Positions 1 through 64,000 of a DNA stretch of 64,000 nt are shown piece by piece. The stretch lies in the NCBI GenBank assembly GCA_035084275.1, contig CM068769.1, positions 6,758,001 through 6,822,000 of the forward strand. Reading direction: 5' to 3'. A model generated the notes under the pieces. The model was not told the origin of the DNA. It made no database searches and saw nothing but the letters and a program-made list of their open reading frames with translations. Made by a program: the position numbers and the translations under genes. The DNA is from Hydrolagus colliei (taxonomy: Eukaryota). How positions within the stretch are numbered: the first letter of the stretch is position 1; each line of letters starts with the position of its first letter.

Positions 1-112
1 ACAATGTGCTTTACATGTTGTACAGTGTAGTGAGGTAACTGTACATGTTACCGGCTGTATGTGACAGCCAGCTGCACACAGCAGTGTTCCACAAACGCTC
101 ACGGAACGAAAA

Positions 113-145
113 GGCGAGTGGTATATCCAGTGAGCCACAGTAGCA
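113..145 (-). mobile_element. tRNA-derived SINE head abutting the V1 RSS
   Basis: A-box-like TGGCTCACTGG (127-137) followed by CACTCGCC, as in the SINE at 4.8-4.9 kb. Confidence 0.55.
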
Positions 146-184
146 TGTTTGTGTACAGGCTCCTCTTAGACACGCAGCACTGTG
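146..184 (-). other. 23-RSS of V1
   Basis: CACAGTG (178-184), 23-bp spacer, ACACAAACA (146-154). Confidence 0.92.
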
Positions 185-637
185 CTCTCTGCTGCACAGA
201 TGTAAGTGGCGGTGTCTGTCACTCGCACGTCTCTGACTGTCAGTGTGCTGTTCTTCTCTTTTGTATCAGCCAAAGTACTTATCCTCTCCTCCGCCTTTAC
301 CTCCCTTTTTCCCAACACCAATAATCATATGGAGCCATTTCCATACTGTGTGTACCAATGAAAAGATGGGTTGAGCAAAGTGGTGTTGCCATCTATATAT
401 ATTTCCATTTTCATTCCCTGTCAGTAACAAAGGTCTCTGTGACACTTCGCTTTCAGCCAAGACACCTGGAAAATAGAAATTAACAGTCATCGAAAGAAAT
501 TCGGAAAATATCTCCAACAAACTTAGAATTATTTAACAGGAAACAAGGATGTCTTTGCGTAAACTCACACTCTACCTACAGAAGAGCGACAGCATGAAAT
601 TAAAAATACTACACGTTTCTTGGTAACAAGGCTTCAT
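185..637 (-). pseudogene. TCR alpha/delta-type V segment V1 (pseudogene); leader 580-637, V exon 185-465
   Basis: Leader MKPCYQETCSIFNFMLSLF with donor GTAGGT, acceptor TTTTCCAG. V exon reads VLAESEVSQRP...WYTQYGNGSI*LLVLG...DVRVTDTATYICAAE. It has a 2-nt frameshift around Cys23 (TGC>GGC) and an in-frame TGA. Paralog of V4 and V6. Confidence 0.9.
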
Positions 638-778
638 TCTCAATCCTCGTCGATTCATGTCAGAACCTCCAGGTGAAATGCAGGTAGACACCAGCTAACT
701 GCTGATAAACGATAATTAAGGTTTGTCGAGTACCGCTAACTGTGTAGGTTATAACTAAACTCTCGGTTGCGCCTCCAC

Positions 779-786
779 TGACGTCT
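779..786. promoter_or_regulatory. CRE-like element in the V1 promoter
   Basis: TGACGTCT lies 142 bp upstream of the leader ATG. TGAC motifs sit at the same offset for V4 (7591) and V6 (10607). Confidence 0.5.
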
Positions 787-1679
787 TTTTACCCGTATGT
801 GTGCTGGTATGACATTCATTCCCCAATCTGCTGCCAAAAGAGTTCAGTTAGCCTATACGATAGGACGTTACTGCACTTTTAAGTAGATTATTTTAAGCAA
901 TTTGATTCACGTGAAAGAAATAATCTGGACTATATCGAATTCAAGGAATATAGCTGTTAGTGTTATTAATGTTGTTATTATAAGTTTCTAGTGGAATGCA
1001 CTATCGGAAGAAATATGCCTTCAAGGATTTATTTATGTTTAACATTCTTTTGCATACATCCTTATCAAATCAGTTCATGGAAGATTCCGATAGGTCCTCA
1101 CAGGCTTTTCTCTCGATGACAGAGACTGTGTGGTTGGCAACCTCATCAGCTAATTCATTTAAAACAATGTTCCCTCAATCATCTGTGAAGTGAACGAACA
1201 ATTGTGCTGATGGAATGTCTGCTAGTCAAAATGAGAAACCCTGTTATTGCTCCGGCAGGTACATGGGATCATTAACGACGCTTGTTACAAACCGACTGGA
1301 CGTCTGCTTGGTCGTTCAACACTACTACAGCTTCTCTGAGATTTCTAGACACACCCAGACCTGCACTGGAATGCCATCCCAATACATCAGTCACGAATCT
1401 AATATATCATCCACAGCATTTAAGGCACCTTTGAGTGTATTAAGTGGAAACGAAAATATAAAGTGTAAAGGAAGTTTGATTATTATTATATGGTACTACA
1501 AAAATATTTTTAAAAATATCTTTGGATTTGATAAAGCGACATTTTGCGCACGTCTCAAAGTGTTTCACAGAATATACTATAATGTGTCTAGACAGTTTGT
1601 GTGGGCAAAGCAGTGTCGCACAAACATACGTGGGTAGAGTGATTGGATTTATATTATTGTGTTTATTTAACGGATTATA

Positions 1680-2230
1680 ACAACAAAAACAACAATTTAC
1701 ATTTATATAGCGCCTTTCACGTCGGGAGGACGTCCCAAGGCGCTAAACAAGAGGCGTGTGACCCGAGCTGGGAGGGGAGTGTTTGGGAAGGGGTGAAACA
1801 CGAAGGGTTGGTAAAAGAGTTCGGGGTGGAACAAAAGGCACGATCGAAGAGGAAAGTCTTCAAATCGGCCATGAAATAGGAAAGGGAAGAGGCGAAACGG
1901 AGGGATTGAGGGATGGCATTCCATAAGGTGGGAGCGGAGAAACTGAAGGCCCGGCCTCCGATGGTGGGGTGGTTCGGGTGGGGGGCTTGGAGCATGCCAA
2001 GTCCTGTTGAACGGAGTCCTGTATAAACCCAGGGAAAGCAATTCACCCCTGGACTAACACGAAGTTTCTGGGCAGAACAAGAAGGTTTAACGAGCAGTTA
2101 CTAGCTGCTCAGCAACGATGTATGCTCTTGCAGATGATGGAACAATGCCTAAGGATTCCCAACGCCTGGGAGTCCAAGCCGGGTCCGCTGGAGAGCAAGG
2201 CGAGTACTCCAAACCCTGCACTACACTCCA
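1680..2230 (-). mobile_element. L2-type LINE/SINE 3' fragment
   Basis: Minus-strand translation TIGGRAFSFSAPTLWNAIPQSLR...FMADLKTFLF, ending in the GGGACGTCCTCCCGACGTGAAAGGCGCTATATAAAT + (TTG)n tail. The same family recurs throughout the window. Confidence 0.8.
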
Positions 2231-2331
2231 CAGCCTCTGTACACCACCCACACTGTTATAATAGTGTAGCCACCTCAGTGTGTGGGTAGCACCAAGTTGA
2301 ATATGTGAGAGGAAGTCACGATTGTCTGCTG

Positions 2332-2370
2332 AGGTTTTGTACAGTATATCTGGCATCCTATCACAGTATG
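2332..2370 (-). other. Defective 23-RSS of V2
   Basis: CATACTG (invariant CAC changed to CAT), 23-bp spacer, ACAAAACCT. Confidence 0.85.
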
Positions 2371-2837
2371 GGCTCCAGGGCACAGTAATACATGGCGCCA
2401 TCACCCACATCCTCCCTGAGTAGTTGCACGTTAAATACTTTATTCCCCTTGTCCAGCTTGGCTGTGAAGCGGTCGGGAATAACAGGAGCTTTGACTACAT
2501 TTCCCGAGCTAAATATAATGAGCAGGTACTGAAGTAATCCATGGGATATTGCCTGTACCAGAAGGCAGTGTTCATTGTGGAATAATTGCAGTTTATTCTC
2601 ACGTCTTGTCCTTCAAACTCCATTATCTCAGGAGGATATTGGAATATTACATCTTTACCAGTAACTTCTGCGATAAAAAATTCAAAATATTTTACACAGG
2701 GCAAAGATTAATTTGCAAATAGAATAATACTTATGATTACTGCGTTAGGTATCGAGAATTTGCACAACAATCAGACGTTACCAAAAACATGCATACAAAA
2801 CACTCACAGAATATAATAGCAAATGAATTGCCTCCAT
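2371..2837 (-). pseudogene. TCR alpha/delta-type V segment V2 (pseudogene); V exon 2371-2667, probable leader 2782-2837
   Basis: EVTGKDVIFQYPPEIMEFEGQDVRINCNYSTMNTAFWYRQYP, then a 1-nt frameshift, then LQYLLIIFSSGNVVKAPVIPDRFTAKLD...DGAMYYCALEP. Leader MEAIHLLLYSVSVLYACF ends in phase 2, mismatched with the exon. Confidence 0.88.
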
Positions 2838-3217
2838 TCTTTTCAGGCGAAACGCGGCAGTACAAGGCACTGCCGCACACACCGTCATAGAGTGAGAGCT
2901 CAAATTACTCTTATTGTTAGTAACTTTTTTGATGAGAATGATCAGATCTGGAAAGCGATCTGCTTCCTGATTACTGCTAGACTCGTGAAGGCGTGTGCAT
3001 GGTGCAAAGCGACTTGTCCAACAGTTAGTCTTGCCGTGAATCCAACTAAGGTGTTCACTTTTTCAATGGGAGTATAGTGCTCTAAAAGCTACACTGCCGA
3101 TATTATATAATAATAATACTACTGGCATTTGATATAATGCTTTTCACATCTTGCAATACTAAATCACATGCACTAGGCATGTCCACACATATTGACTGGC
3201 TATGGTGAGGATTGCTA

Positions 3218-3636
3218 TCAGTAGCTAACAGTGCGTGCCCTGTCATGCTGGCTGCTGAGATGAGTGCAGATAGTGGAATCTCTCCCTGTATGTGTCTGTT
3301 CGACTGCTTCAGTTACAAATAGTGAGACAGCGGCTGATCTGCTGTATGCAGTCAGTGAGATATTCAATAAAATTGTAGGCGTGTCACACCAACTAGAGGA
3401 TCTTGGCCTTAATCAGCTGCTGATTGGCTACAGGCGGATCTTGGTTAGAATAAGAGGAATAGATACATGTTTCACCCACAATCAAACGTTTACAGTCTAT
3501 CATCAAGACTGAGATGACAACCTGCCTCTTTTGCTGGTACCGGCTCTGATGAGTCAGAACGTTTTGGTTCAGGCATCACGTTGGTGCACTGAGATCATGC
3601 TTCAACTGCAATTCAAATTGATGACTGTGTCAGGGC
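3218..3636 (-). pseudogene. Possible highly decayed V relic
   Basis: Ordered V-like words ALTQ, QC, RYQQK and LISAASMT..VSY*. Spacing between the last two is too long, and there is no clear RSS. Confidence 0.3.
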
Positions 3637-4779
3637 GGTATTGTCAACAAAACTTAGATAGATCCAACGTTCGCTTCATGTTTATTCGTGGTAGCATTAC
3701 TGTGTTCACATTACCTATTGTATTTCTCTTCAAAATGCAGTCAAGTTTTGTCACATTAACTCATATTAGACGCTTTGTTAGCATCTCTTATATGAAGGCA
3801 TGTTATAATATCAAAGGATTCTTCTAATTATTATCGCTATGCAGTTCCATTTGAAACTGCATCCAAGGCAGGACGGCCCAAACTAAGAAATATCATTAGT
3901 TCTTTAAATCAATAAGAAAATTAAACTGTACACTTTTATTCTCCTTTCCTAAATTAACCGAAGGAAATGCACATGTAGCCATTGATAAAGCCTACAATAT
4001 TGAACACCAGAGTGACAGCCACTCAATGGTGGCTGCTTATTTCCGGGGAAGACAATAAGATAGAAAATGTATCATATCAAATGATTCTGAAACAACAATA
4101 ACATTAATCATGTTTAAGCAAATAAACATTAGCACTTTTCAGCTGCAGCGGCAATAGTGTATATGAGGCACCAACGTCAACTGTAACAGGAAGCACCTTC
4201 TTTAGCTCACAAGGAAGTTAGTTACAGAAAGGAACGAGGCAAGTTATGTCAGTTGGAGCTCATGTTAGCTACTGCATGTGCTTAGTGCGCCATCTGGTGG
4301 TGGACTGCAGGTACAGAACGTGCACAATTGGAGACATTTCACGGTAAATGGTTTCCAGCCAGGCTCAACATCCCCTTTCTTAATGGCGCTGTATAAACGT
4401 AAGTTATTTATTTATTTAATTATTTAAAATTATTTTACAACATACTAGAAGACCATAGAAAGGCTCGTACATGTGGCAGGAGTCCCAGAAAGGCACGAGC
4501 TTTGAGGATATCTATATGACAGCAGCATGACTGTGTTTAACAAAAATATCAATATTCCTTTGCCTTTGATATATCATTAAATCTTATCATCGAGGAGCAT
4601 CAAAGCGCGTTATAAAATGTACCAGAAATGCATTGACTACTTATTTCTGTGAGCGAATTGCGAAAGACAAGTTTGCATATCAGTGATGCTTTGGATTGAA
4701 GGACCCATTTATTAATGTCATCAATATTTTGAAGGAATTATTACACCCGGAACAGCGATCCACCAATCCACTAACAACA

Positions 4780-4921
4780 CCGTTTCGACTTACTACCATG
4801 CACACAGCCGCATATATGTGGATTAAGGAAACTTGCCCCACATTTCGCTCAGCCGTGAATTCAAACCCTTGTATATTGGCTGTGAGGCGAGTGTTTTACC
4901 CACTGAGCTACAGGACTCCAC
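4780..4921 (-). mobile_element. tRNA-derived SINE abutting the V3 RSS
   Basis: A-box TAGCTCAGTGG (4900-4910), B-box-like GGTTTGAATTC, body GGGCAAGTTTCCTTAATCCACA. Confidence 0.75.
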
Positions 4922-4926
4922 ATGGT

Positions 4927-4965
4927 AGTTTTTGTGTGGAGGTAACGCTGATCTGTGTCTCTGTG
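4927..4965 (-). other. 23-RSS of V3
   Basis: CACAGAG, 23-bp spacer, ACAAAAACT. Confidence 0.9.
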
Positions 4966-5802
4966 GGGCTCAGTGCACAATAATACACCGCCGAGTCTGT
5001 GACCCTCACTTGGGAAATATTTAATGGCAAGGTTATCCCCACTTTATCCACTGTTGCTGTGAAATGTCCTTTGGCAAACTCTGCATATTGTGCTCTGTTG
5101 CTGGTGGATGTGCTGAGGTTATATGCTGGAGCTGAGTTGGGATAGTGACGGTACCAGAACAGATATATCCCGTTGTCGATTGTAGCTGTATAATTACACT
5201 GCAATATTGCATTCTCCCCTTGATCTGCTGTCACAGTCGATTTGAGCTGTGTCACAGCGTATCCTTCATAATGTCCTAGAAACAGTATAAATAAAAACTA
5301 ATATTAACCTAAATAAAAATGGTAATAATCGCACAAATATTTATATTAGTAATCCTTACGTTTGCTACAGCGCCTTAGACCATATCCGCAACAGCACAAA
5401 GCGCTTCACAGAATATTAGTTTAGCACATGTTCTGGGCAAAACGTCAGAAATATTCGCGTATCAATGTCCCCAAAACACTAGTAATTGATTGACTTATAT
5501 ACGACTTGATATTTTTGGAAGTAAATGCTTCAGAGACGCGATCAGTAAGTTTACCTACAATGGGGTTCATATCTAATACTACTGAAACATGGACGTGTTT
5601 GTGGCGCAAGTAAACTTGCCTGTAGATTTGCGCTCCCTATTCACTATGTTACAGGACGCTACCGCTTTTCAAGCCCTGCATTTTTTGGTTAATTCGTATA
5701 ATAAGTAAAAATACTCATTGGATTATATGTCTGTGAATATATAGAGTGAGTGCGTGGCTTACCTGCGAAGATAACGACCACTGCTGCCAGGTAAATATAC
5801 AT
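4966..5802 (-). CDS. TCR alpha-type V segment V3, apparently intact; leader 5763-5802, V exon 4966-5275
   Basis: Leader MYIYLAAVVVIFA+G|GTAAG splices in phase to TAG|GA. The exon encodes ...AVTQ...LQCNY...LFWYRHYP...VRVTDSAVYYCALSP, with Cys23, Trp41 and Cys104 present and no stops. Confidence 0.9.
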
Positions 5803-6834
5803 TGTGACATGTGTGTTTAGTGGCACATGGTGTTGGGCGAGCATTGATGATGGAGTTCCACACCGTTGGCTGGGAGGCAATTAGATGCGGTGTGGAGGGC
5901 AGAACAAGATATGACATGCAGTGTTTGCCATAGGCTGTGAATGAGCAGGTCTGAAGGCTATTCACAAAACTCGTGTCTCTTTCATTTTGCATCATTCACT
6001 CTGTTCTGCCATTTCGCAACCCCATTGGATCTCTTCCATCAATATGGTAAAGAGCTGAAACGGGTCATTGAGAGGGTTCAGAGCCAATGGGTAGGAGACA
6101 CGTTACATCACCAGTTTCTCTGATGTCTATGCCCTAGTTACTTGAAAGTTTCGTTCCTGCCACATTTCCTCTCCAGGCTTCTCGGTTACAGCCGTTTGCG
6201 TATAAAGCACAAGTATTTTTCAGCACGATTCATCGCCGAAACTTGGTTTGTTTCCCTGAATGACATTGCGTATTTTATTAACCAGTATTGAAACATGCGA
6301 AGAACATATCTCATGATTTTGATTGCACGAATCTAAATTTGATTTACAATATATGTTAGTGTGTTTGATGTAGCATCTTAGCGCATCTTCAAAACATCTC
6401 TAATCTCTTCACAAGAAGGACTGCCATAGGTAGCGATTATGTATTTTCTCAATAAAATACACGACAGCCAATTGCACACAGCCTTGTCCAGCAAAGCGTA
6501 ATGGAGAGTCTTCCATTTCGTTATTGGAGTGTTGCCCCAGGAAAAGCTATCGGCCAGTCATCTAGCAGCTGGTTTACTACGTAATGCTCTGCATTGGTTT
6601 AATAATAAATCTTTCATTTTAAATTGTGCCTGATTCATTATTCAGAGTTCTGCTGTGAAATGAATTGAACTGATTTGTTGGGCTAATTACAGCAGGCAAT
6701 TTGTGCAGAGCAGCGTCTCACAAACAGTCGTGGATTGAAGTGAACATTTGTATTTTTTAAAAGGAATTATGACCCTCAGGATAGTGATCCCTCAATCAAC
6801 GGCGAACCAGTTACCTAGAAACTACTACAATTTA

Positions 6835-6945
6835 CAGAGGCGTGTGGAATAAGGAAAATCGCCCAATATTTTGTCCAGCCAACAATCGAACCCCAGCTCT
6901 ACTTGTTTCCGAGATGAGATATTTACACGTTCATATACAGGGTTC
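6835..6945 (-). mobile_element. Decayed tRNA-SINE abutting the V4 RSS
   Basis: B-box GGGTTCGATT (about 6884-6893) and body TTGGGCGATTTTCCTTATTCCACAC. Confidence 0.55.
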
Positions 6946-6951
6946 TCGTCC

Positions 6952-6990
6952 TGTTTTTGTACAGGCTCCTCTGAGACACGCAGCACTGTG
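6952..6990 (-). other. 23-RSS of V4
   Basis: CACAGTG, 23-bp spacer, ACAAAAACA. Confidence 0.95.
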
Positions 6991-7448
6991 CTCGTTGCAC
7001 AGAAGTAAGTGGCCGTGTCTGTCACTCGCACATCTTTGATTGATAATGTGGGTTTTTTCAAGTTTGTGTCAGCCAAGGCACTTATCCTCGCCCGTTTCTT
7101 CATCTCTCTGGTTCCCATCACCAAGTACTGGATGGAACCATTTCCATACTGTTTGTACCAATGGAATACGTCGACAACGCCAGTGGTGTTGCAATCCATA
7201 GATACATTTCCATTTTCATTCCCTGTCATTGTCTGTGGACTCTGTGACTCTTCGCTTTCAGCCAACACCCCTGGGTAATATAAATCAATAATAGTTGAAA
7301 GAAATTCGAAAAGTATCAGCAAAGCTAATTTGTACTTATTCGGCAGTGAAACGTGAAGCTAGTGTTGTTCAAACACATACACCCACTTACACAAAACTAA
7401 TACGAAGAAATTAATAACAGCGTATGTTGCAGTGAAATTCTGCATCAT
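6991..7448 (-). CDS. TCR alpha/delta-type V segment V4, apparently intact; leader 7391-7448, V exon 6991-7270
   Basis: Leader MMQNFTATYAVINFFVLVL+T|GTAAGT, acceptor CCAG|GG. Exon VLAESEESQSPQ...SMDCNTT...FHWYKQY...DVRVTDTATYFCATS is open with all canonical residues. Confidence 0.92.
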
Positions 7449-7999
7449 TCTCAACCGGCGTCGAATCACGACGAAGTGATTGTTCCATATGCAACAATAA
7501 ATCAGCCACAAGGCAGCTCCTCAATTATACATGTGTAATCATTCGTGGAATCGACAATGAGCCCTGCGTCATTACCTTGTCTGTGTTCATTGACGAAGAC
7601 ATTTTGCGACTCCTCCTCACATCACTTTTAGCTTTATCAATTCTTCTTAGCGACTCGAAGCACTTCACTGATTATAACCAAGAGTGAGTTTCCCAAATAC
7701 CATGAGTGTTATATCTGCAAGAAAACTGCGTACAGCAGTCTACCACAAACAGTATAATTGGATGAAAGTCCCCTTTGTTCTTCTGATTTATTATTTTTGA
7801 ACTAATTGTTACCCCCAGAAAAACGATTCAGTAATTCAATAAAAATAAGTTTACTATTTTTTGCTGGGGTAACGAGGGGGTCAATGATTTAAGAGTAGGG
7901 GTAAGCCTTTTCGCACAGAAGAACATATTTCTTCACTCATATGCTTGTAATGCGTGAAGGTAGATTTCCATAAATTCACTCATAAGGAAGTGAATTTAT

Positions 8000-8210
8000 G
8001 GATTCTCGACGTCCCCAAAAGCTGTAGATGCTCAATCCTTGAACATAATGCAATACTGAAATTGATAGATTTGCTATGGATAAAGGGATTAAGAGATACA
8101 AGTGATAGACAGGGGCAGTTTGAATTAGATTGGAAGATAAGTTATAAACTTTTTGAATGGCGGAACTGGATAGAGGGGCCGAATGGCCTATTCCTGCCCC
8201 TTATTCTTAT
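8000..8210 (+). mobile_element. CR1 LINE 3' remnant
   Basis: Degenerate CR1 3' end with the GAGGGGCCGAATGGCCT...CCTG motif. Confidence 0.55.
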
Positions 8211-8300
8211 TTTCTTGTTTTTAAACGTGTTTAAATGCTGCTTATTTTTTCTTGAAGCAATGATGCCCCCTTGCGGTGTAGCAGCAAAATAACCGGTTGT

Positions 8301-8339
8301 TATTTTTGTACAGAGCCCCCATGAGACTGCAGCAGTGTG
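8301..8339 (-). other. 23-RSS of V5
   Basis: CACACTG, 23-bp spacer, ACAAAAATA. Confidence 0.88.
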
Positions 8340-8642
8340 GGCTCCATGGCACAGTAATACACAGCAATGTCCCTGATCAGGACTGTGCCAATCCTCAGTT
8401 CGAAACGTTCCCTCGATTTATTGACAGTGGAGGAAAATCGAGCTGGGAAGTCAGGGTTCCTGTGAACGTTAGTCGCTGTCCCCGAAATAAATACATAGGA
8501 GCGTGGCTGGAAGCTTGTCTGTACCAGAAGCGAGCATACGCATCACTGATTTTCTTGAAGCTGCAGGACAATTTCACATCTTGTGCCCCTAGAATCGATA
8601 TTTCAGACATCGATTGTTTCCCCATTTCCTGTAAGCTGCTTC
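8340..8642 (-). pseudogene. TCR alpha/delta-type V segment V5 (frameshifted); leader unresolved
   Basis: QDVKLSCSF...RFWYRQASSHAPMYL, then a frameshift, then NPDFPARFSSTVNKSRERFELRIGTV...IAVYYCAMEP. Candidate leader MNPIWLYSLTWLIF* (about 8712-8756) contains a stop. Confidence 0.85.
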
Positions 8643-9269
8643 CTGTGATTGAAATCGACAAGGTTATTGAGAAGCAAGTTTGTATTACATAGGGATCCTG
8701 CTGCTCGATGGTTAGAAAATTAGCCACGTAAGAGAGTAGAGCCAGATTGGATTCATGAGCAGTGCAATTCCTCAGCTAAAATTATTTTCTGCACATGCTT
8801 CTGTGATCCTACTAGTAACTAGAAATCCAGCTGTTAGTCAATTCGCGGATTGCTAATCTGGTGCAAATCATTCATAAATGTAAATAAATAAAAAATAATA
8901 TTAATTTCGTCACTGAATCCGTGAAGGTTTTTCGTGCACCGTTGAGCAAAGTTGGCTGTTATTTTGTACCCAGAAAATACACTGTCAATTCGCTTTACGG
9001 TATATTGTAGAGCGCGTTGAGACGTCTGAAATTTGTGAAGAAGCACTTCAGAGAATCCCAACTATCATTAATATTATTATTAGTTTTATTCTACTGAAGC
9101 CTTTAGCAGATATTATGGGAAAATAGTAAAGGTGTAAGAAGGTTACATACGAGAAAGTAAGCCAAGAGTTACTGAGAGCACAGTGCACTACGCCCACAGG
9201 AGCATCCAAATAATTTGCCTGAAATTAACAAAGTAACATGTGGCTGTTTACATAGTGAATGTGGATGAA

Positions 9270-9520
9270 ATGTAGACGCTCACTCACTGCCCCGCCCACA
9301 TGGAAACACGCCCACATTGACATCGCTCCGCACACACAATGCCCCGACCACACAGAGCATCGCCCAGACAGAGCCCCTCCCACACACAGCCCCGCCCACA
9401 CGGAGCCCCGCCCACACATAGCCTCGCCCACAAGGGCCCAAAGAGAGCTCCGCCCACAAGGGGCCCCGCCCACGTAGTCACTGCCACTCGCAGACAAAGC
9501 TCCACCCACAGAGGGGATTT
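9270..9520. repeat. Degenerate ~20-bp GC-rich minisatellite (GCCCCGCCCACAC-type)
   Basis: Repeated CCCGCCCAC cores. Confidence 0.75.
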
Positions 9521-9869
9521 GGACACCACCTCAAACCTCCTCCTCCCAGATCATATTCTGTGTTGGTGTGAAGCGTCTTGTTCATCTGCGTCTTACACAG
9601 GGACGCTCGTGATTACTCGATCAAGCAAACCTGCGGTAGGGCTATAATTGTAGTTTCTCAGGATTGTAGAAGAGTTAATGGTAATTTCACAGAAAACTTT
9701 TTAATTTTTATTTCCCGCTAAATGCGGCAGCCAATTCCGCATATCAGCGTCCCACAAGTGGCTTGGATGGGAGAGGAACGATTTATTCAAAGGAATGCTT
9801 GTCCCCAGGAAAGCGATACGGTCAATCGATCAAAAAGCCGGTTCTTCCATATCTCAATGTAAATAGATG

Positions 9870-9980
9870 TGTGTGGAGTAAGGAAGGCGTTTGCTGAGTG
9901 TTTCACCCTGCGGAGATTCCAGCTGAGCTTCCCTTGTTTGCAACGCAAGTTATATAACCATTGAGCTGCAGCAACCTCAG
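9870..9980 (-). mobile_element. tRNA-SINE abutting the V6 RSS
   Basis: A-box-like CAGCTCAATGG (9958-9968) and body TTCCTTACTCCACACAC. Confidence 0.6.
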
Positions 9981-9982
9981 CA

Positions 9983-10021
9983 TGTTTTTCTACAGGTCCT
10001 TCGCAATCACACATCACTGTG
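9983..10021 (-). other. 23-RSS of V6
   Basis: CACAGTG, 23-bp spacer, AGAAAAACA. Confidence 0.9.
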
Positions 10022-10465
10022 CTCTCCGCACAGAAGTAGGTGGCGCAGTCAGAAACTCTCACGTCTCGGATCGATAACGTGCTATTTTTTGCAACAGTCA
10101 AAGCATTTATCCTCTCCTACGGCTTCATCTCTCTTGATCCCAACACTAGTAATTGGATGGAGCCGTTTCCATACTGTTTGTACCATTGAATGGTTGGGCT
10201 GGGCACAGTGGTGATGCACTCTATAGATGCATTTCCATTTTCCGTCTCAGTCAAGGACAGTGGTCTATGTGTCACTTCGCTTTCAGCCAACACACCTGTG
10301 GGAACAGACATGGACATTCCAGCAAAGAAAATGGGAAAAAAGCTGCAAAAAAAATTCAGTAAATAGGAAAACGAGAATGTGTTTGTCCAAACTGGGGCTT
10401 TACTTACGGAAGATCAGAATCATTAAATTAAGAATAATATGCATTGCGGTGTAGCATTGCTTCAT
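10022..10465 (-). pseudogene. TCR alpha/delta-type V segment V6 with a single premature stop; leader 10408-10465, V exon 10022-10295
   Basis: Leader MKQCYTAMHIILNLMILIF+C|GTAAGT. Exon VLAESEVTHRP...IECITT...QWYKQY...REMKP*ERINAL...VSDCATYFCAE has an in-frame TAG at 10117-10119. Confidence 0.9.
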
Positions 10466-11029
10466 TCTCAATCCTCGCTGAGTCAAGTCAAAGTCTGGCA
10501 GGGAATTGCAACGGGAAATCATCCAAAGCCTGATAAGCATTTATGAATGTTTGTCGAATGCTCTTAACTTTGCAGCTTATAACTATATTCTGAGTGACGG
10601 CATCACTGACATCTCACTTCCTGTATGTGTGCTTGTGAAACATTCATTCGTTAATCCACTATCATTAGGGTTAACACTTACAGCTTGTTGAAAAGTGGCA
10701 TGTTTGTGACATATTTGACCTATTCCATAAATATGCAAATGTCTCATCACCTGGGATGAAGTACAAATATCTCCCTTGACATGGATGGCTCGGTTATTTA
10801 TTTTTACCTTCTATTTGAATTTGTCAAAGATTGTTGAATTGCAGATTATAAATTCGGTGCTTGGCATTGATGAACTCAATTGATTGAATACAATAAGTTG
10901 CCATGTAGATCTCTCGCTCTCAAGCGTCTCGCACAACTATTTTCAGATTGGAAACAAGGCCAGTTATATGTTCAGCATGTCGTTTGTGACCTAGAGTAGG
11001 GTAGGTTCCATGCTGTGGAACCTACCCTA

Positions 11030-11730
11030 TAAGGGTTTCCGTGCGGAGGCATGGAAACCCTTATGGAGGGGTTGGAGTAGTGAGTGTTGTGCTAGGAAAG
11101 GTCGTAGCTGAGAGGAAACCATTCTTTCAAGGACCTTAGAAAGGAAGGAAAGGTTGGAGGTGGGTCGGTCGCTAGATAGCTGCGAAACATCGAGGGAATG
11201 ATTTTTTAGGATGGTGGTGATGGTGGTGATTTTGAATGGAGTGGGAACAGTTCCGGATGAGATGGGCAGGTTGATAATGTCAGTGATTAGATGGTGGAGC
11301 TTGGTGGTGAGGACAGGGGTAGGGATGGATCTAGAGAGCAGGTGGTGAGCTTCATTGTGGAGATGGTCTCAGTGACGGAGGATGGGGAGAAGGGATCACA
11401 GCCATGGAAGGAGGGGTAGGTATGAGACGTGATGTGGGAGTGAGGTGGGTAGGGGGAAGTTGTGTGGACAATGACCACAGAGCGGATTACGTCGATTTGG
11501 TTCATGATTAAATCCAGCATCCTGTCGCACCGGGATTTGGCGGAGAGGATAGGCGAGGCGGGGTGGAGGGAAGAGATGGTTGGTGATGGAGAAGCGAAGC
11601 CGGGGTTTTTTCGCCTCTAGGATTATCATGGAGTAGAGGGACAATTGGGCGGAGGATAGGGCGGAGCGGTAGGAGAATGTGAGTTCCTGCCATATCTGCC
11701 GGTGGACCGTAAGGTGGGGGGGGGGGGTCA
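11030..11730 (-). mobile_element. L2 LINE ORF2 fragment (degenerate)
   Basis: HRQIWQ...YRSALSSA...RFSITNHL, SVTETISTMKLTTCSLDP, and a RPTSNLSFLSKVLERMV-like motif typical of the L2 RT N-terminal region. Confidence 0.8.
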
Positions 11731-12439
11731 AACGGGTTAGTTGTATTTTTTGTTTATGGCACCACGCCAACATCACTTTTTAGTATTCCCGCTTTGTCCC
11801 CAGCCCCTCGATCACCAGCTCGCTCACTCGACGCAGAGTAGACTCAACTCGGCCGATATACCTTCCCAGCAAGGCGTTGGTTCCGCCCCTCGATTAACCA
11901 ATTGCTCACTGACTCTAGCAAAAATTTGGAGTCTGGATATTTGTGGATCACTTCTCCGGGAGAAATGTTCAAGCCAAACAATCTCATTTGGTCACAAAAT
12001 GGACGACTATACTTTGCATACTAGTTGCTCAATTACCTGCTAGCACTAATACACAGAAAGGTTAACTTTAATGTTTATAATATCCGGCACAGGCACAATA
12101 ACCCAAATTGCCTCATCCTGTGTTTCCTCCTTCTTGTATTATTCTATCAAGTTTTCCATTGGTTGTGAGTGAAGCTCGTCAATTTGAGAATTCTGATAGA
12201 CTGCTCAGCACCATATCAATTGCCAACAATTACTATAACATTTTGATATAAGGTGGGTGTTATTATGATTATGATTAATCAATGCAGTTTATCATTTTTT
12301 GACATATAAGTGACACCTCAAAATTATCAAAGTTTAATTATACGTTTTTCGTGATGTCAGGCGTGACAAAACATGAGCCGGCGCCATTAACTTGCCCAGA
12401 GTTAGAAAATCTGTAATAGTGATTGTGAATTTCCTACAG

Positions 12440-13330
12440 CGATGGCACTGACCATTGTGGTCCTGGCCCAGGGAATGTGTGGACTCTCCAAATGTGTCAC
12501 CCGCTACATGGTCGCCTTGGCTGTTGCTGACCTGATGGTCATATTGATTGGTGTGATCCTGTAGAAGACATTTCTGCTCCACCTGCCGAACTTACCTTTG
12601 TTCCAGACCCCTGTGTGTCGACTGTACAATGCGCTGCATCGTCTTTGAAGCCTCTGTCTGGCTGACCGTTGCCTTCACCTTCGACTGATTTATTGCCATC
12701 TGCTACCCAAAGCTCAAACCCAAATACTGCACCGAGAGGACAGCGGGCCTGGTGATCCGGACAATCTGTGTACTTTTATTCATTGAGAACATCCCTATGT
12801 ATTTTGTGTACCAAGTGAGGATGATGATCAATGGGCAGCCCTGTTTCTGCACGATCAAGCCCAGCTGTTATGCTGCTCTTGGCTGGAGGGTCTTTGCCTT
12901 TTTGGACATGATTGTAAATCCAATGCTTCCCTTCATCCTCATTGTCGTCTTGAATACGCTGACCATTAGACAAGTGCTGGTGGCCAGCAGGGTGCGTCAG
13001 CGTCTAAGAGGGGCTGCGAAGGGGAGGGACGAGGAGATGGAGAGTCGGCGGAAATCCATAATCCTGCTCTTTACCATCTCAGAGACCTTCGTATTGCTGT
13101 GGCTCACCTATATGGTCATCTACGTGTTTGCTATGGTGACAGATGAGCAGATGACACAGTTCAACTACAATAGCCCTTTCACCATCGCTGAGGAGGTGGG
13201 TTACATGCTGCAGTACCTGAGCTCCTGCTCCAACACCGTCATATATGGTGTGACCCAGACCCACTTCAGGTAGCGCCTGAAATCTATCTTCACTTACCCC
13301 ATCACTCGCTTACTGGGCCATTCACATAAT
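12440..13330 (+). pseudogene. GPR139/GPR142-like class A GPCR pseudogene (exon 2)
   Basis: Acceptor CTACAG|, then ...LAQGMCGLSKCVTRYMVALAVADLMVILIGVIL*, a frameshift, WLTVAFTFD*FIAIC...KYCTERT...EMESRRKSIILL...CSNTVIYGVTQTHFR*. It has three stops plus a frameshift. Confidence 0.9.
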
Positions 13331-14399
13331 CGTGTTTAGCTGTGTTGCTCTCTTTGGTCTTCACAACATTGTAGTTTCAAAAAGACTATGTTAGAAATAT
13401 CCTGATGTTTGACTGTAATAATAGTTACTAGATTGGATAAAGAGCTCTTCATTTGGAAGATGTATATTATTGTTTCACGTTATATTCTTTACAGTTAAAT
13501 ATAATTCTCTCAAACCAGATTGTTGAAATTTTTTGTAACAATAAAAAATTGTTGCACATTGAGTTGTTATATACTCCACAAATGATGCAGATATTCCTTA
13601 ATGCTGAATGCTGCCATTTCACCTTTCCATTTCTTCCATTAGCGATTAGCTCGTCTGCAAATTACCAAAACACCACCTATCAATCCAAGTAAGCAGCGGA
13701 GGACCCTAGGAACTAGAAATGACATACATAGATTTGAAATAAAAATATCAATATATTAGTTAGCTCATTGAGTCGGTGGGTGCCCCCACTTCTCAGTTAG
13801 GGATGCAAAACAAGAGACTGGAATTCAACGAATCAAGCCAGCGCAGAATCAGCAAGAAATCAGACGGTGGAGAGATTGTGGCTTGTTCCAGAAATGGTAA
13901 TAGGAGAATGAACAAGAATCATCTTCCAGGTATTATAGATACTTTATTGCCTGGAAAGCAGGCCATAAAAATGAATGGGAAACAGTATTGATGATGCTGT
14001 ATGGAAGCACATAGTGTCAGAAAGCTATCAGAAGTAAATGAGCTTCAGAACGATTATGAGCTGATGTCGTTGAACCCAGCATCTTGTGGTGTGTTTACAA
14101 ATATCTCAAATCAGTGTTTGAGCATTCTACCTTTCACAAACGTCATGATCGAAAGCTCATACACTGATTTGACAGTTAGATGAAGAACATTAAAACAGGA
14201 GGACTAACAGAATACACAAAATATGATGTACTCATAGTTTATTATAATTGTGTTTTATCTATTCTACTAGTCCTTCTGTCTTAATTTTTTTTCTAACTGG
14301 TAAATAAAAACCTTGGGTTAACTGGGAAGTAACCACGTCTTGGAGAAACAAAGTGAAACCACAAAATTCACTCACTGGCATCCACCCGCAAATTACGCG

Positions 14400-14660
14400 T
14401 GAGTGGAGTGTGAGGGGGTGTGAGTGTGTGTGAGCAGGTGTGAGTGCGAGGCTGTGTTTGTGTGTGAGCAGGTGTGAGTGTGAGGGTGTGTGAGTGTGAG
14501 GGTGATGTGAGTGTGTGTGAGCAGGTGTGAGTGTGAGGGGGTGTGTGAGTGTGAGCAGGCGTGAGTGTGAGTGAGAGGGGGTGTGAGTGTGAGGGTGTGT
14601 GACTGTGTGGGAGCAGGTGTGAGTGTGAGGGTGTGTGAGTGTGAGTGAGGGGAGGGTTGA
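14400..14660. repeat. (GT/GA)-rich compound microsatellite
   Basis: GTGTGAGTGTGAG-type repeats. Confidence 0.9.
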
Positions 14661-14767
14661 TGGGGATGGACTGACTGATGGGTTACTGGCCGGGGAGGCT
14701 GGTTGGTTGGTGTGAGTTAATGAGGTGGCTGGTGATGGAGACTGACTGACTGACCCTCACGTTGCCC

Positions 14768-14870
14768 TCTGGTGTGGAGCCTGTAGCTCAGGGGTGACAG
14801 CCCTCGCCTGGCGAGCCGCAGACCTGGGTTCCATTCCCGGCCTCACCTCGAGCCGAGTCTCCTCCTCCAC
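14768..14870 (+). mobile_element. tRNA-derived SINE head
   Basis: GTGGAGCCTGTAGCTCAGGGG (A-box) and GGTTCCATTCC (B-box-like); same family as the SINE at 4.9 kb. Confidence 0.7.
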
Positions 14871-15164
14871 CCGCCTGACACACACAACAACAACAACAGC
14901 AATAATAATATGGCCGCCCCCCCCCCCCCCCCCCCCCCCCCGGCTGTTTGTGGGGGAGGCTGCCGGGCACCATCGGCTGCTGCGTTTCACCCACAAAACA
15001 CACAGTCACTTCACTGGACATTGAGTCCCGTGAGGAGATTCCAGGTGAGGAGAGGACCGGACAAAACGCCCGGAAAATGGCTAATTATTATCCCTGTTAT
15101 TGTGGCTCTCACTGCGTCTCTCTCTCTCTCTCTCTCTCTGTGTTTCTCTCAGTCGCTCTCCCAC

Positions 15165-15552
15165 AAAACACACAGTCACTACACTGTGACCCTCCAACAT
15201 AGTCACTACACTGTGACCCTCAAACACAGTCACTACACTGTGACCCCCCTAAACACACAGTGACTACACTGTGACTCTCCAACACAGTCACTACACTGTG
15301 ACCCTCCAACACAGTCACTACACTGTGACCACCCTAAACACAGTCACTACACCGTGACTCTCCAACACACTCACTACACTGTGACCCCCTAAACACAGTC
15401 AGTACACTGTGACCCTCACACGCAGTCACTATACTGTGACCCTCCAACAGTCACTACACTGTGACTCCCCTAAACACACAGTCACTACACTGTGACCCCC
15501 TAAACACACAGTCACTACACTGTGACCCCCCTAAACACACAGTCACTACACT
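15165..15552. repeat. ~28-31-bp minisatellite CACAGTCACTACACTGTGACCC(C)TAAAC/TCCAAC
   Basis: About 13 tandem units are visible; most contain CACTGTG. Confidence 0.92.
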
Positions 15553-15559
15553 TGACAGT

Positions 15560-15990
15560 GAGCGAGCGTTTCCGGTGCGCGTCACGTGACTGGCTTTGAG
15601 GCGCCAGACGCCAGCGTCACTAATGTCGTTGTTATTATATTATTATTCAATGTGAAGCCTCTGTGACCTCAGAGACTTTCGGCTGCAAAATTAGAGAGCC
15701 GTTGGCTGCGCGCGCAGCTCCAACCGTCGCCTCCCCCGAGCGCTGGCAGTTTGGCGCTTTTCACTGGTTACCTGGGAGACGGGGGATGCGTGTCTCTCTC
15801 TCCTGTCAATCACCCGTTACCTAAGAGACGGGGGTGTCTCTGTTTGCGTCTCTCTCCTGTCAATCACTGGTTACCTGGGAGACAGTGACGCGTAGACTAA
15901 TGCGTCATCAACCTGGGTCAAGTCACGTGCTGAACGTCCATAATGGCGGCGGCGGAGACAGAGAAGAAGGTGCGCGGTGTCTGTGTACAG
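15560..15990 (+). promoter_or_regulatory. CpG-rich promoter-like region
   Basis: Perfect GTCACGTGAC palindrome (15581-15590), GCGCGCGC, repeated CTGTCAATCA + GTTACC..GAGAC, TGCGTCA (15901), and a YY1-like ATGGCGGC. Confidence 0.65.
15943..15969 (+). CDS. Candidate first coding exon MAAAETEKK of an unidentified gene
   Basis: ATG in CATAATGG context, then donor AAG|GTGCGC, downstream of a CpG island. No further exons were found. Confidence 0.35.
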
Positions 15991-16299
15991 CCCGGACTGG
16001 GGAGAGACACACACAGAGAGAGAGAGCAAGTGTGTGAGGGAGAGAGACTGAGTGTGTGACAGACTGAGTGACTGAGAGAGACAGAGAGACTGAGAGTCTG
16101 AGCCAGTGTGAGAGACACTGAGAGAGAGAGAGAGAGAAAAAGAGGGTGTATGAGAGAGACTGGGCGAGTGAGAGTGACACGGAGAGTGTGTGTGAGAGAC
16201 TGAGTGAGTGTGTGAGAGAGGGAGAGAGAGACTGAGTGAGTCTCCACTCCTCTGCTTCTCTAACCCCCTGTATCCCCAAAACTGCACCCGTGGCCTTTA

Positions 16300-19200
16300 C
16301 TCTGGTTCTGGTCTCGTTGTCCCCGAATCCTCCGCTCCACCATCGGCGGCCGTGCCTTCAGCCACTACGCCCCGAAGCTCTGGAACTCCCTTCCTCACTC
16401 CCTTCGCCTCGATCCCTCTCTTCCTAGTTTCAGGTCTTGGCTAAAGACCTTTCTGTTCAACCGAGCCTTCGGTCACCTTTCTCCCCCTCCCCCTGGCTCA
16501 GGCCCAGGATCTGTTGTTGTGAAACTCTCTGCTGCACTGGTGTGTAGGGCGCTATATAATCTAAAGGTGTTGTTGTTTCTACAGCCTGTGATACACACAC
16601 ACAGAGTGAGAGAATGTGTACGAGGGAGACCTACAATCTGAGATACAGTCACAGAGAGAGAGACCTCTACATCATGAGATATGCAGAGAGAGAGAGAGAA
16701 GGTAAGAGAGAGAGAGAGCGAATGTAAGAGAGAGAGAGAACTGTCTACAGCCTGTGATACACTCACACAGAGAGAGATATGAGAGTGAAAAACCTATGAT
16801 ATACTCACACAGAGAGAGAGGTGAGAGAGACCTGTCTATAGCCTGTGATACACTCACACAGTATGGACACCCATACACATTCACAGGCATTACACACAGA
16901 GAGTGGTGTGGGAGAGACACATATACATAGAGAAGTAGGAAGGCAGATATATACACTTGCAGGCCTCACATACAAAGAGAGTCACACACACACATAGGGC
17001 TGTGCACAGAGAGAGAGAGAGAAACACACATGCACTCACAGGCCTCTGTGTCTTACTCTTCTTTCACACACACAGGCCTCAGTCTCTGTTCATCAGAAAT
17101 CACAGACTCACACGTAGTCTGTCTGTGTCTCTCACACACTCACTGAGAGAAACAGAGACAGACAAACACATACACACGGAGACAGTGTGAGATAAACACA
17201 CATAGAGACACTGAGATACACACACAATCTCTCTCTGACCACACACTGTGTGTCTCTGGTCATCTGAAATGACACACACATGCAGACACACACACACACA
17301 CACATATTTGACACTCACACATATACATTGGCCTCTCTGTGTCTCTATGGGTCATACATGCGCAATGAATTACACTGTGAGAGAGAGAGAGACACACACT
17401 GAGAGACGTACGTCCATACACAGACACATATTGGCATCCCCTCTCTCTGCCTCTCTATGTCTGTATTTCTGAGACACAAACATACATACACAGAGAAATA
17501 CTGACATCCTCTCTTTAGACTGAGAGACGCTCACACAGAGACACTCACACAGGCCTCTATGTCTGACTCTGTGTCTCTGGGACACACAAACACACTGATA
17601 GAGACAAACACACACAGACTGTTTGTCTCTCACATACAGGCCTCTGTCTGTGGGCATCAGAAATCACAGATTGCACTGGACTTGCACTGATTCTCAAACA
17701 CACACACAGAAATACTGTAACCCCCTCTCTCTGTGTTTCACTGTGTCTGATAATAATAAACCTTTAATTTGATATCATGCCTTGTCACATGTTTGAGACA
17801 TCTCAAAGCGCTTCACAGGGTGCACCATCAAGTAAAGTGACTGTCTGCTTTGTGAGGAAAATATGACAGACAATGTGTCTTATCTGTGTGGGATGTGAGT
17901 GTGTCTATGTTAGAGTGTGTGTATGTGAGTGAGTTCACTGTGGGTGGGTGTACAATTAGCTAGTGAGAGGACCTGGCTTAGATTCCCACCTGGTTCAGTG
18001 TGAATGTTGGGCAATGTTTCTGACTTCACGCACCACTATTTACCGGCACCAACACTAATAGTAATAGTACTAGCTTTTCATGCGCTGATCCTGCCTTTAA
18101 TGTCCTCTAGATGCCTCACAGAACTTTACAGAAAATACTGTAATGTGAAGTGACTATATTTGTGGATGAAACGTGGCAGCCAATTGAGCACAGTCGTGTC
18201 CCACACACGGTTGTGGATTGAAGTGACAAATTTTTAAATTTATTTTTGAGGATTATTATCAGGCGAGTGTGTGGAGTAAGGAAACGTGTGCAAGGCTTCA
18301 CTCTGAGCTGCAGGACTGCAGTAGGTAGGCACATGCTTGTGGGCTATGTCTCTGAGTTCTGGTGACCAGACACAGAGGCTTGTGAGTGTATATGTGTGTG
18401 GGTGTGTCTCACACTGTGTCTGTGAGTGTATCTCACGCTGTAAAGACTCTATGTTTGTGACCCTCAGGAATAAAAAGTGACATGAAGAGACGGAGAAAGA
18501 GAGAGAATTGTACGAGATGGAGACACAGAGAGGGAGAGGTGAGAGAGAGGTGAGATAGAGAACTCTCCACAGCCTGTGATACACTCACACAGATACATAC
18601 ACACAGGCCTCTGTGTCTATGAGACAAACACAGAGAGAGAGACACTCATAAACTTACAAGCCTTTATCACACACAGTGTCCCAATCACACACATTCACAG
18701 AGGTGGAGACAAGCACATACTGACAACACTTTAGGTCTCGCTCTCTGTCTCTCACACACAAAGGCCTCTGTCACACACATCCTCCTGCACACACAAATAC
18801 ACACAAAAACACTGTCGTTTCCGCCCCACCCAGGATAAACACCCACACAGCCCATGTACACACACACACACGCTCCCCTTCACACACAGTTTCCCCCCCT
18901 CCCACTCACAGACACATTCTTGCACACACACATCCATACAGCAATCCCTACCCACAAATGCACACCACACCCCAACCCACACACAACTCCCCACCCACAC
19001 ACATAAATAGCACTCCCACCCACACACAAACAGCTTCCCCACCCACAGATACAAATCGCACCTCCTCACCCACACAAACAGCCATCCCACCCACACACAC
19101 ACAGCCAACCCACTCAGATACAGCCCACCCACACACAGCACCTACACACCCACAGCAATACAACCCTCCCAAACACATCCCCCAACCCCCACACATACAC

Positions 19201-22200
19201 ATAGCCAGCCGCACACACACAGCCCCACCCCACACACAGCCCTCCCACACACAGCCAACCTCACACACACAGCCACCCCTCACACACAGCCACCCCTCAC
19301 ACACACAGCCACCCCCCCCCCACACACACAGCCACCCCCGCCACACACAGCCACCCCCCCACACACAGCCACCCCCCCACACCCAGCCCCCCTTCCCGCA
19401 CATATTCCCCTCCTCACACACACACAGCCCCCACCTCATACACAGCACCCACCCCACACACACAGCCTCTGCATCCCATACACAGCCCAATATATACAGA
19501 ACCCCCACACCCACAGACCCACTCACACAAATCCGCAATCACACCGAGCCCCACACCCCCACACACAGCTCCAGCATCGGTGGCCGTGCCTTCAGCCACT
19601 ACGCCCCCAAGCTCTGGAACTCCATTCCTCACTCCCTTCGCCTTGTTCCATCTCATCCTAGTATCATGTCGAGGTTGAAGACCTTTCCGTTTAACCGAAC
19701 CTTCGGTCACCTTTCTCCCCCTCTTCCTGGCTCAGACCCAGGATCTGTTGTTGTGAAACTCTCTGAGACACTGTCTGGCTTGGGGAGCGCTATATAAATC
19801 AAAGTTTTTATTTTTTCTACAGCCTGTGATACACACACACAGTGAGAGAATGTGTACGAGAGAGATCTACAATCTGAAATACACTCACAGAGAGAGAGAG
19901 AGACCTCTGCAGCCTGAGATATGTACAGAGAGAGAAGGTAAGAGAGAAAGAGTGAGAGACATGTCTACAGCCTGTGATAAACTCGCAAAGAGAGAGACAC
20001 CGACGGACACTCACAAGCCTCACACACAGACAGAGAGGTGGGAGAGGGGGGTGGGACGACACACATAAATACAGATGGAGAAGTAAGGAGGCACACATAT
20101 CCACTCACAGGCCTCTGTCTGTTGATCAGAAATCACAGACACACACTTAGTCTGTCTGTCACACAGTCACTGAGAGAAAGAGAGACGGAGAAAAAACAAA
20201 CACATACACACTGAGACAGAGTGAGAGAAACACATGTAGAGATACTGAGATACACACATCTCTCTCTCTGACTACACACTATAAGTGTCTCTCTTCATCT
20301 GAAATGACACACACATCTAGATATACACACTCACATGATTGACGCTCACACATATACACTGGCCTCTCTGTGTCGCTGAGAAATACAACAACAACAACAA
20401 AATTACACTTATAGCACCTTTGACGTCGGGAGGACGTCCCAAAGCGCTGAACATTTAGGTCGGGACCCGAGCAGTGATGGACGGGAGGGTCGGTGTAGGG
20501 AGAAGGGAAAGGCTAGTGGGAGAGGGGGAATAGTTAGTGGGGCAGCCAAAGGCACGGTCGAAGAGGAAGGTCTTGAGACCGGCCTTGAAGGAGGAAAGGG
20601 AGGAAGCGAGGGTGAGGGGCTGCAGGATGGAATTCCACAGTGTGGGAGCAGAGAGGCTGCCAGCCCGGCCACCGATGGTTGGGGGGTTAGGGCGGTGGAC
20701 GCGGAGCAGACCTGAGTCTGTTGAGCTGAGGGTGCGGACAGGCTGATAGGGAGACAGTAGGTCAGAGAGAAAGGTGGGGCAAGGCATACACACTGAGACA
20801 GTGTGAGATAAACACATATAGAGACACTGAGATACATAGTGTGTGGTCTCTCTCTCTGACCACACACTATGTGTGTCTCTGGTCATCTGAAATGACACAA
20901 ACATGCAGACACACACACATATTTGACACTCACACATATACATTGGCCTCTCTGTGTCTATGGGACATACATGCGCAATGAGTTACACTGCGAGAGAGAG
21001 AGAGACACACACTGAGAGACGTACGTCCATACACAGACACATATTGGCATCCCCTCTGCCTCTATGTCTGTATTTCTGAGACACAAACATACATACACAG
21101 AGAAATACTGACATGCTCTCTTTAGACTAAGAGATGCTCACACAGAGACACTCACACAGGCCTCTGTGTCTGACTCTGTGTCTCTGGGACACACAAACAC
21201 ACTGAGAGAGACATACACACACAGACTGTTTGTCTCTCACATACAGGCCTCTGTCTCTGGGCATCAGAAATCACAGATTACACTCGACTTGCACTGATTC
21301 TCAAACACACACACACAGAAACAGTGTAAACCCCTCTCTCTGTGTTTCACTGTGTCTGATAACAATAATAATAAACCTTTAATTTGATATCATGGCTATG
21401 TCACGTCTTTGAGACATCCCAAAGCGCTTCACAGGACACACCATCAAGTAAAGTGACTGTCTGCTTTGTGAGGAAAATATGGCAGCCAATGTGTCTTGTC
21501 TGTGTGGTGTGTGTATGTTAGTATGTGTGTGTGTGTGTGTGAGTGAGTGAGTGAGTGACTGTGAGTGAGTGACTGTGTGTGGGTGTGCAATTAGCCAGTG
21601 AGAGGACCTGGGTTAGATTCCCAGGTGCTTCAAATTGAATGTTGGGCAATTCTCTTCACTTCACACACCTCTATTCACCAGCAGTAATACAAAAACTAAT
21701 AATAATCCTTGAATTTGATATCGCGCTTAATCATGGCCTTCTAGATGCCTCACAGCAATTTACAGAAAATACTGTAAAGTGAAGTGACTGTATATTTCTG
21801 GATGAAACGCGGCAGCCAATTGAGCACAGCCATGTACCACACACGGTTGTGGATTGAAGTGACAAATTATACAATTTATTTTTGATGGATTATTATCAGG
21901 CGAGTGTGGGGAGTAAGGAAACGTGTGCAAGGCTTCAACCTGAGCCACAGGACTGCAGTAGGTGGGCACATGCTTGTGGGCTATGTCTCTGATTTCTGGT
22001 GACCAGACACAGAGGCCTGTGAGTGTATATGTGTGTGTGTCTCACACTGTGTCTATGAGTGTGTCTCACGCTTAAAGACTCTGTATGTTTGCGACCCTCA
22101 GGAATAAAAAGAGACAGGAAGAGACGGAGAAAGGGAGAGAATTGTACGAGATGGAGACACAGAGAGGGAGAGGTGAGAGAGAGGTGAGATAGAGAACTCT

Positions 22201-24950
22201 CCACAGCCTGTGATACACTCACACAGATACATACACACAGGCCTCTGTGTCTCTGAGACAAACACAGATAGAGAGACTCGCATAAACTTACAAGCCTTTA
22301 TCACACACAGTGTCCCAATCACACACATTCACAGAGGGGGAGACAAGCACATACTGACAGCACTTTAGGTCTCGCTCTCTGTCTCTCACACACACAGGCC
22401 TCTGTCACACACATCCTCCTGCACACACAAATACACACAAAAACACTGTCGTTTCCACCCCACCCAGGATAAGCACCCACACAGCCCAGTACACACACAC
22501 ACACGCTCCCCTTCACACACAGTCCCCCCCCCCCCCCCCCCACTCACAGACACATTCTTGCACACACATCCATACAGCAATCCCTACCCACAAATGCACA
22601 CCACACCCCAACCCACACACAACTCCCCACCCACACACGTAAATAGCACTCCTACCCACACACAAACAGCTTCCCCACCCACAGACACAAATCACACCCC
22701 CTCACCCACACACACAGCCATCCCACACACACACAGCCAACCCCCTCAGATACAGCCCACCCACACACAGCACCTACACACCCACAGCAATACAACCCTC
22801 CCAAACACATCCCCCCACCCCCACACATACACATAGCCAGCCGCACACACACAGCCCCCCCACACACAAAGCCCCACCCCACACACAGCCACTCCCACAC
22901 ACACAGCCGCCGCCCCCCACACACAGCCACCCCCCCCCCCCCCACACAGCCACCCCTCACACATGCACAGCCACCCCCCACACCCAGCCCCCTCTCCCGC
23001 ACATATTCCCCTCCTCACACACACACAGCCCCCACCTCATACACAACACCCACCCCACACACACAGCCTCCGCATCCCATACACAGCCCCATATATACTG
23101 AACCCCCACACCCACAGCCCCACTCGCACACATCCCCAATCACACCCAGCCCCACACCCCCACACACAGCTCCAGCATCGGTGGCCGTGCCTTCAGCCAC
23201 TACGCCCCCAAGCTCTGGAACTCCATTCCTCACTCCCTTTGCCTCGTTCCATCTCATCCTAGTTTCATGTCGAGGTTGAAGACCTTTCCGTTTAACCAAA
23301 CCTTCGGTCACCTTTCTCCCCCCTCCCCCTGGCTCGGACCCAGGATCTGTTGTTGTGAAACTCTCTGAGACACTGTCTGGCTTGGGGAGCGCTATATAAA
23401 TCAAAGTTGTTGTTGTTTCTACAGCCTGTGATACACACACAGAGTGAGAGAATGTGTACGAGAGAGATCTACAATCTGAGATACACTCACAGAGAGAGAG
23501 AGACCTCTGCAGCCTGAGATATGTACAGAGAGAGAAGGTAAGAGAGAAAGAGTGAGAGACATGTCTACAGCCTGTGATAAACTCGCAAAGTGAGACACCG
23601 ATGGACACTCACAAGCCTCACACACAGACAGAGAGGTGGGAGAGGGGGGTGGGACGACACACATAAATACAGATGGAGAAGTAAGGAGGCACACATATCC
23701 ACTCACAGGCCTCTGTCTGTTGATCAGAAATCACAGACACACACTTTGTCACACAGTCACTGAGAGAAAGAAAGACGGAGAAAAAACAAACACATACACA
23801 CTGAGAAAGAGTGAGAGAAACACATGTAGAGATACTGAGATACACAAATAGTGTGTAGTCAGAGGGAGAGAGACTATCTGTGTCTCTGGTCATCTGAAAT
23901 GACACACACATCCAGATATGCACACTCACATAATTGACACTCACACATATACACTGGCCTCTCTGTGTCGCTGAGACATACAACAGAAACAAAGTTACAC
24001 TTATATAGCACTTGTGACATCGGGAGGACGTCCCAAAGCGCTGAACATTTAGGCCGGGACCCGAGCAGTGATGGAGGGGAGGGTCGGTGTAGGGAGAAGG
24101 GAAAGGAGAGTGGGAGAGGGGGAATAGTTAGTGGGGCAGCCAAAGGCACGGTCGAAGAGGAAGGTCTTGAGACCGGCCTTGAAGGAGGAAAAGGGAGGAA
24201 GCGAGGGGGAGGGGCTGAGGGATGGAGTTCCACAGTGTGGGAGCAGAGAGGCTGAACGCCCGGCCACCGATGGTTGGGGGGTTAGGGCGGTGGACGTGGA
24301 GCAGACCTGAGTCTGTTGAGCTGAGGGTGCGGACAGGCTGATAGGGATGACAGTAGGTCAGAGAGAAAGGTGGGGCAAGGCCATTTCTGGTGACCAACAC
24401 AGAGGCCTGTGAGTGTATATGTGTGTGTCTGTGTGTGTATGTCTCACACTGTGTCTATGAGTGTGTCTCATGCTGTAAAGACTCTATATGTTTGTGACCC
24501 TCAGGAATCTAAAGAGACACAAAGAAATGGGAAAGAGAGAGAATTTTACGAGATATAGATACAGAGAGAGAGGTGAGAGAGAGAAATCTCTACCGCCTGT
24601 GATACACTCACACAGAGATACAAACACACAGGCCTCTGTTTCTCTGAGACAAACACACAGAGAGAGACACTCATACACTCACAGGCCTCTATCACATACA
24701 CTGTCCCAATCACACACATTCACAGAGGGGGAGACACGCACACACACTGACTGTGCTCTATATCTCTCTCTGTCTCTCACACACAGGCCTCGGTCACACA
24801 CACCCTCGCGCTCACACACAAATACACAAAAACACTGTCGTTTCCACCCCACCCAACAAACACCCACATACAGCCCATCCTCACACAATCGTCCCCACAC
24901 ACACACACACTTGCACGCACACAAACAGTCCTGCTACCCACAAACGCACA
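16300..24950. repeat. ~3.3-3.6-kb imperfect tandem triplication made of L2 tails, SINE pieces and (CA)/(GA) repeats
   Basis: Plus-strand L2 piece at ~16340/19575/23175; minus-strand L2 piece at ~20400/23990; shared blocks 17.2-19.0 kb and 20.8-22.6 kb. Confidence 0.85.
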
Positions 24951-27010
24951 CAGCCGCCCAACCCACACATAATCTACCCACCCACACACAAACAGTACCC
25001 CACCCCCACACACAAACAGCACCCCACCCACACACACAGACAGCACCCCACACCCACACACACAAACAGCACCCCACACCCACACACACAAACAGCACCC
25101 GACCCCCACACACAAACAGCACCCCACCCCCACACACAAACAGCACCCCACCCCCATACACAAACAGCACCCCACCCCCACACACAAACAGCACAAACAT
25201 GCAGCCACACAGCCCCCACACTCAGCCCCCACCCCTAACATAAGGACACAGCTCCCCCACCCACAAATAAGCACACAGCACCCCCTCCGCACACAAAGCC
25301 CCCCCACACACAGCGCTCCCACACAAATGTAGTCCCCTGCACACACAAAAGACCCACACCCACACAGCCCCCCAAATACACACCGAGCCCCCACATACAC
25401 CCAGCACCCCACACACCCAGCCCCGCCACACACACGCAGCCCCCACATAATCCATCCCCCCCCCCACACCCAGCCCCCCACACACCCAGCACCACACACA
25501 CACGCCCAGCCCCCCCACACACACCCAGCCCCCCCACACACCCATCCACCCCAAGCGCACACCCAGCTCCCCACACACCCAGCCCACCAATCACACCAAG
25601 ATCCCCCCCACACACACAGCGACTCCCCCACACACACCCAGCCCCCACCCATACACACACCCAGCCCCCCACACACCCAACACCACACACACCCAGCCCA
25701 CACATACACACCCAACCCCCCCACGCACACCCAGCCACCACCTATACGCAGCACCACACACATCCAGCCCCCATTTACACACTGAATTCCCCCCAAACAC
25801 AACCCAGAACTCCCCACACGCACAACGAGCCCCCACACACGCCCACCCCCCACACACCCAGCCCCCCCCACACACGCAGCCCCCCCCACACACCCAGCCC
25901 CCACCCCACACACACCCAGCCCCCCCAACACACACACATCCAGCCCCCACACACCCAGCACCACACACACACCAAGCCCCAACACGCACACACCCAGCGA
26001 CTCCCACACACGCACCCAGCCCCCAGCCCCCCACACACCCAGCACCACACACACCAACCCCCCCGCCCCCCACACACACCCAGCACCACACACATCCAGC
26101 CCCCACTTACACACCCAACTCCTCCCAAACACAACCCAGAACTCCCCACACACACAACGAGCCCCCACACACGCCCACCCCCCACACACACAGCCCCCCC
26201 ACACACCCAGCCCCCACCCCACACACACCCAGCCCCCCCAACACACACACCCAGACCCCCACACACCCAGCACCATACACACCCAGCCCGCATATACACA
26301 CCCAACCCCCCCCCACACACAGCCCCCCACACAACCGGTCACCACATACACAGCCGCCCCACACCCAGTCCCACACTCACCCAGCCCCACACACACCCAG
26401 CCCCCCACACACTCCCAGCCCCCCACACACACCCAGCCCCCCACACACACCCAGCCCCCCACACACACCCAGCCCCCCACACACACCCAGCCCCCCACAC
26501 ACACCCAGCCCCCCACACACACCCAGCCCCACACACACCCAGGCCCCCCCCCCACACACACCCAGCCCCCCACACACACCCAGCCCCCCACACACACCCA
26601 GCCCCACACACACCCAGGCCCCCCCCCCACACACACCCAGCACCACACACACACCCAGCCCCCACACACACCCAGCCCCCCCCCCCACACACACCCAGCC
26701 CCCCCCTCCCCACACACACCCAGCCCCCCACACACACCCAGCCCACCACACACCCAGCCCCCACACACACCCAGGCCCCCCCCCCACACACACCCAGCAC
26801 CACACACACACCCAGCCCCCACACACACCCAGCCCCCCCCCCACACACACCCAGCCCCCCCCCCACACACACCCAGCCCCCCACACACACCCAGCCCCCC
26901 AACACACCCAGCCCCCCACACACACCCAGCACCCCACACCCCCCCCCCCACACACACACACCCAGCCCCCCCCCACACACACACACACCCAGCAACCCTC
27001 CCACACACAC
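24900..27010. repeat. CACACACCCAGCCCCC-type minisatellite / low-complexity array
   Basis: Directly visible, and most homogeneous at 26380-26940. Confidence 0.95.
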
Positions 27011-27074
27011 ATTCCCTCTCTCTATAGAGACTCAGTCTCTCACTCTCTGTTGTTGTTGTCCCTCAAGCCACTGC

Positions 27075-27262
27075 CACCAAAGGTCACAAGCACGTGATGT
27101 GATGACGCTGTGTGAGAGGGACTCGCCCACTATCTCCCTGGTAACCAGAGATTGACATGAGATGGAAAGTGACCTGCCCCTGTTCCTTGGTAACCAGTGA
27201 TTGACAGGAGAATGGGACACGCCCATTGTCTTCCTGGTACCCAGTGATTGACAGGAGAGCGG
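27075..27262 (-). promoter_or_regulatory. Inverted homolog of the 15.76-15.93 kb promoter module
   Basis: Three units of GGTA(A/C)CCAG..ATTGACA (TGATTGACAG at 27198 and 27245), then TGACGC and CACGTG in the same order on the opposite strand. Confidence 0.6.
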
Positions 27263-27869
27263 ATCCCGCCCACACTGATTGTGATGTTAATCTCTGGTCC
27301 GTCACTGTGTGGACAGTGTCAGTCGATGTGTTATTGATGTTGTTGTTATTATTGTTTATATTATTGTTCTCTGAGGCAGTGACTGTCCAGCGCCTCGGGA
27401 CGTCCTCCTGACGTGAAAGGCTCTACACAAATTTCATTTTGTTGTCGTTTTTACACTAATAAATTGGCCGTTTTAATCCACCAATTGTTGTGCCATTGCT
27501 GTGCACAATTGGCTGCCGCGTTTCGCCCAGAAATACACAGTCACTACACTATATTCTGCGAAGAGCTTTGAGACTAGAAGATGTGGAAAACGCTACATCA
27601 AATGCAAGGTTTATTATATCACACTATTATGATATACGATAGTACATCAGTAGGCATAGTTAACCCACAGATCAGTAGAATCTGTGGGTTAACAAAAGGC
27701 ACACAACTAGTGTCATGCTTTTGTTATTCTTCTTGTTGATGTAATTCATATAACAAATTGCAAATTATTCTAAATTTAACATAAAAATATAGTTCATGTT
27801 ATATTGTATTAAATTTGCAGCTTAATCGACAGAAACATCTGCTTCCCCTGTGGCCACCCAGGGGAAGCA

Positions 27870-28480
27870 GACTGCAAACAACACAGGTGTTGCTGGGAAA
27901 ACTCGGGTCAGGCAGCATCCATGGAGAAAAGGAAAGTGAGTCAATGTTTCGGGTCCATGACACTTCGTCAGAACTGCGGTATGTTCGGAGCGAGAGGCGG
28001 GGCGAGGAAGACAAAGGGGAAAGTGGGGTAGAGGGTAGGAGATGATGGGGCAAACAGGTGTTAATGTTGCAAAACAAAAGCGGGTGCTTTGCAACAAAAC
28101 TGCAGAGATGAGATGTTAATAGCATTAAAGCAAACAAACAGGAGCTGAAATTGCTAGAATAAAAACAGGCAGATCACATGATCACAGAAGAGGGGGGAGG
28201 TGAGCTGTTATGGCGTGACCTTGTTGAAATCGATATTAAGGCCAGAGGCTGTAAGGTCCCCAGCCAATGGATAAGATGCTGTTCCTCGAGCTTGTACTGT
28301 GGTTCATTGGTACAGGGTAGGAGACTGGCTGGAGAGGTCGGAGTGCGAGTGGGAAGGGAAGTTAATGTGGCATTAAACCGGTAAGTCAGGGTGATATTTC
28401 CTGCCAGGATTGAAGTGTTCGGCAAATTGTTCACCCAATCTGCGTTTGGATTTCCCCAATGTAGAGGAAACTGCATTGTG
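27870..28480 (-). mobile_element. Penelope-like element 3' fragment (GIY-YIG C-terminus plus tail)
   Basis: LYIGE..RRL..QFAEH-like segment, KLEEQHLIHWLGTLQP, and tail TTCTGACGAAGTGTCATGGACCCGAAACATTGACTC...GATGCTGCCTGACC. Confidence 0.8.
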
Positions 28481-28544
28481 TTATCAGGCCATATCAGCTC
28501 ACCTCCCCAGTATTCTGACGAAGGGTCATGCACCTGAAGCATGT

Positions 28545-29065
28545 TCCATTCTGGTAACCACGCTTCAGGAAGGATGCTAAGGCATTGGAAAGCATGCAAA
28601 GGAGATTCATCAAAATGGTACCAGGAATCAGGGACTTCGGCCATGAGGAAAGGCTAGAGAGGCATGGCTTATTCTCTTTGGAACAAAGAAGGTTGCGAGG
28701 AGACCTAATAGAGGTTTTTCAGACCACGAGGGGATTTAACAGAGTAACAAGGAATTTGTTTTTTCCAATGGTGGGTATGTCACTGACTACTGCTCACAGA
28801 ATTAAAATAGTTTAAAAAAGAAGCAGAGAGGAGGTCAGGAGACATGTTTTCACTCAGTGAATCTGGAATGCATTGCCTGAAATGATGGTGGAGGCTGATT
28901 CAATAACAACTTTTAAAAGAGAGGTAGATATTTATTTGGGGAGCATGAGTCTGCGAGGTTATGGGGAGAGAGAGAGCTGGCGAGTGGGATTAAATTGCTC
29001 TTTTTAAAAAACCTGCACAGGCTCGATGGGTTGAATGGCCTCCTTTTGTGCCATAAGATTCTATT
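28545..29065 (+). mobile_element. CR1 LINE 3' fragment
   Basis: MQRRFIKMVPGIRDFGHEERLERHGLFSLEQRRLRGDLIEVF, ending ATTCTATTATTCTAT. Confidence 0.9.
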
Positions 29066-29339
29066 ATTCTATCAAAACATACAGCTGTTTGTGGGACACA
29101 CACTCACAGAGACAGACAAACTCACACACAGATTCACAAACACACACACTCACTCACACAGACACACACTCTGCTGTGTGCAATTGGATGACATGTTTCG
29201 CTCTCCCACAAACATAGACAATTCACTTTACAGTATATTCCGTGAAGCGCTTTGAGACACATTTGCTAAGATGTGAAAATCTGCTATATCAAACACAAGG
29301 ATTATTATATTAATGTAAGCTGAGCTGATGTGAGCTTTA

Positions 29340-30190
29340 ACAGCAACAACTTGGATTTATATAGCACCCTCGCTCCACGCTGGACGACGTCTCAGAGCGC
29401 TACACAGTAATGGATCCCGGGACCGAACCATGGACAGGGGGAGAAAGGTGACCAAATGTGCGGTCGAAGAGAATGGTCTTCAGCTGTGACCTGAACCTGG
29501 GAAGAGAGAGGGGGTGAGGCGATGGGAGTGAGAAAGGGAGAGAGGGATACAGGGAGGGAAGGGCACAGTGGGTGGGAGGGATGGAGAGAGGGAGGGGTTG
29601 AGGCGATGGGAGGGAGGTAAGAGGACAGAGGAAGGGAGGGAGTGGGAGGGAGAGATGGGGCGCAGCGAAGGGAGTGAGTAAGAGAGAGAGAGGGGCAGAG
29701 GGAGGGGGGCATGTGGAGGGAGAGTGGGGGTGAGGCGAAGGGAGTGAGTGACGGGGGACAGAGGGAGAGCGAGGAGACAAAGGAAAGGTGGCGAAGGAAA
29801 TGAAGGAGTGAGGGAGAGTGGGAGGGGGAAGCAGAGGGAACAAGGCTAAGCAAGTGAGGACGAAAGAGAGAGAGTGGACTGAGGAAGGGAGGGAGGGGGA
29901 GGGAGAGAGGGGGCGAGGCGAAGGGATTGAGGAAGGGAGTTCCATAACCTCGGCGTGCAGTGACTTAAGGCAGGGCCGCCAATGTTGGAGCGGAGGATTC
30001 GGTGCGTCGAGGAGACCAGACCAGGTGGAGCAAAGGCAAAGGGTGCTGGTTTGAGGAGATAGGAGAGGTTGGGAGGTGCAGAAAAGTGGAGGGATTTGAA
30101 AAGCAGGGTGTGAATCTCGAAATCGAACTCTTTCTCTTGAAAAGAGGAGGAGAATGGGTGAGTGATGGGGGGGGGGGGGGCGGTGTTCAA
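29340..30190 (-). mobile_element. L2-type 3' fragment with polypurine expansions
   Basis: LRSNIGGPALSHCTPRLWNSLPQSLR and KTILFDRTFGHL with the family tail, interrupted by (GA/GGA)n. Confidence 0.75.
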
Positions 30191-30802
30191 GGAGGGAGGG
30201 AGGGAGGAAGAGGTAAAGGGGAAAGGGGAAAGAGATAGAGAGAGAGATAGAGAGGTCTTTAAAATTAGAGTTAGAGACGAAATGTAGAGAGTGGTGGGTG
30301 GCAGTATGAGAGAATGTGATTGTCTGTGTGTTTGACTGTCTGTGTGGGAGTGTGTGTGAGAGTGTGTGTTTACAATTTAATACAGAGACATCAGTCACGC
30401 TAAAGCAAGCTTTTTTACTAAATAATAATTACACCAACCACAGCCCCCAGCCACGAGCCCCCGAGCCCCCAGCCCCAAGCCCCCAACCCCGAGGCCCCAG
30501 TCCCCAACCCCCAGCCCTCAGCCCCCAGTCCCCAGCCCAAGCCACATTCTTTCATTTCATTGAAGTGTCCCCCGCTTATATTCTAGCTGCTCTTACTAAC
30601 CCTGCATCCCACAGCGACACTGATCAGACTGTGGGATGTCTGAGCAGCCGAACACTTGGTGTGATGTGCGGCCTACGTGCCTCTAACCACTCCCTCGCCT
30701 CCCACCACTTCCTCGCCACATGCCACCGGTTCGCCCCCCATGACTCTCTGGCACCCCGCCAACCCCTCGTCCCCCACCACCCCGTGGCTCCCTGCCAATG
30801 CT

Positions 30803-31531
30803 TCACCTACCACGAGTGCCCACATGCCGCACACGAGCCCATGACCCCCCAACAAGCCCTCCCCCCAACTCACCTCCTCGTCCCCCACGATCCCCTTCCA
30901 CCGCAGAGTCACTCTCCTCCAAACAGAAGTCTGGTTCTGTGCAGGGCTCGCACTGGCCGAGTGGATTCCTATTATTTTCCTCAATCTTGCAGCGTTGAAT
31001 AGAGTAGCGGGCGGTACGATATTCATCGATCAGGCCATAGAAACCTGTCTTTGTCCACCCGACGTCGCACAGTTTGTCTTTCGGACAATACAACTCGCTG
31101 TACACAAAATACTTGTGAACTTCCGGCAAATCGCTGAACCTTGAAACTATGTATTTGCACCCGCCACTGAAACACTGCTCCAGACACTGCTCCAGTTGGT
31201 GGTGTAGAACACAAGACAACCTCCGCTTCTCAGAGAAGGTCTCATAACCTTCCCCAGTTTATTAGCCCACGAGTCAGGTTTGTTGTTTTCGCCGAATAGG
31301 ACCTTATGTTCGGTGCATCTCCCGGACGATGAGGGGTAGACGGCGATGTAATTGTACTTTGAGTTGTGATCAGCCATCTGTAAATCGGCCTGGCTGAGGA
31401 TTTGGGCTCTGACTTGGTTGTTCCACTTGTATTTCACCGCCGTGTTACCCTGGCACTGGTCAGCAGTCAGCATGATGAGAAAACAAATCTGTACATCTAC
31501 AGGTTTCTTTATATCGATGCTACTGTGGAAC
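30803..31531 (-). pseudogene. SNAD-like AID/APOBEC-family deaminase, copy 1 (frameshifted)
   Basis: Homolog of 42759-43596 with RCTEHKVL. ACCCC is replaced by TGGAGCA (+2 nt) at the TPC motif, splitting it into ORFs 31147-31542 and 30803-31219. Confidence 0.8.
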
Positions 31532-31789
31532 CTGGGAGACAAACAACAACAATAGTATTACAATTTACAGAGCAACCTTTCACATTGGGAAGACGTCCCT
31601 AGGCGCTGAATAATTAGTTCCGGACCAGAGCAGTGGGGGTGGGGTGGCGTGGTAGAGGGAAGGGGAAGGATAGTAGAAGAGGTGGAAAAGTTAGGAGGGG
31701 AGCAGGAGGCATGGTCAAAGAGGAAGGTATTGAGACCGGCCTTCAGTGAAGCAAGGGAGGAAGTGAGGCGAAGGGATGAAGGCGAAGTG

Positions 31790-33010
31790 ATGTAACAGAA
31801 TGGGTGGACGAGGGCACCGCAGTTGACGTGGTTTACATGGACTTTCAAAAGGCATTTGACAAAGTGCCGCACAAGAGGCTTTTTAGGAAAATAGAGGCCC
31901 AGGTGTTAAAGGGACAGTGGCAGCGTGGATCCACAACTGGCTGCGAGACAGAAAGCAAAGAGCTGTGGTGAGCGGCTGCTTTTCAGATTGGAGGAAAGTG
32001 TGCAGTGGCGCCCGCCAGTGATCAGTTTTGGGACCACTGCTCTTTTTAATATACATTAATGATTTAGATTTGGGTTTAGGGAGTACGATTTCCAAATTTG
32101 CAGACGATACTAAGTTAGGGAGAATAATAAAGGAGGAGGATAGTAGCCAACTGCAAGAGGATATAGATAAAATGATAAAGTGGGCAGACACATGGCAGAC
32201 AAAGTTTAATACAGAGATGTGTGAGGTGATACACTTTGGGAGAAGAAATGAGGGGAGGCAATATAGGCTAGATGGTACAATTTTAAATGTTGTGGAGGAT
32301 GACAGAGACCTAGGGATTTGTGTTAGTGGCTCATTGAAAGTGGCAGGATAGGTAGACAAACCCGTTAAAAAGGCATATGGGATACTAGGCTTTATAAATA
32401 ATGGTATCGAAAACAAAAGTCAGAATGTGCCGATAACCTCTGTAAGACATTGATTAGGCCTCAGCTGGAGTACAGTGTACAGTTCTGGTCACCACAATTT
32501 AGGAAGGATATTAAGGCATTTGATAGACTGCAGAGGAGATTTACTAGGATGGTACCAGGAATGAGGGACTTCAGCTACGAGGAAATGCTAGACAGGCAAG
32601 GATTATTCTCTCTGGAACAATCAAGATTGAGAGAAAACCTAGTAGAGGTTTATAAGGTTATGAGAGATTTCGACAGGGCGAATAGAGAAAGACTGTTTCC
32701 AATGGTGGACGAATCAATCACTCGTGGTCACAATTTTAAATAGTTTCAAAACGAAGCTGAGGGGAGCTGAGGAGAATTTTTTTCACTCAGCGGGTTGTTC
32801 GCATCTGGAATCCATTGCCTGAAAAGGTGGTGGAGGCAGATTGCATAACAGCTTTTAAAAGGGAACTAGATATTTATTTAAGCAGAGCAGGTCTGATAGG
32901 TTACGCTGAGAAAGCTGGGCAGTGGGATAGAGTTGCTCTGTTCAAAGAGCCGGCAAAGACTAGATGTGCCGAATGGCCTCCTTTTGTGCCACATAATTCT
33001 ATGATTCTAT
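31790..33010 (+). mobile_element. CR1 LINE RT/3' fragment
   Basis: GPLLFLIYINDLD...ISKFADDTKLG, IRPQLEYSVQFWSP, and an (ATTCTATG)n tail. Confidence 0.93.
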
Positions 33011-33029
33011 GATTTATATGGATACCTAG

Positions 33030-35060
33030 GCCTAGATTTTAATTCAACCACTGTAGGGTTCTACCATCTCTAGCTGAAATTGCCTCTCCGCGTTCTTCTT
33101 TGCAAAACGCATCACTTCCATTTATACAAATTATAAATAATTTGTTACGTTTCTTGTCACAGTCGTTCTGTGTCCCAATATAGTCGGCAACTTTACCTTT
33201 CACGGTTCGCTATTATTTCCAGCTTTATATAATGTGAACCCCACAAATTGTACTCCCTGTACACATATCCAGGTCAATGATACAGACCAAAAGCAACAAT
33301 GGTCCCAGTAAAGGCACCTAGGGGTCACCACTGCATAAATCCATCCGAACAAAAGTTCTCCATCTCTGCTTGAGTCCTGTCTCCCAGCTAATTGTGTATC
33401 CATGCTGCCACTGTCCCTTTACTATACCGAGATTCTGTTTGGCTTAAAAGTCCCCTAAGTAGAATTTTATCAAACAGCATTTCAAAATCCATATTATTTT
33501 CAGTAATATGACTATCTTCATCCGCCCTCTCAGAATTCATCAGAAATATCCATCAGTTTTGTTAAGCATGTGGCCCCTTCAAGAAACTATTTTGACCACA
33601 AATGAACCCCCGCAAAATATATTTTTCCGGATTATATTTCCAAAATGTTTCACTACTTATGTTATGTTAACATGACCTTCCTATATATCCTTGTAGTATC
33701 CTTCTGCTTCTTTCTGTACCACCTCTGAAAAAGACCCTAAAGTATGAAAACTTTAGGGTCATACTTTAGGACCCTAATGAAAACCAAATATCTGCCACTC
33801 TCTTTTATCTGTCTCCAAGTCATTTTGCTGTCCATGCTACCACTAAAAGAAAACGATTAGAGAGCACTTTCCACTACGGGAGGATCTCCCAATGCGCTAG
33901 AAAGTCAGGGTTCGGGACCCGAGGTGCAGGGTTTGGGGGAGATAAGGGACAGAGGTGAGAGTGCGGCACAAGGCACGGAAAGTAATGTCTTGTGACCGGC
34001 ATTACAGGAAGCAAGGGGGTAAGCGAGAGGAAGGGTCTGTGGGATGGAGTTCCACAGTGTGAGGCCAGAGAGGATAAAAATACGGCCACCGTAAGGCGGG
34101 ATACATAAAGCAAACCAGCCCTTTTTAACAGTGTGCTGTCTACAAATCTCTTATGCGGAACTTTATTAAATGCATTTTGGAAAACCATATCAGTTACATA
34201 ACTTCACCACATTTATCCACCCTATGTGTAACTTCATTATAAAATCTGTTGCAACTTTGTCCGAAACGAGTTTGCTTGAATAAATCTCAGTTTGCTGTCC
34301 TTGATAAACTACTTGTTTTCTGAGTGAAGCAAAATTTTCTTCTCAGATTGTAGATTGAAAAAAAAAAATCTTACCTATGACATTAGGCTGATCGATTTGA
34401 GTTCACGGGTTTATGCCTTGGCCCTTATCTATACAGGTGAGAAGCATTTGCAATGCTCCAATCCTCTGGCACCGTCCCGGTGTCAAAGACGATTGGCACA
34501 TTGTGGTCAACGGTTTAGTTATTTCCACCCTTACGTCACCGCATTAACCTGTTTTGTATCCACTCTGGACTGGGTTAGCTCTGCCTATCATCCACATTGT
34601 TATTAGCTAAAGGTGGACAATGGGCGTAGTGCATTTATTGCAGCATATATCGATTATACAATGCTTCTCGGTGAAGTGCTGCATAATAGCCGTGTTAGGA
34701 AAATTGAATCCCATGTTATCAAAACAACAGTGGCAGTAATGGATACAAAGCTATCTGGGAAACAGCAAGTGGAGAGCCGGGGTTAACTGTTGTAATTCTG
34801 AATGAAGGGATGTGTCCAGTGGTGCCAAACGTGCAGGTGTTTCGACATCCGCAATTCTTAACGAACGAGGCGAGACATGATGGAGGCCAGACTGGGCGAG
34901 AGGAGAGGGGGGGGGGGGGGGGTGGTGGTGGTTGTAGATATAGGGATGCCCTAAATATAGAGAGAAGAATTTCCTAGTTTCAGATGATCCATTGATAGGA
35001 AATATAGAAAACGTTGACCAGACTGCAATACGGATTAGGCAGATTGGTGACGTGGGCAGA
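33030..35060. mobile_element. Old CR1 fragments in both orientations plus an L2 tail (33880-34130)
   Basis: Degenerate INDLD/SKFADD, SLDTGTVPED and WIQ-like motifs. Homologous blocks lie at 45.1-47.2 and 57.1-59.2 kb. Confidence 0.6.
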
Positions 35061-36815
35061 TGATTATTGTAGATTAAATGCGTTTTTGAGAGATGTGTGT
35101 ATTGTCGGTTGAAAAATGATGAGAGTCAGTACGATATCGATGACACAATCGTTGGTGCAGGTTCAGCAAATATTTGTAAACGGCTGCACAGGATGCTAAA
35201 AATGAATCAGACAGCATGCTCTAACTTAGAATTTGTGGCATATATTATTGAAGTGATAATGTTGTTATTATTGATAGAAGTAATAGAATTACTTCTATAA
35301 CTAATATTGGTAGTGACGAAATGTCGATGTCAGTAAAGAGGCTACATTGATCTGAAACTGAGTATTTGCTAAAACACTCAGCATTTATCGAGACTTGAGT
35401 TACCTAAACGCATTGAACACTTCAAACATTTTGCGGATTTCTGTAGCTTAGCGATCAGAATGGTCACATTAAAAGCGAGAGCTAAGTTTTCATTTCAATG
35501 TAGGGGCGAAATATTAGATGTGTTTCCTCAGTCCACAAGACTGATAATAATCCATCAAGGTAACAATAATGAACATCATTTAAATCCACGACTGTTTGTG
35601 GTAGACTGTTGTGCGCTACTGGCTACCACGTTTCGACCACAAATACATACACATTTCAATTGGTAGTATATTCTGTAGATAGTATTGAGAAGTCTCTTAT
35701 TCGTGAAAAGTGCAATGCCAAATACAACAAGGATCATTTGTTATTATTATGTCTTTATTTTATGATGAATCTCCTAAAACGGCAGTGATGCCGCAACTAG
35801 ATAATTGTCTTTAGTTCTGATTCCACGCCGTAGGGAGGATGCAACAGCCGTAGACATTGTGTGAACTAGATTAAAGGTCTGGTCGCAGGAATGCAGTAAC
35901 TAAGCTTAATACTGAAAAGTGGGGTCTAATATTACGAGAAGCCCAAATATGTATTTATATTCCTCCATGGTTTAAGCACAACGTAGAAATTGGATTATAA
36001 AATAACCCACAGTTTTCTATAGTTATTTGCAAGCCAGCGATATGCTTGGCACGAATGTAGTTATGCTCTTGGACAAATTTATCAAGTCTAATCTTCTGCA
36101 TTTCTTACTTCCATTTGTTTCTGATATAACACATGTCTCCTGATATTTTTAAAAAAAAACAAATTAATGACGATTGACTAATCTGCATTGACGTTTTGTA
36201 ATCTAATCTATGATACAATGAACTGTAGTCTTTCATTATTTTAAGACGTATACATTTCTCCTTTACTGCTTTTCATTCTATGAAATTCCCTTTAAATATA
36301 TATATTTCTATTCAAGCTGCTAATTTGCATCTTGCTTAATCATTGTTGATATTTGTGTAATTGCTGTGTATTATTAACAATGTATCTTCAAAACATTTTG
36401 TTCATCTTCAATTACCTGCTCGTCTATCGAATCAAAATATGTTCTTCTCACGGTGGTCTAAATTCTAGGCATTTTGATCAATACATTACTATTCCATTTC
36501 TTTTCTGCGGTAACGTTTACAAATCCCATGTGGAGATCAAATTCTAACATTTTTGGATTATAATTTGTCCTATTTTGTTAAATCTGGAAACGATGTTAGC
36601 AAAATAATCTTCCAGATCTGGGAGAAGAATTCAGTTGAGAAGCTGTTTTTTCAGTCATATTTGCTAAGTATCCTTCATTTTCTCTGTACATAATTACTAT
36701 CATGTACGAATCATTATTGTATTCCCAGGAAACATTCTTAAATTGTTTGTTCATATTAGTGTAACTAATTTCAATGATCCCACGCGCTGCTGGTTTTGCA
36801 GCAGGCATTTCTCCA

Positions 36816-36822
36816 CTATAAA
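36816..36822 (+). promoter_or_regulatory. TATA-like box of GPCR copy 1
   Basis: CACTATAAAGAG about 70 bp upstream of the ATG, conserved in copy 2 (~48853). Confidence 0.45.
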
Positions 36823-36888
36823 GAGGGATGATTTTGTTATTGTCACTTCAAAGGTGAAAAGTTAGTGAGTGTCACCAGCACAAAGGAA

Positions 36889-38463
36889 ATGTCGTTCGCT
36901 TTTATGTTAATAGTGAATCAGATAGAACAGATATACTATCCAATTATTGCAGTTATTGGTGTTCCTGGTAAGTCCTTGTTACATCACGTAAGTCAACGTT
37001 TCAATGCATATTTGATTTTGATATGTATCTTACGTTTCCACTCTCCTCATGATATTTTTGCCATCTTATTTGGTATGTATAGGTTAAATAGAAATGTTCA
37101 TAGTTGGCTACACGCAACAGGGTGCGCTTAATCAAAACGTTGCATTCTTTGATATGACAACGAAGCAAAAACATACAAATTATCAATTAATTTATTCCGT
37201 CGTATCACATGTAAACCAGTATTAGAACAGAGAGGTGCCTTTCAGGGAGTTTATGCAACAACAGCTTGCAGTTATAGAGCCCACCTCATGCAGAGCATTC
37301 CAGAGCACTATATGTTCGCTTCACTACATCAGTTCTAACCAAGCTCTCCTGACCCCCTGTTGCCAATAGCATTAGTTTCAGAATTCTCCCAAACTCCCTC
37401 GATCCTTGCAGCACCTGGCACCTGGATGTCGTTTACTGCCACCGTCAAATTCTACAGCGCGATACCCTGGGTCAGGGAGGCTGTACAACTGCAGGTGTTG
37501 AAGTTGACGATTCTGTTGTTGACGTTTACCGTCAGTTTCTCGAATATCTCTTGTGTTTTGTTTGCAGTTAACCTGGTGACGATTGTGATCCTCTGGCGAG
37601 GAAAGTGCGGTCTCTCCACGTGCATCACTCGCTACCTGGTGGCCATGGCGGGGGCAGATCTGACGGTGGTGATATTTGATGTGATACTGAACCGTGTAGG
37701 TGATCAGTATCTCCCAAGTTTTAATGTTCTGCTTTTCACCCCGATCTGCCTTCTGCACGAGGTGCTGCTGTATGTGACATCAGCGTGTTCTGTCTGGTTC
37801 ACAGTGGCTTTCACCTTTGACCGACATGTCGCCATTTGTCACCAGAAATTCAAATCAACATATTGCACCCAGAGAACGGCGGCTGTGGTTCTGGGAACCA
37901 TCTCTGTGCTGAGCTGTGCGCTATACAGTCCTCTGTGTCTGGAGTTTGAACCGCTCTTCATTATTAACAACAAACCTTGGTTTTGTGCTGTTAAATTAAC
38001 TTATTATCAATCACCGAGATGGACAGCGTTTAAGCTGTTTCTATATGTGTTAACCCCAAGCCTTCCATTTGTCATCGTGTTGCTGCTCAATGCTCTGACA
38101 GTCAGACACATTGTGGTCAGCAGTAGAGCCCGCAGAAGACTCCGAGCCCACAGCCCTGGTGAGAAACACATTGATCCAGAGATAGAGAGTCGGAGAAAAT
38201 CCATTGTTTTACTATTTGTCGTATCTGGGAGTTTTGTACTATTGTGGGTGACTTATGTAGCCGCAAATCTTAGTTATTTAATTATGTATTTTTTAGATAC
38301 AGGCAAGCTACTTGGTGAACTTACAAATGTTGGAGATATATTTCGACTTTTTAGTTGTTCCACAAACACGTGTATTTACGCTTTGACACAATCTAAATTC
38401 AGAGAACAGTTGAAGAATATGGTGAAATACCCGTTTCACAAAATATATAAGTTAGTTTGGTGA
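36889..38463 (+). CDS. GPR139/GPR142-like class A GPCR, copy 1 (intact); exons 36889-36967 and 37568-38463, 324 aa
   Basis: Exon 1 MSFAFMLIVNQIEQIYYPIIAVIGVP+G|GTAAGT splices to TTTGCAG|TT. Motifs VNLVTIVILWRGKCGLS, AGADL, AFTFDRHVAIC and CSTNTCIYALTQSKFRE are present. Confidence 0.93.
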
Positions 38464-39329
38464 ACGAAAAATCAAGGTCTTCTAATTATCACTTACTTGG
38501 TTTATACTTCCTTGGTCCCGGAGTACCCAAAACTGAACACAATAATCCAGATGCAGTCTGACAAAGTCGCCGCTTAGTAGAGGGAACATTTGCTCTAATT
38601 TATTTGTCAGACTGCTTGCCACAAAAGATAAAATCTAATTTGTTTTATTGATAGCGGTTTGCTGCTATGATCTGTCTTCTGTTATTAGTTTACCTGAACA
38701 GCAACATCTTTTTTTGTCCTCCATCATACTTATTTTATCCACGGTCAGAAAGTATTTTATTCTTATTTTTCCGGGACCATAGTGGATGACCTCACGCATG
38801 GTTTTCGGTCGAACACGGTTTCTTTCTTTCACTTAATCTGTCTACGTCCGGATCAGTCATCCGGTTCCCATTGTCACAATATACAGTGCCTCTAAATTGT
38901 GTGCCATGTGACGGTTTGGATGTGAAACTCTCTGCTGCTTCATATATGTCGTTTAATTGTTGGTAAAAAGCTGAGGCAACAGAACGGACCCACTGGCCAC
39001 CATTACAAGGTTACTTACGAAGCAAAGTAATTTAATTTTCGCCGACAACCTATTTTTCTTAGAGCTTTATTTTTCATATGTAGTCACTCGAGATCGCTAC
39101 AGCAACATAAATGACGCAGAATTTGTTTGGTATACCTGACAATCTTTGATTTGTTAATATCTGATCTGTACTGATAATTGTTCTTTATTATTGCTAAAAT
39201 ATTAAATATTATTCATGAGCAACAATTTGTAGTTATCTATCAATTGATGCATTTGCCCTTCACACGCTGAGACATTCTGAGCGCGTCATTGGTGCTGTAT
39301 GATCCCATGCCAGCAAACTTTGACTACCA

Positions 39330-39620
39330 GCACGATCGAACTCTCCAAACTGTTCGCTCACCTATCCACCCACCGGGCGCCTCTGCTCGACTTGCATCGG
39401 CCTCCTTCTCATCCCTCGCAGCTATCGACCCACTATCAGAGCTCATGCTTTCAATGACGCCAAACTCTGGAACACTCTCCATCAATTCCTAAGCCTCGCA
39501 GCTTCACTCCCATCTGTCATGCCTCAATAAAAATGTTGCCATTCGACCATTCTTACCCTCTTACCCCTGCACGGAGTCAGACACCGCCACTGTTAAGTGC
39601 TCTGAGACGCTAGTCTGTGT
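39330..39620 (+). mobile_element. Decayed L2-type 3' fragment (also ~51.37-51.65 kb and ~61.56-61.80 kb)
   Basis: CAAACTCTGGAACACTCTCC...CTCGCAGCTTCACTCC...AAGTGCTCTGAGAC resembles the family tail. Confidence 0.55.
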
Positions 39621-40499
39621 GGAGGGCAGTGCCAGCTCTTTCTGTTCCTGATACTCTTTCGTGCACTAAACCCAACTTGTTGTGTTACAGAAGCAAACAA
39701 CCGAACGTTAAAACATTAGTGTGACAGACTCCAGATCACAGGCTAGTGATGTGGTTGTGGGCACGGTCTTGAGTAGTAGTTACATGAAGAATTATTGAGT
39801 CGACAATCACATCTGTTGATATAAAGTTTAATCAAATAAGAGCAACGTCACAGCACAGCTGAGTATTTTGAGTTTTAAAGCAAAATGCTAAATTATTCCG
39901 AAATCAAACACCTTTTCGTCTTGCTCTCTTGTTACCAACTGTAAAGAGAGTTCATCTTCAATCGCTTCTCTATACCGTGGATAATCAACTCCATATTTTA
40001 TTTTAAGACAATAAAGACTCTTAGTGATAACCACCAGCACACAGACTGTATTAATATAACTGACTGTGGAATCAGTTCACCTTTTAAAGTGTGTCAGTAA
40101 CTGGGACCACCCCAATGCTGTCCGCCCAGGTCACAGAGTTCCTTCATCAGCGTCTGATGGACACCACTCGTCGGCGTGACCTGACAGCTACGTTATGATA
40201 TGCTGACAATTTAATGTTCACCAATTCCGTGCCTAATGTTGGATGCTAGAAATACTCAGAAACAGCCGCTTAATCTGGCGTTTCTTGAGAAGGTTTCTAA
40301 AATCATCCGAAAAGTACTTCGCAGACTACATTGTGAAGTTAACGTGGTTGAAAAGGGACAATCAGTTGGTCAAAGCAGTGGTCCCGGAAATTGTCATGAA
40401 TTTAGATACCAATCAGTTTCTTACATGAACGTAAGAACCAACAATGGTCACCACCACCACCACCACAACAACAACAACAACAACTTTGACTTATATAGC

Positions 40500-40925
40500 G
40501 CCCTCAACGCCGGGTTATTCTCTCTGGAGCAGAGAAGATTGAGGGGAGACCTAATAGAGGTTTATAAGATAATGAGGGGTTTCGACAGGGCAAATAGAGA
40601 AAAACTATTTCCACTCGTGGGTGAATCTGTGACTCGTGGTCACAGATTTAAAATAGTTTCAAGGCGAAGTAGAGGGGAGCTGAGGAGAATTTTGTTCACT
40701 CAGCGAGTTGTTCGAATCTGGAATGCATTGCCTGAAAAGGTGATGGAGGCTGATTCGATAACAACTTTTAAAAGGGAATTAGATCTTTATTTAGGGAGAA
40801 CAGGTCTGTTAGGCTATGGGGAGCGGGCAGGGCAGTGGGATTGAATCGCTCGTTTCAAAGAGCCGGCACAGACTAGATGGGCCGAATGGCCTCCTTTTGT
40901 GCCTTAAAATTCTATGAATCTATGA
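40500..40925 (+). mobile_element. CR1 LINE 3' end (absent at the equivalent site of unit 3)
   Basis: GLFSLEQRRLRGDLIEVYKIMRGFDR...GYGERAGQWD with tail ATTCTATGAATCTATGAATCTA. Confidence 0.92.
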
Positions 40926-41039
40926 ATCTAAACTCAGTCGTCTAAGCTAGCTACCCACCTGTAATCTCGCTAGAAGTTCCCCTTTGCCACCATTTACCCT
41001 CTCAGGGCTCAACCACACAACTCGACTTTCCAATGGCCA

Positions 41040-41640
41040 GATTGTGATTCTCCTCAGTGGAAGAGCAGAGGAGGGAGGTCTGCCTCCTTGTCAAGACATT
41101 TCGAGGCGAGGCGAAGGGAGTGAAGAAGAGAGAGAGAGGGGCAGAGGGAGCGGTGAATGTAGAGGGAATGAGGGGGAGAGGCTAAGAGAGTGAGGGAGGG
41201 GGGACAGAGGGAGTGAGAGGAGACAAAGTTAGGGTGGCGAAGGAAGTGAAAGAGTGAGGGAGAGAGGGAGCGGGATGCAGCGGGAACGAGGCAAAGCGAG
41301 TGAGGGCGAGAGAGAGCGAGTGGACTGAGGAAGGGACGGAGGGGAGGGAGAGAGGGGGAGAGTTGAAGGCATTGCGGAAGGGAGCTCGAGAGCCTCGGGC
41401 ATAGGGGCTTAAGTCGGGTCCGCCAAGGGTGGAGCGGAGGATTCGGGGCGTCGAGGAGACCAGACCAGGTGGAGCGAAGGCAACGGGTGCTGGTTTGAGG
41501 AGATAGGAGAGGCTGGGAGGTGCAGAAGAGTGGAGAGATTTAAAATCAAGGGTATGCATCTCGAAATCGAACTCTTTCTCTTGAAACGCGGAGGAGAATG
41601 GGTGAGTGAGGGGGGTGGGTGGGGTGGGTGGTGGGAGTGG
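41040..41640 (-). mobile_element. L2-type 3' fragment with polypurine expansion
   Basis: Homolog of 29.8-30.19 kb. Confidence 0.7.
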
Positions 41641-41918
41641 CGGGGTTCGAGGAGCGAGCTGCTAGAGTTGGTGAAGAACTGGTTAAAATTAGTATAGACT
41701 GTTAAAAACAGAGAGTGGCTAGAATGATGCTATGTGATGTTTTTGTATAACTGCTGTACAACATAAGGGAAGTTACTACACATAGTTTCAGTCGTCAAGG
41801 TCACCATTAGAAACCGGTTACAACAGACTGCGATAAGAAGAGCTCATTAGCGAAGAAAGGCAGAGTTGGGTGTAAAAAGAGAATGTGAATAAGCACGAGA
41901 GTGGCATGAGATGCTCAC

Positions 41919-42097
41919 GTGAACACCATGTGTCCAAGAAAGGATAAAAGTGTTGAGACACAGGAATAGAGCAGAGACGGAGGAGCAGAAGAAGAAGGAC
42001 ATGATGGAAGATACTGTAATGTGACAGTACCCAAGCCGCTCTCGGGAAGGAACAACCGCTGATGGAAGAAACTTTACCACGACAGCAAGGAAGCCGA
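41919..42097 (-). other. Candidate exon with a hydrophobic coding segment (signal peptide MSFFFCSSVSALFLCLNTFILSWTHGVH from ATG 42002, or a TM/GPI-like segment in another frame)
   Basis: Acceptor CTTTTCTTGTCTTTTCCTTCCAG| and donor CAC|GTGAGC; two frames are open. A mini-exon candidate lies at 42273-42331. Confidence 0.4.
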
Positions 42098-42758
42098 CTG
42101 GAAGGAAAAGACAAGAAAAGGACTATCCCTCTTAACCTCGAGTAATGTGTGCCGGGTATTGTGTATGAGGATTACGTGTGCCCTGTAATGTAATATTGCT
42201 TGCTTTAGTGTCAGCTCTATGAGTATACCTGAGTAAAAGAAACCTGGTGTAAAAGACATAAATCAGTAGTACCTGGTCAATCGGAGGCTGGCTGTAACCT
42301 CATTGTTGACCGGAGAAATGATATTTTCCACCTGAGAAATTAATCTCTAACAGAGCGAGGGAGTGACGCAGGGGAAAGAGATAGAGAGGTCTTTAGAATT
42401 AGAGTTAGAGAATAAAAGTAGAGGGTTGTCGGTGGCAGTATGAGAGAATGAGATTGAGTGTGTTTTTGACTGTCTGTCTGAGAGTGTGTGTGACTGTGTG
42501 TTTACAATTTAATAAAGAGACATCAGTCATGCCAAAGCAAGCTTTATTACTAGATAATAATTTCACCAACTGCAGCCCCAAAACCCCCAGTCTTCAGCCC
42601 CCCAGCCCCCAGCCCAAGCCACATTCTTTCATTTCATTGAAGTGTCCCCCGCTTATATTCAAGCTGCTCTTACTAACCCGGAATCCCACTGCGACACTGA
42701 TCAGACTGTGGGATGTCTGAGCAGCCGAACACGGGTGTGATGTGCAGCCTACTTGCCT

Positions 42759-43596
42759 CTAACCTCGCCCTCGCCTCCTAGTTGGTTTCTTGCGAACCGG
42801 TCGACTCCCTGGACTCTTTGGCACCCCGCCAACCCCTCGTCCTCTACCACCCCTTGGCTCCCCGTCACTCTTTGGCGTCCCACGAGCTCCTAGCCCCCAA
42901 TGACCTACATACAACCCACCAACCCCTCCCCCCATCGTAAGTCCTCGCTCCACACGATCCCCTTCCACCGCAGAGTCTCTCTCCTCCAAACAGACGTCTG
43001 GTTCTTTGCAGGGCTCGCACTGGCCGAGTCGATTCCTATTATTCTCCTCAATCTTGCAGCGGTGACTCGAGTAGCGGGGGGTACGATATTCATTGATCAG
43101 GTGATGGAAACCTGCCTTTGTCCACCCGACGTCGCACAGTTTGTCTTTCGGACAATACACCTCGCTGTACACAAAATACTTGTGAACTTCCGGCAAATCG
43201 CTGAACCTTGAAATTATGTAGTTGCACCTGCCACTGAAACACTGCTCCAGACACGGGGTGTTGGTGGTGTAGAACACAAGACAAACTCCGCTTCTCAGAG
43301 AAGGTCTCATAACCTTCCCCAGTTTCTCAGCCCACGAGTCAGGTTTGTTGTTTTCGCCGAATAGGACCTTATGCTCGCTGCATCTCCAGGACGATGAGGG
43401 GTAGACGGCGATGTAATTGTACTTTGAGTTGTGATCAGCCGTCTGTAAATCGGCCTGGCTAAGGATTTGCGCTCTGTCTTGGTTGTTCCACTTGTATTCC
43501 ACCGCGGTTTTACCCTGGCAATGGTCAGCAGTCAGCATGATGAGAAAACCCATCTGTACATCTACAGGTTTCTTTATATCGATACGACTGTGGAAC
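42759..43596 (-). CDS. SNAD-like AID/APOBEC-family zinc deaminase, copy 2 (main exon intact)
   Basis: Acceptor TTTGTCTCCCAG|G. Contains RCSEHKVL (C-x-E), GVCLVFYTTNTPCLEQCFSGRCNYI (PCxxxC), YFVYSEVY, HRC and QCEPC. Motif order matches secreted novel AID/APOBEC-like deaminases as recalled from knowledge of the family; no database search was run. Confidence 0.78.
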
Positions 43597-43849
43597 CTGG
43601 GAGACAAACAACAACAATAGTATTACAATTTACAGAGCAACCTTTCACATCGGGAAGACGTCCCTAGGCGCTGAACAATTAGTTCCGGTCCCGAGCAGTT
43701 GGGGTGGGGAGGCGGGGTAGAGGGAAGGATAGTAGGAGAGGTGGAAAAGTTATGAGGGGAGCAGCAGGCACGGTCAAAGAGGAAGGTATTGAGACCGGCC
43801 TTCAGTGAAGCAAGGGAGGAAGTGAGGCGAAGGGATGAAGGCGAAGTGA

Positions 43850-45070
43850 TGTCACAGAATGTGTGGACGAGGGCAGCGCAGTTGACGTGGTTTACATGGC
43901 CTTTCAAAAGGCATTTGACAAAGTGCCGCATAAGAGGCTTTTTAGGAAAATAGAGGCCCAGGCGTTAAATGGACAGTGGCAGCGTGGATCCACAACTGGC
44001 TGCGAGACAGAAAGCAAAGAGCTGTGGTGAGCGGTTGCATTTCAGACTGGAGGAAAGTGAGCAGTGGCGCCCCCCAGTGATCAGTTATGGGACCACTGCT
44101 CTTTTTAATATATATTAATGATTTGGATTTGGGTTTAGGGAGTACGGTTTCCAAACTTGCAGACGATACTAAGTTAGGGAGAATAGTAAAGGAGGAGGCT
44201 AGTAGCCAACTTCAAGAGGATATAGATAAAATGATAAAGTGGGCAGACACATGGCAGACGAAGTTTAATATACAGAAGTGTGAGGTGATACACTTTGGGA
44301 GAAGAAATGAGGGGAGGCAATATAGGCTAGATGGTACAATTTTCAATGTTGTGGAGGAAGACAGAGACCTAGCGATTTGTGTTAGTGGCTCTTTGAAAGT
44401 GGCATGATAGGTAGACAAACCCGTTAAAAAAGCAAATGGGATACTAGGCTTTATAAATAGTGGTATCGAAAACAAAAGTCAGAAAGTGCCGATAAACTCT
44501 ATAAGACTTTGATTAGGCCTCAGCTGGAGTACAGTATACAGTTATGGTCACCACAATTTAGGAAGGATATTAAGGCATTTGATATAGTGCAGAGGATATT
44601 TACAAGGATGGTACCAGGAATGAGGGACTTCAGCTACGAGGAAATTCTAGACAGTCAAGGATTATTCTCTCTGGAACAATCAAGATTGAGAGAAAACCTA
44701 GTAGAGGTTTATAAGGTTAGGAGAGGTTTCGACAGGGCGAATAGAGAAAGACTGTTTCCAATGGTGCAAGAATCAATGACTGGTGGTCACAGTTTTAAAT
44801 AGTTTCAAAACGAAGCTGAGGGGAGCTGAGGAGAATTTTTTTCACTCAGCGGGTTGTTCGAATCTGGAATCCATTGCCTGAAAAGGTAGTGGAGGCAGAT
44901 TGCATAACAGCTTTTTAAAGGGAACTAGATATTTATTTAGGAAGAGCAGGTCTGATAGGTTACGCTGCGAATGCTGGGCAGTGGGATAGAGTTGCTCTGT
45001 TCAAAGAGCCGGCAAAGACTAGATGTGCCGAATGGCCTCCTTTTGTGCCACATAATTCTATGATTCTATG
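43850..45070 (+). mobile_element. CR1 LINE RT/3' fragment (unit 2)
   Basis: Homolog of 31790-33010. Confidence 0.93.
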
Positions 45071-48000
45071 ATTTATATGGATACCTAGGCCTCGATTTTA
45101 ATTCACCCACTGTAGGGTTCTACCATCTCTAGCTGAAATTGCCTCTCCGCGTTCTTCTTTTCAAAACGCATCACTTCCATTTATACAAATTATAAATCAT
45201 CTGTTACGTTTCTTGGCACAGTCGGTCTGTGTCCCAATATAGTCGGCAACTTTACCTTTCACGGTTCGCTATTATTGCCAGCTTTATATCATGTGAAACC
45301 CACAAATTGTACTCCCTGTACACATATCCAGGTCAATGATACAGACCAAAAGCAGCAATGGTCCCACTAAAGGCACCTATGGGTCACCACTGCACAAATC
45401 AATCCGAACAAAAGTTCTCCATCTCTGCTTGCGTCCTGTCTCCCAGCTAATTGTGTATCCATGCTGCCACTGTCCCTTTACTATACCGAGGTTGTGTTTG
45501 GCTTAAAATTCCCCTATGTGGAATTTTATCAAACATCATTTCAAAATCCATATTCTTTTACCGTAATATGTCTACCTTCATCCGCCCTCTCCGAATTCAT
45601 CAGAAATATCCATCAGTTTTGTAAAGCATGCGGCTCCTTCAAGAAACCATTTTGACCACAAATGAATCCCCGCAAAATATATTTTTACGGATTATATTTC
45701 CAAAATATTTCACTACTTATGTTATGTTAACATCACTTTCCTATATATCCTTGTAGTATCCTTCTGCTTCTTTCTGTACCTCCTCTGAAAAAGACCCTAA
45801 AGTCATGAAAACCAAATATCTGCCACTCTATTTTATCTGTCTCCAAGTCATTTCGCTGTCCATGCTACCACTAAAAGAAAACGATTAGAGAGAACTTTCC
45901 ACTACGGGAGGATCTCCCAATGCGCTAGAAAGTCAGTGGTCGGGACACGAGCATGCGGAAGGTGCAGGGTTTGGGGGAGATAAGGGACAGAAGTGAGAGT
46001 GCGGCACAAGGCACGGAAAGTAATGTCTTGTGACCGGCATTACAGGAAGCAAGGGGGTAAGCGAGAGGAAGGGTCTGTCGGATGGAGTTCCACAGTGTGA
46101 GGCCAGAGAGGATAAAAATACGGCCACCGTAAGGCGGGATACATAAAGCAAACCAGCCCTTTTTAACAGTGTGCTGTCTACAAATCTCTTATGCGGAACT
46201 TTATTAAATGCATTTTGGAAAACCATATCAGTTACATAACTTCACCACATTTACCCACCCTCTGTATAACTTCATCATACAATCTGTTGCAAGTTTGTCC
46301 GAAACGAGTTTGCTTGAATAAATCTCAGTTTGCTGTCCTTGATAAACTACTTGTTTTCTGAGTGAAGCAAAATTTTCTTCTCAGATTGTAGATTGAAAAA
46401 AAACAAATTCCAACCTATGACATTAGGCTGATCGATTTGAGTTCACGGGTTTATCCCTCGGCCCTTATCTATACAGGTGAGAAGCATTTGCAATGCTGAA
46501 ATCCTCTGGCACCGTCCCGGTGTCAAAGACGATTGGCACATTGTGGTCAACGGTTTAGTTATTTCCACCCTTACGTCACCGCATTAACCTGTTTTGTATC
46601 CACTCTGGACTGGGTTAGCTCTGCCTTTCATCCACATTGTTATTAGCTAAAGCTGGACAATGGGCGTAGTGCATTTATTGCAGCATATATCGATTATACA
46701 ATGCTTCTCGGTGAAGTGCTGCATAATAGCCGTGTTAGGAAAATTGAATCCCATGTTATCAAAACAACAGTGGCAGTAATGGATACAAAGCTATCTGGGA
46801 AACAGCAAGTGGAGAGCCGGGGTTAACTGTTGTAATTCTGAATGAAGGGATGTGTCCAGTGGTGCCAAACGTGCAGGTGTTTCGACATCCGCAATTCATA
46901 ATATATACGAACGAGGCGAGACATGATGGAAGCCAGACAGGGTGAGGGGGGGGGGGGGGGGGGGGGGATTGTAGATATAGGGATGACCTAAATATAGAGA
47001 GAAGAATTTTCTAGTTTCAGATGATCCATTGATAGGAAATATAGAAAACTTTGACCAGACTGCAATAGGGATTAGGCAGATTGGTCAAGTGGGCAGAGGA
47101 TTATTGTAGATTAAATACGTTGTTGAGAGATGTGTATATTGTCGGTTGAAAAATGATGAGAGTCAGTACGAGAACGATGACACAATCGTTGGTGCAGATT
47201 CAGCAAATATTTGTAAACGGCTGCACAGGATGCTAAAAATAAATCAGACAGCATGCTCTAACTTAGAATTCGTGGCATATATTATTGAAGTGATAATGTT
47301 GTTATTATGATAGAAGTAATAGTATTACTTCTATAAGTATAATGGTAGTGACGAAATGTCGATGTCAGTAAAGAGGCTACATTGATCTGAAACTGAGTAT
47401 TTGCTAAAACACTAAGCATTTATCGAGACTTGAGTTATCTAAACGCATTGAACACTTCAAACATTGTGTGGATTTCTGCAGCTCAGCGATCAGAACGGCC
47501 ACATTAAAAGCAAGAGCTAAGTGTTCATTTCAATCTAGGGGCGAAATGTTTGATGTGTTTCCTCAGTCCACAAGACTGATAATAATCCACCAAGATAACA
47601 GTAACGAACATCATTTAAATCCACGGCTGTTTGTGGTAGACTGTTGTGCGCTACTGGCTACCACGTTTCGACCACAAATACATACACATTTCAATTGGTA
47701 GTATATTCTGTAGAGAGCATTGAGAAGTCTCTTAGTCGTGAAAAGTGCAATACCGAATACAACAATGATCATTTGTTCTTATTATGTCTTTATTTTATGA
47801 TGAATCTCATAAAACGGCAGTGATGCCGCAACTAGATAATTGTCTTTAGTTCTGATTCCCACGCCGTAGGGAGGATGCAACAGCCTTAGACATTGTGTGA
47901 ACTAGATTAAAGGGCTGGTCCCAGGAATGCAGAAATTAAGCTTAATAATGAAAAGTGTGGTCTAATATTACGAGAATCCCAAATATGTACTTATATTCCT

Positions 48001-48924
48001 CCATTGTTTAAGCAAAACGTAGAATTTCGATTATAAAATCACCCACAGTTTTCTATAGTTATTTGCAATCCAGCGATATGCTCGGCACGAATGCTGTTAT
48101 GGTCTTGGACAAATTCATCAAGTCTAATCTTCTGCATTTCTTACTTCCATTTGTTTCTGATATAACACACGTCTCCTGATATTTTTAAAAAAACAAAATT
48201 AATGACGATTGAGTAATCTGCATTGAAGTTTTGTAATCTAATATATGATACAATGAACTGTAGTCTTTCATTATTTTAAGACGTATACATGTCTCCTTTG
48301 CTGCTTTTCATTCTATTAAATTCCCTTTAAATATATATATTTCTATTCAAGCTGCTAATTTGCAGCTTGCTTTATCTTTGTCGATATTTCTGTAATTGCT
48401 GTGTATTATTAACAATGTATCTTCAAAACATTTTTGTTCATCTTCAATTACCTGCTCGTCTATCAAATCAAACTATGTTCTTCTCACGGTGGTCTAAATT
48501 CTAGGCATTTTGATCAATGCATTGCTGTTCAATTTCTTTTCTGGTGTAACGTTTACAAATCCCATGTGGAGATCAAATTCTAAAATTTTTGGATTATAAT
48601 GTGTCATATTTTGTTAAATCTGGAAACGATGTTAGCAAAATAATCTACCAGATCTGGGAGAAGAATTCAGTTGAGAAGCTGTTTTTTCAGTCATATTTGC
48701 TAAGTATCCTTCATTTTCTCTGTACATAATTACTATCATGTACGAATCATTATTGTATTCCCAGGAAACATTCTTAAATTGTTTGTTCATATCAGTGTAA
48801 CTAATTTCAATGATGCCACCAGCTGCTGGTTTAGCAGCAGGCATTTCTCCACTATAAAGAGGGATGATTTTGTTATTGTCACTTCAAAGGTGAAACGTTA
48901 GTGGGTGTCAGCAGCACAAAGAAA

Positions 48925-50498
48925 ATGTTACACGCTTTTATTTTAATATTGGAACAGATAGAACTGATATACTATCCAATTATTGCAGTTATTGGTGTAC
49001 CTGGTAAGTCCTCATAACTTGTTAGTTCACGTAAGTCAACGTTTCAATACATGTTTTATTTTGATATGTATCTTATGTTTCCACTCTCCTCATGTTATTT
49101 GTACCATCTTATTTATTATGTATAGGTTAAATATAAATTTTCATAGTTGGCAACAGAGTGCGCTTAATCAAAACATTGCATTATTTTATATGCCAATCAA
49201 GCAAAAACATACAAATTGTCAATTAATTTATTCCTTCGTATCACGGGAAAAAAAGTATTAGAACATAAAGGGCTTTTCAGGGAGTTTACGCAACAACAGC
49301 TTGCAGTTATAGAGCCCACCTCATGCAGAGCATTCCAGAGCACTATATGTTCGCTTCACTACATCAGTTCTAAACAAGCTCTCCTGAATCCCTGTTGTCA
49401 ATAGCATTAGTTTCAGAATTCTCCCAAACTCCCTCGATCCTTGCATCACCTGGCACCTGGATGTGGTTTTCTGCCACCGACAAATTCTACAGCGCGATAC
49501 CCTGGGTCAGGGAGGCTGTACAACTGCAGGTGTTGAAGTTGACGATTCTGTTGTTGACGTTTACCGTCAGTTTCTCGAATATTTATTGTGTTTTGTTTGC
49601 AGTTAACCTGGTGACGATTGTGATCCTCTGGCGAGGAAAGTGCGGTCTCTCCACGTGCATCACTCGCTACCTGGTGGCCATGGCGGGGGCAGATCTGACG
49701 GTGGTGATATTTGATGTGATACTGAACCGTGTAGGTGAGCAGTATCTCCCAAGGTTTAATGTTCTGCTTCTCACCCCGATCTGCCTTCTCCACGTGGTGC
49801 TGCTGTATGTGACCTCAGCGTGTTCTGTCTGGTTCACAGTGGCTTTCACCTTTGACCGACATGTCGCCATTTGTTATCAGAAATTCAAATCAACATATTG
49901 CACCCAGAGATCGGCGGCTGTGGTTCTGGGAACCATCTCTGTGCTGAGCTGTGCGCTATACAGTCCTCTGTGCCTGGAGTTAGAACCGCTCTTCATTATT
50001 AACAACAAACCTTGGTTTTGTGTCGCTAAAATAAGTTATTATCTTTCAATGAAATGGACAGTATTTAAGGTATGTCTATATGTTGTGACTCCATGTATCC
50101 CTTTTGTCATCGTTTTGCTGCTCAATGCTCTGACAGTCAGACACATTGTGGTCAGCAGTATAGCCCGCAGAAGACTCCGAGCCCACAGCCCTGGTGAGAA
50201 ACACATTGATCCAGAGATGGAGAGTCGGAGAAAATCCATTGTTTTGCTATTTGTCGTATCTGGGAGTTTTGTACTATTGTGGGTGACTCATGTAGCCGCA
50301 AATCTTAATTTTTTAATTAAGTATTTTTTACATACAGGCAAGCTACGTGGCGCACTTAGAAATGTTGGAGATATATTTCGACTTTTCAGTTGTTCCACAA
50401 ACACGTGTATTTACGCTTTGACACAATCTAAATTCAGAGAACAGTTGAAGAATATGGTGAAATACCCGTTTCACAAAATATATAAGTTAGTTTGGTGA
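48925..50498 (+). CDS. GPR139/GPR142-like GPCR, copy 2 (intact); exons 48925-49003 and 49603-50498
   Basis: MLHAFILILEQIELIYYPIIAVIGVP+G|GTAAGT; exon 2 is open with the same 7TM motifs. Confidence 0.93.
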
Positions 50499-52534
50499 AA
50501 GAAAAATCAAGGTCTTCTAATTATCACTTACTTGGTTTATACTTCCTTGGTCCCGGAGTACCCAAAACTGAACACAATAATCCAGATGCAGTCTGACAAA
50601 GTCGCCGCTTAGTAGAGGGAACATTTGCTCTAATTTATTTGTCAGACTTCTTGCCACAAAAGATAAAATCTAATTTGTTTTATTGATAGCGGTTTGCTGC
50701 TATGATCTCTCTTCTGTTATTAGTTTACCTGAACAGCAACATCTTTTTTTGTCCTCCATCATACTTATTTTATCCACGGTCAGAAAGTATTTTATTCTTA
50801 TTTTTCCGGGACCATAGTGGATGACCTCACGCATGGTTTTCGGTCGAACACGGTTTCCTTCTTTCACTTAATCTGTCTACGTCCGGATCAGTCATCCGGT
50901 TCCCATTGTCACAATACACAGTGCCTCTAAATTGTGTGCCATGTGACGGTTTGGATGTGAAACTCTCTGCTGCTTCATATATGTCGTTTAATTGTTGGTA
51001 AAAAGCTGAGGCAACAGAACGGACCCACTGGCCACCATTACAAGGTTACTTACGATGCAAAGTAATTTAATTTTCGCCGACAACCTATTTTTCTTAGAGC
51101 TTTATTTTTCATATGTAGTCACTCGAGATCGCTACAGCAACATAAATGACGCAGAATTTGTTTGGTATACCTGACAATCTTTGATTTGTTAATATCTGAT
51201 CTGTACTGATAATTGTTCTTTATTATTGCTAAAATATTAAATATTATTCATGAGCAACAATTTGTAGTTATCTATCAATTGATGCATTTGCCCTTCACAC
51301 GCTGAGACATTCTGAGCGCGTCATTGGTGCTGTATGATCCCATGCCAGCAAACTTTGACTACCAGCACGATCGAACTCTCCAAACTGTTCGCTCACCTAT
51401 CCACCCACCGGGCGCCTCTGCTCGACTTGCATCGGCCTCCTTCTCATCCCTCGCAGCTATCGACCCAATATCAGAGCTCATGCTTTCAATGACGCCAAAC
51501 TCTGGAACACTCTCCATCAATTCCTAAGCCTCGCAGCTTCACTCCCATCTGTCATGCCTCAATAAAAATGTTGCCATTCGACCATTCTTACCCTCTTACC
51601 CCTGCACGGAGTCAGACACCGCCACTGTTAAGTGCTCTGAGACGCTAGTCTGTGTGGAGGGCAGTGCCAGCTCTTTCTGTTCCTGATACTCTTTCGTGCA
51701 CTAAACCCAACTTGTTGTGTTACAGAAGCAAACAACCGAACGTTAAAACATTAGTGTGACAGACTCCAGATCACAGGCTAGTGATGTGGTTGTGGGCACG
51801 GCCTTGAATAGTAGTTACATGAAGAATTATTGAGTCGACAATCACATCTGTTGATATAAAGTTTAATCAAATAAGAGCAACGTCACAGCACAGCTGAGTA
51901 TTTTGAGTTTTAAAGCAAAATGCTAAATTATTCCGAAATCAAACACCTTTTCGTCTTGCTCTCTTGTTACCAACTGTAAAGAGAGTTCATCTTCAATCGC
52001 TTCTCTATACCGTGGATAATCAACTCCATATTTTATTTTAAGACAATAAAGACTCTTAGTGATAACCACCAGCACACAGACTGTATTAATATAACTGACT
52101 GTGGAATCAGTTCACCTTTTAAAGTGTGTCAGTAACTGGGACCACCCCAATGCTGTCCGCCCAGGTCACAGAGTTCCTTCATCAGCGTCTGATGGACACC
52201 ACTCGTCGGCGTGACCTGACAGCTACGTTATGATATGCTGACAATTTAATGTTCACCAATTCCGTGCCTAATGTTGGATGCTAGAAATACTCAGAAACAG
52301 CCGCTTAATCTGGCGTTTCTTGAGAAGGTTTCTAAAATCATCCGAAAAGTACTTCGCAGACTACATTGTGAAGTTAACGTGGTTGAAAAGGGACAATCAG
52401 TTGGTCAAAGCAGTGGTCCCGGAAATTGTCATGAATTTAGATACCAATCAGTTTCTTACATGAACGTAAGAACCAACAATGGTCACCACCACCACCACCA
52501 CAACAACAACAACAACAACTTTGACTTATATAGC

Positions 52535-52965
52535 GCCCTCAACGCCGGGTTATTCTCTCTGGAGCAGAGAAGATTGAGGGGAGACCTAATAGAGGTTTAT
52601 AAGATAATGAGGGGTTTCGACAGGGCAAATAGAGAAAAACTATTTCCACTCGTGGGTGAATCTGTGACTCGTGGTCACAGATTTAAAATAGTTTCAAGGC
52701 GAAGTAGAGGGGAGCTGAGGAGAATTTTGTTCACTCAGCGAGTTGTTCGAATCTGGAATGCATTGCCTGAAAAGGTGATGGAGGCTGATTCGATAACAAC
52801 TTTTAAAAGGGAATTAGATCTTTATTTAGGGAGAACAGGTCTGTTAGGCTATGGGGAGCGGGCAGGGCAGTGGGATTGAATCGCTCGTTTCAAAGAGCCA
52901 GCACAGACTAGATGGGCCGAATGGCCTCCTTTTGTGCCTTAAAATTCTATGAATCTATGAATCTA
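52535..52965 (+). mobile_element. CR1 LINE 3' end (unit 2 copy)
   Basis: Near-identical to 40500-40925 at +12035. Confidence 0.92.
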
Positions 52966-53953
52966 AACTCAGTCGTCTAAGCTAGCTACCCACCTGTAAT
53001 CTCGCTAGAAGTTCCCCTTTGCCACCATTTACCCTCTCAGGGCTCAACCACACAACTCGACTTTCCAATGGCCAGATTGTGATTCTCCTCAGTGGAAGAG
53101 CAGAGGAGGGAGGTCTGCCTCCTTGTCAAGACATTTCGAGGCGAGGCGAAGGGAGTGAAGAAGAGAGAGAGAGGGGCAGAGGGAGCGGTGAATGTAGAGG
53201 GAATGAGGGGGAGAGGCTAAGAGAGTGAGGGAGGGGGGACAGAGGGAGTGAGAGGAGACAAAGTTAGGGTGGCGAAGGAAGTGAAAGAGTGAGGGAGAGA
53301 GGGAGCGGGATGCAGCGGGAACGAGGCAAAGCGAGTGAGGGCGAGAGAGAGCGAGTGGACTGAGGAAGGGACGGAGGGGAGGGAGAGAGGGGGAGAGTTG
53401 AAGGCATTGCGGAAGGGAGCTCGAGAGCCTCGGGCATAGGGGCTTAAGTCGGGTCCGCCAAGGGTGGAGCGGAGGATTCGGGGCGTCGAGGAGACCAGAC
53501 CAGGTGGAGCGAAGGCAACGGGTGCTGGTTTGAGGAGATAGGAGAGGCTGGGAGGTGCAGAAGAGTGGAGAGATTTAAAATCAAGGGTATGCATCTCGAA
53601 ATCGAACTCTTTCTCTTGAAACGCGGAGGAGAATGGGTGAGTGAGGGGGGTGGGTGGGGTGGGTGGTGGGAGTGGCGGGGTTCGAGGAGCGAGCTGCTAG
53701 AGTTGGTGAAGAACTGGTTAAAATTAGTATAGACTGTTAAAAACAGAGAGTGGCTAGAATGATGCTATGTGATGTTTTTGTATAACTGCTGTACAACATA
53801 AGGGAAGTTACTACACATAGTTTCAGTCGTCAAGGTCACCATTAGAAACCGGTTACAACAGACTGCGATAAGAAGAGCTCATTAGCGAAGAAAGGCAGAG
53901 TTGGGTGTAAAAAGAGAATGTGAATAAGCACGAGAGTGGCATGAGATGCTCAC

Positions 53954-54132
53954 GTGAACACCATGTGTCCAAGAAAGGATAAAAGTGTTGAGACACAGGA
54001 ATAGAGCAGAGACGGAGGAGCAGAAGAAGAAGGACATGATGGAAGATACTGTAATGTGACAGTACCCAAGCCGCTCTCGGGAAGGAACAACCGCTGATGG
54101 AAGAAACTTTACCACGACAGCAAGGAAGCCGA
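53954..54132 (-). other. Duplicate of the candidate hydrophobic exon (mini-exon candidate 54308-54366)
   Basis: Same sequence as 41919-42097 at +12035. Confidence 0.4.
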
Positions 54133-54793
54133 CTGGAAGGAAAAGACAAGAAAAGGACTATCCCTCTTAACCTCGAGTAATGTGTGCCGGGTATTGTGTA
54201 TGAGGATTACGTGTGCCCTGTAATGTAATATTGCTTGCTTTAGTGTCAGCTCTATGAGTATACCTGAGTAAAAGAAACCTGGTGTAAAAGACATAAATCA
54301 GTAGTACCTGGTCAATCGGAGGCTGGCTGTAACCTCATTGTTGACCGGAGAAATGATATTTTCCACCTGAGAAATTAATCTCTAACAGAGCGAGGGAGTG
54401 ACGCAGGGGAAAGAGATAGAGAGGTCTTTAGAATTAGAGTTAGAGAATAAAAGTAGAGGGTTGTGGGTGGCAGTATGAGAGAATGAGATTGAGTGTGTTT
54501 TTGACTGTCTGTCTGAGAGTGTGTGTGACTGTGTGTTTACAATTTAATAAAGAGACATCAGTCATGCCAAAGCAAGCTTTATTACTAGATAATAATTTCA
54601 CCAACTGCAGCCCCAAAACCCCCAGTCTTCAGCCCCCCAGCCCCCAGCCCAAGCCACATTCTTTCATTTCATTGAAGTGTCCCCCGCTTATATTCAAGCT
54701 GCTCTTACTAACCCGGAATCCCACTGCGACACTGATCAGACTGTGGGATGTCTGAGCAGCCGAACACGGGTGTGATGTGCAGCCTACTTGCCT

Positions 54794-55631
54794 CTAACCT
54801 CGCCCTCGCCTCCTAGTTGGTTTCTTGCGAACCGGTCGACTCCCTGGACTCTTTGGCACCCCGCCAACCCCTCGTCCTCTACCACCCCTTGGCTCCCCGT
54901 CACTCTTTGGCGTCCCACGAGCTCCTAGCCCCCAATGACCTACATACAACCCACCAACCCCTCCCCCCATCGTAAGTCCTCGCTCCACACGATCCCCTTC
55001 CACCGCAGAGTCTCTCTCCTCCAAACAGACGTCTGGTTCTTTGCAGGGCTCGCACTGGCCGAGTCGATTCCTATTATTCTCCTCAATCTTGCAGCGGTGA
55101 CTCGAGTAGCGGGGGGTACGATATTCATTGATCAGGTGATGGAAACCTGCCTTTGTCCACCCGACGTCGCACAGTTTGTCTTTCGGACAATACACCTCGC
55201 TGTACACAAAATACTTGTGAACTTCCGGCAAATCGCTGAACCTTGAAATTATGTAGTTGCACCTGCCACTGAAACACTGCTCCAGACACGGGGTGTTGGT
55301 GGTGTAGAACACAAGACAAACTCCGCTTCTCAGAGAAGGTCTCATAACCTTCCCCAGTTTCTCAGCCCACGAGTCAGGTTTGTTGTTTTCGCCGAATAGG
55401 ACCTTATGCTCGCTGCATCTCCAGGACGATGAGGGGTAGACGGCGATGTAATTGTACTTTGAGTTGTGATCAGCCGTCTGTAAATCGGCCTGGCTAAGGA
55501 TTTGCGCTCTGTCTTGGTTGTTCCACTTGTATTCCACCGCGGTTTTACCCTGGCAATGGTCAGCAGTCAGCATGATGAGAAAACCCATCTGTACATCTAC
55601 AGGTTTCTTTATATCGATACGACTGTGGAAC
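54794..55631 (-). CDS. SNAD-like deaminase, copy 3 (main exon intact, protein identical to copy 2)
   Basis: Identical 282-aa ORF in the ORF track, with the same acceptor and zinc motifs. Confidence 0.78.
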
Positions 55632-55884
55632 CTGGGAGACAAACAACAACAATAGTATTACAATTTACAGAGCAACCTTTCACATCGGGAAGACGTCCCT
55701 AGGCGCTGAACAATTAGTTCCGGTCCCGAGCAGTTGGGGTGGGGAGGCGGGGTAGAGGGAAGGATAGTAGGAGAGGTGGAAAAGTTATGAGGGGAGCAGC
55801 AGGCACGGTCAAAGAGGAAGGTATTGAGACCGGCCTTCAGTGAAGCAAGGGAGGAAGTGAGGCGAAGGGATGAAGGCGAAGTGA

Positions 55885-57115
55885 TGTCACAGAATGTGTG
55901 GACGAGGGCAGCGCAGTTGACGTGGTTTACATGGCCTTTCAAAAGGCATTTGACAAAGTGCCGCATAAGAGGCTTTTTAGGAAAATAGAGGCCCAGGCGT
56001 TAAATGGACAGTGGCAGCGTGGATCCACAACTGGCTGCGAGACAGAAAGCAAAGAGCTGTGGTGAGCGGTTGCATTTCAGACTGGAGGAAAGTGAGCAGT
56101 GGCGCCCCCCAGTGATCAGTTATGGGACCACTGCTCTTTTTAATATATATTAATGATTTGGATTTGGGTTTAGGGAGTACGGTTTCCAAACTTGCAGACG
56201 ATACTAAGTTAGGGAGAATAGTAAAGGAGGAGGCTAGTAGCCAACTTCAAGAGGATATAGATAAAATGATAAAGTGGGCAGACACATGGCAGACGAAGTT
56301 TAATATACAGAAGTGTGAGGTGATACACTTTGGGAGAAGAAATGAGGGGAGGCAATATAGGCTAGATGGTACAATTTTCAATGTTGTGGAGGAAGACAGA
56401 GACCTAGCGATTTGTGTTAGTGGCTCTTTGAAAGTGGCATGATAGGTAGACAAACCCGTTAAAAAAGCAAATGGGATACTAGGCTTTATAAATAGTGGTA
56501 TCGAAAACAAAAGTCAGAAAGTGCCGATAAACTCTATAAGACTTTGATTAGGCCTCAGCTGGAGTACAGTATACAGTTATGGTCACCACAATTTAGGAAG
56601 GATATTAAGGCATTTGATATAGTGCAGAGGATATTTACAAGGATGGTACCAGGAATGAGGGACTTCAGCTACGAGGAAATTCTAGACAGTCAAGGATTAT
56701 TCTCTCTGGAACAATCAAGATTGAGAGAAAACCTAGTAGAGGTTTATAAGGTTAGGAGAGGTTTCGACAGGGCGAATAGAGAAAGACTGTTTCCAATGGT
56801 GCAAGAATCAATGACTGGTGGTCACAGTTTTAAATAGTTTCAAAACGAAGCTGAGGGGAGCTGAGGAGAATTTTTTTCACTCAGCGGGTTGTTCGAATCT
56901 GGAATCCATTGCCTGAAAAGGTAGTGGAGGCAGATTGCATAACAGCTTTTTAAAGGGAACTAGATATTTATTTAGGAAGAGCAGGTCTGATAGGTTACGC
57001 TGCGAATGCTGGGCAGTGGGATAGAGTTGCTCTGTTCAAAGAGCCGGCAAAGACTAGATGTGCCGAATGGCCTCCTTTTGTGCCACATAATTAAAAATTC
57101 TATGATTCTATGATT
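55885..57115 (+). mobile_element. CR1 LINE RT/3' fragment (unit 3)
   Basis: Near-identical to 43850-45070. Confidence 0.93.
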
Positions 57116-58986
57116 TATATGGATACCTAGGCCTCGATTTTAATTCACCCACTGTAGGGTTCTACCATCTCTAGCTGAAATTGCCTCTCCGCGTTCTTCT
57201 TTTCAAAACGCATCACTTCCATTTATACAAATTATAAATCATCTGTTACGTTTCTTGTCACAGTCGGTCTGTGTCCCAATATAGTCGGCAACTTTACCTT
57301 TCACGGTTCGCTATTATTGCCAGCTTTATATCATGTGAAACCCACAAATTGTACTCCCTGTACACATATCCAGGTCAATGATACAGACCAAAAGCAGCAA
57401 TGGTCCCACTAAAGGCACCTATGGGTCACCACTGCACAAATCAATCCGAACAAAAGTTCTCCATCTCTGCTTGCGTCCTGTCTCCCAGCTAATTGTGTAT
57501 CCATGCTGCCACTGTCCCTTTACTATACCGAGGTTGTGTTTGGCTTAAAATTCCCCTATGTGGAATTTTATCAAACATCATTTCAAAATCCATATTCTTT
57601 TACCGTAATATGTCTACCTTCATCCGCCCTCTCCGAATTCATCAGAAATATCCATCAGTTTTGTAAAGCATGCGGCTCCTTCAAGAAACCATTTTGACCA
57701 CAAATGAATCCCCGCAAAATATATTTTTACGGATTATATTTCCAAAATGTTTCACTACTTATGTTATGTTAACATCACCTTCCTATATATCCTTGTAGTA
57801 TCCTTCTGCTTCTTTCTGTACCACCTCTGAAAAAGACCCTAAAGTCATGAAAACCAAATATCTGCCACTCTATTTTATCTGTCTCCAAGTCATTTCGCTG
57901 TCCATGCTACCACTAAAAGAAAACGATTAGAGAGAACTTTCCACTACGGGAGGATCTACCAATGCGCTAGAAAGTCAGGGGTCGGGACACGAGCATGGGG
58001 AAGGTGCAGGGTTTGGGGGAGATAAGGGACAGAGTTGAGAGTGCGGCACAAGGCACGGAAAGTAATGTCTTGTGACCGGCATTACAGGAAGCAAGGGGGG
58101 TAAGCGAGAGGAAGGGTCTGTGGGATGGAGTTCCACAGTGTGAGGCCAGAGAGGATAAAAATACGGCCACCGTAAGGCGGGATACATAAAGCAAACCAGC
58201 CCTTTTTAACAGTGTGCTGTCTACAAATCTCTTAAGCGGAACTTTATTAAATGCATTTTGGAAAACCATATCAGTTACATAACTTCAGCACATTTACCCA
58301 CCCTCTGTATAACTTCATCATACAATCTGTTGCAAGTTTGTCCGAAACGAGTTTGCTTGAATAAATCTCAGTTTGCTGTCCTTGATAAACTACTTGTTTT
58401 CTGAGTGAAGCAAAATTTTCTTCTCAGATTGTAGATTGAAAAAAAACAAATTCCAACCTATGACATTAGGCTGATCGATTTGAGTTCACGGGTTTATCCC
58501 TCGGCCCTTATCTATACAGGTGAGAAGCATTTGCAATGCTCCAATTCTCTGGCACCGTCCCGGTGTCAAAGACGATTGGCACATTGTGGTCAACGGTTTA
58601 GTTATTTCCACCCTTACGTCACCGCATTAACCTGTTTTGTATCCACTCTGGACTGGGTTAGCTCTGCCTTTCATCCACATTGTTATTAGATAAAGGTGGA
58701 CAATGGGCGTAGTGCATTTATTGCAGCATATATCGATTATACAATGCTTCTCGGTGAAGTGCTGCATAATAGCCGTGTTAGGAAAATTGAATCCCATGTT
58801 ATCAAAACAACAGTGGCAGTAATGGATACAAAGCTATCTGGGAAACAGCAAGTGGAGAGCCGGGGTTAACTGTTGTAATTCTGAATGAAGGGATGTGTCC
58901 AGTGGTGCCAAACGTGCAGGTGTTTCGACATCCGCAATTCATAATATATACGAACGAGGCGAGACATGATGGAAGCCAGACAGGGT

Positions 58987-59020
<34 letters not shown>

Positions 59021-59759
59021 TTGTAGATATAGGGATGACCTAAATATAGAGAGAAGAATTTTCTAGTTTCAGATGATCCATTGATAGGAAATATAGAAAA
59101 CTTTGACCAGACTGCAATAGGGATTAGGCAGATTGGTCAAGTGGGCAGAGGATTATTGTAGATTAAATACGTTGTTGAGAGATGTGTATATTGTCGGTTG
59201 AAAAATGATGAGAGTCAGTACGAGAACGATGACACAATCGTTGGTGCAGATTCAGCAAATATTTGTAAACGGCTGCACAGGATGCTAAAAATAAATCAGA
59301 CAGCATGCTCTAACTTAGAATTCGTGGCATATATTATTGAAGTGATAATGTTGTTATTATGATAGAAGTAATAGTATTACTTCTATCATAATAACAACAT
59401 TATATATAAAAGTATTAGAACATAAAGGGCTTTTCAGGGAGTTTACGCAACAACAGCTTGCAGTTATAGAGCCCACCTCATGCAGAGCATTCCAGAGCAC
59501 TATATGTTCGCTTCACTACATCAGTTCTAACCAAGCTCTCCTGACCCCCTGTTGCCAATAGCATTAGTTTCAGAATTCTCCCAAACTCCCTCGATCCTTG
59601 CATCACCTGGCACCTGGATGTGGTTTACTGCCACCGACAAATTCTACAGCGCGATACCCTGGGTCAGGGAGGCTGTACAACTGCAGGTGTTGAAGTTGAC
59701 GATTCTGTTGTTGACGTTTACCGTCAGTTTCTCGAATATCTCTTGTGTTTTGTTTGCAG

Positions 59760-60652
59760 TTAACCTGGTGACGATTGTGATCCTCTGGCGAGGAAAGTGC
59801 GGTCTCTCCACGTGCATCACTCGCTACCTGGTGGCCATGGCGGGGGCAGATCTGACGGTGGTGATATTTGATGTTATACTGAAGCGCGTAGGTGATCTGT
59901 ATCTCCCAATATTTAATGTTCTGCGTCTCAACCCGATCTGCCTTCTGCACGAGGTGCTGCTGTAGGTGACCTCAACGTGTTCTGTCTGGTTCACAGTGGC
60001 TTTCACCTTTGACCGACACGTGGCCATTTGTCATCAGGAATTGAAGTCAACATATTGCACCCGGAGAACGGCAGCTGTTGTTCTGGGAGCCATCTCTGTG
60101 CTGAGCTGTGCGCTATACAGTCCTCTGTGCCTGGAGTTTGAACCGCTCTTCATCTTTAACAACAAACCGTGGTTTTGTGTCATTAAATTAACTTATTATG
60201 AATCATCGGTATGGACAGGATTTAAGCTGTTTCTATATGTATTAACCCCAAGCCTCCCATTTGTCATCGTTTTGCTGCTCAATGCCGTGACGGTCAGATA
60301 TATTTTGGTCAGCAGTAGAGCCCGCAGAAGACTCCGAGCCCACAGCCCTGGGGAGAATCACATTGATCCAGAGATGGAGAGTCGGAGAAAATCCATTGTT
60401 TTACTATTTGTCGTATCTGGAAGTTTTGTACTATTGTGGGTGACTTATGTAGCCGCATATTTTAATTATGCAATTACGTATTTGTTAGATATAGGCAAGC
60501 TACGTGGCGAACTTAGAAATGTGGGAGATATATTTCGACTTTTCAGTTGTTCCACAAACACGTGCATTTACGCTTTCACACAATCCAAATTCAGAGAACA
60601 GTTGAAGAATATGTTGAAATACCCGTTTCGTAAAATTGTTAAGTTAGTTTAG
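59760..60652 (+). pseudogene. GPR139/GPR142-like GPCR, copy 3 (pseudogene)
   Basis: TAT>TAG stop at 59963-59965. The promoter and exon 1 are removed by a ~1.9-kb deletion near 59.39 kb. Confidence 0.9.
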
Positions 60653-63289
60653 TGCACGAAAAATCAAGGTCTTCTAATTATCATTTACTTGGTTTTAACT
60701 TCCTTGGTCCCGGAGTACCCAAAACTGAACACAATTATCCAGATACGGTCAGATAAAGTCGTCGCTTAATAGAATGAATATTTGCTCTAATTTATTGGTC
60801 ACACTCCTTGCCACAAAAGTTAAAATCCCATTGGGTTTGTTGATAGCGATTTGCCACTGTGATCTGTCTTCTGCGATTAATTTACCTGAACAGCAACATC
60901 TTTTTTTGTCCTCCACCATAATTATTTTCTTTACGGTTAGAAAGTATTTTATTCTTCTATTTCTGGGACCATGGTGGATGACCTCACGAATTGTTTTCCG
61001 TCGATCACGATTTCCTTCCTTCACTTCATCTGTCTACGTACGGAACAGTCATCCGGCTCCCATCGACACAATACACAGTGCCTCTAAATTTTGTGCCATA
61101 TGACGCTTCGGATTTGAAACTCTCTGCTGCTTCATATATGTCGTTTAAATGTTGGTACATAGCTGAGGCAACAGAAGGGACCCTCTGGCCACCATTACAA
61201 GGTTACTTACGATGCAATGTAAATTAATTTTTGAAACAACCTATTTTTCTCAGAGCTTTATTTTTCATATGTAGTCACTCGTGTTAGCTACAGCAACCTA
61301 ACTGACGCAGAATTTGTTTCGTACACATGACGATATTTGATTTGTTAAAATCTGATCTGTACTGATAATTGTTCTTTGTTACTGCCAAAATAATAAATAT
61401 TATTCATGAGCAACAATTTGCTTCTATCTATCAATTGATGCATTTGCCCTTCACACGCTGTGACATCCTGAGCGCATATCATTGGTGTTGTATGATCCCA
61501 AGCCAGCAAACTGTGACTTCCAGCACGATCAAACACTCCAAACTGTTCGCTCACTAATTCACCCACCGGGCGCCTCTGCTCGACTCGCATCCACGAGTCC
61601 CTCTCAGCTATCCACCCACCATCAGAGCTCATGCTTTCAATGACGCCAAACTCTGAAACACTCTCCCCCAATTGCTCAGCCTCGCAGCTTCACTCGCATC
61701 TTTAATGTCTCAACCAAAATTTTGCCATTCGACCATTCGTACCCTCTTACCCCTGCTCGGAGTAAGACTCCGCCGGTGTTAAGTGCTCTGAGACGCTTGT
61801 CTGTGTGGGTGGCAGTGACAGCTGTTTCTGTTCCTGCTACACTTTCGTGCTCTAAACCCAGCGTGTTGTGTTAGAGAAGCTAACAACCGAACGTTAAAAC
61901 TTCAGTGTGACTGATCAAAGGCTGGTGTTGTGGTTGAGGTCATGTTCTTGAGTAATAATTACATGAAGAACTATTGAATCGACAACCACATCTGTTCATA
62001 TCAAGTTTAATCAAAGAAGAGCAACGTCACAGCACAGCTGTGTATTCTGAGTTTTAAAGCGAAATTGTTAAATTATTAAGAAATCAAGCACCTGTTCGTA
62101 TTGCTCTCTTGATATCAACTGTAAAGAGAGCTCATCTTCAATCTCCTCTCTATACCGTGGATAATCATCTCCATATTTTATTTTAAGACAATAAAGACTC
62201 CTAGTGATCACTACCAGCACACAGACTGATTAATATATTTGACTGTGGACACAGTTCATATTTTAAAGTGTGTCAGTAACTGGGACCACCCCAATGCTGT
62301 CCGCGCAGGTCACAGTGTTCCTTCATCAGCCTCTGATGGACACCACTCGCAGGCGTGATCTGACAGCTACGTTGTGATATGCTGACAGTATAATGTTCAC
62401 CAATTCCGCGCCTAATGACGGATGCTAAAATTACTCAGAAACATCCGATTCATCTTGGGTTTCTAGTGAGGGTTTCTAAAATCATCCGAAAAGCATTTCG
62501 CAGACTTCATTGTGAAGTTAACGTGATTGAACATGGACAATCAGTTGGTCAAAGCAGTGGTCACAGAAACTGTCACGAATTTAGAGACCAATCTGTTTCT
62601 GAAATGAACGCAAGAACCAACAATGGTCACCAACCCCATGATATGTTTCGAATGAGTAATCACTCTGTCCCTCTCCCTCAATCTCTCAGTCAAATGTAAT
62701 CTCTTTTTCAGCCGTCCTCAGATTCTAAGCCTGGGGCCTTAACGCCTTCAGTTCCCACTGAGAGGCCAAGTGACTGAGATGGAGAGACAGCATCGGGAAT
62801 GTGATTTATATTAGAATGGAAACAAAGTTTTTATTTAGTAACGAAGGAACACATTCAACACACAAATGACCACGGCAGGCCTCCAACCTGCATTCTTCTT
62901 GTTGTCTTCACGTAACAAGATGTCAGACGCCTTCTCCATTAGGCCATGTCATCCGCGTTGGACTCTGAAATATCAAACTGAAGTTTGATTTCGAGGAATT
63001 GTTTAAAATATTGTATTGTCATCACGTTTTAACGGACACTCAGCTAACAAGCTACTCAAGTAGTATCCATAAATTTCCTGAATACCATTTTGTGTTTAAC
63101 ACAAAATTATTTCCAATTAAATCGTGCCAATCTGTAAACCGCTGACTGTATTTACAGATAAATTATAATTCAATAATTGCTGTACCCATGGTATTTGCAC
63201 AATTTGGCTGCCGCGTATTTGGCTGCCTAATATACAGTGAATTGTCCTACTCTCCTTCCACCTATCCCGATCCTTCTCCACCTGATCTG

Positions 63290-63700
63290 ACGCCCACCTG
63301 ACTATTCGATGCCTTAGGATGTCGTCCCGACGTCAAAGGCTCTCTATAAATATAATTATTGATTGATATTTCATGTAATATCATATTGCATCTTTGGAGC
63401 TCCTTAAGACGTTTCTTAGAATATTAAATGAAATAAGTTACGGATGTATTGGACGAGGGAAACGCGACAGACAATTGTTTACAGCGGATTTCCACGCTAA
63501 TTATTGAGAACAGTAATTATTATCGTTTGTAATGGTATGAGGGACGTTCAAGAATTGTTTGCCTCCAGTATTATGAAATCACCAAATCAGTTTGTTGGAC
63601 AAATGTGTTCTCAACTCATTGCGAAAGGGCTGACCCCTCATGTTCAGACTGTGACTCCCTGGTTAAAGTTTCTCCAATCAGCGGTAACAGTCTCCCACTT
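63290..63700 (+). mobile_element. L2 tail and decayed CR1 RT fragment
   Basis: GTCCCGACGTCAAAGGCTCTCTATAAAT tail and a LDEGN..D-like degenerate RT motif. Confidence 0.45.
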
Positions 63701-64000
63701 TCCACACTTTCTTGCCCCCTTCACAACCTTATAGTTGTCTATAAGATCACCTCTAATTATATTATATTCTAGAAAACATAGTCCTTAATTATGTTAGAAA
63801 ATCTTCAAGTATACAACAAGCCGCAAACGGCTGGTGATTTCCATGTCTTCGATTCAAACTACATTTGCAGCGCCCACAACGTAGAACACTAACCATTACG
63901 GCTGACCATTTGCCCCAAATATAGTCCAGTTACTCACAAGTACAAGAAACAATAAGTGTTTGTGTTTTGATAATTATCATATTATTCGCTTTATATTAGA

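What the first reader, a model, noticed from the sequence alone, without database searches (positions are those of the whole stretch)
30803..55631. Tandem family of AID/APOBEC-like (SNAD-type) deaminases about 20 kb from the TCR V array
Three minus-strand copies (30803-31531 broken; 42759-43596 and 54794-55631 intact) encode x-SEH...CLVFYTTNTPCLEQC...YFVYSEVY...HRC...CEPC. This matches the motif order of secreted novel AID/APOBEC-like deaminases (recalled pattern HSE...CVVFYTxNSPCxxxC). SNADs are known from fish and other vertebrates with largely unknown function, and shark TCR alpha is known to be somatically hypermutated. An amplified deaminase cluster linked to TCR V genes points to a possibly undescribed immune module. 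A functional link to the TCR is inference only.
Basis: partly seen in the sequence, partly recalled or inferred. Interest (0 to 1): 0.9.

Follow-up and report, generated by a model that had tools for sequence, protein, structure and literature searches.

The report
Duplicated shark-type secreted deaminase (SNAD1) exons
Three tandem copies (one broken, two identical) of the main coding exon of a fast-evolving SNAD1-type AID/APOBEC-like deaminase lie about 20 kb from T-cell-receptor V segments; this gene family is already known from shark plasma, and nothing here ties it functionally to the receptor genes.

Summary
Minus-strand exons at 42759-43596 and 54794-55631 are open and identical. The copy at 30803-31531 is broken at the PCxxC motif. 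The SNAD reading also holds. The ORF scores 52.3 bits against Pfam SNAD1 (cut-off 25). It keeps C-x-E, PCxxC and the SNAD1/2 four-cysteine cluster. It starts at the same phase-2 intron junction as five shark SNAD1 genes. Its AlphaFold model matches only AID/APOBEC structures, though weakly. Several caveats apply. The copies are exon 2 only, and no signal-peptide exon exists anywhere in the window; shark SNAD1 introns reach 28.6 kb, so it may lie beyond the edge. The "family" is a 12,035-bp segmental duplication that also carries a GPR139-like receptor gene and transposon debris. Copies B and C sit in a 99-100% identical tract, so they reflect a very recent event or an assembly artefact. pN/pS between A and B is 1.04, and intactness is not significant (P about 0.15). 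The TCR link is positional only: five other shark SNAD1 loci have no V segments nearby, SNADs are secreted, and shark TCR-alpha hypermutation is attributed to AID. Verdict: a new, divergent member of a known kind, of moderate-to-low interest.

The parts
42759..43596 (-). SNAD1-like main coding exon (exon 2), copy B, open from the acceptor to the stop
   Evidence: ORF. Pfam SNAD1 52.3 bits against a cut-off of 25. Junction identical in position and phase to shark SNAD1 genes.
54794..55631 (-). SNAD1-like exon 2, copy C, identical in sequence to copy B
   Evidence: Identical translation. 100% DNA identity at an offset of 12,035 bp.
30803..31531 (-). SNAD1-like exon 2, copy A, a pseudogene
   Evidence: Split into two frames. 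About 6.4% diverged from B in the domain.
31175..31198 (-). Lesion in copy A: CTGGAGCAGTGT is duplicated in place of the ...ACCCCGTGT... of copies B and C. This gives a +2 bp frameshift and loss of the Pro-Cys of PCxxC.
   Evidence: Alignment columns 501-520; coordinates.
43374..43382 (-). C76-S-E78: first zinc ligand and catalytic glutamate (copy B; 55409-55417 in copy C)
   Evidence: C76 and E78 invariant in 16 family members. Located at the N-terminus of model helix 77-82.
43239..43256 (-). P118-C119-L-E-Q-C123: second zinc-binding motif (copy B; 55274-55291 in copy C)
   Evidence: P118, C119 and C123 invariant. Follows model strand 108-116, at the start of helix 120-123.
42990..43064 (-). 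SNAD1/2-specific cysteine cluster C184 ... C197-x-x-C200 ... C206 (HRC, CEPC, DVC)
   Evidence: C184 and C197 invariant, C200 and C206 at least 90% conserved. The feature is described in PMC5889660. Model strands 182-187 and 190-199.
42759..42989 (-). 76-codon Gly/Arg-rich tail after the last conserved Cys. Relatives stop 2-15 residues after that Cys, apart from three bony-fish proteins with long Cys-rich extensions. Either a lineage-specific extension or read-through into low-complexity DNA.
   Evidence: The tail is poorly conserved between A and B (27% mismatch).
43597..43620 (-). Polypyrimidine tract plus CAG splice acceptor, identical in all three copies
30506..42581 (.). Tandem unit A of the roughly 12-kb segmental duplication
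   Evidence: Self-BLAST.
42582..54616 (.). Tandem unit B
54617..62632 (.). Tandem unit C, which lacks the equivalent of about 47335-49250
38500..47334 (.). Tract that is 97.6-100% identical to 50535-59386 at an offset of about 12,035 bp (100% for about 40000-45000): a recent duplication or conversion, or an assembly artefact
   Evidence: Windowed identity. B/C 99.35% over 5.35 kb.
37360..38463 (+). GPR139-like rhodopsin-type 7TM receptor ORF, unit A (open)
   Evidence: Pfam 7tm_1; family assignment.
49395..50498 (+). GPR139-like 7TM receptor ORF, unit B (open)
59552..60652 (+). GPR139-like receptor, unit C, with an in-frame stop (pseudogene)
145..10287 (-). Cluster of six TCR V-like gene segments, three with canonical 23-bp-spacer recombination signals
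43623..44802 (.). SINE-like sequence and LINE reverse-transcriptase fragments directly upstream of exon 2, in what would be intron 1
   Evidence: ORFs; weak RVT_1 hit.

Best explanation
[quoted passage not shown] They were amplified passively as part of a 12-kb segmental duplication that also carries a GPR139-like receptor gene and transposon fragments. Copy A is dead. Copies B and C are one sequence present twice. Shown: family membership by sequence, retention of the zinc-binding and catalytic residues (C76-x-E78, P118-C119-x-x-C123) and of the disulfide cysteine cluster, the conserved exon junction, and the duplication anatomy. Inferred: if a leader exon lies upstream beyond the window, as the long introns of shark relatives allow, the product is a signal-peptide-bearing, disulfide-stabilised zinc cytidine deaminase. 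It would be released into plasma or the secretory pathway and would deaminate cytosines in pathogen nucleic acids, as proposed for SNADs in general. The nearness to TCR V segments is positional, not functional.
For: Pfam SNAD1 52.3 bits against a cut-off of 25. Exhaustive HMMER finds only SNAD1-like relatives, including five shark species. C76, E78, C109, P118, C119, C123, C184 and C197 are invariant, and C200 and C206 nearly so. 31 of 39 strongly conserved family positions are kept, within the family range of 0.64-1.0. The exon starts at the same phase-2 junction before the conserved Phe as in the Scyliorhinus, Stegostoma, Heptranchias and Mustelus genes, whose introns span 1.7-28.6 kb; this also excludes a processed retrocopy. 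The model places CxE and PCxxC at helix N-termini after strands, as in deaminases. Foldseek's top 33 PDB hits are all APOBEC1/3A/3B/3G/3H or AID, with probability up to 0.97. Duplication anatomy. SNAD1 proteins are present in nurse shark plasma (PMC9207270). SNAD tandem expansions with pseudogenes are described (PMC5889660).
Against: No leader or signal-peptide exon was found anywhere in the window: 8, 20 and 32 kb upstream of copies C, B and A. pN/pS between A and B is 1.04, and exon divergence (6.4%) is not below neutral flanks (4.8-5.5%). The open frame of B is expected by chance with P of about 0.15. The terminal branch is very long, 2.73 against a median of 0.94. The conserved PFSxW loop is deleted, and a 76-codon low-complexity tail follows the domain. 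The model is only of medium confidence (pLDDT 68.9), and Foldseek TM-scores are 0.3-0.4 with E-values around 1e-2. Deaminase activity has never been shown for any SNAD (PMC11004436). No expression data could be consulted.
Confidence: 0.62

Rival explanations
1. All three copies are non-functional relics: orphan exon-2 copies that lost, or never had, their leader exon when the 12-kb unit was amplified, and that now drift neutrally. B and C are still open only because they are young.
For: No leader exon in the window. pN/pS 1.04, with exon divergence at or above the neutral level. P(open by chance) about 0.15. Neighbouring members of the array are already dead: SNAD-A, GPCR-C and the GPCR at 12.4-13.3 kb. 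The surroundings are transposon-rich. The branch is long, a conserved loop is deleted and the tail looks like read-through.
Against: All eleven key catalytic and structural residues and 79% of conserved positions are retained. The acceptor site is perfectly preserved in all copies. Shark SNAD1 introns of 20-29 kb mean the leader exon could simply lie outside the window. The pN/pS test includes the branch of a known pseudogene (A), and SNADs are known to evolve under diversifying pressure (PMC5889660), so a ratio near 1 does not discriminate.
Confidence: 0.3
2. Copies B and C are not two genes: the 99-100% identical tract at an exact 12,035-bp offset is an assembly artefact (a falsely expanded tandem repeat or duplicated haplotype), so the locus has one open copy and one pseudogene.
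For: 100% identity over about 5 kb (40.0-45.0 kb against 52.0-57.0 kb), flanked by 97.6-99.8%, inside an array whose other parts are 88-97% identical. The two ORFs are identical.
Against: The tract is mosaic rather than a clean block: 18 mismatches and 3 gaps over 5.35 kb. Unit C differs structurally, with a deletion of about 1.9 kb and a GPCR part only about 90% identical that carries its own stop. This fits real unequal crossing-over or gene conversion. There are no Ns or gaps in the window.
Confidence: 0.2
3. The exon-2 copies are alternative cassettes spliced to a single shared leader exon upstream of the array, giving several deaminase isoforms from one promoter.
For: No copy has its own leader exon in the window, while all keep an identical, strong acceptor. 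Mosaic paralog patterns and alternative splicing were noted in AID/APOBEC-like families (PMC5889660).
Against: B and C are identical and A is broken, so no isoform diversity would result at present. Opposite-strand GPCR genes and many transposons would lie within the introns. There is no direct evidence.
Confidence: 0.08
4. One reading: the deaminase array is functionally coupled to the adjacent TCR locus, for example as a T-cell mutator that contributes to TCR hypermutation.
For: Only physical proximity: about 20 kb from V segments, on the same strand. No leader exon was found, so a non-secreted form is not excluded.
Against: The family is defined by secretion and is found in plasma (PMC5889660, PMC9207270). 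Shark TCR-alpha hypermutation is attributed to AID (PMC5931798). Five other shark SNAD1 loci (about 180 kb) contain no V segment or GPR139-like gene. About 14 kb of satellite and simple repeats and a dead GPCR separate the array from the V cluster. The array's co-amplified partner is a GPCR, not an immune gene.
Confidence: 0.03

Closest known systems
SNAD1 (Pfam PF18744), including the uncharacterised SNAD1-like genes of sharks (Scyliorhinus canicula XP_038642922, Stegostoma tigrinum XP_059498464, Heptranchias perlo XP_067834216, Mustelus asterias XP_078059526) and the nurse shark plasma SNAD1 proteins
   Same: HMM match above the curated cut-off, C-x-E and PCxxC motifs, the four-cysteine cluster, the FYTTNTPC and HKYFVYS blocks, and the two-coding-exon layout with the same phase-2 junction.
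   Different: At most 41% identity to any relative, which is normal for this family: the nurse shark SNAD1s share about 30% with their best shark hit. Very long branch. The PFSxW loop is deleted. A 76-codon Gly/Arg-rich tail is present. No leader exon was found in the window.
Teleost SNAD1 (carp Cap31/SNAD1, zebrafish si:dkey-96g2.1)
   Same: Same family. Multi-copy and lineage-specific, with 2-4 exons. Proteins are found in blood and seminal plasma, and expression is immune-associated (PMC11004436).
   Different: Different vertebrate class. No expression or protein data exist for the window gene. Activity is unknown in both.
Mammalian APOBEC3 tandem arrays
   Same: Fast-evolving zinc cytidine deaminase genes amplified in tandem, with pseudogenes. 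Fold-level similarity (Foldseek top hits).
   Different: APOBEC3s are intracellular H-x-E enzymes with helices 5 and 6. No sequence-level similarity is detectable. Here the amplified unit is a mixed 12-kb segment, not deaminase genes alone.
AID (AICDA), the enzyme credited with shark TCR-alpha hypermutation
   Same: Same superfamily and fold class. Relevant to the neighbouring locus.
   Different: AID is a single-copy, slowly evolving, intracellular and nuclear enzyme unlinked to antigen-receptor loci. The window gene belongs to the secreted sister clade (PMC5889660, PMC5931798).

Membership tests
[quoted passage not shown] | Match to the curated family profile above its gathering score | tested here: met
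   PF18744: 52.3 bits against a cut-off of 25, E 9e-14, profile positions 17-184 of 213. SNAD2 falls below its cut-off (21.8 against 25). The N-terminal part of copy A also passes (26.6 bits).
[quoted passage not shown] | Zinc-chelating and catalytic motifs [H/C]xE and PCxxC | tested here: met
   C76-S-E78 and P118-C119-L-E-Q-C123 lie in invariant columns of a 16-member alignment. In the model they sit at helix N-termini after strands. Copy A fails this test: PC is lost.
[quoted passage not shown] | N-terminal signal peptide (the 'secreted' in the name) | tested here: inconclusive
   The ORF is exon 2 only. In shark relatives the signal peptide is on a separate 32-33-codon exon 1.7-28.6 kb upstream. 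No such exon was found in the window by an N-terminal profile HMM or by ATG/hydrophobic/donor scans. It may lie beyond 64000 or be absent.
[quoted passage not shown] | SNAD1/2-specific cluster of four cysteines (C ... CxxC ... C) near the C-terminus | tested here: met
   C184, C197-E-P-C200 and C206. The columns are invariant or at least 90% conserved. Feature as described in PMC5889660.
[quoted passage not shown] | [quoted passage not shown] | tested here: inconclusive
   The model shows helices 27-30 and 51-56 between strands 20-25 and 65-68, and strands 182-187 and 190-199 at the C-terminus with no helix 5 or 6. This agrees with the description, but the model has pLDDT 68.9 and no third C-terminal strand is formed.
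[quoted passage not shown] | Cytidine deaminase activity; presence of the protein in body fluids | not testable with these tools
   Activity has not been shown for any SNAD (PMC11004436). No transcript or proteome data are available for this window.
Classical AID/APOBEC deaminases (AID, APOBEC1-4) | H-x-E ... PCxxC within a five-strand, six-helix fold; intracellular | tested here: not met
   The first ligand is Cys, not His. There is no sequence-level hit to any APOBEC or AID chain with the single sequence or the family profile. Fold similarity exists but is weak (TM 0.3-0.4). It works like them in principle but is not a member.
   No V segment within 10 kb on either side (nor inside the long introns) of five shark SNAD1 genes (L001-L005). 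These are paralogues or co-orthologues, so the test is limited.
   No expression or repertoire data are at hand. The literature credits AID (PMC5931798).

The most novel reading that the evidence does not exclude
A SNAD-derived deaminase embedded at the V-distal edge of a cartilaginous-fish TCR alpha/delta locus has lost its leader exon and is made as a non-secreted protein with a Gly/Arg-rich nucleic-acid-binding tail in lymphocytes, acting on the adjacent antigen-receptor genes or their transcripts. That would be a second, AID-independent receptor-diversifying deaminase in jawed vertebrates.
Probability: 0.03. Interest if true: 0.9.

Novelty: new member of a known kind. Interest (0 to 1): 0.33.

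Why it matters
SNADs are a barely studied sister clade of AID/APOBEC, and no SNAD substrate or activity is known. A divergent, recently amplified shark copy adds a data point on how fast these genes turn over in cartilaginous fishes. It also gives a concrete ORF to look for in plasma proteomes and to express for the first activity assays. The genomic setting (co-amplification with a GPR139-like receptor, next to TCR V segments) is a curiosity that could matter only if expression data tie it to lymphocytes. As it stands, the locus is an ordinary lineage-specific expansion with pseudogenes, as already described for this family.

Tried and rejected
1. The word-seeded protein search found nothing for the deaminase. 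The exhaustive HMMER search was needed.

2. Sequence searches against solved structures found no deaminase, either with the single ORF or with the 16-member family profile. The only sub-threshold hit, a streptococcal pilin, is a short spurious match.

3. The leader-exon search gave nothing usable. An N-terminal profile HMM over all six frames returned one hit with E below 0.01 (39606-39716 and 51641-51751). It lies on the wrong strand, has no in-frame ATG and ends at a stop without a donor, so I rejected it. Two rule-based scans (ATG, hydrophobic stretch, phase-2 GT donor) returned only 'MDTQLAGRQ...' with a weak donor amid transposon-derived sequence, and one non-signal-like peptide in unit A that is not conserved in B or C. 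I rejected both.

4. Zinc-ligand distances in the model could not be measured, because the coordinates are not exposed.

5. The nurse shark plasma SNAD1 sequences are not in the held supplement, so no direct comparison was possible.

6. The retrocopy hypothesis is rejected, because the ORF begins at a conserved intron junction with an intact acceptor.

7. A literature search for the shark GPR139-like expansion found nothing relevant.

8. The species of origin could not be established. The best protein identities are 58% for the GPCR and 41% for the SNAD, so the species' own proteome appears to be absent from the libraries. For the same reason, the lack of a near-identical database protein says nothing about expression.


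Full report
**1. What is there.** The region holds three minus-strand copies of one open reading frame. Copies B (42759-43607) and C (54794-55642) translate to identical 282-residue products. Copy A (30803-31542) is split over two frames. A three-way DNA alignment shows that B and C are identical across the ORF. In A...ACCCCGTGT... is replaced by a duplicated CTGGAGCAGTGT, a +2 bp frameshift that removes the Pro-Cys of the PCxxC motif. The window contains no Ns. A polypyrimidine tract and CAG lie immediately 5' of each ORF.

**2. What it is.** The ORF matches Pfam SNAD1 at 52.3 bits (gathering score 25, E 9e-14). SNAD2 falls below its cut-off. The word-seeded search found nothing. An exhaustive HMMER search of 1.84 billion representative proteins found 17 relatives, the best 37-41% identical. 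The ten looked up are two sets of unnamed Logan-assembly proteins and eight unnamed 'uncharacterized protein' entries. The named ones come from Scyliorhinus canicula, Stegostoma tigrinum, Heptranchias perlo, Pristiophorus japonicus, Mustelus asterias, Amia, Latimeria and Xyrauchen. All 15 relatives placed in the alignment match Pfam SNAD1.

In the alignment, C76, E78, L82, C109, P118, C119, C123, C184 and C197 are invariant, and C200 and C206 are at least 90% conserved. The active site is therefore C-x-E ... PCxxC. The C184 ... C197xxC200 ... C206 set is the four-cysteine cluster that Krishnan et al. describe as specific to SNAD1/2 (PMC5889660). The window protein keeps 31 of 39 strongly conserved positions, within the family's own range of 0.64-1.0.

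**3. Gene structure.** In five shark SNAD1 loci the gene has a leader exon of 32-33 codons (signal peptide plus the start of an ELNxxVLxxIV helix). One large exon encodes everything else. The two are joined by a phase-2 intron immediately before a conserved Phe. Intron length runs from 1.7 kb (Stegostoma) and 3.5 kb (Scyliorhinus) to 20-22 kb (Mustelus) and 28.6 kb (Heptranchias). The window ORF begins at the same junction and phase (tctcccag|G TTC). The three copies are therefore exon 2 of a SNAD1-type gene. They arose by genomic duplication, not retroposition.

No leader exon is detectable anywhere in the 64-kb window. It was not found by a profile of relatives' N-termini (the one wrong-strand hit was rejected), nor by two explicit scans for ATG, hydrophobic stretch and phase-2 donor. 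Because shark introns reach 28.6 kb and only 8-32 kb of upstream sequence is available, this neither proves nor excludes a complete gene.

**4. Fold.** An AlphaFold2 model built on the 16-sequence alignment is of medium confidence (pLDDT 68.9, pTM 0.66). It has the expected order strand-helix(CxE)-strand-helix(PCxxC)-strand-helix-strand-strand. There are helices inserted between the first two strands and C-terminal strands instead of helices 5 and 6. Foldseek against the PDB returns AID/APOBEC structures as the top 33 hits (APOBEC1, A3A, A3B, A3G, A3H, AID). Probabilities reach 0.97, but TM-scores are only 0.3-0.4 and E-values are around 1e-2. The match is thus specific but weak. Zinc-ligand distances could not be measured. 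Sequence-only searches of the PDB find no deaminase, and no SNAD structure has been solved.

**5. The 'tandem family' is a segmental duplication.** Self-comparison shows a unit of about 12 kb. Unit A is 30506-42581, unit B is 42582-54616, and unit C runs from 54617 to about 62632. Each unit carries the SNAD exon (minus strand), SINE-like sequence and LINE reverse-transcriptase fragments just upstream of it, and a plus-strand rhodopsin-type receptor ORF. The receptor belongs to the very large 'probable GPR139' expansion of cartilaginous fishes: 2,138 hits, best identity 50-58%. Units A and B are 91-97% identical over most of their length. The GPCR part of C is about 88-95% identical to that of B.

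Overlying this is a tract (38.5-47.3 kb against 50.5-59.4 kb) that is 97.6-100% identical at an offset of about 12,035 bp, including roughly 5 kb of perfect identity that contains SNAD copies B and C. The two 'intact' genes are therefore one sequence duplicated or converted very recently, or an assembly artefact. Unit C has its own 1.9-kb deletion and its own stop codon in the receptor gene, which argues for a real, mosaic array, but reads are needed to settle it.

**6. Constraint.** Between A and B, pN/pS is 1.04 (29 nonsynonymous and 7 synonymous changes). Exon divergence (6.4%) is not lower than that of flanking DNA (4.8-5.5%). Given neutral substitution and indel rates measured in the same units, exon B would remain open with probability of about 0.15. 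The protein sits on a very long branch and lacks the conserved PFSxW loop. It also carries a 76-codon Gly/Arg-rich tail where most relatives stop. None of this separates diversifying selection, which is typical of SNADs (PMC5889660), from decay, especially as A is a known pseudogene. Functional status is open. I put about 0.6 on at least one potentially functional copy and about 0.3 on relics.

**7. The TCR link.** Six V-like segments lie at 145-10287 on the minus strand. Three end in YFCA/YICA followed by CACAGTG, a 23-bp spacer and an A-rich nonamer. One is clearly V-alpha-like. No V segment lies beyond 10.3 kb. Between the V cluster and the array are a frameshifted GPR139-like pseudogene (12.4-13.3 kb) and about 14 kb of satellite and simple repeats.

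Nothing but distance connects the deaminase to the V genes. The family is secreted and found in shark and carp plasma (PMC9207270, PMC11004436). Shark TCR-alpha hypermutation is attributed to AID (PMC5931798). About 180 kb around five other shark SNAD1 genes contains neither V segments nor GPR139-like genes.

**8. Comparison with what is known, and novelty.** SNAD1 in cartilaginous fishes has been described at protein level (PMC9207270). Tandem lineage-specific expansions with pseudogenes and rapid divergence are the stated hallmarks of SNADs (PMC5889660). No SNAD activity has been demonstrated (PMC11004436). This locus is a new, unusually divergent member of that known kind. It has three minor peculiarities: co-amplification with a GPR139-like receptor gene, a Gly/Arg-rich tail, and a position at the edge of a TCR V cluster.

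**9. Verdict.** The SNAD assignment is supported. The 'immune module linked to TCR' reading is not supported. Interest is moderate to low (0.33). The residual high-novelty reading, a leaderless lymphocyte deaminase acting on the neighbouring receptor genes, is not excluded but has only proximity in its favour (about 3%).

Noticed in passing
window 37360-38463, 49395-50498, 59552-60652, 12448-13312 (all + strand): Four copies of an intronless rhodopsin-type receptor from the very large 'probable GPR139' expansion of cartilaginous fishes (2,138 database hits; hundreds annotated per shark genome). Two are open, one has an in-frame stop and one is frameshifted. I found no paper describing this expansion. 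Its position next to TCR V genes recalls the olfactory-receptor genes that flank the mammalian TRA locus (from my own knowledge).
   Followed up: partly
window 38500-47334 vs 50535-59386: A 97.6-100% identical tract at an offset of about 12,035 bp (perfect for about 5 kb), inside an array that is otherwise 88-97% identical. Either recent gene conversion or unequal crossing-over, or an assembly artefact.
   Followed up: partly
window 17169-24381 and 24800-27010: Two copies of a 3.6-kb tandem repeat (91% identical), followed by about 2.2 kb of degenerate G/T-rich (minus-strand) minisatellite. GC skew is extreme (down to -0.5) and GC content reaches 58%. This block separates the V cluster from the deaminase array.
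   Followed up: no
window 4911-5255 (-): This V segment (…DSAVYYCALS) scores about as well against antibody VH and nanobody domains as against TCR V-alpha. My scan found no canonical heptamer-23-nonamer signal next to it. It could be one of the Ig-like V segments used by shark TCR-delta, or a pseudogene.
   Followed up: no
window 42759-42989 and 54794-55024 (-): The deaminase ORF continues for 76 codons past the last conserved Cys into a Gly/Arg-rich basic tail (…GEPRGGRGRGVGG…RPVRKKPTRRRGRG). It resembles RGG-type nucleic-acid-binding low-complexity tails. It may equally be read-through into a C-rich simple repeat.
   Followed up: no
window 30865-30876 (-): In the tail of pseudogene copy A there is a consensus splice donor (GAG|GTGAGT). 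Copies B and C read ACTTAC at that point. This may be a remnant of a further exon junction that the open copies have lost, or it may be chance.
   Followed up: no
P0001, P0006, P0007 (Xyrauchen, Amia, Latimeria SNAD1-like proteins): These bony-fish relatives carry a long C-terminal extension made of repeated CxxC modules (about 120-150 residues). The shark proteins and the window ORF lack it.
   Followed up: no
L003 (Heptranchias), L004 and L005 (Mustelus): Shark SNAD1 genes have a tiny leader exon separated from the main exon by introns of 20-29 kb. Automated annotation of such genes would easily miss or mis-join exons.
   Followed up: partly

What the first reader, a model, noticed from the sequence alone, without database searches (positions are those of the whole stretch)
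43239..43382. Zinc site is C-x-E...PCxxxC, not H-x-E
The intact copies read RCSEH and the diverged broken copy reads RCTEH, so the Cys and the catalytic Glu are shared while the middle residue changed. Three-Cys zinc ligation is established for homotetrameric free-cytidine deaminases, whereas AID/APOBECs use His. This may define a new subclade with altered substrate or redox behaviour. Alternatively, the His following the Glu could be the ligand.
Basis: partly seen in the sequence, partly recalled or inferred. Interest (0 to 1): 0.7.

Follow-up and report, generated by a model that had tools for sequence, protein, structure and literature searches.

The report
Cysteine-type secreted APOBEC-like deaminase gene
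The stretch encodes the catalytic centre of a fish-type secreted AID/APOBEC-like deaminase (SNAD1 family). Its first zinc-binding residue really is cysteine instead of the usual histidine, a trait shared by an old, little-described branch of that family in sharks, coelacanth and some ray-finned fishes.

Summary
Window 43239-43382 (minus strand) translates to CSEH...TNTPCLEQC, and an identical copy lies at 55274-55417. A third, frameshifted copy reads RCTEH and has lost the PC of the second motif.

The exon is a SNAD1-family deaminase domain (Pfam PF18744, 53 bits against a cutoff of 25). Its predicted fold matches AID/APOBEC structures only, not free-cytidine deaminases.

In a 58-sequence family alignment the Cys sits in the zinc-ligand column. 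That column is always C (19) or H (39). Glu74 is invariant and PCxxxC is near-invariant. The His after the Glu is variable, so it is not the ligand.

With the ligand column masked, C-type and H-type proteins split at one well-supported branch. The C-type branch holds six shark species, coelacanth, bowfin and a sucker fish, and all 22 C-type sequences seen keep Cys, Glu and PCxxxC.

So the subclade is real, but it is not private to this locus. Its members are already public, mostly as uncharacterized proteins. The papers I could read describe a His site, or treat a C-type sequence as lacking the motif.

Activity, zinc binding, and substrate or redox consequences are untested. The signal-peptide exon was not found in the window, and the two intact copies are not independent.

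The parts
42759..43596 (-). Main coding exon/ORF of a SNAD1-like secreted AID/APOBEC-like deaminase (intact copy B). Residues 1-205 (43595 down to about 42981) are the deaminase domain plus the Cys cluster. The last ~80 codons are a G/R-rich low-complexity tail of uncertain reality.
   Evidence: ORF. Pfam SNAD1 53.3 bits, E=4.6e-14. Family HMM E=3e-41. AF2 pLDDT 74 and 72. Foldseek top 43 PDB hits are all AID/APOBEC.
43597..43617 (-). Splice acceptor (polypyrimidine tract plus CAG) just before the conserved Phe. The exon starts with one base that completes a split codon.
   Evidence: Read. The catshark homolog's gene has its exon 1/exon 2 boundary at the same aligned position.
43239..43382 (-). 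Zinc/catalytic motif: Cys72 (43380-43382), Glu74 (43374-43376), Pro114-Cys115 (43251-43256), Cys119 (43239-43241). The non-conserved His75 is at 43371-43373.
   Evidence: Column statistics: position 72 is C19/H39, E74 58/58, P114 57/58, C115 56/58, C119 56/58.
42990..43058 (-). C-terminal four-cysteine cluster C180...C193-x-x-C196...C202, a hallmark of SNAD1/SNAD2.
   Evidence: C180 54/58, C193 53/58, C196 53/58, C202 52/58. The feature is described in PMC5889660.
54794..55631 (-). Second intact copy (copy C), 100% identical to copy B. Its zinc motif is at 55274-55417.
   Evidence: It lies in a near-identical ~6-kb block.
30803..31531 (-). Diverged, broken copy (copy A). RCTEH at 31306-31320. 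An 11-for-9-nt replacement at 31184-31194 shifts the frame and deletes the Pro-Cys of PCxxxC. Premature stop at 31147-31149.
   Evidence: dN/dS against the intact copy is 1.05 (7 synonymous, 29 non-synonymous differences).
33777..57850 (.). Two tandem repeat units of about 12.03 kb. Each carries one SNAD1-like exon (-) and one rhodopsin-type 7TM receptor ORF (+). A third, older partial unit lies upstream (30506-33751).
   Evidence: Self-BLAST. Difference profile. Pfam 7tm_1.

Best explanation
The region is the active-site core of a secreted-type AID/APOBEC-like deaminase of the SNAD1 family. It belongs to an old 'Cys-type' branch of that family.

Proposed mechanism (inferred):
- One catalytic Zn2+ is held by three thiolates plus a water. 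The thiolates are Cys72 at the N-terminus of helix 2, and Cys115 and Cys119 at the loop-5/helix-3 junction.
- Glu74 shuttles the proton for hydrolytic deamination of cytosine in single-stranded nucleic acid, as in AID/APOBECs.
- Cys72 replaces the usual His ligand.
- Branch-specific neighbours changed together with it: Arg71 (11/19, against Glu/Asp in His-type), Lys76 (17/19), Tyr61 (19/19) and Phe120 (19/19). These may offset the extra negative charge and the lost His-base stacking.
- The four C-terminal cysteines probably form stabilising disulfides in the secreted protein.

What is shown: the sequence, family membership, the ligand-column assignment, clade structure, and fold class.

What is inferred: zinc binding by three Cys, catalytic activity, substrate, secretion of this particular gene product, and the compensating role of Arg71/Lys76. 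Identity as a Cys-type SNAD1-like deaminase domain: about 0.9. That it is a working tri-cysteine zinc deaminase: about 0.55.
For: - Pfam SNAD1 above its threshold. All 16 nearest relatives are SNAD1.
- Foldseek against the PDB: ranks 1-43 are all APOBEC3/AID/APOBEC1, with probability up to 1.0. dCMP and Rib2 deaminases appear only at E>0.3.
- Both AF2 models place a helix (156-169) between strands 4 and 5. This is the helix-4 topology of AID/APOBEC, not the C-terminal hairpin of CDA (topology definitions from PMC5889660).
- Ligand column is C19/H39 with no other residue. E74 is invariant and PCxxxC near-invariant.
- All 22 C-type sequences keep C, E and PCxxxC. This spans sharks to teleosts, and a dead site would be expected to decay.
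- C-type and H-type are separated by a single branch, SH-aLRT 98, with the ligand column masked.
- Co-varying Arg71, Lys76, Tyr61 and Phe120.
- Asn60 (55/58) and an aromatic residue at 147 (57/58) fit the loop-3 Asn and loop-7 aromatic that PMC5889660 lists as cytosine contacts.
- A relaxed hhalign run pairs C72/E74/P114-C115 with His56/Glu58/Pro86-Cys87 of AID.
- Three-Cys zinc sites are catalytically competent in homotetrameric CDAs (PMC6686228).
- SNAD1-domain proteins were detected in nurse-shark plasma (PMC9207270).
Against: - No SNAD of any type has a demonstrated deaminase activity (PMC11004436).
[quoted passage not shown] On that view a Cys form could be inactive or work differently.
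- I had no model coordinates, so the Cys-Cys-Cys geometry was not measured.
- Model confidence is moderate (pLDDT 72-74) and TM-scores to APOBECs are only 0.3-0.39.
- The hhalign link to AID is weak (E about 0.04). At default settings it covers only the strand-3/PC region.
- The covariation of Arg71 and Lys76 rests on one phylogenetic split, so it counts as a single event.
- For this locus specifically: no signal-peptide exon was found. The ORF runs on into an ~80-residue G/R-rich tail that homologs lack. dN/dS against the broken copy is about 1.
Confidence: 0.6

Rival explanations
1. Cys-type SNAD1-like proteins are catalytically dead or re-purposed. They would be, for example, nucleic-acid- or ligand-binding plasma proteins that keep a structural zinc site but no longer deaminate.
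For: [quoted passage not shown] PMC11004436 lists the Cys-type Latimeria protein XP_014353512.1 among sequences lacking the canonical motif. No SNAD activity has been shown.
Against: The catalytic Glu is invariant in 58/58 sequences, including all C-type members. Pro-Cys-x3-Cys and the loop-3 Asn and loop-7 aromatic are also kept. A purely structural zinc site would not need the Glu. Three-Cys sites are active in tetrameric CDAs.
Confidence: 0.2
2. The copies in this window are not functional genes. They would be exon-2-only relics of a duplicated segment, whatever the activity of the family. This concerns the locus and can hold together with the main explanation.
For: - No exon-1/signal-peptide candidate was found on the minus strand upstream of any copy.
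- One of the three copies is frameshifted.
- dN/dS between the intact and broken copy is 1.05.
- The ORF reads through into a G/R-rich tail not seen in homologs.
- LINE fragments lie directly upstream.
- The two intact copies are one recent event.
- No protein at least 50% identical exists among 1.84 billion representatives; the best identity is 41%.
Against: The intact copy keeps an open frame of 282 codons, a good acceptor at the family's exon boundary, and every family-invariant residue, including all 14 invariant columns of the C-type alignment. Short signal-peptide exons are hard to find by homology. SNADs are reported to evolve fast (PMC5889660), so dN/dS near 1 is ambiguous.
Confidence: 0.3
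3. Cys72 is not a metal ligand. It would be disulfide-bonded in this Cys-rich secreted protein, and another residue, such as His75, would complete the zinc site.
For: The protein has many cysteines and is predicted to be extracellular. His75 follows the Glu in this copy.
Against: - Position 75 is H/Y/N/F/K/S/T among C-type members, so it is not conserved.
- No C-type-specific conserved His exists anywhere in the domain.
- The C column alternates only with H, the canonical ligand.
- Other conserved cysteines (C26, C105) are shared with His-type proteins, so they are not compensatory partners.
Confidence: 0.05
4. It is a free-nucleoside cytidine deaminase of the tetrameric CDA type, the family in which C-x-E...PCxxC is standard.
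For: The three-Cys motif alone resembles it.
Against: - No CDA appears among the Foldseek hits; the top 43 are AID/APOBEC.
- There is a helix between strands 4 and 5 rather than a hairpin.
- Pfam assigns it to SNAD1.
- PDB sequence searches find no CDA.
- The domain is over 200 residues and has the SNAD-specific Cys cluster.
Confidence: 0.02

Closest known systems
[quoted passage not shown] 2018, PMC5889660), His-type core members such as zebrafish si:dkey-96g2.1 and carp SNAD1/Cap31
   Same: Same domain family. Same P-C-x3-C spacing, invariant Glu, C-terminal C...CxxC...C cluster, conserved C26 and C105, Asn60 and loop-7 aromatic. Tandem, lineage-specific gene copies with pseudogenes, as described for the family.
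   Different: - First zinc ligand is Cys, not His.
- Neighbours are Arg71/Lys76/Tyr61/Phe120, against Glu/Val-Ile/Val/Ile.
- It scores only 53 bits on the Pfam model, against 160-250 bits for cyprinid members.
- It is 22-28% identical to them.
- No signal-peptide exon was located here.
Cys-type SNAD1-like proteins of sharks (Scyliorhinus, Stegostoma, Heptranchias, Pristiophorus, Heterodontus, Mustelus), Latimeria, Amia and Xyrauchen. The nurse-shark plasma 'SNAD1 orthologs' (PMC9207270) are probably of this type; their sequences were not examined.
   Same: Same clade (SH-aLRT 98). R/x-C-[ST]-E-x-K and T-P-C-x3-C-F signatures. Same exon boundary as the catshark gene.
   Different: The window protein is a long branch with at most 41% identity to any of them. 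It has Val104 where the others have Gly and a G/R-rich C-terminal tail. The homologs have clear signal peptides.
Classical AID/APOBEC deaminases (AID, APOBEC1, APOBEC3A-H)
   Same: Best and only significant structural matches. Helix-4 topology. [H/C]xE...PCxnC in the corresponding places.
   Different: They use His as the ligand, are intracellular, and have helices 5 and 6 where SNAD1 has a beta-hairpin. The window protein has a longer spacer between the motifs (39 residues against about 27 in AID). No sequence similarity is detectable by phmmer or hmmsearch.
Homotetrameric cytidine deaminases (CDA/CDD; e.g. Bacillus subtilis, human, Trypanosoma brucei CDA)
   Same: Three-cysteine zinc site C-x-E...P-C-x-x-C with a catalytic Glu (PMC6686228). 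This is a working precedent for a tri-thiolate deaminase site.
   Different: They belong to a different division of the fold (C-terminal hairpin, no helix 4; PMC3239186). They are small, act on free nucleosides, and give no structural or sequence match here.
Bacterial YwqJ-type toxin deaminase clade (Iyer et al. 2011, PMC3239186)
   Same: Precedent for a single deaminase clade that holds both HxE and CxE members.
   Different: Bacterial polymorphic-toxin domain, unrelated lineage. Named only as a precedent and not examined here.

Membership tests
SNAD1 (Pfam PF18744) | Profile match above the curated gathering score | tested here: met
   53.3 bits against a cutoff of 25, E=4.6e-14, covering profile positions 17-184 of 213. 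The score is low next to core members at 160-250 bits.
SNAD1 (Pfam PF18744) | Deaminase zinc/catalytic signature [H/C]xE ... PCxnC in the family's columns | tested here: met
   C72-S-E74 ... P114-C115-x3-C119. Column counts C19/H39, E 58/58, PC 56-57/58, C119 56/58.
SNAD1 (Pfam PF18744) | Histidine as first zinc ligand, as described for SNAD1 and AADs in PMC11004436 and PMC5889660 | tested here: not met
   Cys72 in the window and in all 22 C-type relatives.
SNAD1 (Pfam PF18744) | Four-cysteine cluster: Cys at the end of strand 5, CxxC in strand 6, Cys in strand 7 | tested here: met
   C180, C193-E-P-C196, C202. Strands 175-183 and 186-195 in model 1.
SNAD1 (Pfam PF18744) | [quoted passage not shown] | tested here: inconclusive
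   The AF2 models show short helices (23-26; 47-52 in model 2) between strand 16-21 and strand 61-64, and two C-terminal strands after helix 156-169. The pLDDT there is only 56-80.
SNAD1 (Pfam PF18744) | N-terminal signal peptide (secretion) | tested here: inconclusive
   Homologs have one, encoded by a separate exon 1 in catshark. No convincing exon 1 was found in the window by HMM or by signal-peptide/donor scans.
AID/APOBEC-like deaminases (helix-4 division) | Deaminase fold with helix 4 between strands 4 and 5, and closest structural neighbours AID/APOBEC | tested here: met
   Helix 156-169 lies between strands 137-145 and 175-183. Foldseek ranks 1-43 are all AID/APOBEC, probability up to 1.0, TM 0.3-0.39.
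AID/APOBEC-like deaminases (helix-4 division) | Loop-3 Asn and loop-7 aromatic residue that contact the target cytosine | tested here: inconclusive
   Asn60 is conserved in 55/58 and an aromatic at 147 in 57/58, at the expected places. Their structural equivalence to APOBEC3A N57 and Y130 was not checked on coordinates.
AID/APOBEC-like deaminases (helix-4 division) | C-to-U deamination of single-stranded nucleic acid | not testable with these tools
   A biochemical assay is needed. No activity has been reported for any SNAD.
Homotetrameric cytidine deaminase (CDA/CDD) | Three-Cys C-x-E ... PCxxC zinc motif | tested here: met
   The motif is present, with x3 rather than x2 between the last two Cys. 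Family definition.
Homotetrameric cytidine deaminase (CDA/CDD) | C-terminal hairpin topology (strands 4 and 5 adjacent, no helix 4) and sequence or structure similarity to CDA | tested here: not met
   A helix lies between strands 4 and 5. There are no CDA hits by Foldseek or by PDB or Pfam sequence searches.

The most novel reading that the evidence does not exclude
Cys-type SNAD1-like proteins would form an ancient gnathostome lineage, paralogous to the His-type SNAD1/2 lineage since before the ray-finned/lobe-finned fish split. In sharks only this type was recovered here. They would be active secreted nucleic-acid deaminases with a tri-cysteine zinc site, which would be the first exception to the rule that active AID/APOBEC-like enzymes use His. 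The co-evolved Arg71, Lys76, Tyr61 and Phe120 would give them a different pH or redox sensitivity or a different way of gripping the base.
Probability: 0.35. Interest if true: 0.6.

Novelty: new variant of a known kind. Interest (0 to 1): 0.45.

Why it matters
AID/APOBEC-type mutators are central to vertebrate immunity and are used as base editors. Their zinc site is always described as His plus two Cys.

A conserved branch with three Cys, present in sharks (where such proteins circulate in plasma), coelacanth, bowfin and a teleost, would show that the His is replaceable in this fold. It would also give natural material for asking what the His contributes, for example base stacking, zinc Lewis acidity, or resistance to oxidation outside the cell.

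It also corrects published descriptions that give SNAD1 a His site or count a Cys-type member as lacking the motif.

For genome annotation, the locus is a tandem, partly decayed SNAD1-like array next to 7TM receptor genes and an antigen-receptor V segment.

Tried and rejected
- **Word-indexed search, single sequence.** The homolog search with the single sequence found nothing. The exhaustive HMMER search was needed.
- **PDB sequence searches.** Searches with the protein and with the family profile gave only chance hits, a pilin and ribosomal L3. The link to APOBECs needed a predicted structure.
- **hhalign at default settings.** Against AID alone or AID plus APOBEC3G it aligns only the strand-3/PC region. 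The C72-His56 pairing appears only at mact 0.05 and is weak, so I treat it as consistent, not decisive. The -glob run failed.
- **Exon 1 (signal peptide).**
  - An N-terminal HMM gave only noise.
  - The best-looking piece, 'DLVDYFANIVSRF' at 48607-48666 (-) and 36547-36630 (-), has no Met and no donor, and ends in a stop.
  - 'MIIVVFGIALF...' at 47772 (-) has a donor only in the wrong phase and no family similarity.
  - 'MDTQLAGRQ...' at 45462 (-) is not signal-like.
- **Motif-only significance.** This is weak; 13% of shuffles give a hit, so the case rests on the domain.
- **Identity of the two intact copies as a sign of selection.** Rejected, because the whole ~6-kb block including non-coding DNA is near-identical.
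- **Synteny with the catshark SNAD1 locus.** No shared neighbours in the 24 kb fetched.
- **Supplements of PMC5889660.** The SNAD1 alignment figure and synapomorphy table are not held. I cannot exclude that the Cys is visible or noted there.
- **Charge compensation by Arg56 in B. subtilis CDA.** This is from my memory only; I found no paper in the library to cite for it.
Full report
**1. What is at the coordinates**

Window 43239-43382 on the minus strand translates to CSEHKVLFGENNKPDSWAEKLGKVMRPSLRSGVCLVFYTTNTPCLEQC. That is Cys-x-Glu, 39 residues, then Pro-Cys-x3-Cys.

It lies in an 849-nt ORF at 42759-43607 (-). A polypyrimidine tract and CAG at 43597-43617 precede it, so the ORF is a eukaryotic exon that starts at 43596.

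The window is vertebrate-like. It holds LINE reverse-transcriptase fragments, single-exon rhodopsin-type 7TM receptor ORFs and an immunoglobulin-type V gene segment.

tblastn finds three copies of the exon:
- 43607-42762 and 55642-54797, which are 100% identical.
- 31542-30902, which is diverged and lies in two frames.

The diverged copy reads RCTEH at 31306-31320. It has 11 nt (a duplicate of the following CTGGAGCAGTGT) at 31184-31194 where the intact copies have 9 nt. This shifts the frame, removes the Pro-Cys of the second motif and leads to a stop at 31147-31149.

Two qualifications apply:
- The copies belong to a tandem repeat of about 12.03 kb. The two intact exons sit in a ~6-kb block that differs at only 5 positions between units, non-coding DNA included. 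They count as one observation.
- The bare motif is not rare enough to mean much. 13 of 100 shuffles give at least one match.

**2. What it is**

[quoted passage not shown] There is a sub-threshold hit to SNAD2 that starts exactly at Cys72.
- **Homolog searches.** A word-indexed search found nothing. An exhaustive HMMER search of 1.84 billion representatives found 16 relatives, the best 37-41% identical. All are SNAD1 by Pfam. A profile of those relatives, without the window sequence, hits the intact copies at E=3e-41.
- **Named relatives.** These are uncharacterized proteins of catshark, zebra shark, sevengill shark, sawshark, coelacanth, bowfin, razorback sucker and a loach. A later search added horn shark and Mustelus.
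- **Gene structure.** The catshark gene has two coding exons. Exon 1 encodes residues 1-33, including the signal peptide, followed by a 3.5-kb intron. The boundary falls just before the conserved Phe, the same place as the window's acceptor.
- **Predicted structure.** AlphaFold2 with the family alignment gives pLDDT 74 and pTM 0.77. With the larger alignment it gives pLDDT 72.
- **Fold comparison.** Foldseek against the PDB returns AID/APOBEC structures only at ranks 1-43 (APOBEC3C/G/B/A/H, APOBEC1, AID). Probability is up to 1.0 and TM 0.3-0.39. dCMP and Rib2 deaminases appear only at E>0.3.
- **Topology.** Both models put a helix (156-169) between strands 4 and 5. This marks the helix-4 division, which includes AID/APOBEC. 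The CDA division has strands 4 and 5 as a hairpin (definitions in PMC5889660 and PMC3239186).

The protein is therefore not a free-cytidine deaminase, despite its three-Cys motif.

**3. Is the Cys in the His column?**

Four lines of evidence agree.

(a) In a 58-sequence family alignment the column is C in 19 and H in 39 sequences, and never anything else. Glu74 is invariant. Pro114, Cys115 and Cys119 are present in 56-57 of 58.

(b) The spacing P-C-x3-C is the same in both types.

(c) In both models Cys72 caps the helix that follows strand 2. Cys115 and Cys119 sit at the start of the helix after strand 3, as in all deaminases.

(d) hhalign of the family profile against AID plus the two APOBEC3G domains pairs C72 with His56, E74 with Glu58 and P114-C115 with Pro86-Cys87. 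My typed AID was verified against PDB chains, and the APOBEC3G segments were taken from that output. This pairing appears only with a relaxed alignment threshold and at E about 0.04. At default settings only the strand-3/PC part aligns.

The residue after the Glu is H/Y/N/F/K/S/T among Cys-type members. No Cys-type-specific conserved His exists elsewhere in the domain.

**4. A real subclade, but not a private one**

With the ligand column masked, a maximum-likelihood tree separates all 19 Cys-type from all 39 His-type sequences at one branch (SH-aLRT 98). One change explains the trait.
- The Cys-type side holds the sharks, coelacanth, bowfin and the sucker Xyrauchen.
- The His-type side holds cyprinids and loaches, including zebrafish si:dkey-96g2.1 and carp, and a frog.
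- Cypriniform fishes occur on both sides, and bony vertebrates occur on both sides. The two types therefore look like old paralogs rather than a recent switch. The root is unknown and my sampling is limited.

Three further horn-shark proteins are also R-C-S-E-x-K / T-P-C-x3-C-F, making 22 of 22 Cys-type sequences with the full motif.

The window protein is a long branch inside this side.

Pfam scores differ sharply. Cyprinid His-type proteins score 160-250 bits on SNAD1. Cys-type proteins score only 31-58 bits. The frog scores best on SNAD2.

Several columns switch together with the ligand:

| Position | Cys-type | His-type |
|---|---|---|
| 71 | Arg 11/19 | Glu/Asp 30/39 |
| 76 | Lys 17/19 | Val/Ile/Arg/Phe |
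| 61 | Tyr 19/19 | Val 36/39 |
| 120 | Phe 19/19 | Ile 30/39 |

The window copy has Arg71, Lys76, Tyr61 and Phe120. Because all of this rests on one split, it is one evolutionary event and not statistical proof of coupling.

**5. What the literature says**

- Krishnan et al. 2018 (PMC5889660) defined the SNADs. They give the superfamily signature as HxE/CxE/DxE. [quoted passage not shown]
- They list SNAD1 in coelacanth but not in cartilaginous fish.
- Majewska et al. 2024 (PMC11004436) describe SNAD1 as having one His and two Cys. They list XP_014353512.1 among two sequences lacking the motif. That accession is the coelacanth Cys-type protein in my set.
- Bakke et al. 2022 (PMC9207270) found two SNAD1-domain proteins in nurse-shark plasma and called them SNAD1 orthologs, with no comment on the zinc site.
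- No paper in the library mentions a Cys-type SNAD.
- The supplement of Krishnan et al., which holds the SNAD1 alignment, is not available here. I cannot exclude that the Cys is visible there.
- Three-Cys zinc sites are standard and active in homotetrameric CDAs (PMC6686228).
- At least one bacterial deaminase clade mixes HxE and CxE (PMC3239186).

**6. How it most likely works**

Shown:
- Family and fold class.
- Ligand-column assignment.
- Conservation of Cys72, Glu74, Pro114-Cys115 and Cys119.
- The four-Cys C-terminal cluster C180/C193/C196/C202, which is the SNAD1/2 hallmark.
- Asn60 (55/58) and an aromatic at position 147 (57/58), at the places where AADs carry the cytosine-contacting loop-3 Asn and loop-7 aromatic.

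Inferred:
- Zn2+ is bound by the three thiolates and a water.
- Glu74 acts as the proton shuttle.
- The substrate is cytosine in single-stranded nucleic acid.
- The protein is secreted.
- Arg71 and Lys76 offset the extra thiolate charge.
- Tyr61 and Phe120 replace the lost His-base stacking.

The strict retention of the catalytic Glu across the whole Cys-type branch argues for catalysis rather than a merely structural metal site. No SNAD has yet been assayed.

**7. State of this locus**

The intact copy keeps all 14 invariant columns of the Cys-type alignment and a proper acceptor. Against that:
- I found no signal-peptide exon upstream of any copy.
- The ORF continues about 80 codons into a G/R-rich tail that homologs lack.
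- LINE fragments lie just upstream.
- One copy is broken.
- dN/dS between the intact and broken copy is 1.05, from 7 synonymous and 29 non-synonymous differences. This fits neutral decay or the fast evolution reported for SNADs equally well.

Whether this particular gene is expressed cannot be decided from the sequence.

**8. Verdict**

- The core interpretation, a three-Cys site in the His column, is supported. The His75 alternative is rejected.
- The 'new subclade' is real but already populated by public, mostly uncharacterized proteins of a known family.
- Functional consequences are untested.
- It is best filed as an under-described variant (Cys-type) of a known kind (SNAD1-like secreted AID/APOBEC-like deaminases), with the window gene as a divergent new member.
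- Interest is moderate. It contradicts a published generalisation and is easy to test. However, Cys/His exchange at this position is common in the wider deaminase superfamily.

Noticed in passing
window 6950-7448 (-): A complete antigen-receptor V gene segment. It has a leader exon (MMQNFTATYAVINFFVLVLC, GTAAGT donor), an intron, and a V-set exon ending ...TATYFCAT (Pfam V-set, E=1.5e-12). A recombination signal follows: heptamer CACAGTG, 23-nt spacer, nonamer ACAAAAACA. The deaminase array therefore lies about 24-48 kb from a rearranging V segment. Whether this is a TCR or Ig locus was not determined.
   Followed up: partly
window 37360-38463 (+), 49395-50498 (+), 59552-60652 (+), 12752-13273 (+): Single-exon rhodopsin-family 7TM receptor ORFs (Pfam 7tm_1), one per tandem unit and interleaved with the SNAD1-like exons on the opposite strand. 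The 59.5-60.6 kb copy is split into two ORFs, and the 12.7 kb one is partial. The subfamily was not identified.
   Followed up: partly
window 39000-45050 vs 51035-57085: The two ~12-kb repeat units are about 97.5% identical overall. The differences are concentrated at 33.8-38.7 kb, including the 7TM gene. The remaining ~6 kb, with the SNAD exon, LINE fragments and intergenic DNA, differs at only 5 positions. This suggests recent gene conversion or duplication, or an assembly duplicate.
   Followed up: partly
window ~15000-30000: A long low-complexity block with strong strand asymmetry (GC skew down to -0.5, GC up to 58%). It gives spurious Cys/Gly/Val- or Thr/His/Pro-rich ORFs of up to 743 codons and contains internal ~3.6-kb direct repeats (17169-20785 vs 20785-24381).
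   Followed up: no
window 42759-42980 (-) and 54794-55015 (-): After the last family cysteine the ORF runs on for about 80 codons of Gly/Arg-rich sequence before the stop. Most homologs end within 2-10 residues, apart from three with long Cys-rich C-terminal extensions. The broken copy has a GGTGAGT donor-like site at the corresponding place, which the intact copies lack.
   Followed up: no
related proteins P0001 (Xyrauchen), P0006 (Amia), P0008 (Latimeria): Three Cys-type relatives carry a long extra C-terminal extension (~100-150 residues) packed with CxxC-like cysteine repeats. The shark proteins and the window gene lack it.
   Followed up: no
related proteins P0065/P0066 (Eleutherodactylus frog): These frog His-type proteins score higher on Pfam SNAD2 (142 bits) than on SNAD1 (121 bits). 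SNAD2 was described as restricted to ray-finned fishes (PMC5889660).
   Followed up: no
related protein P0007 (681 aa): One hit of the exhaustive search carries the SNAD1-like domain at its C-terminus (residues 511-673) in a much longer protein. It could be a fusion or a gene-model artefact and was not examined.
   Followed up: no
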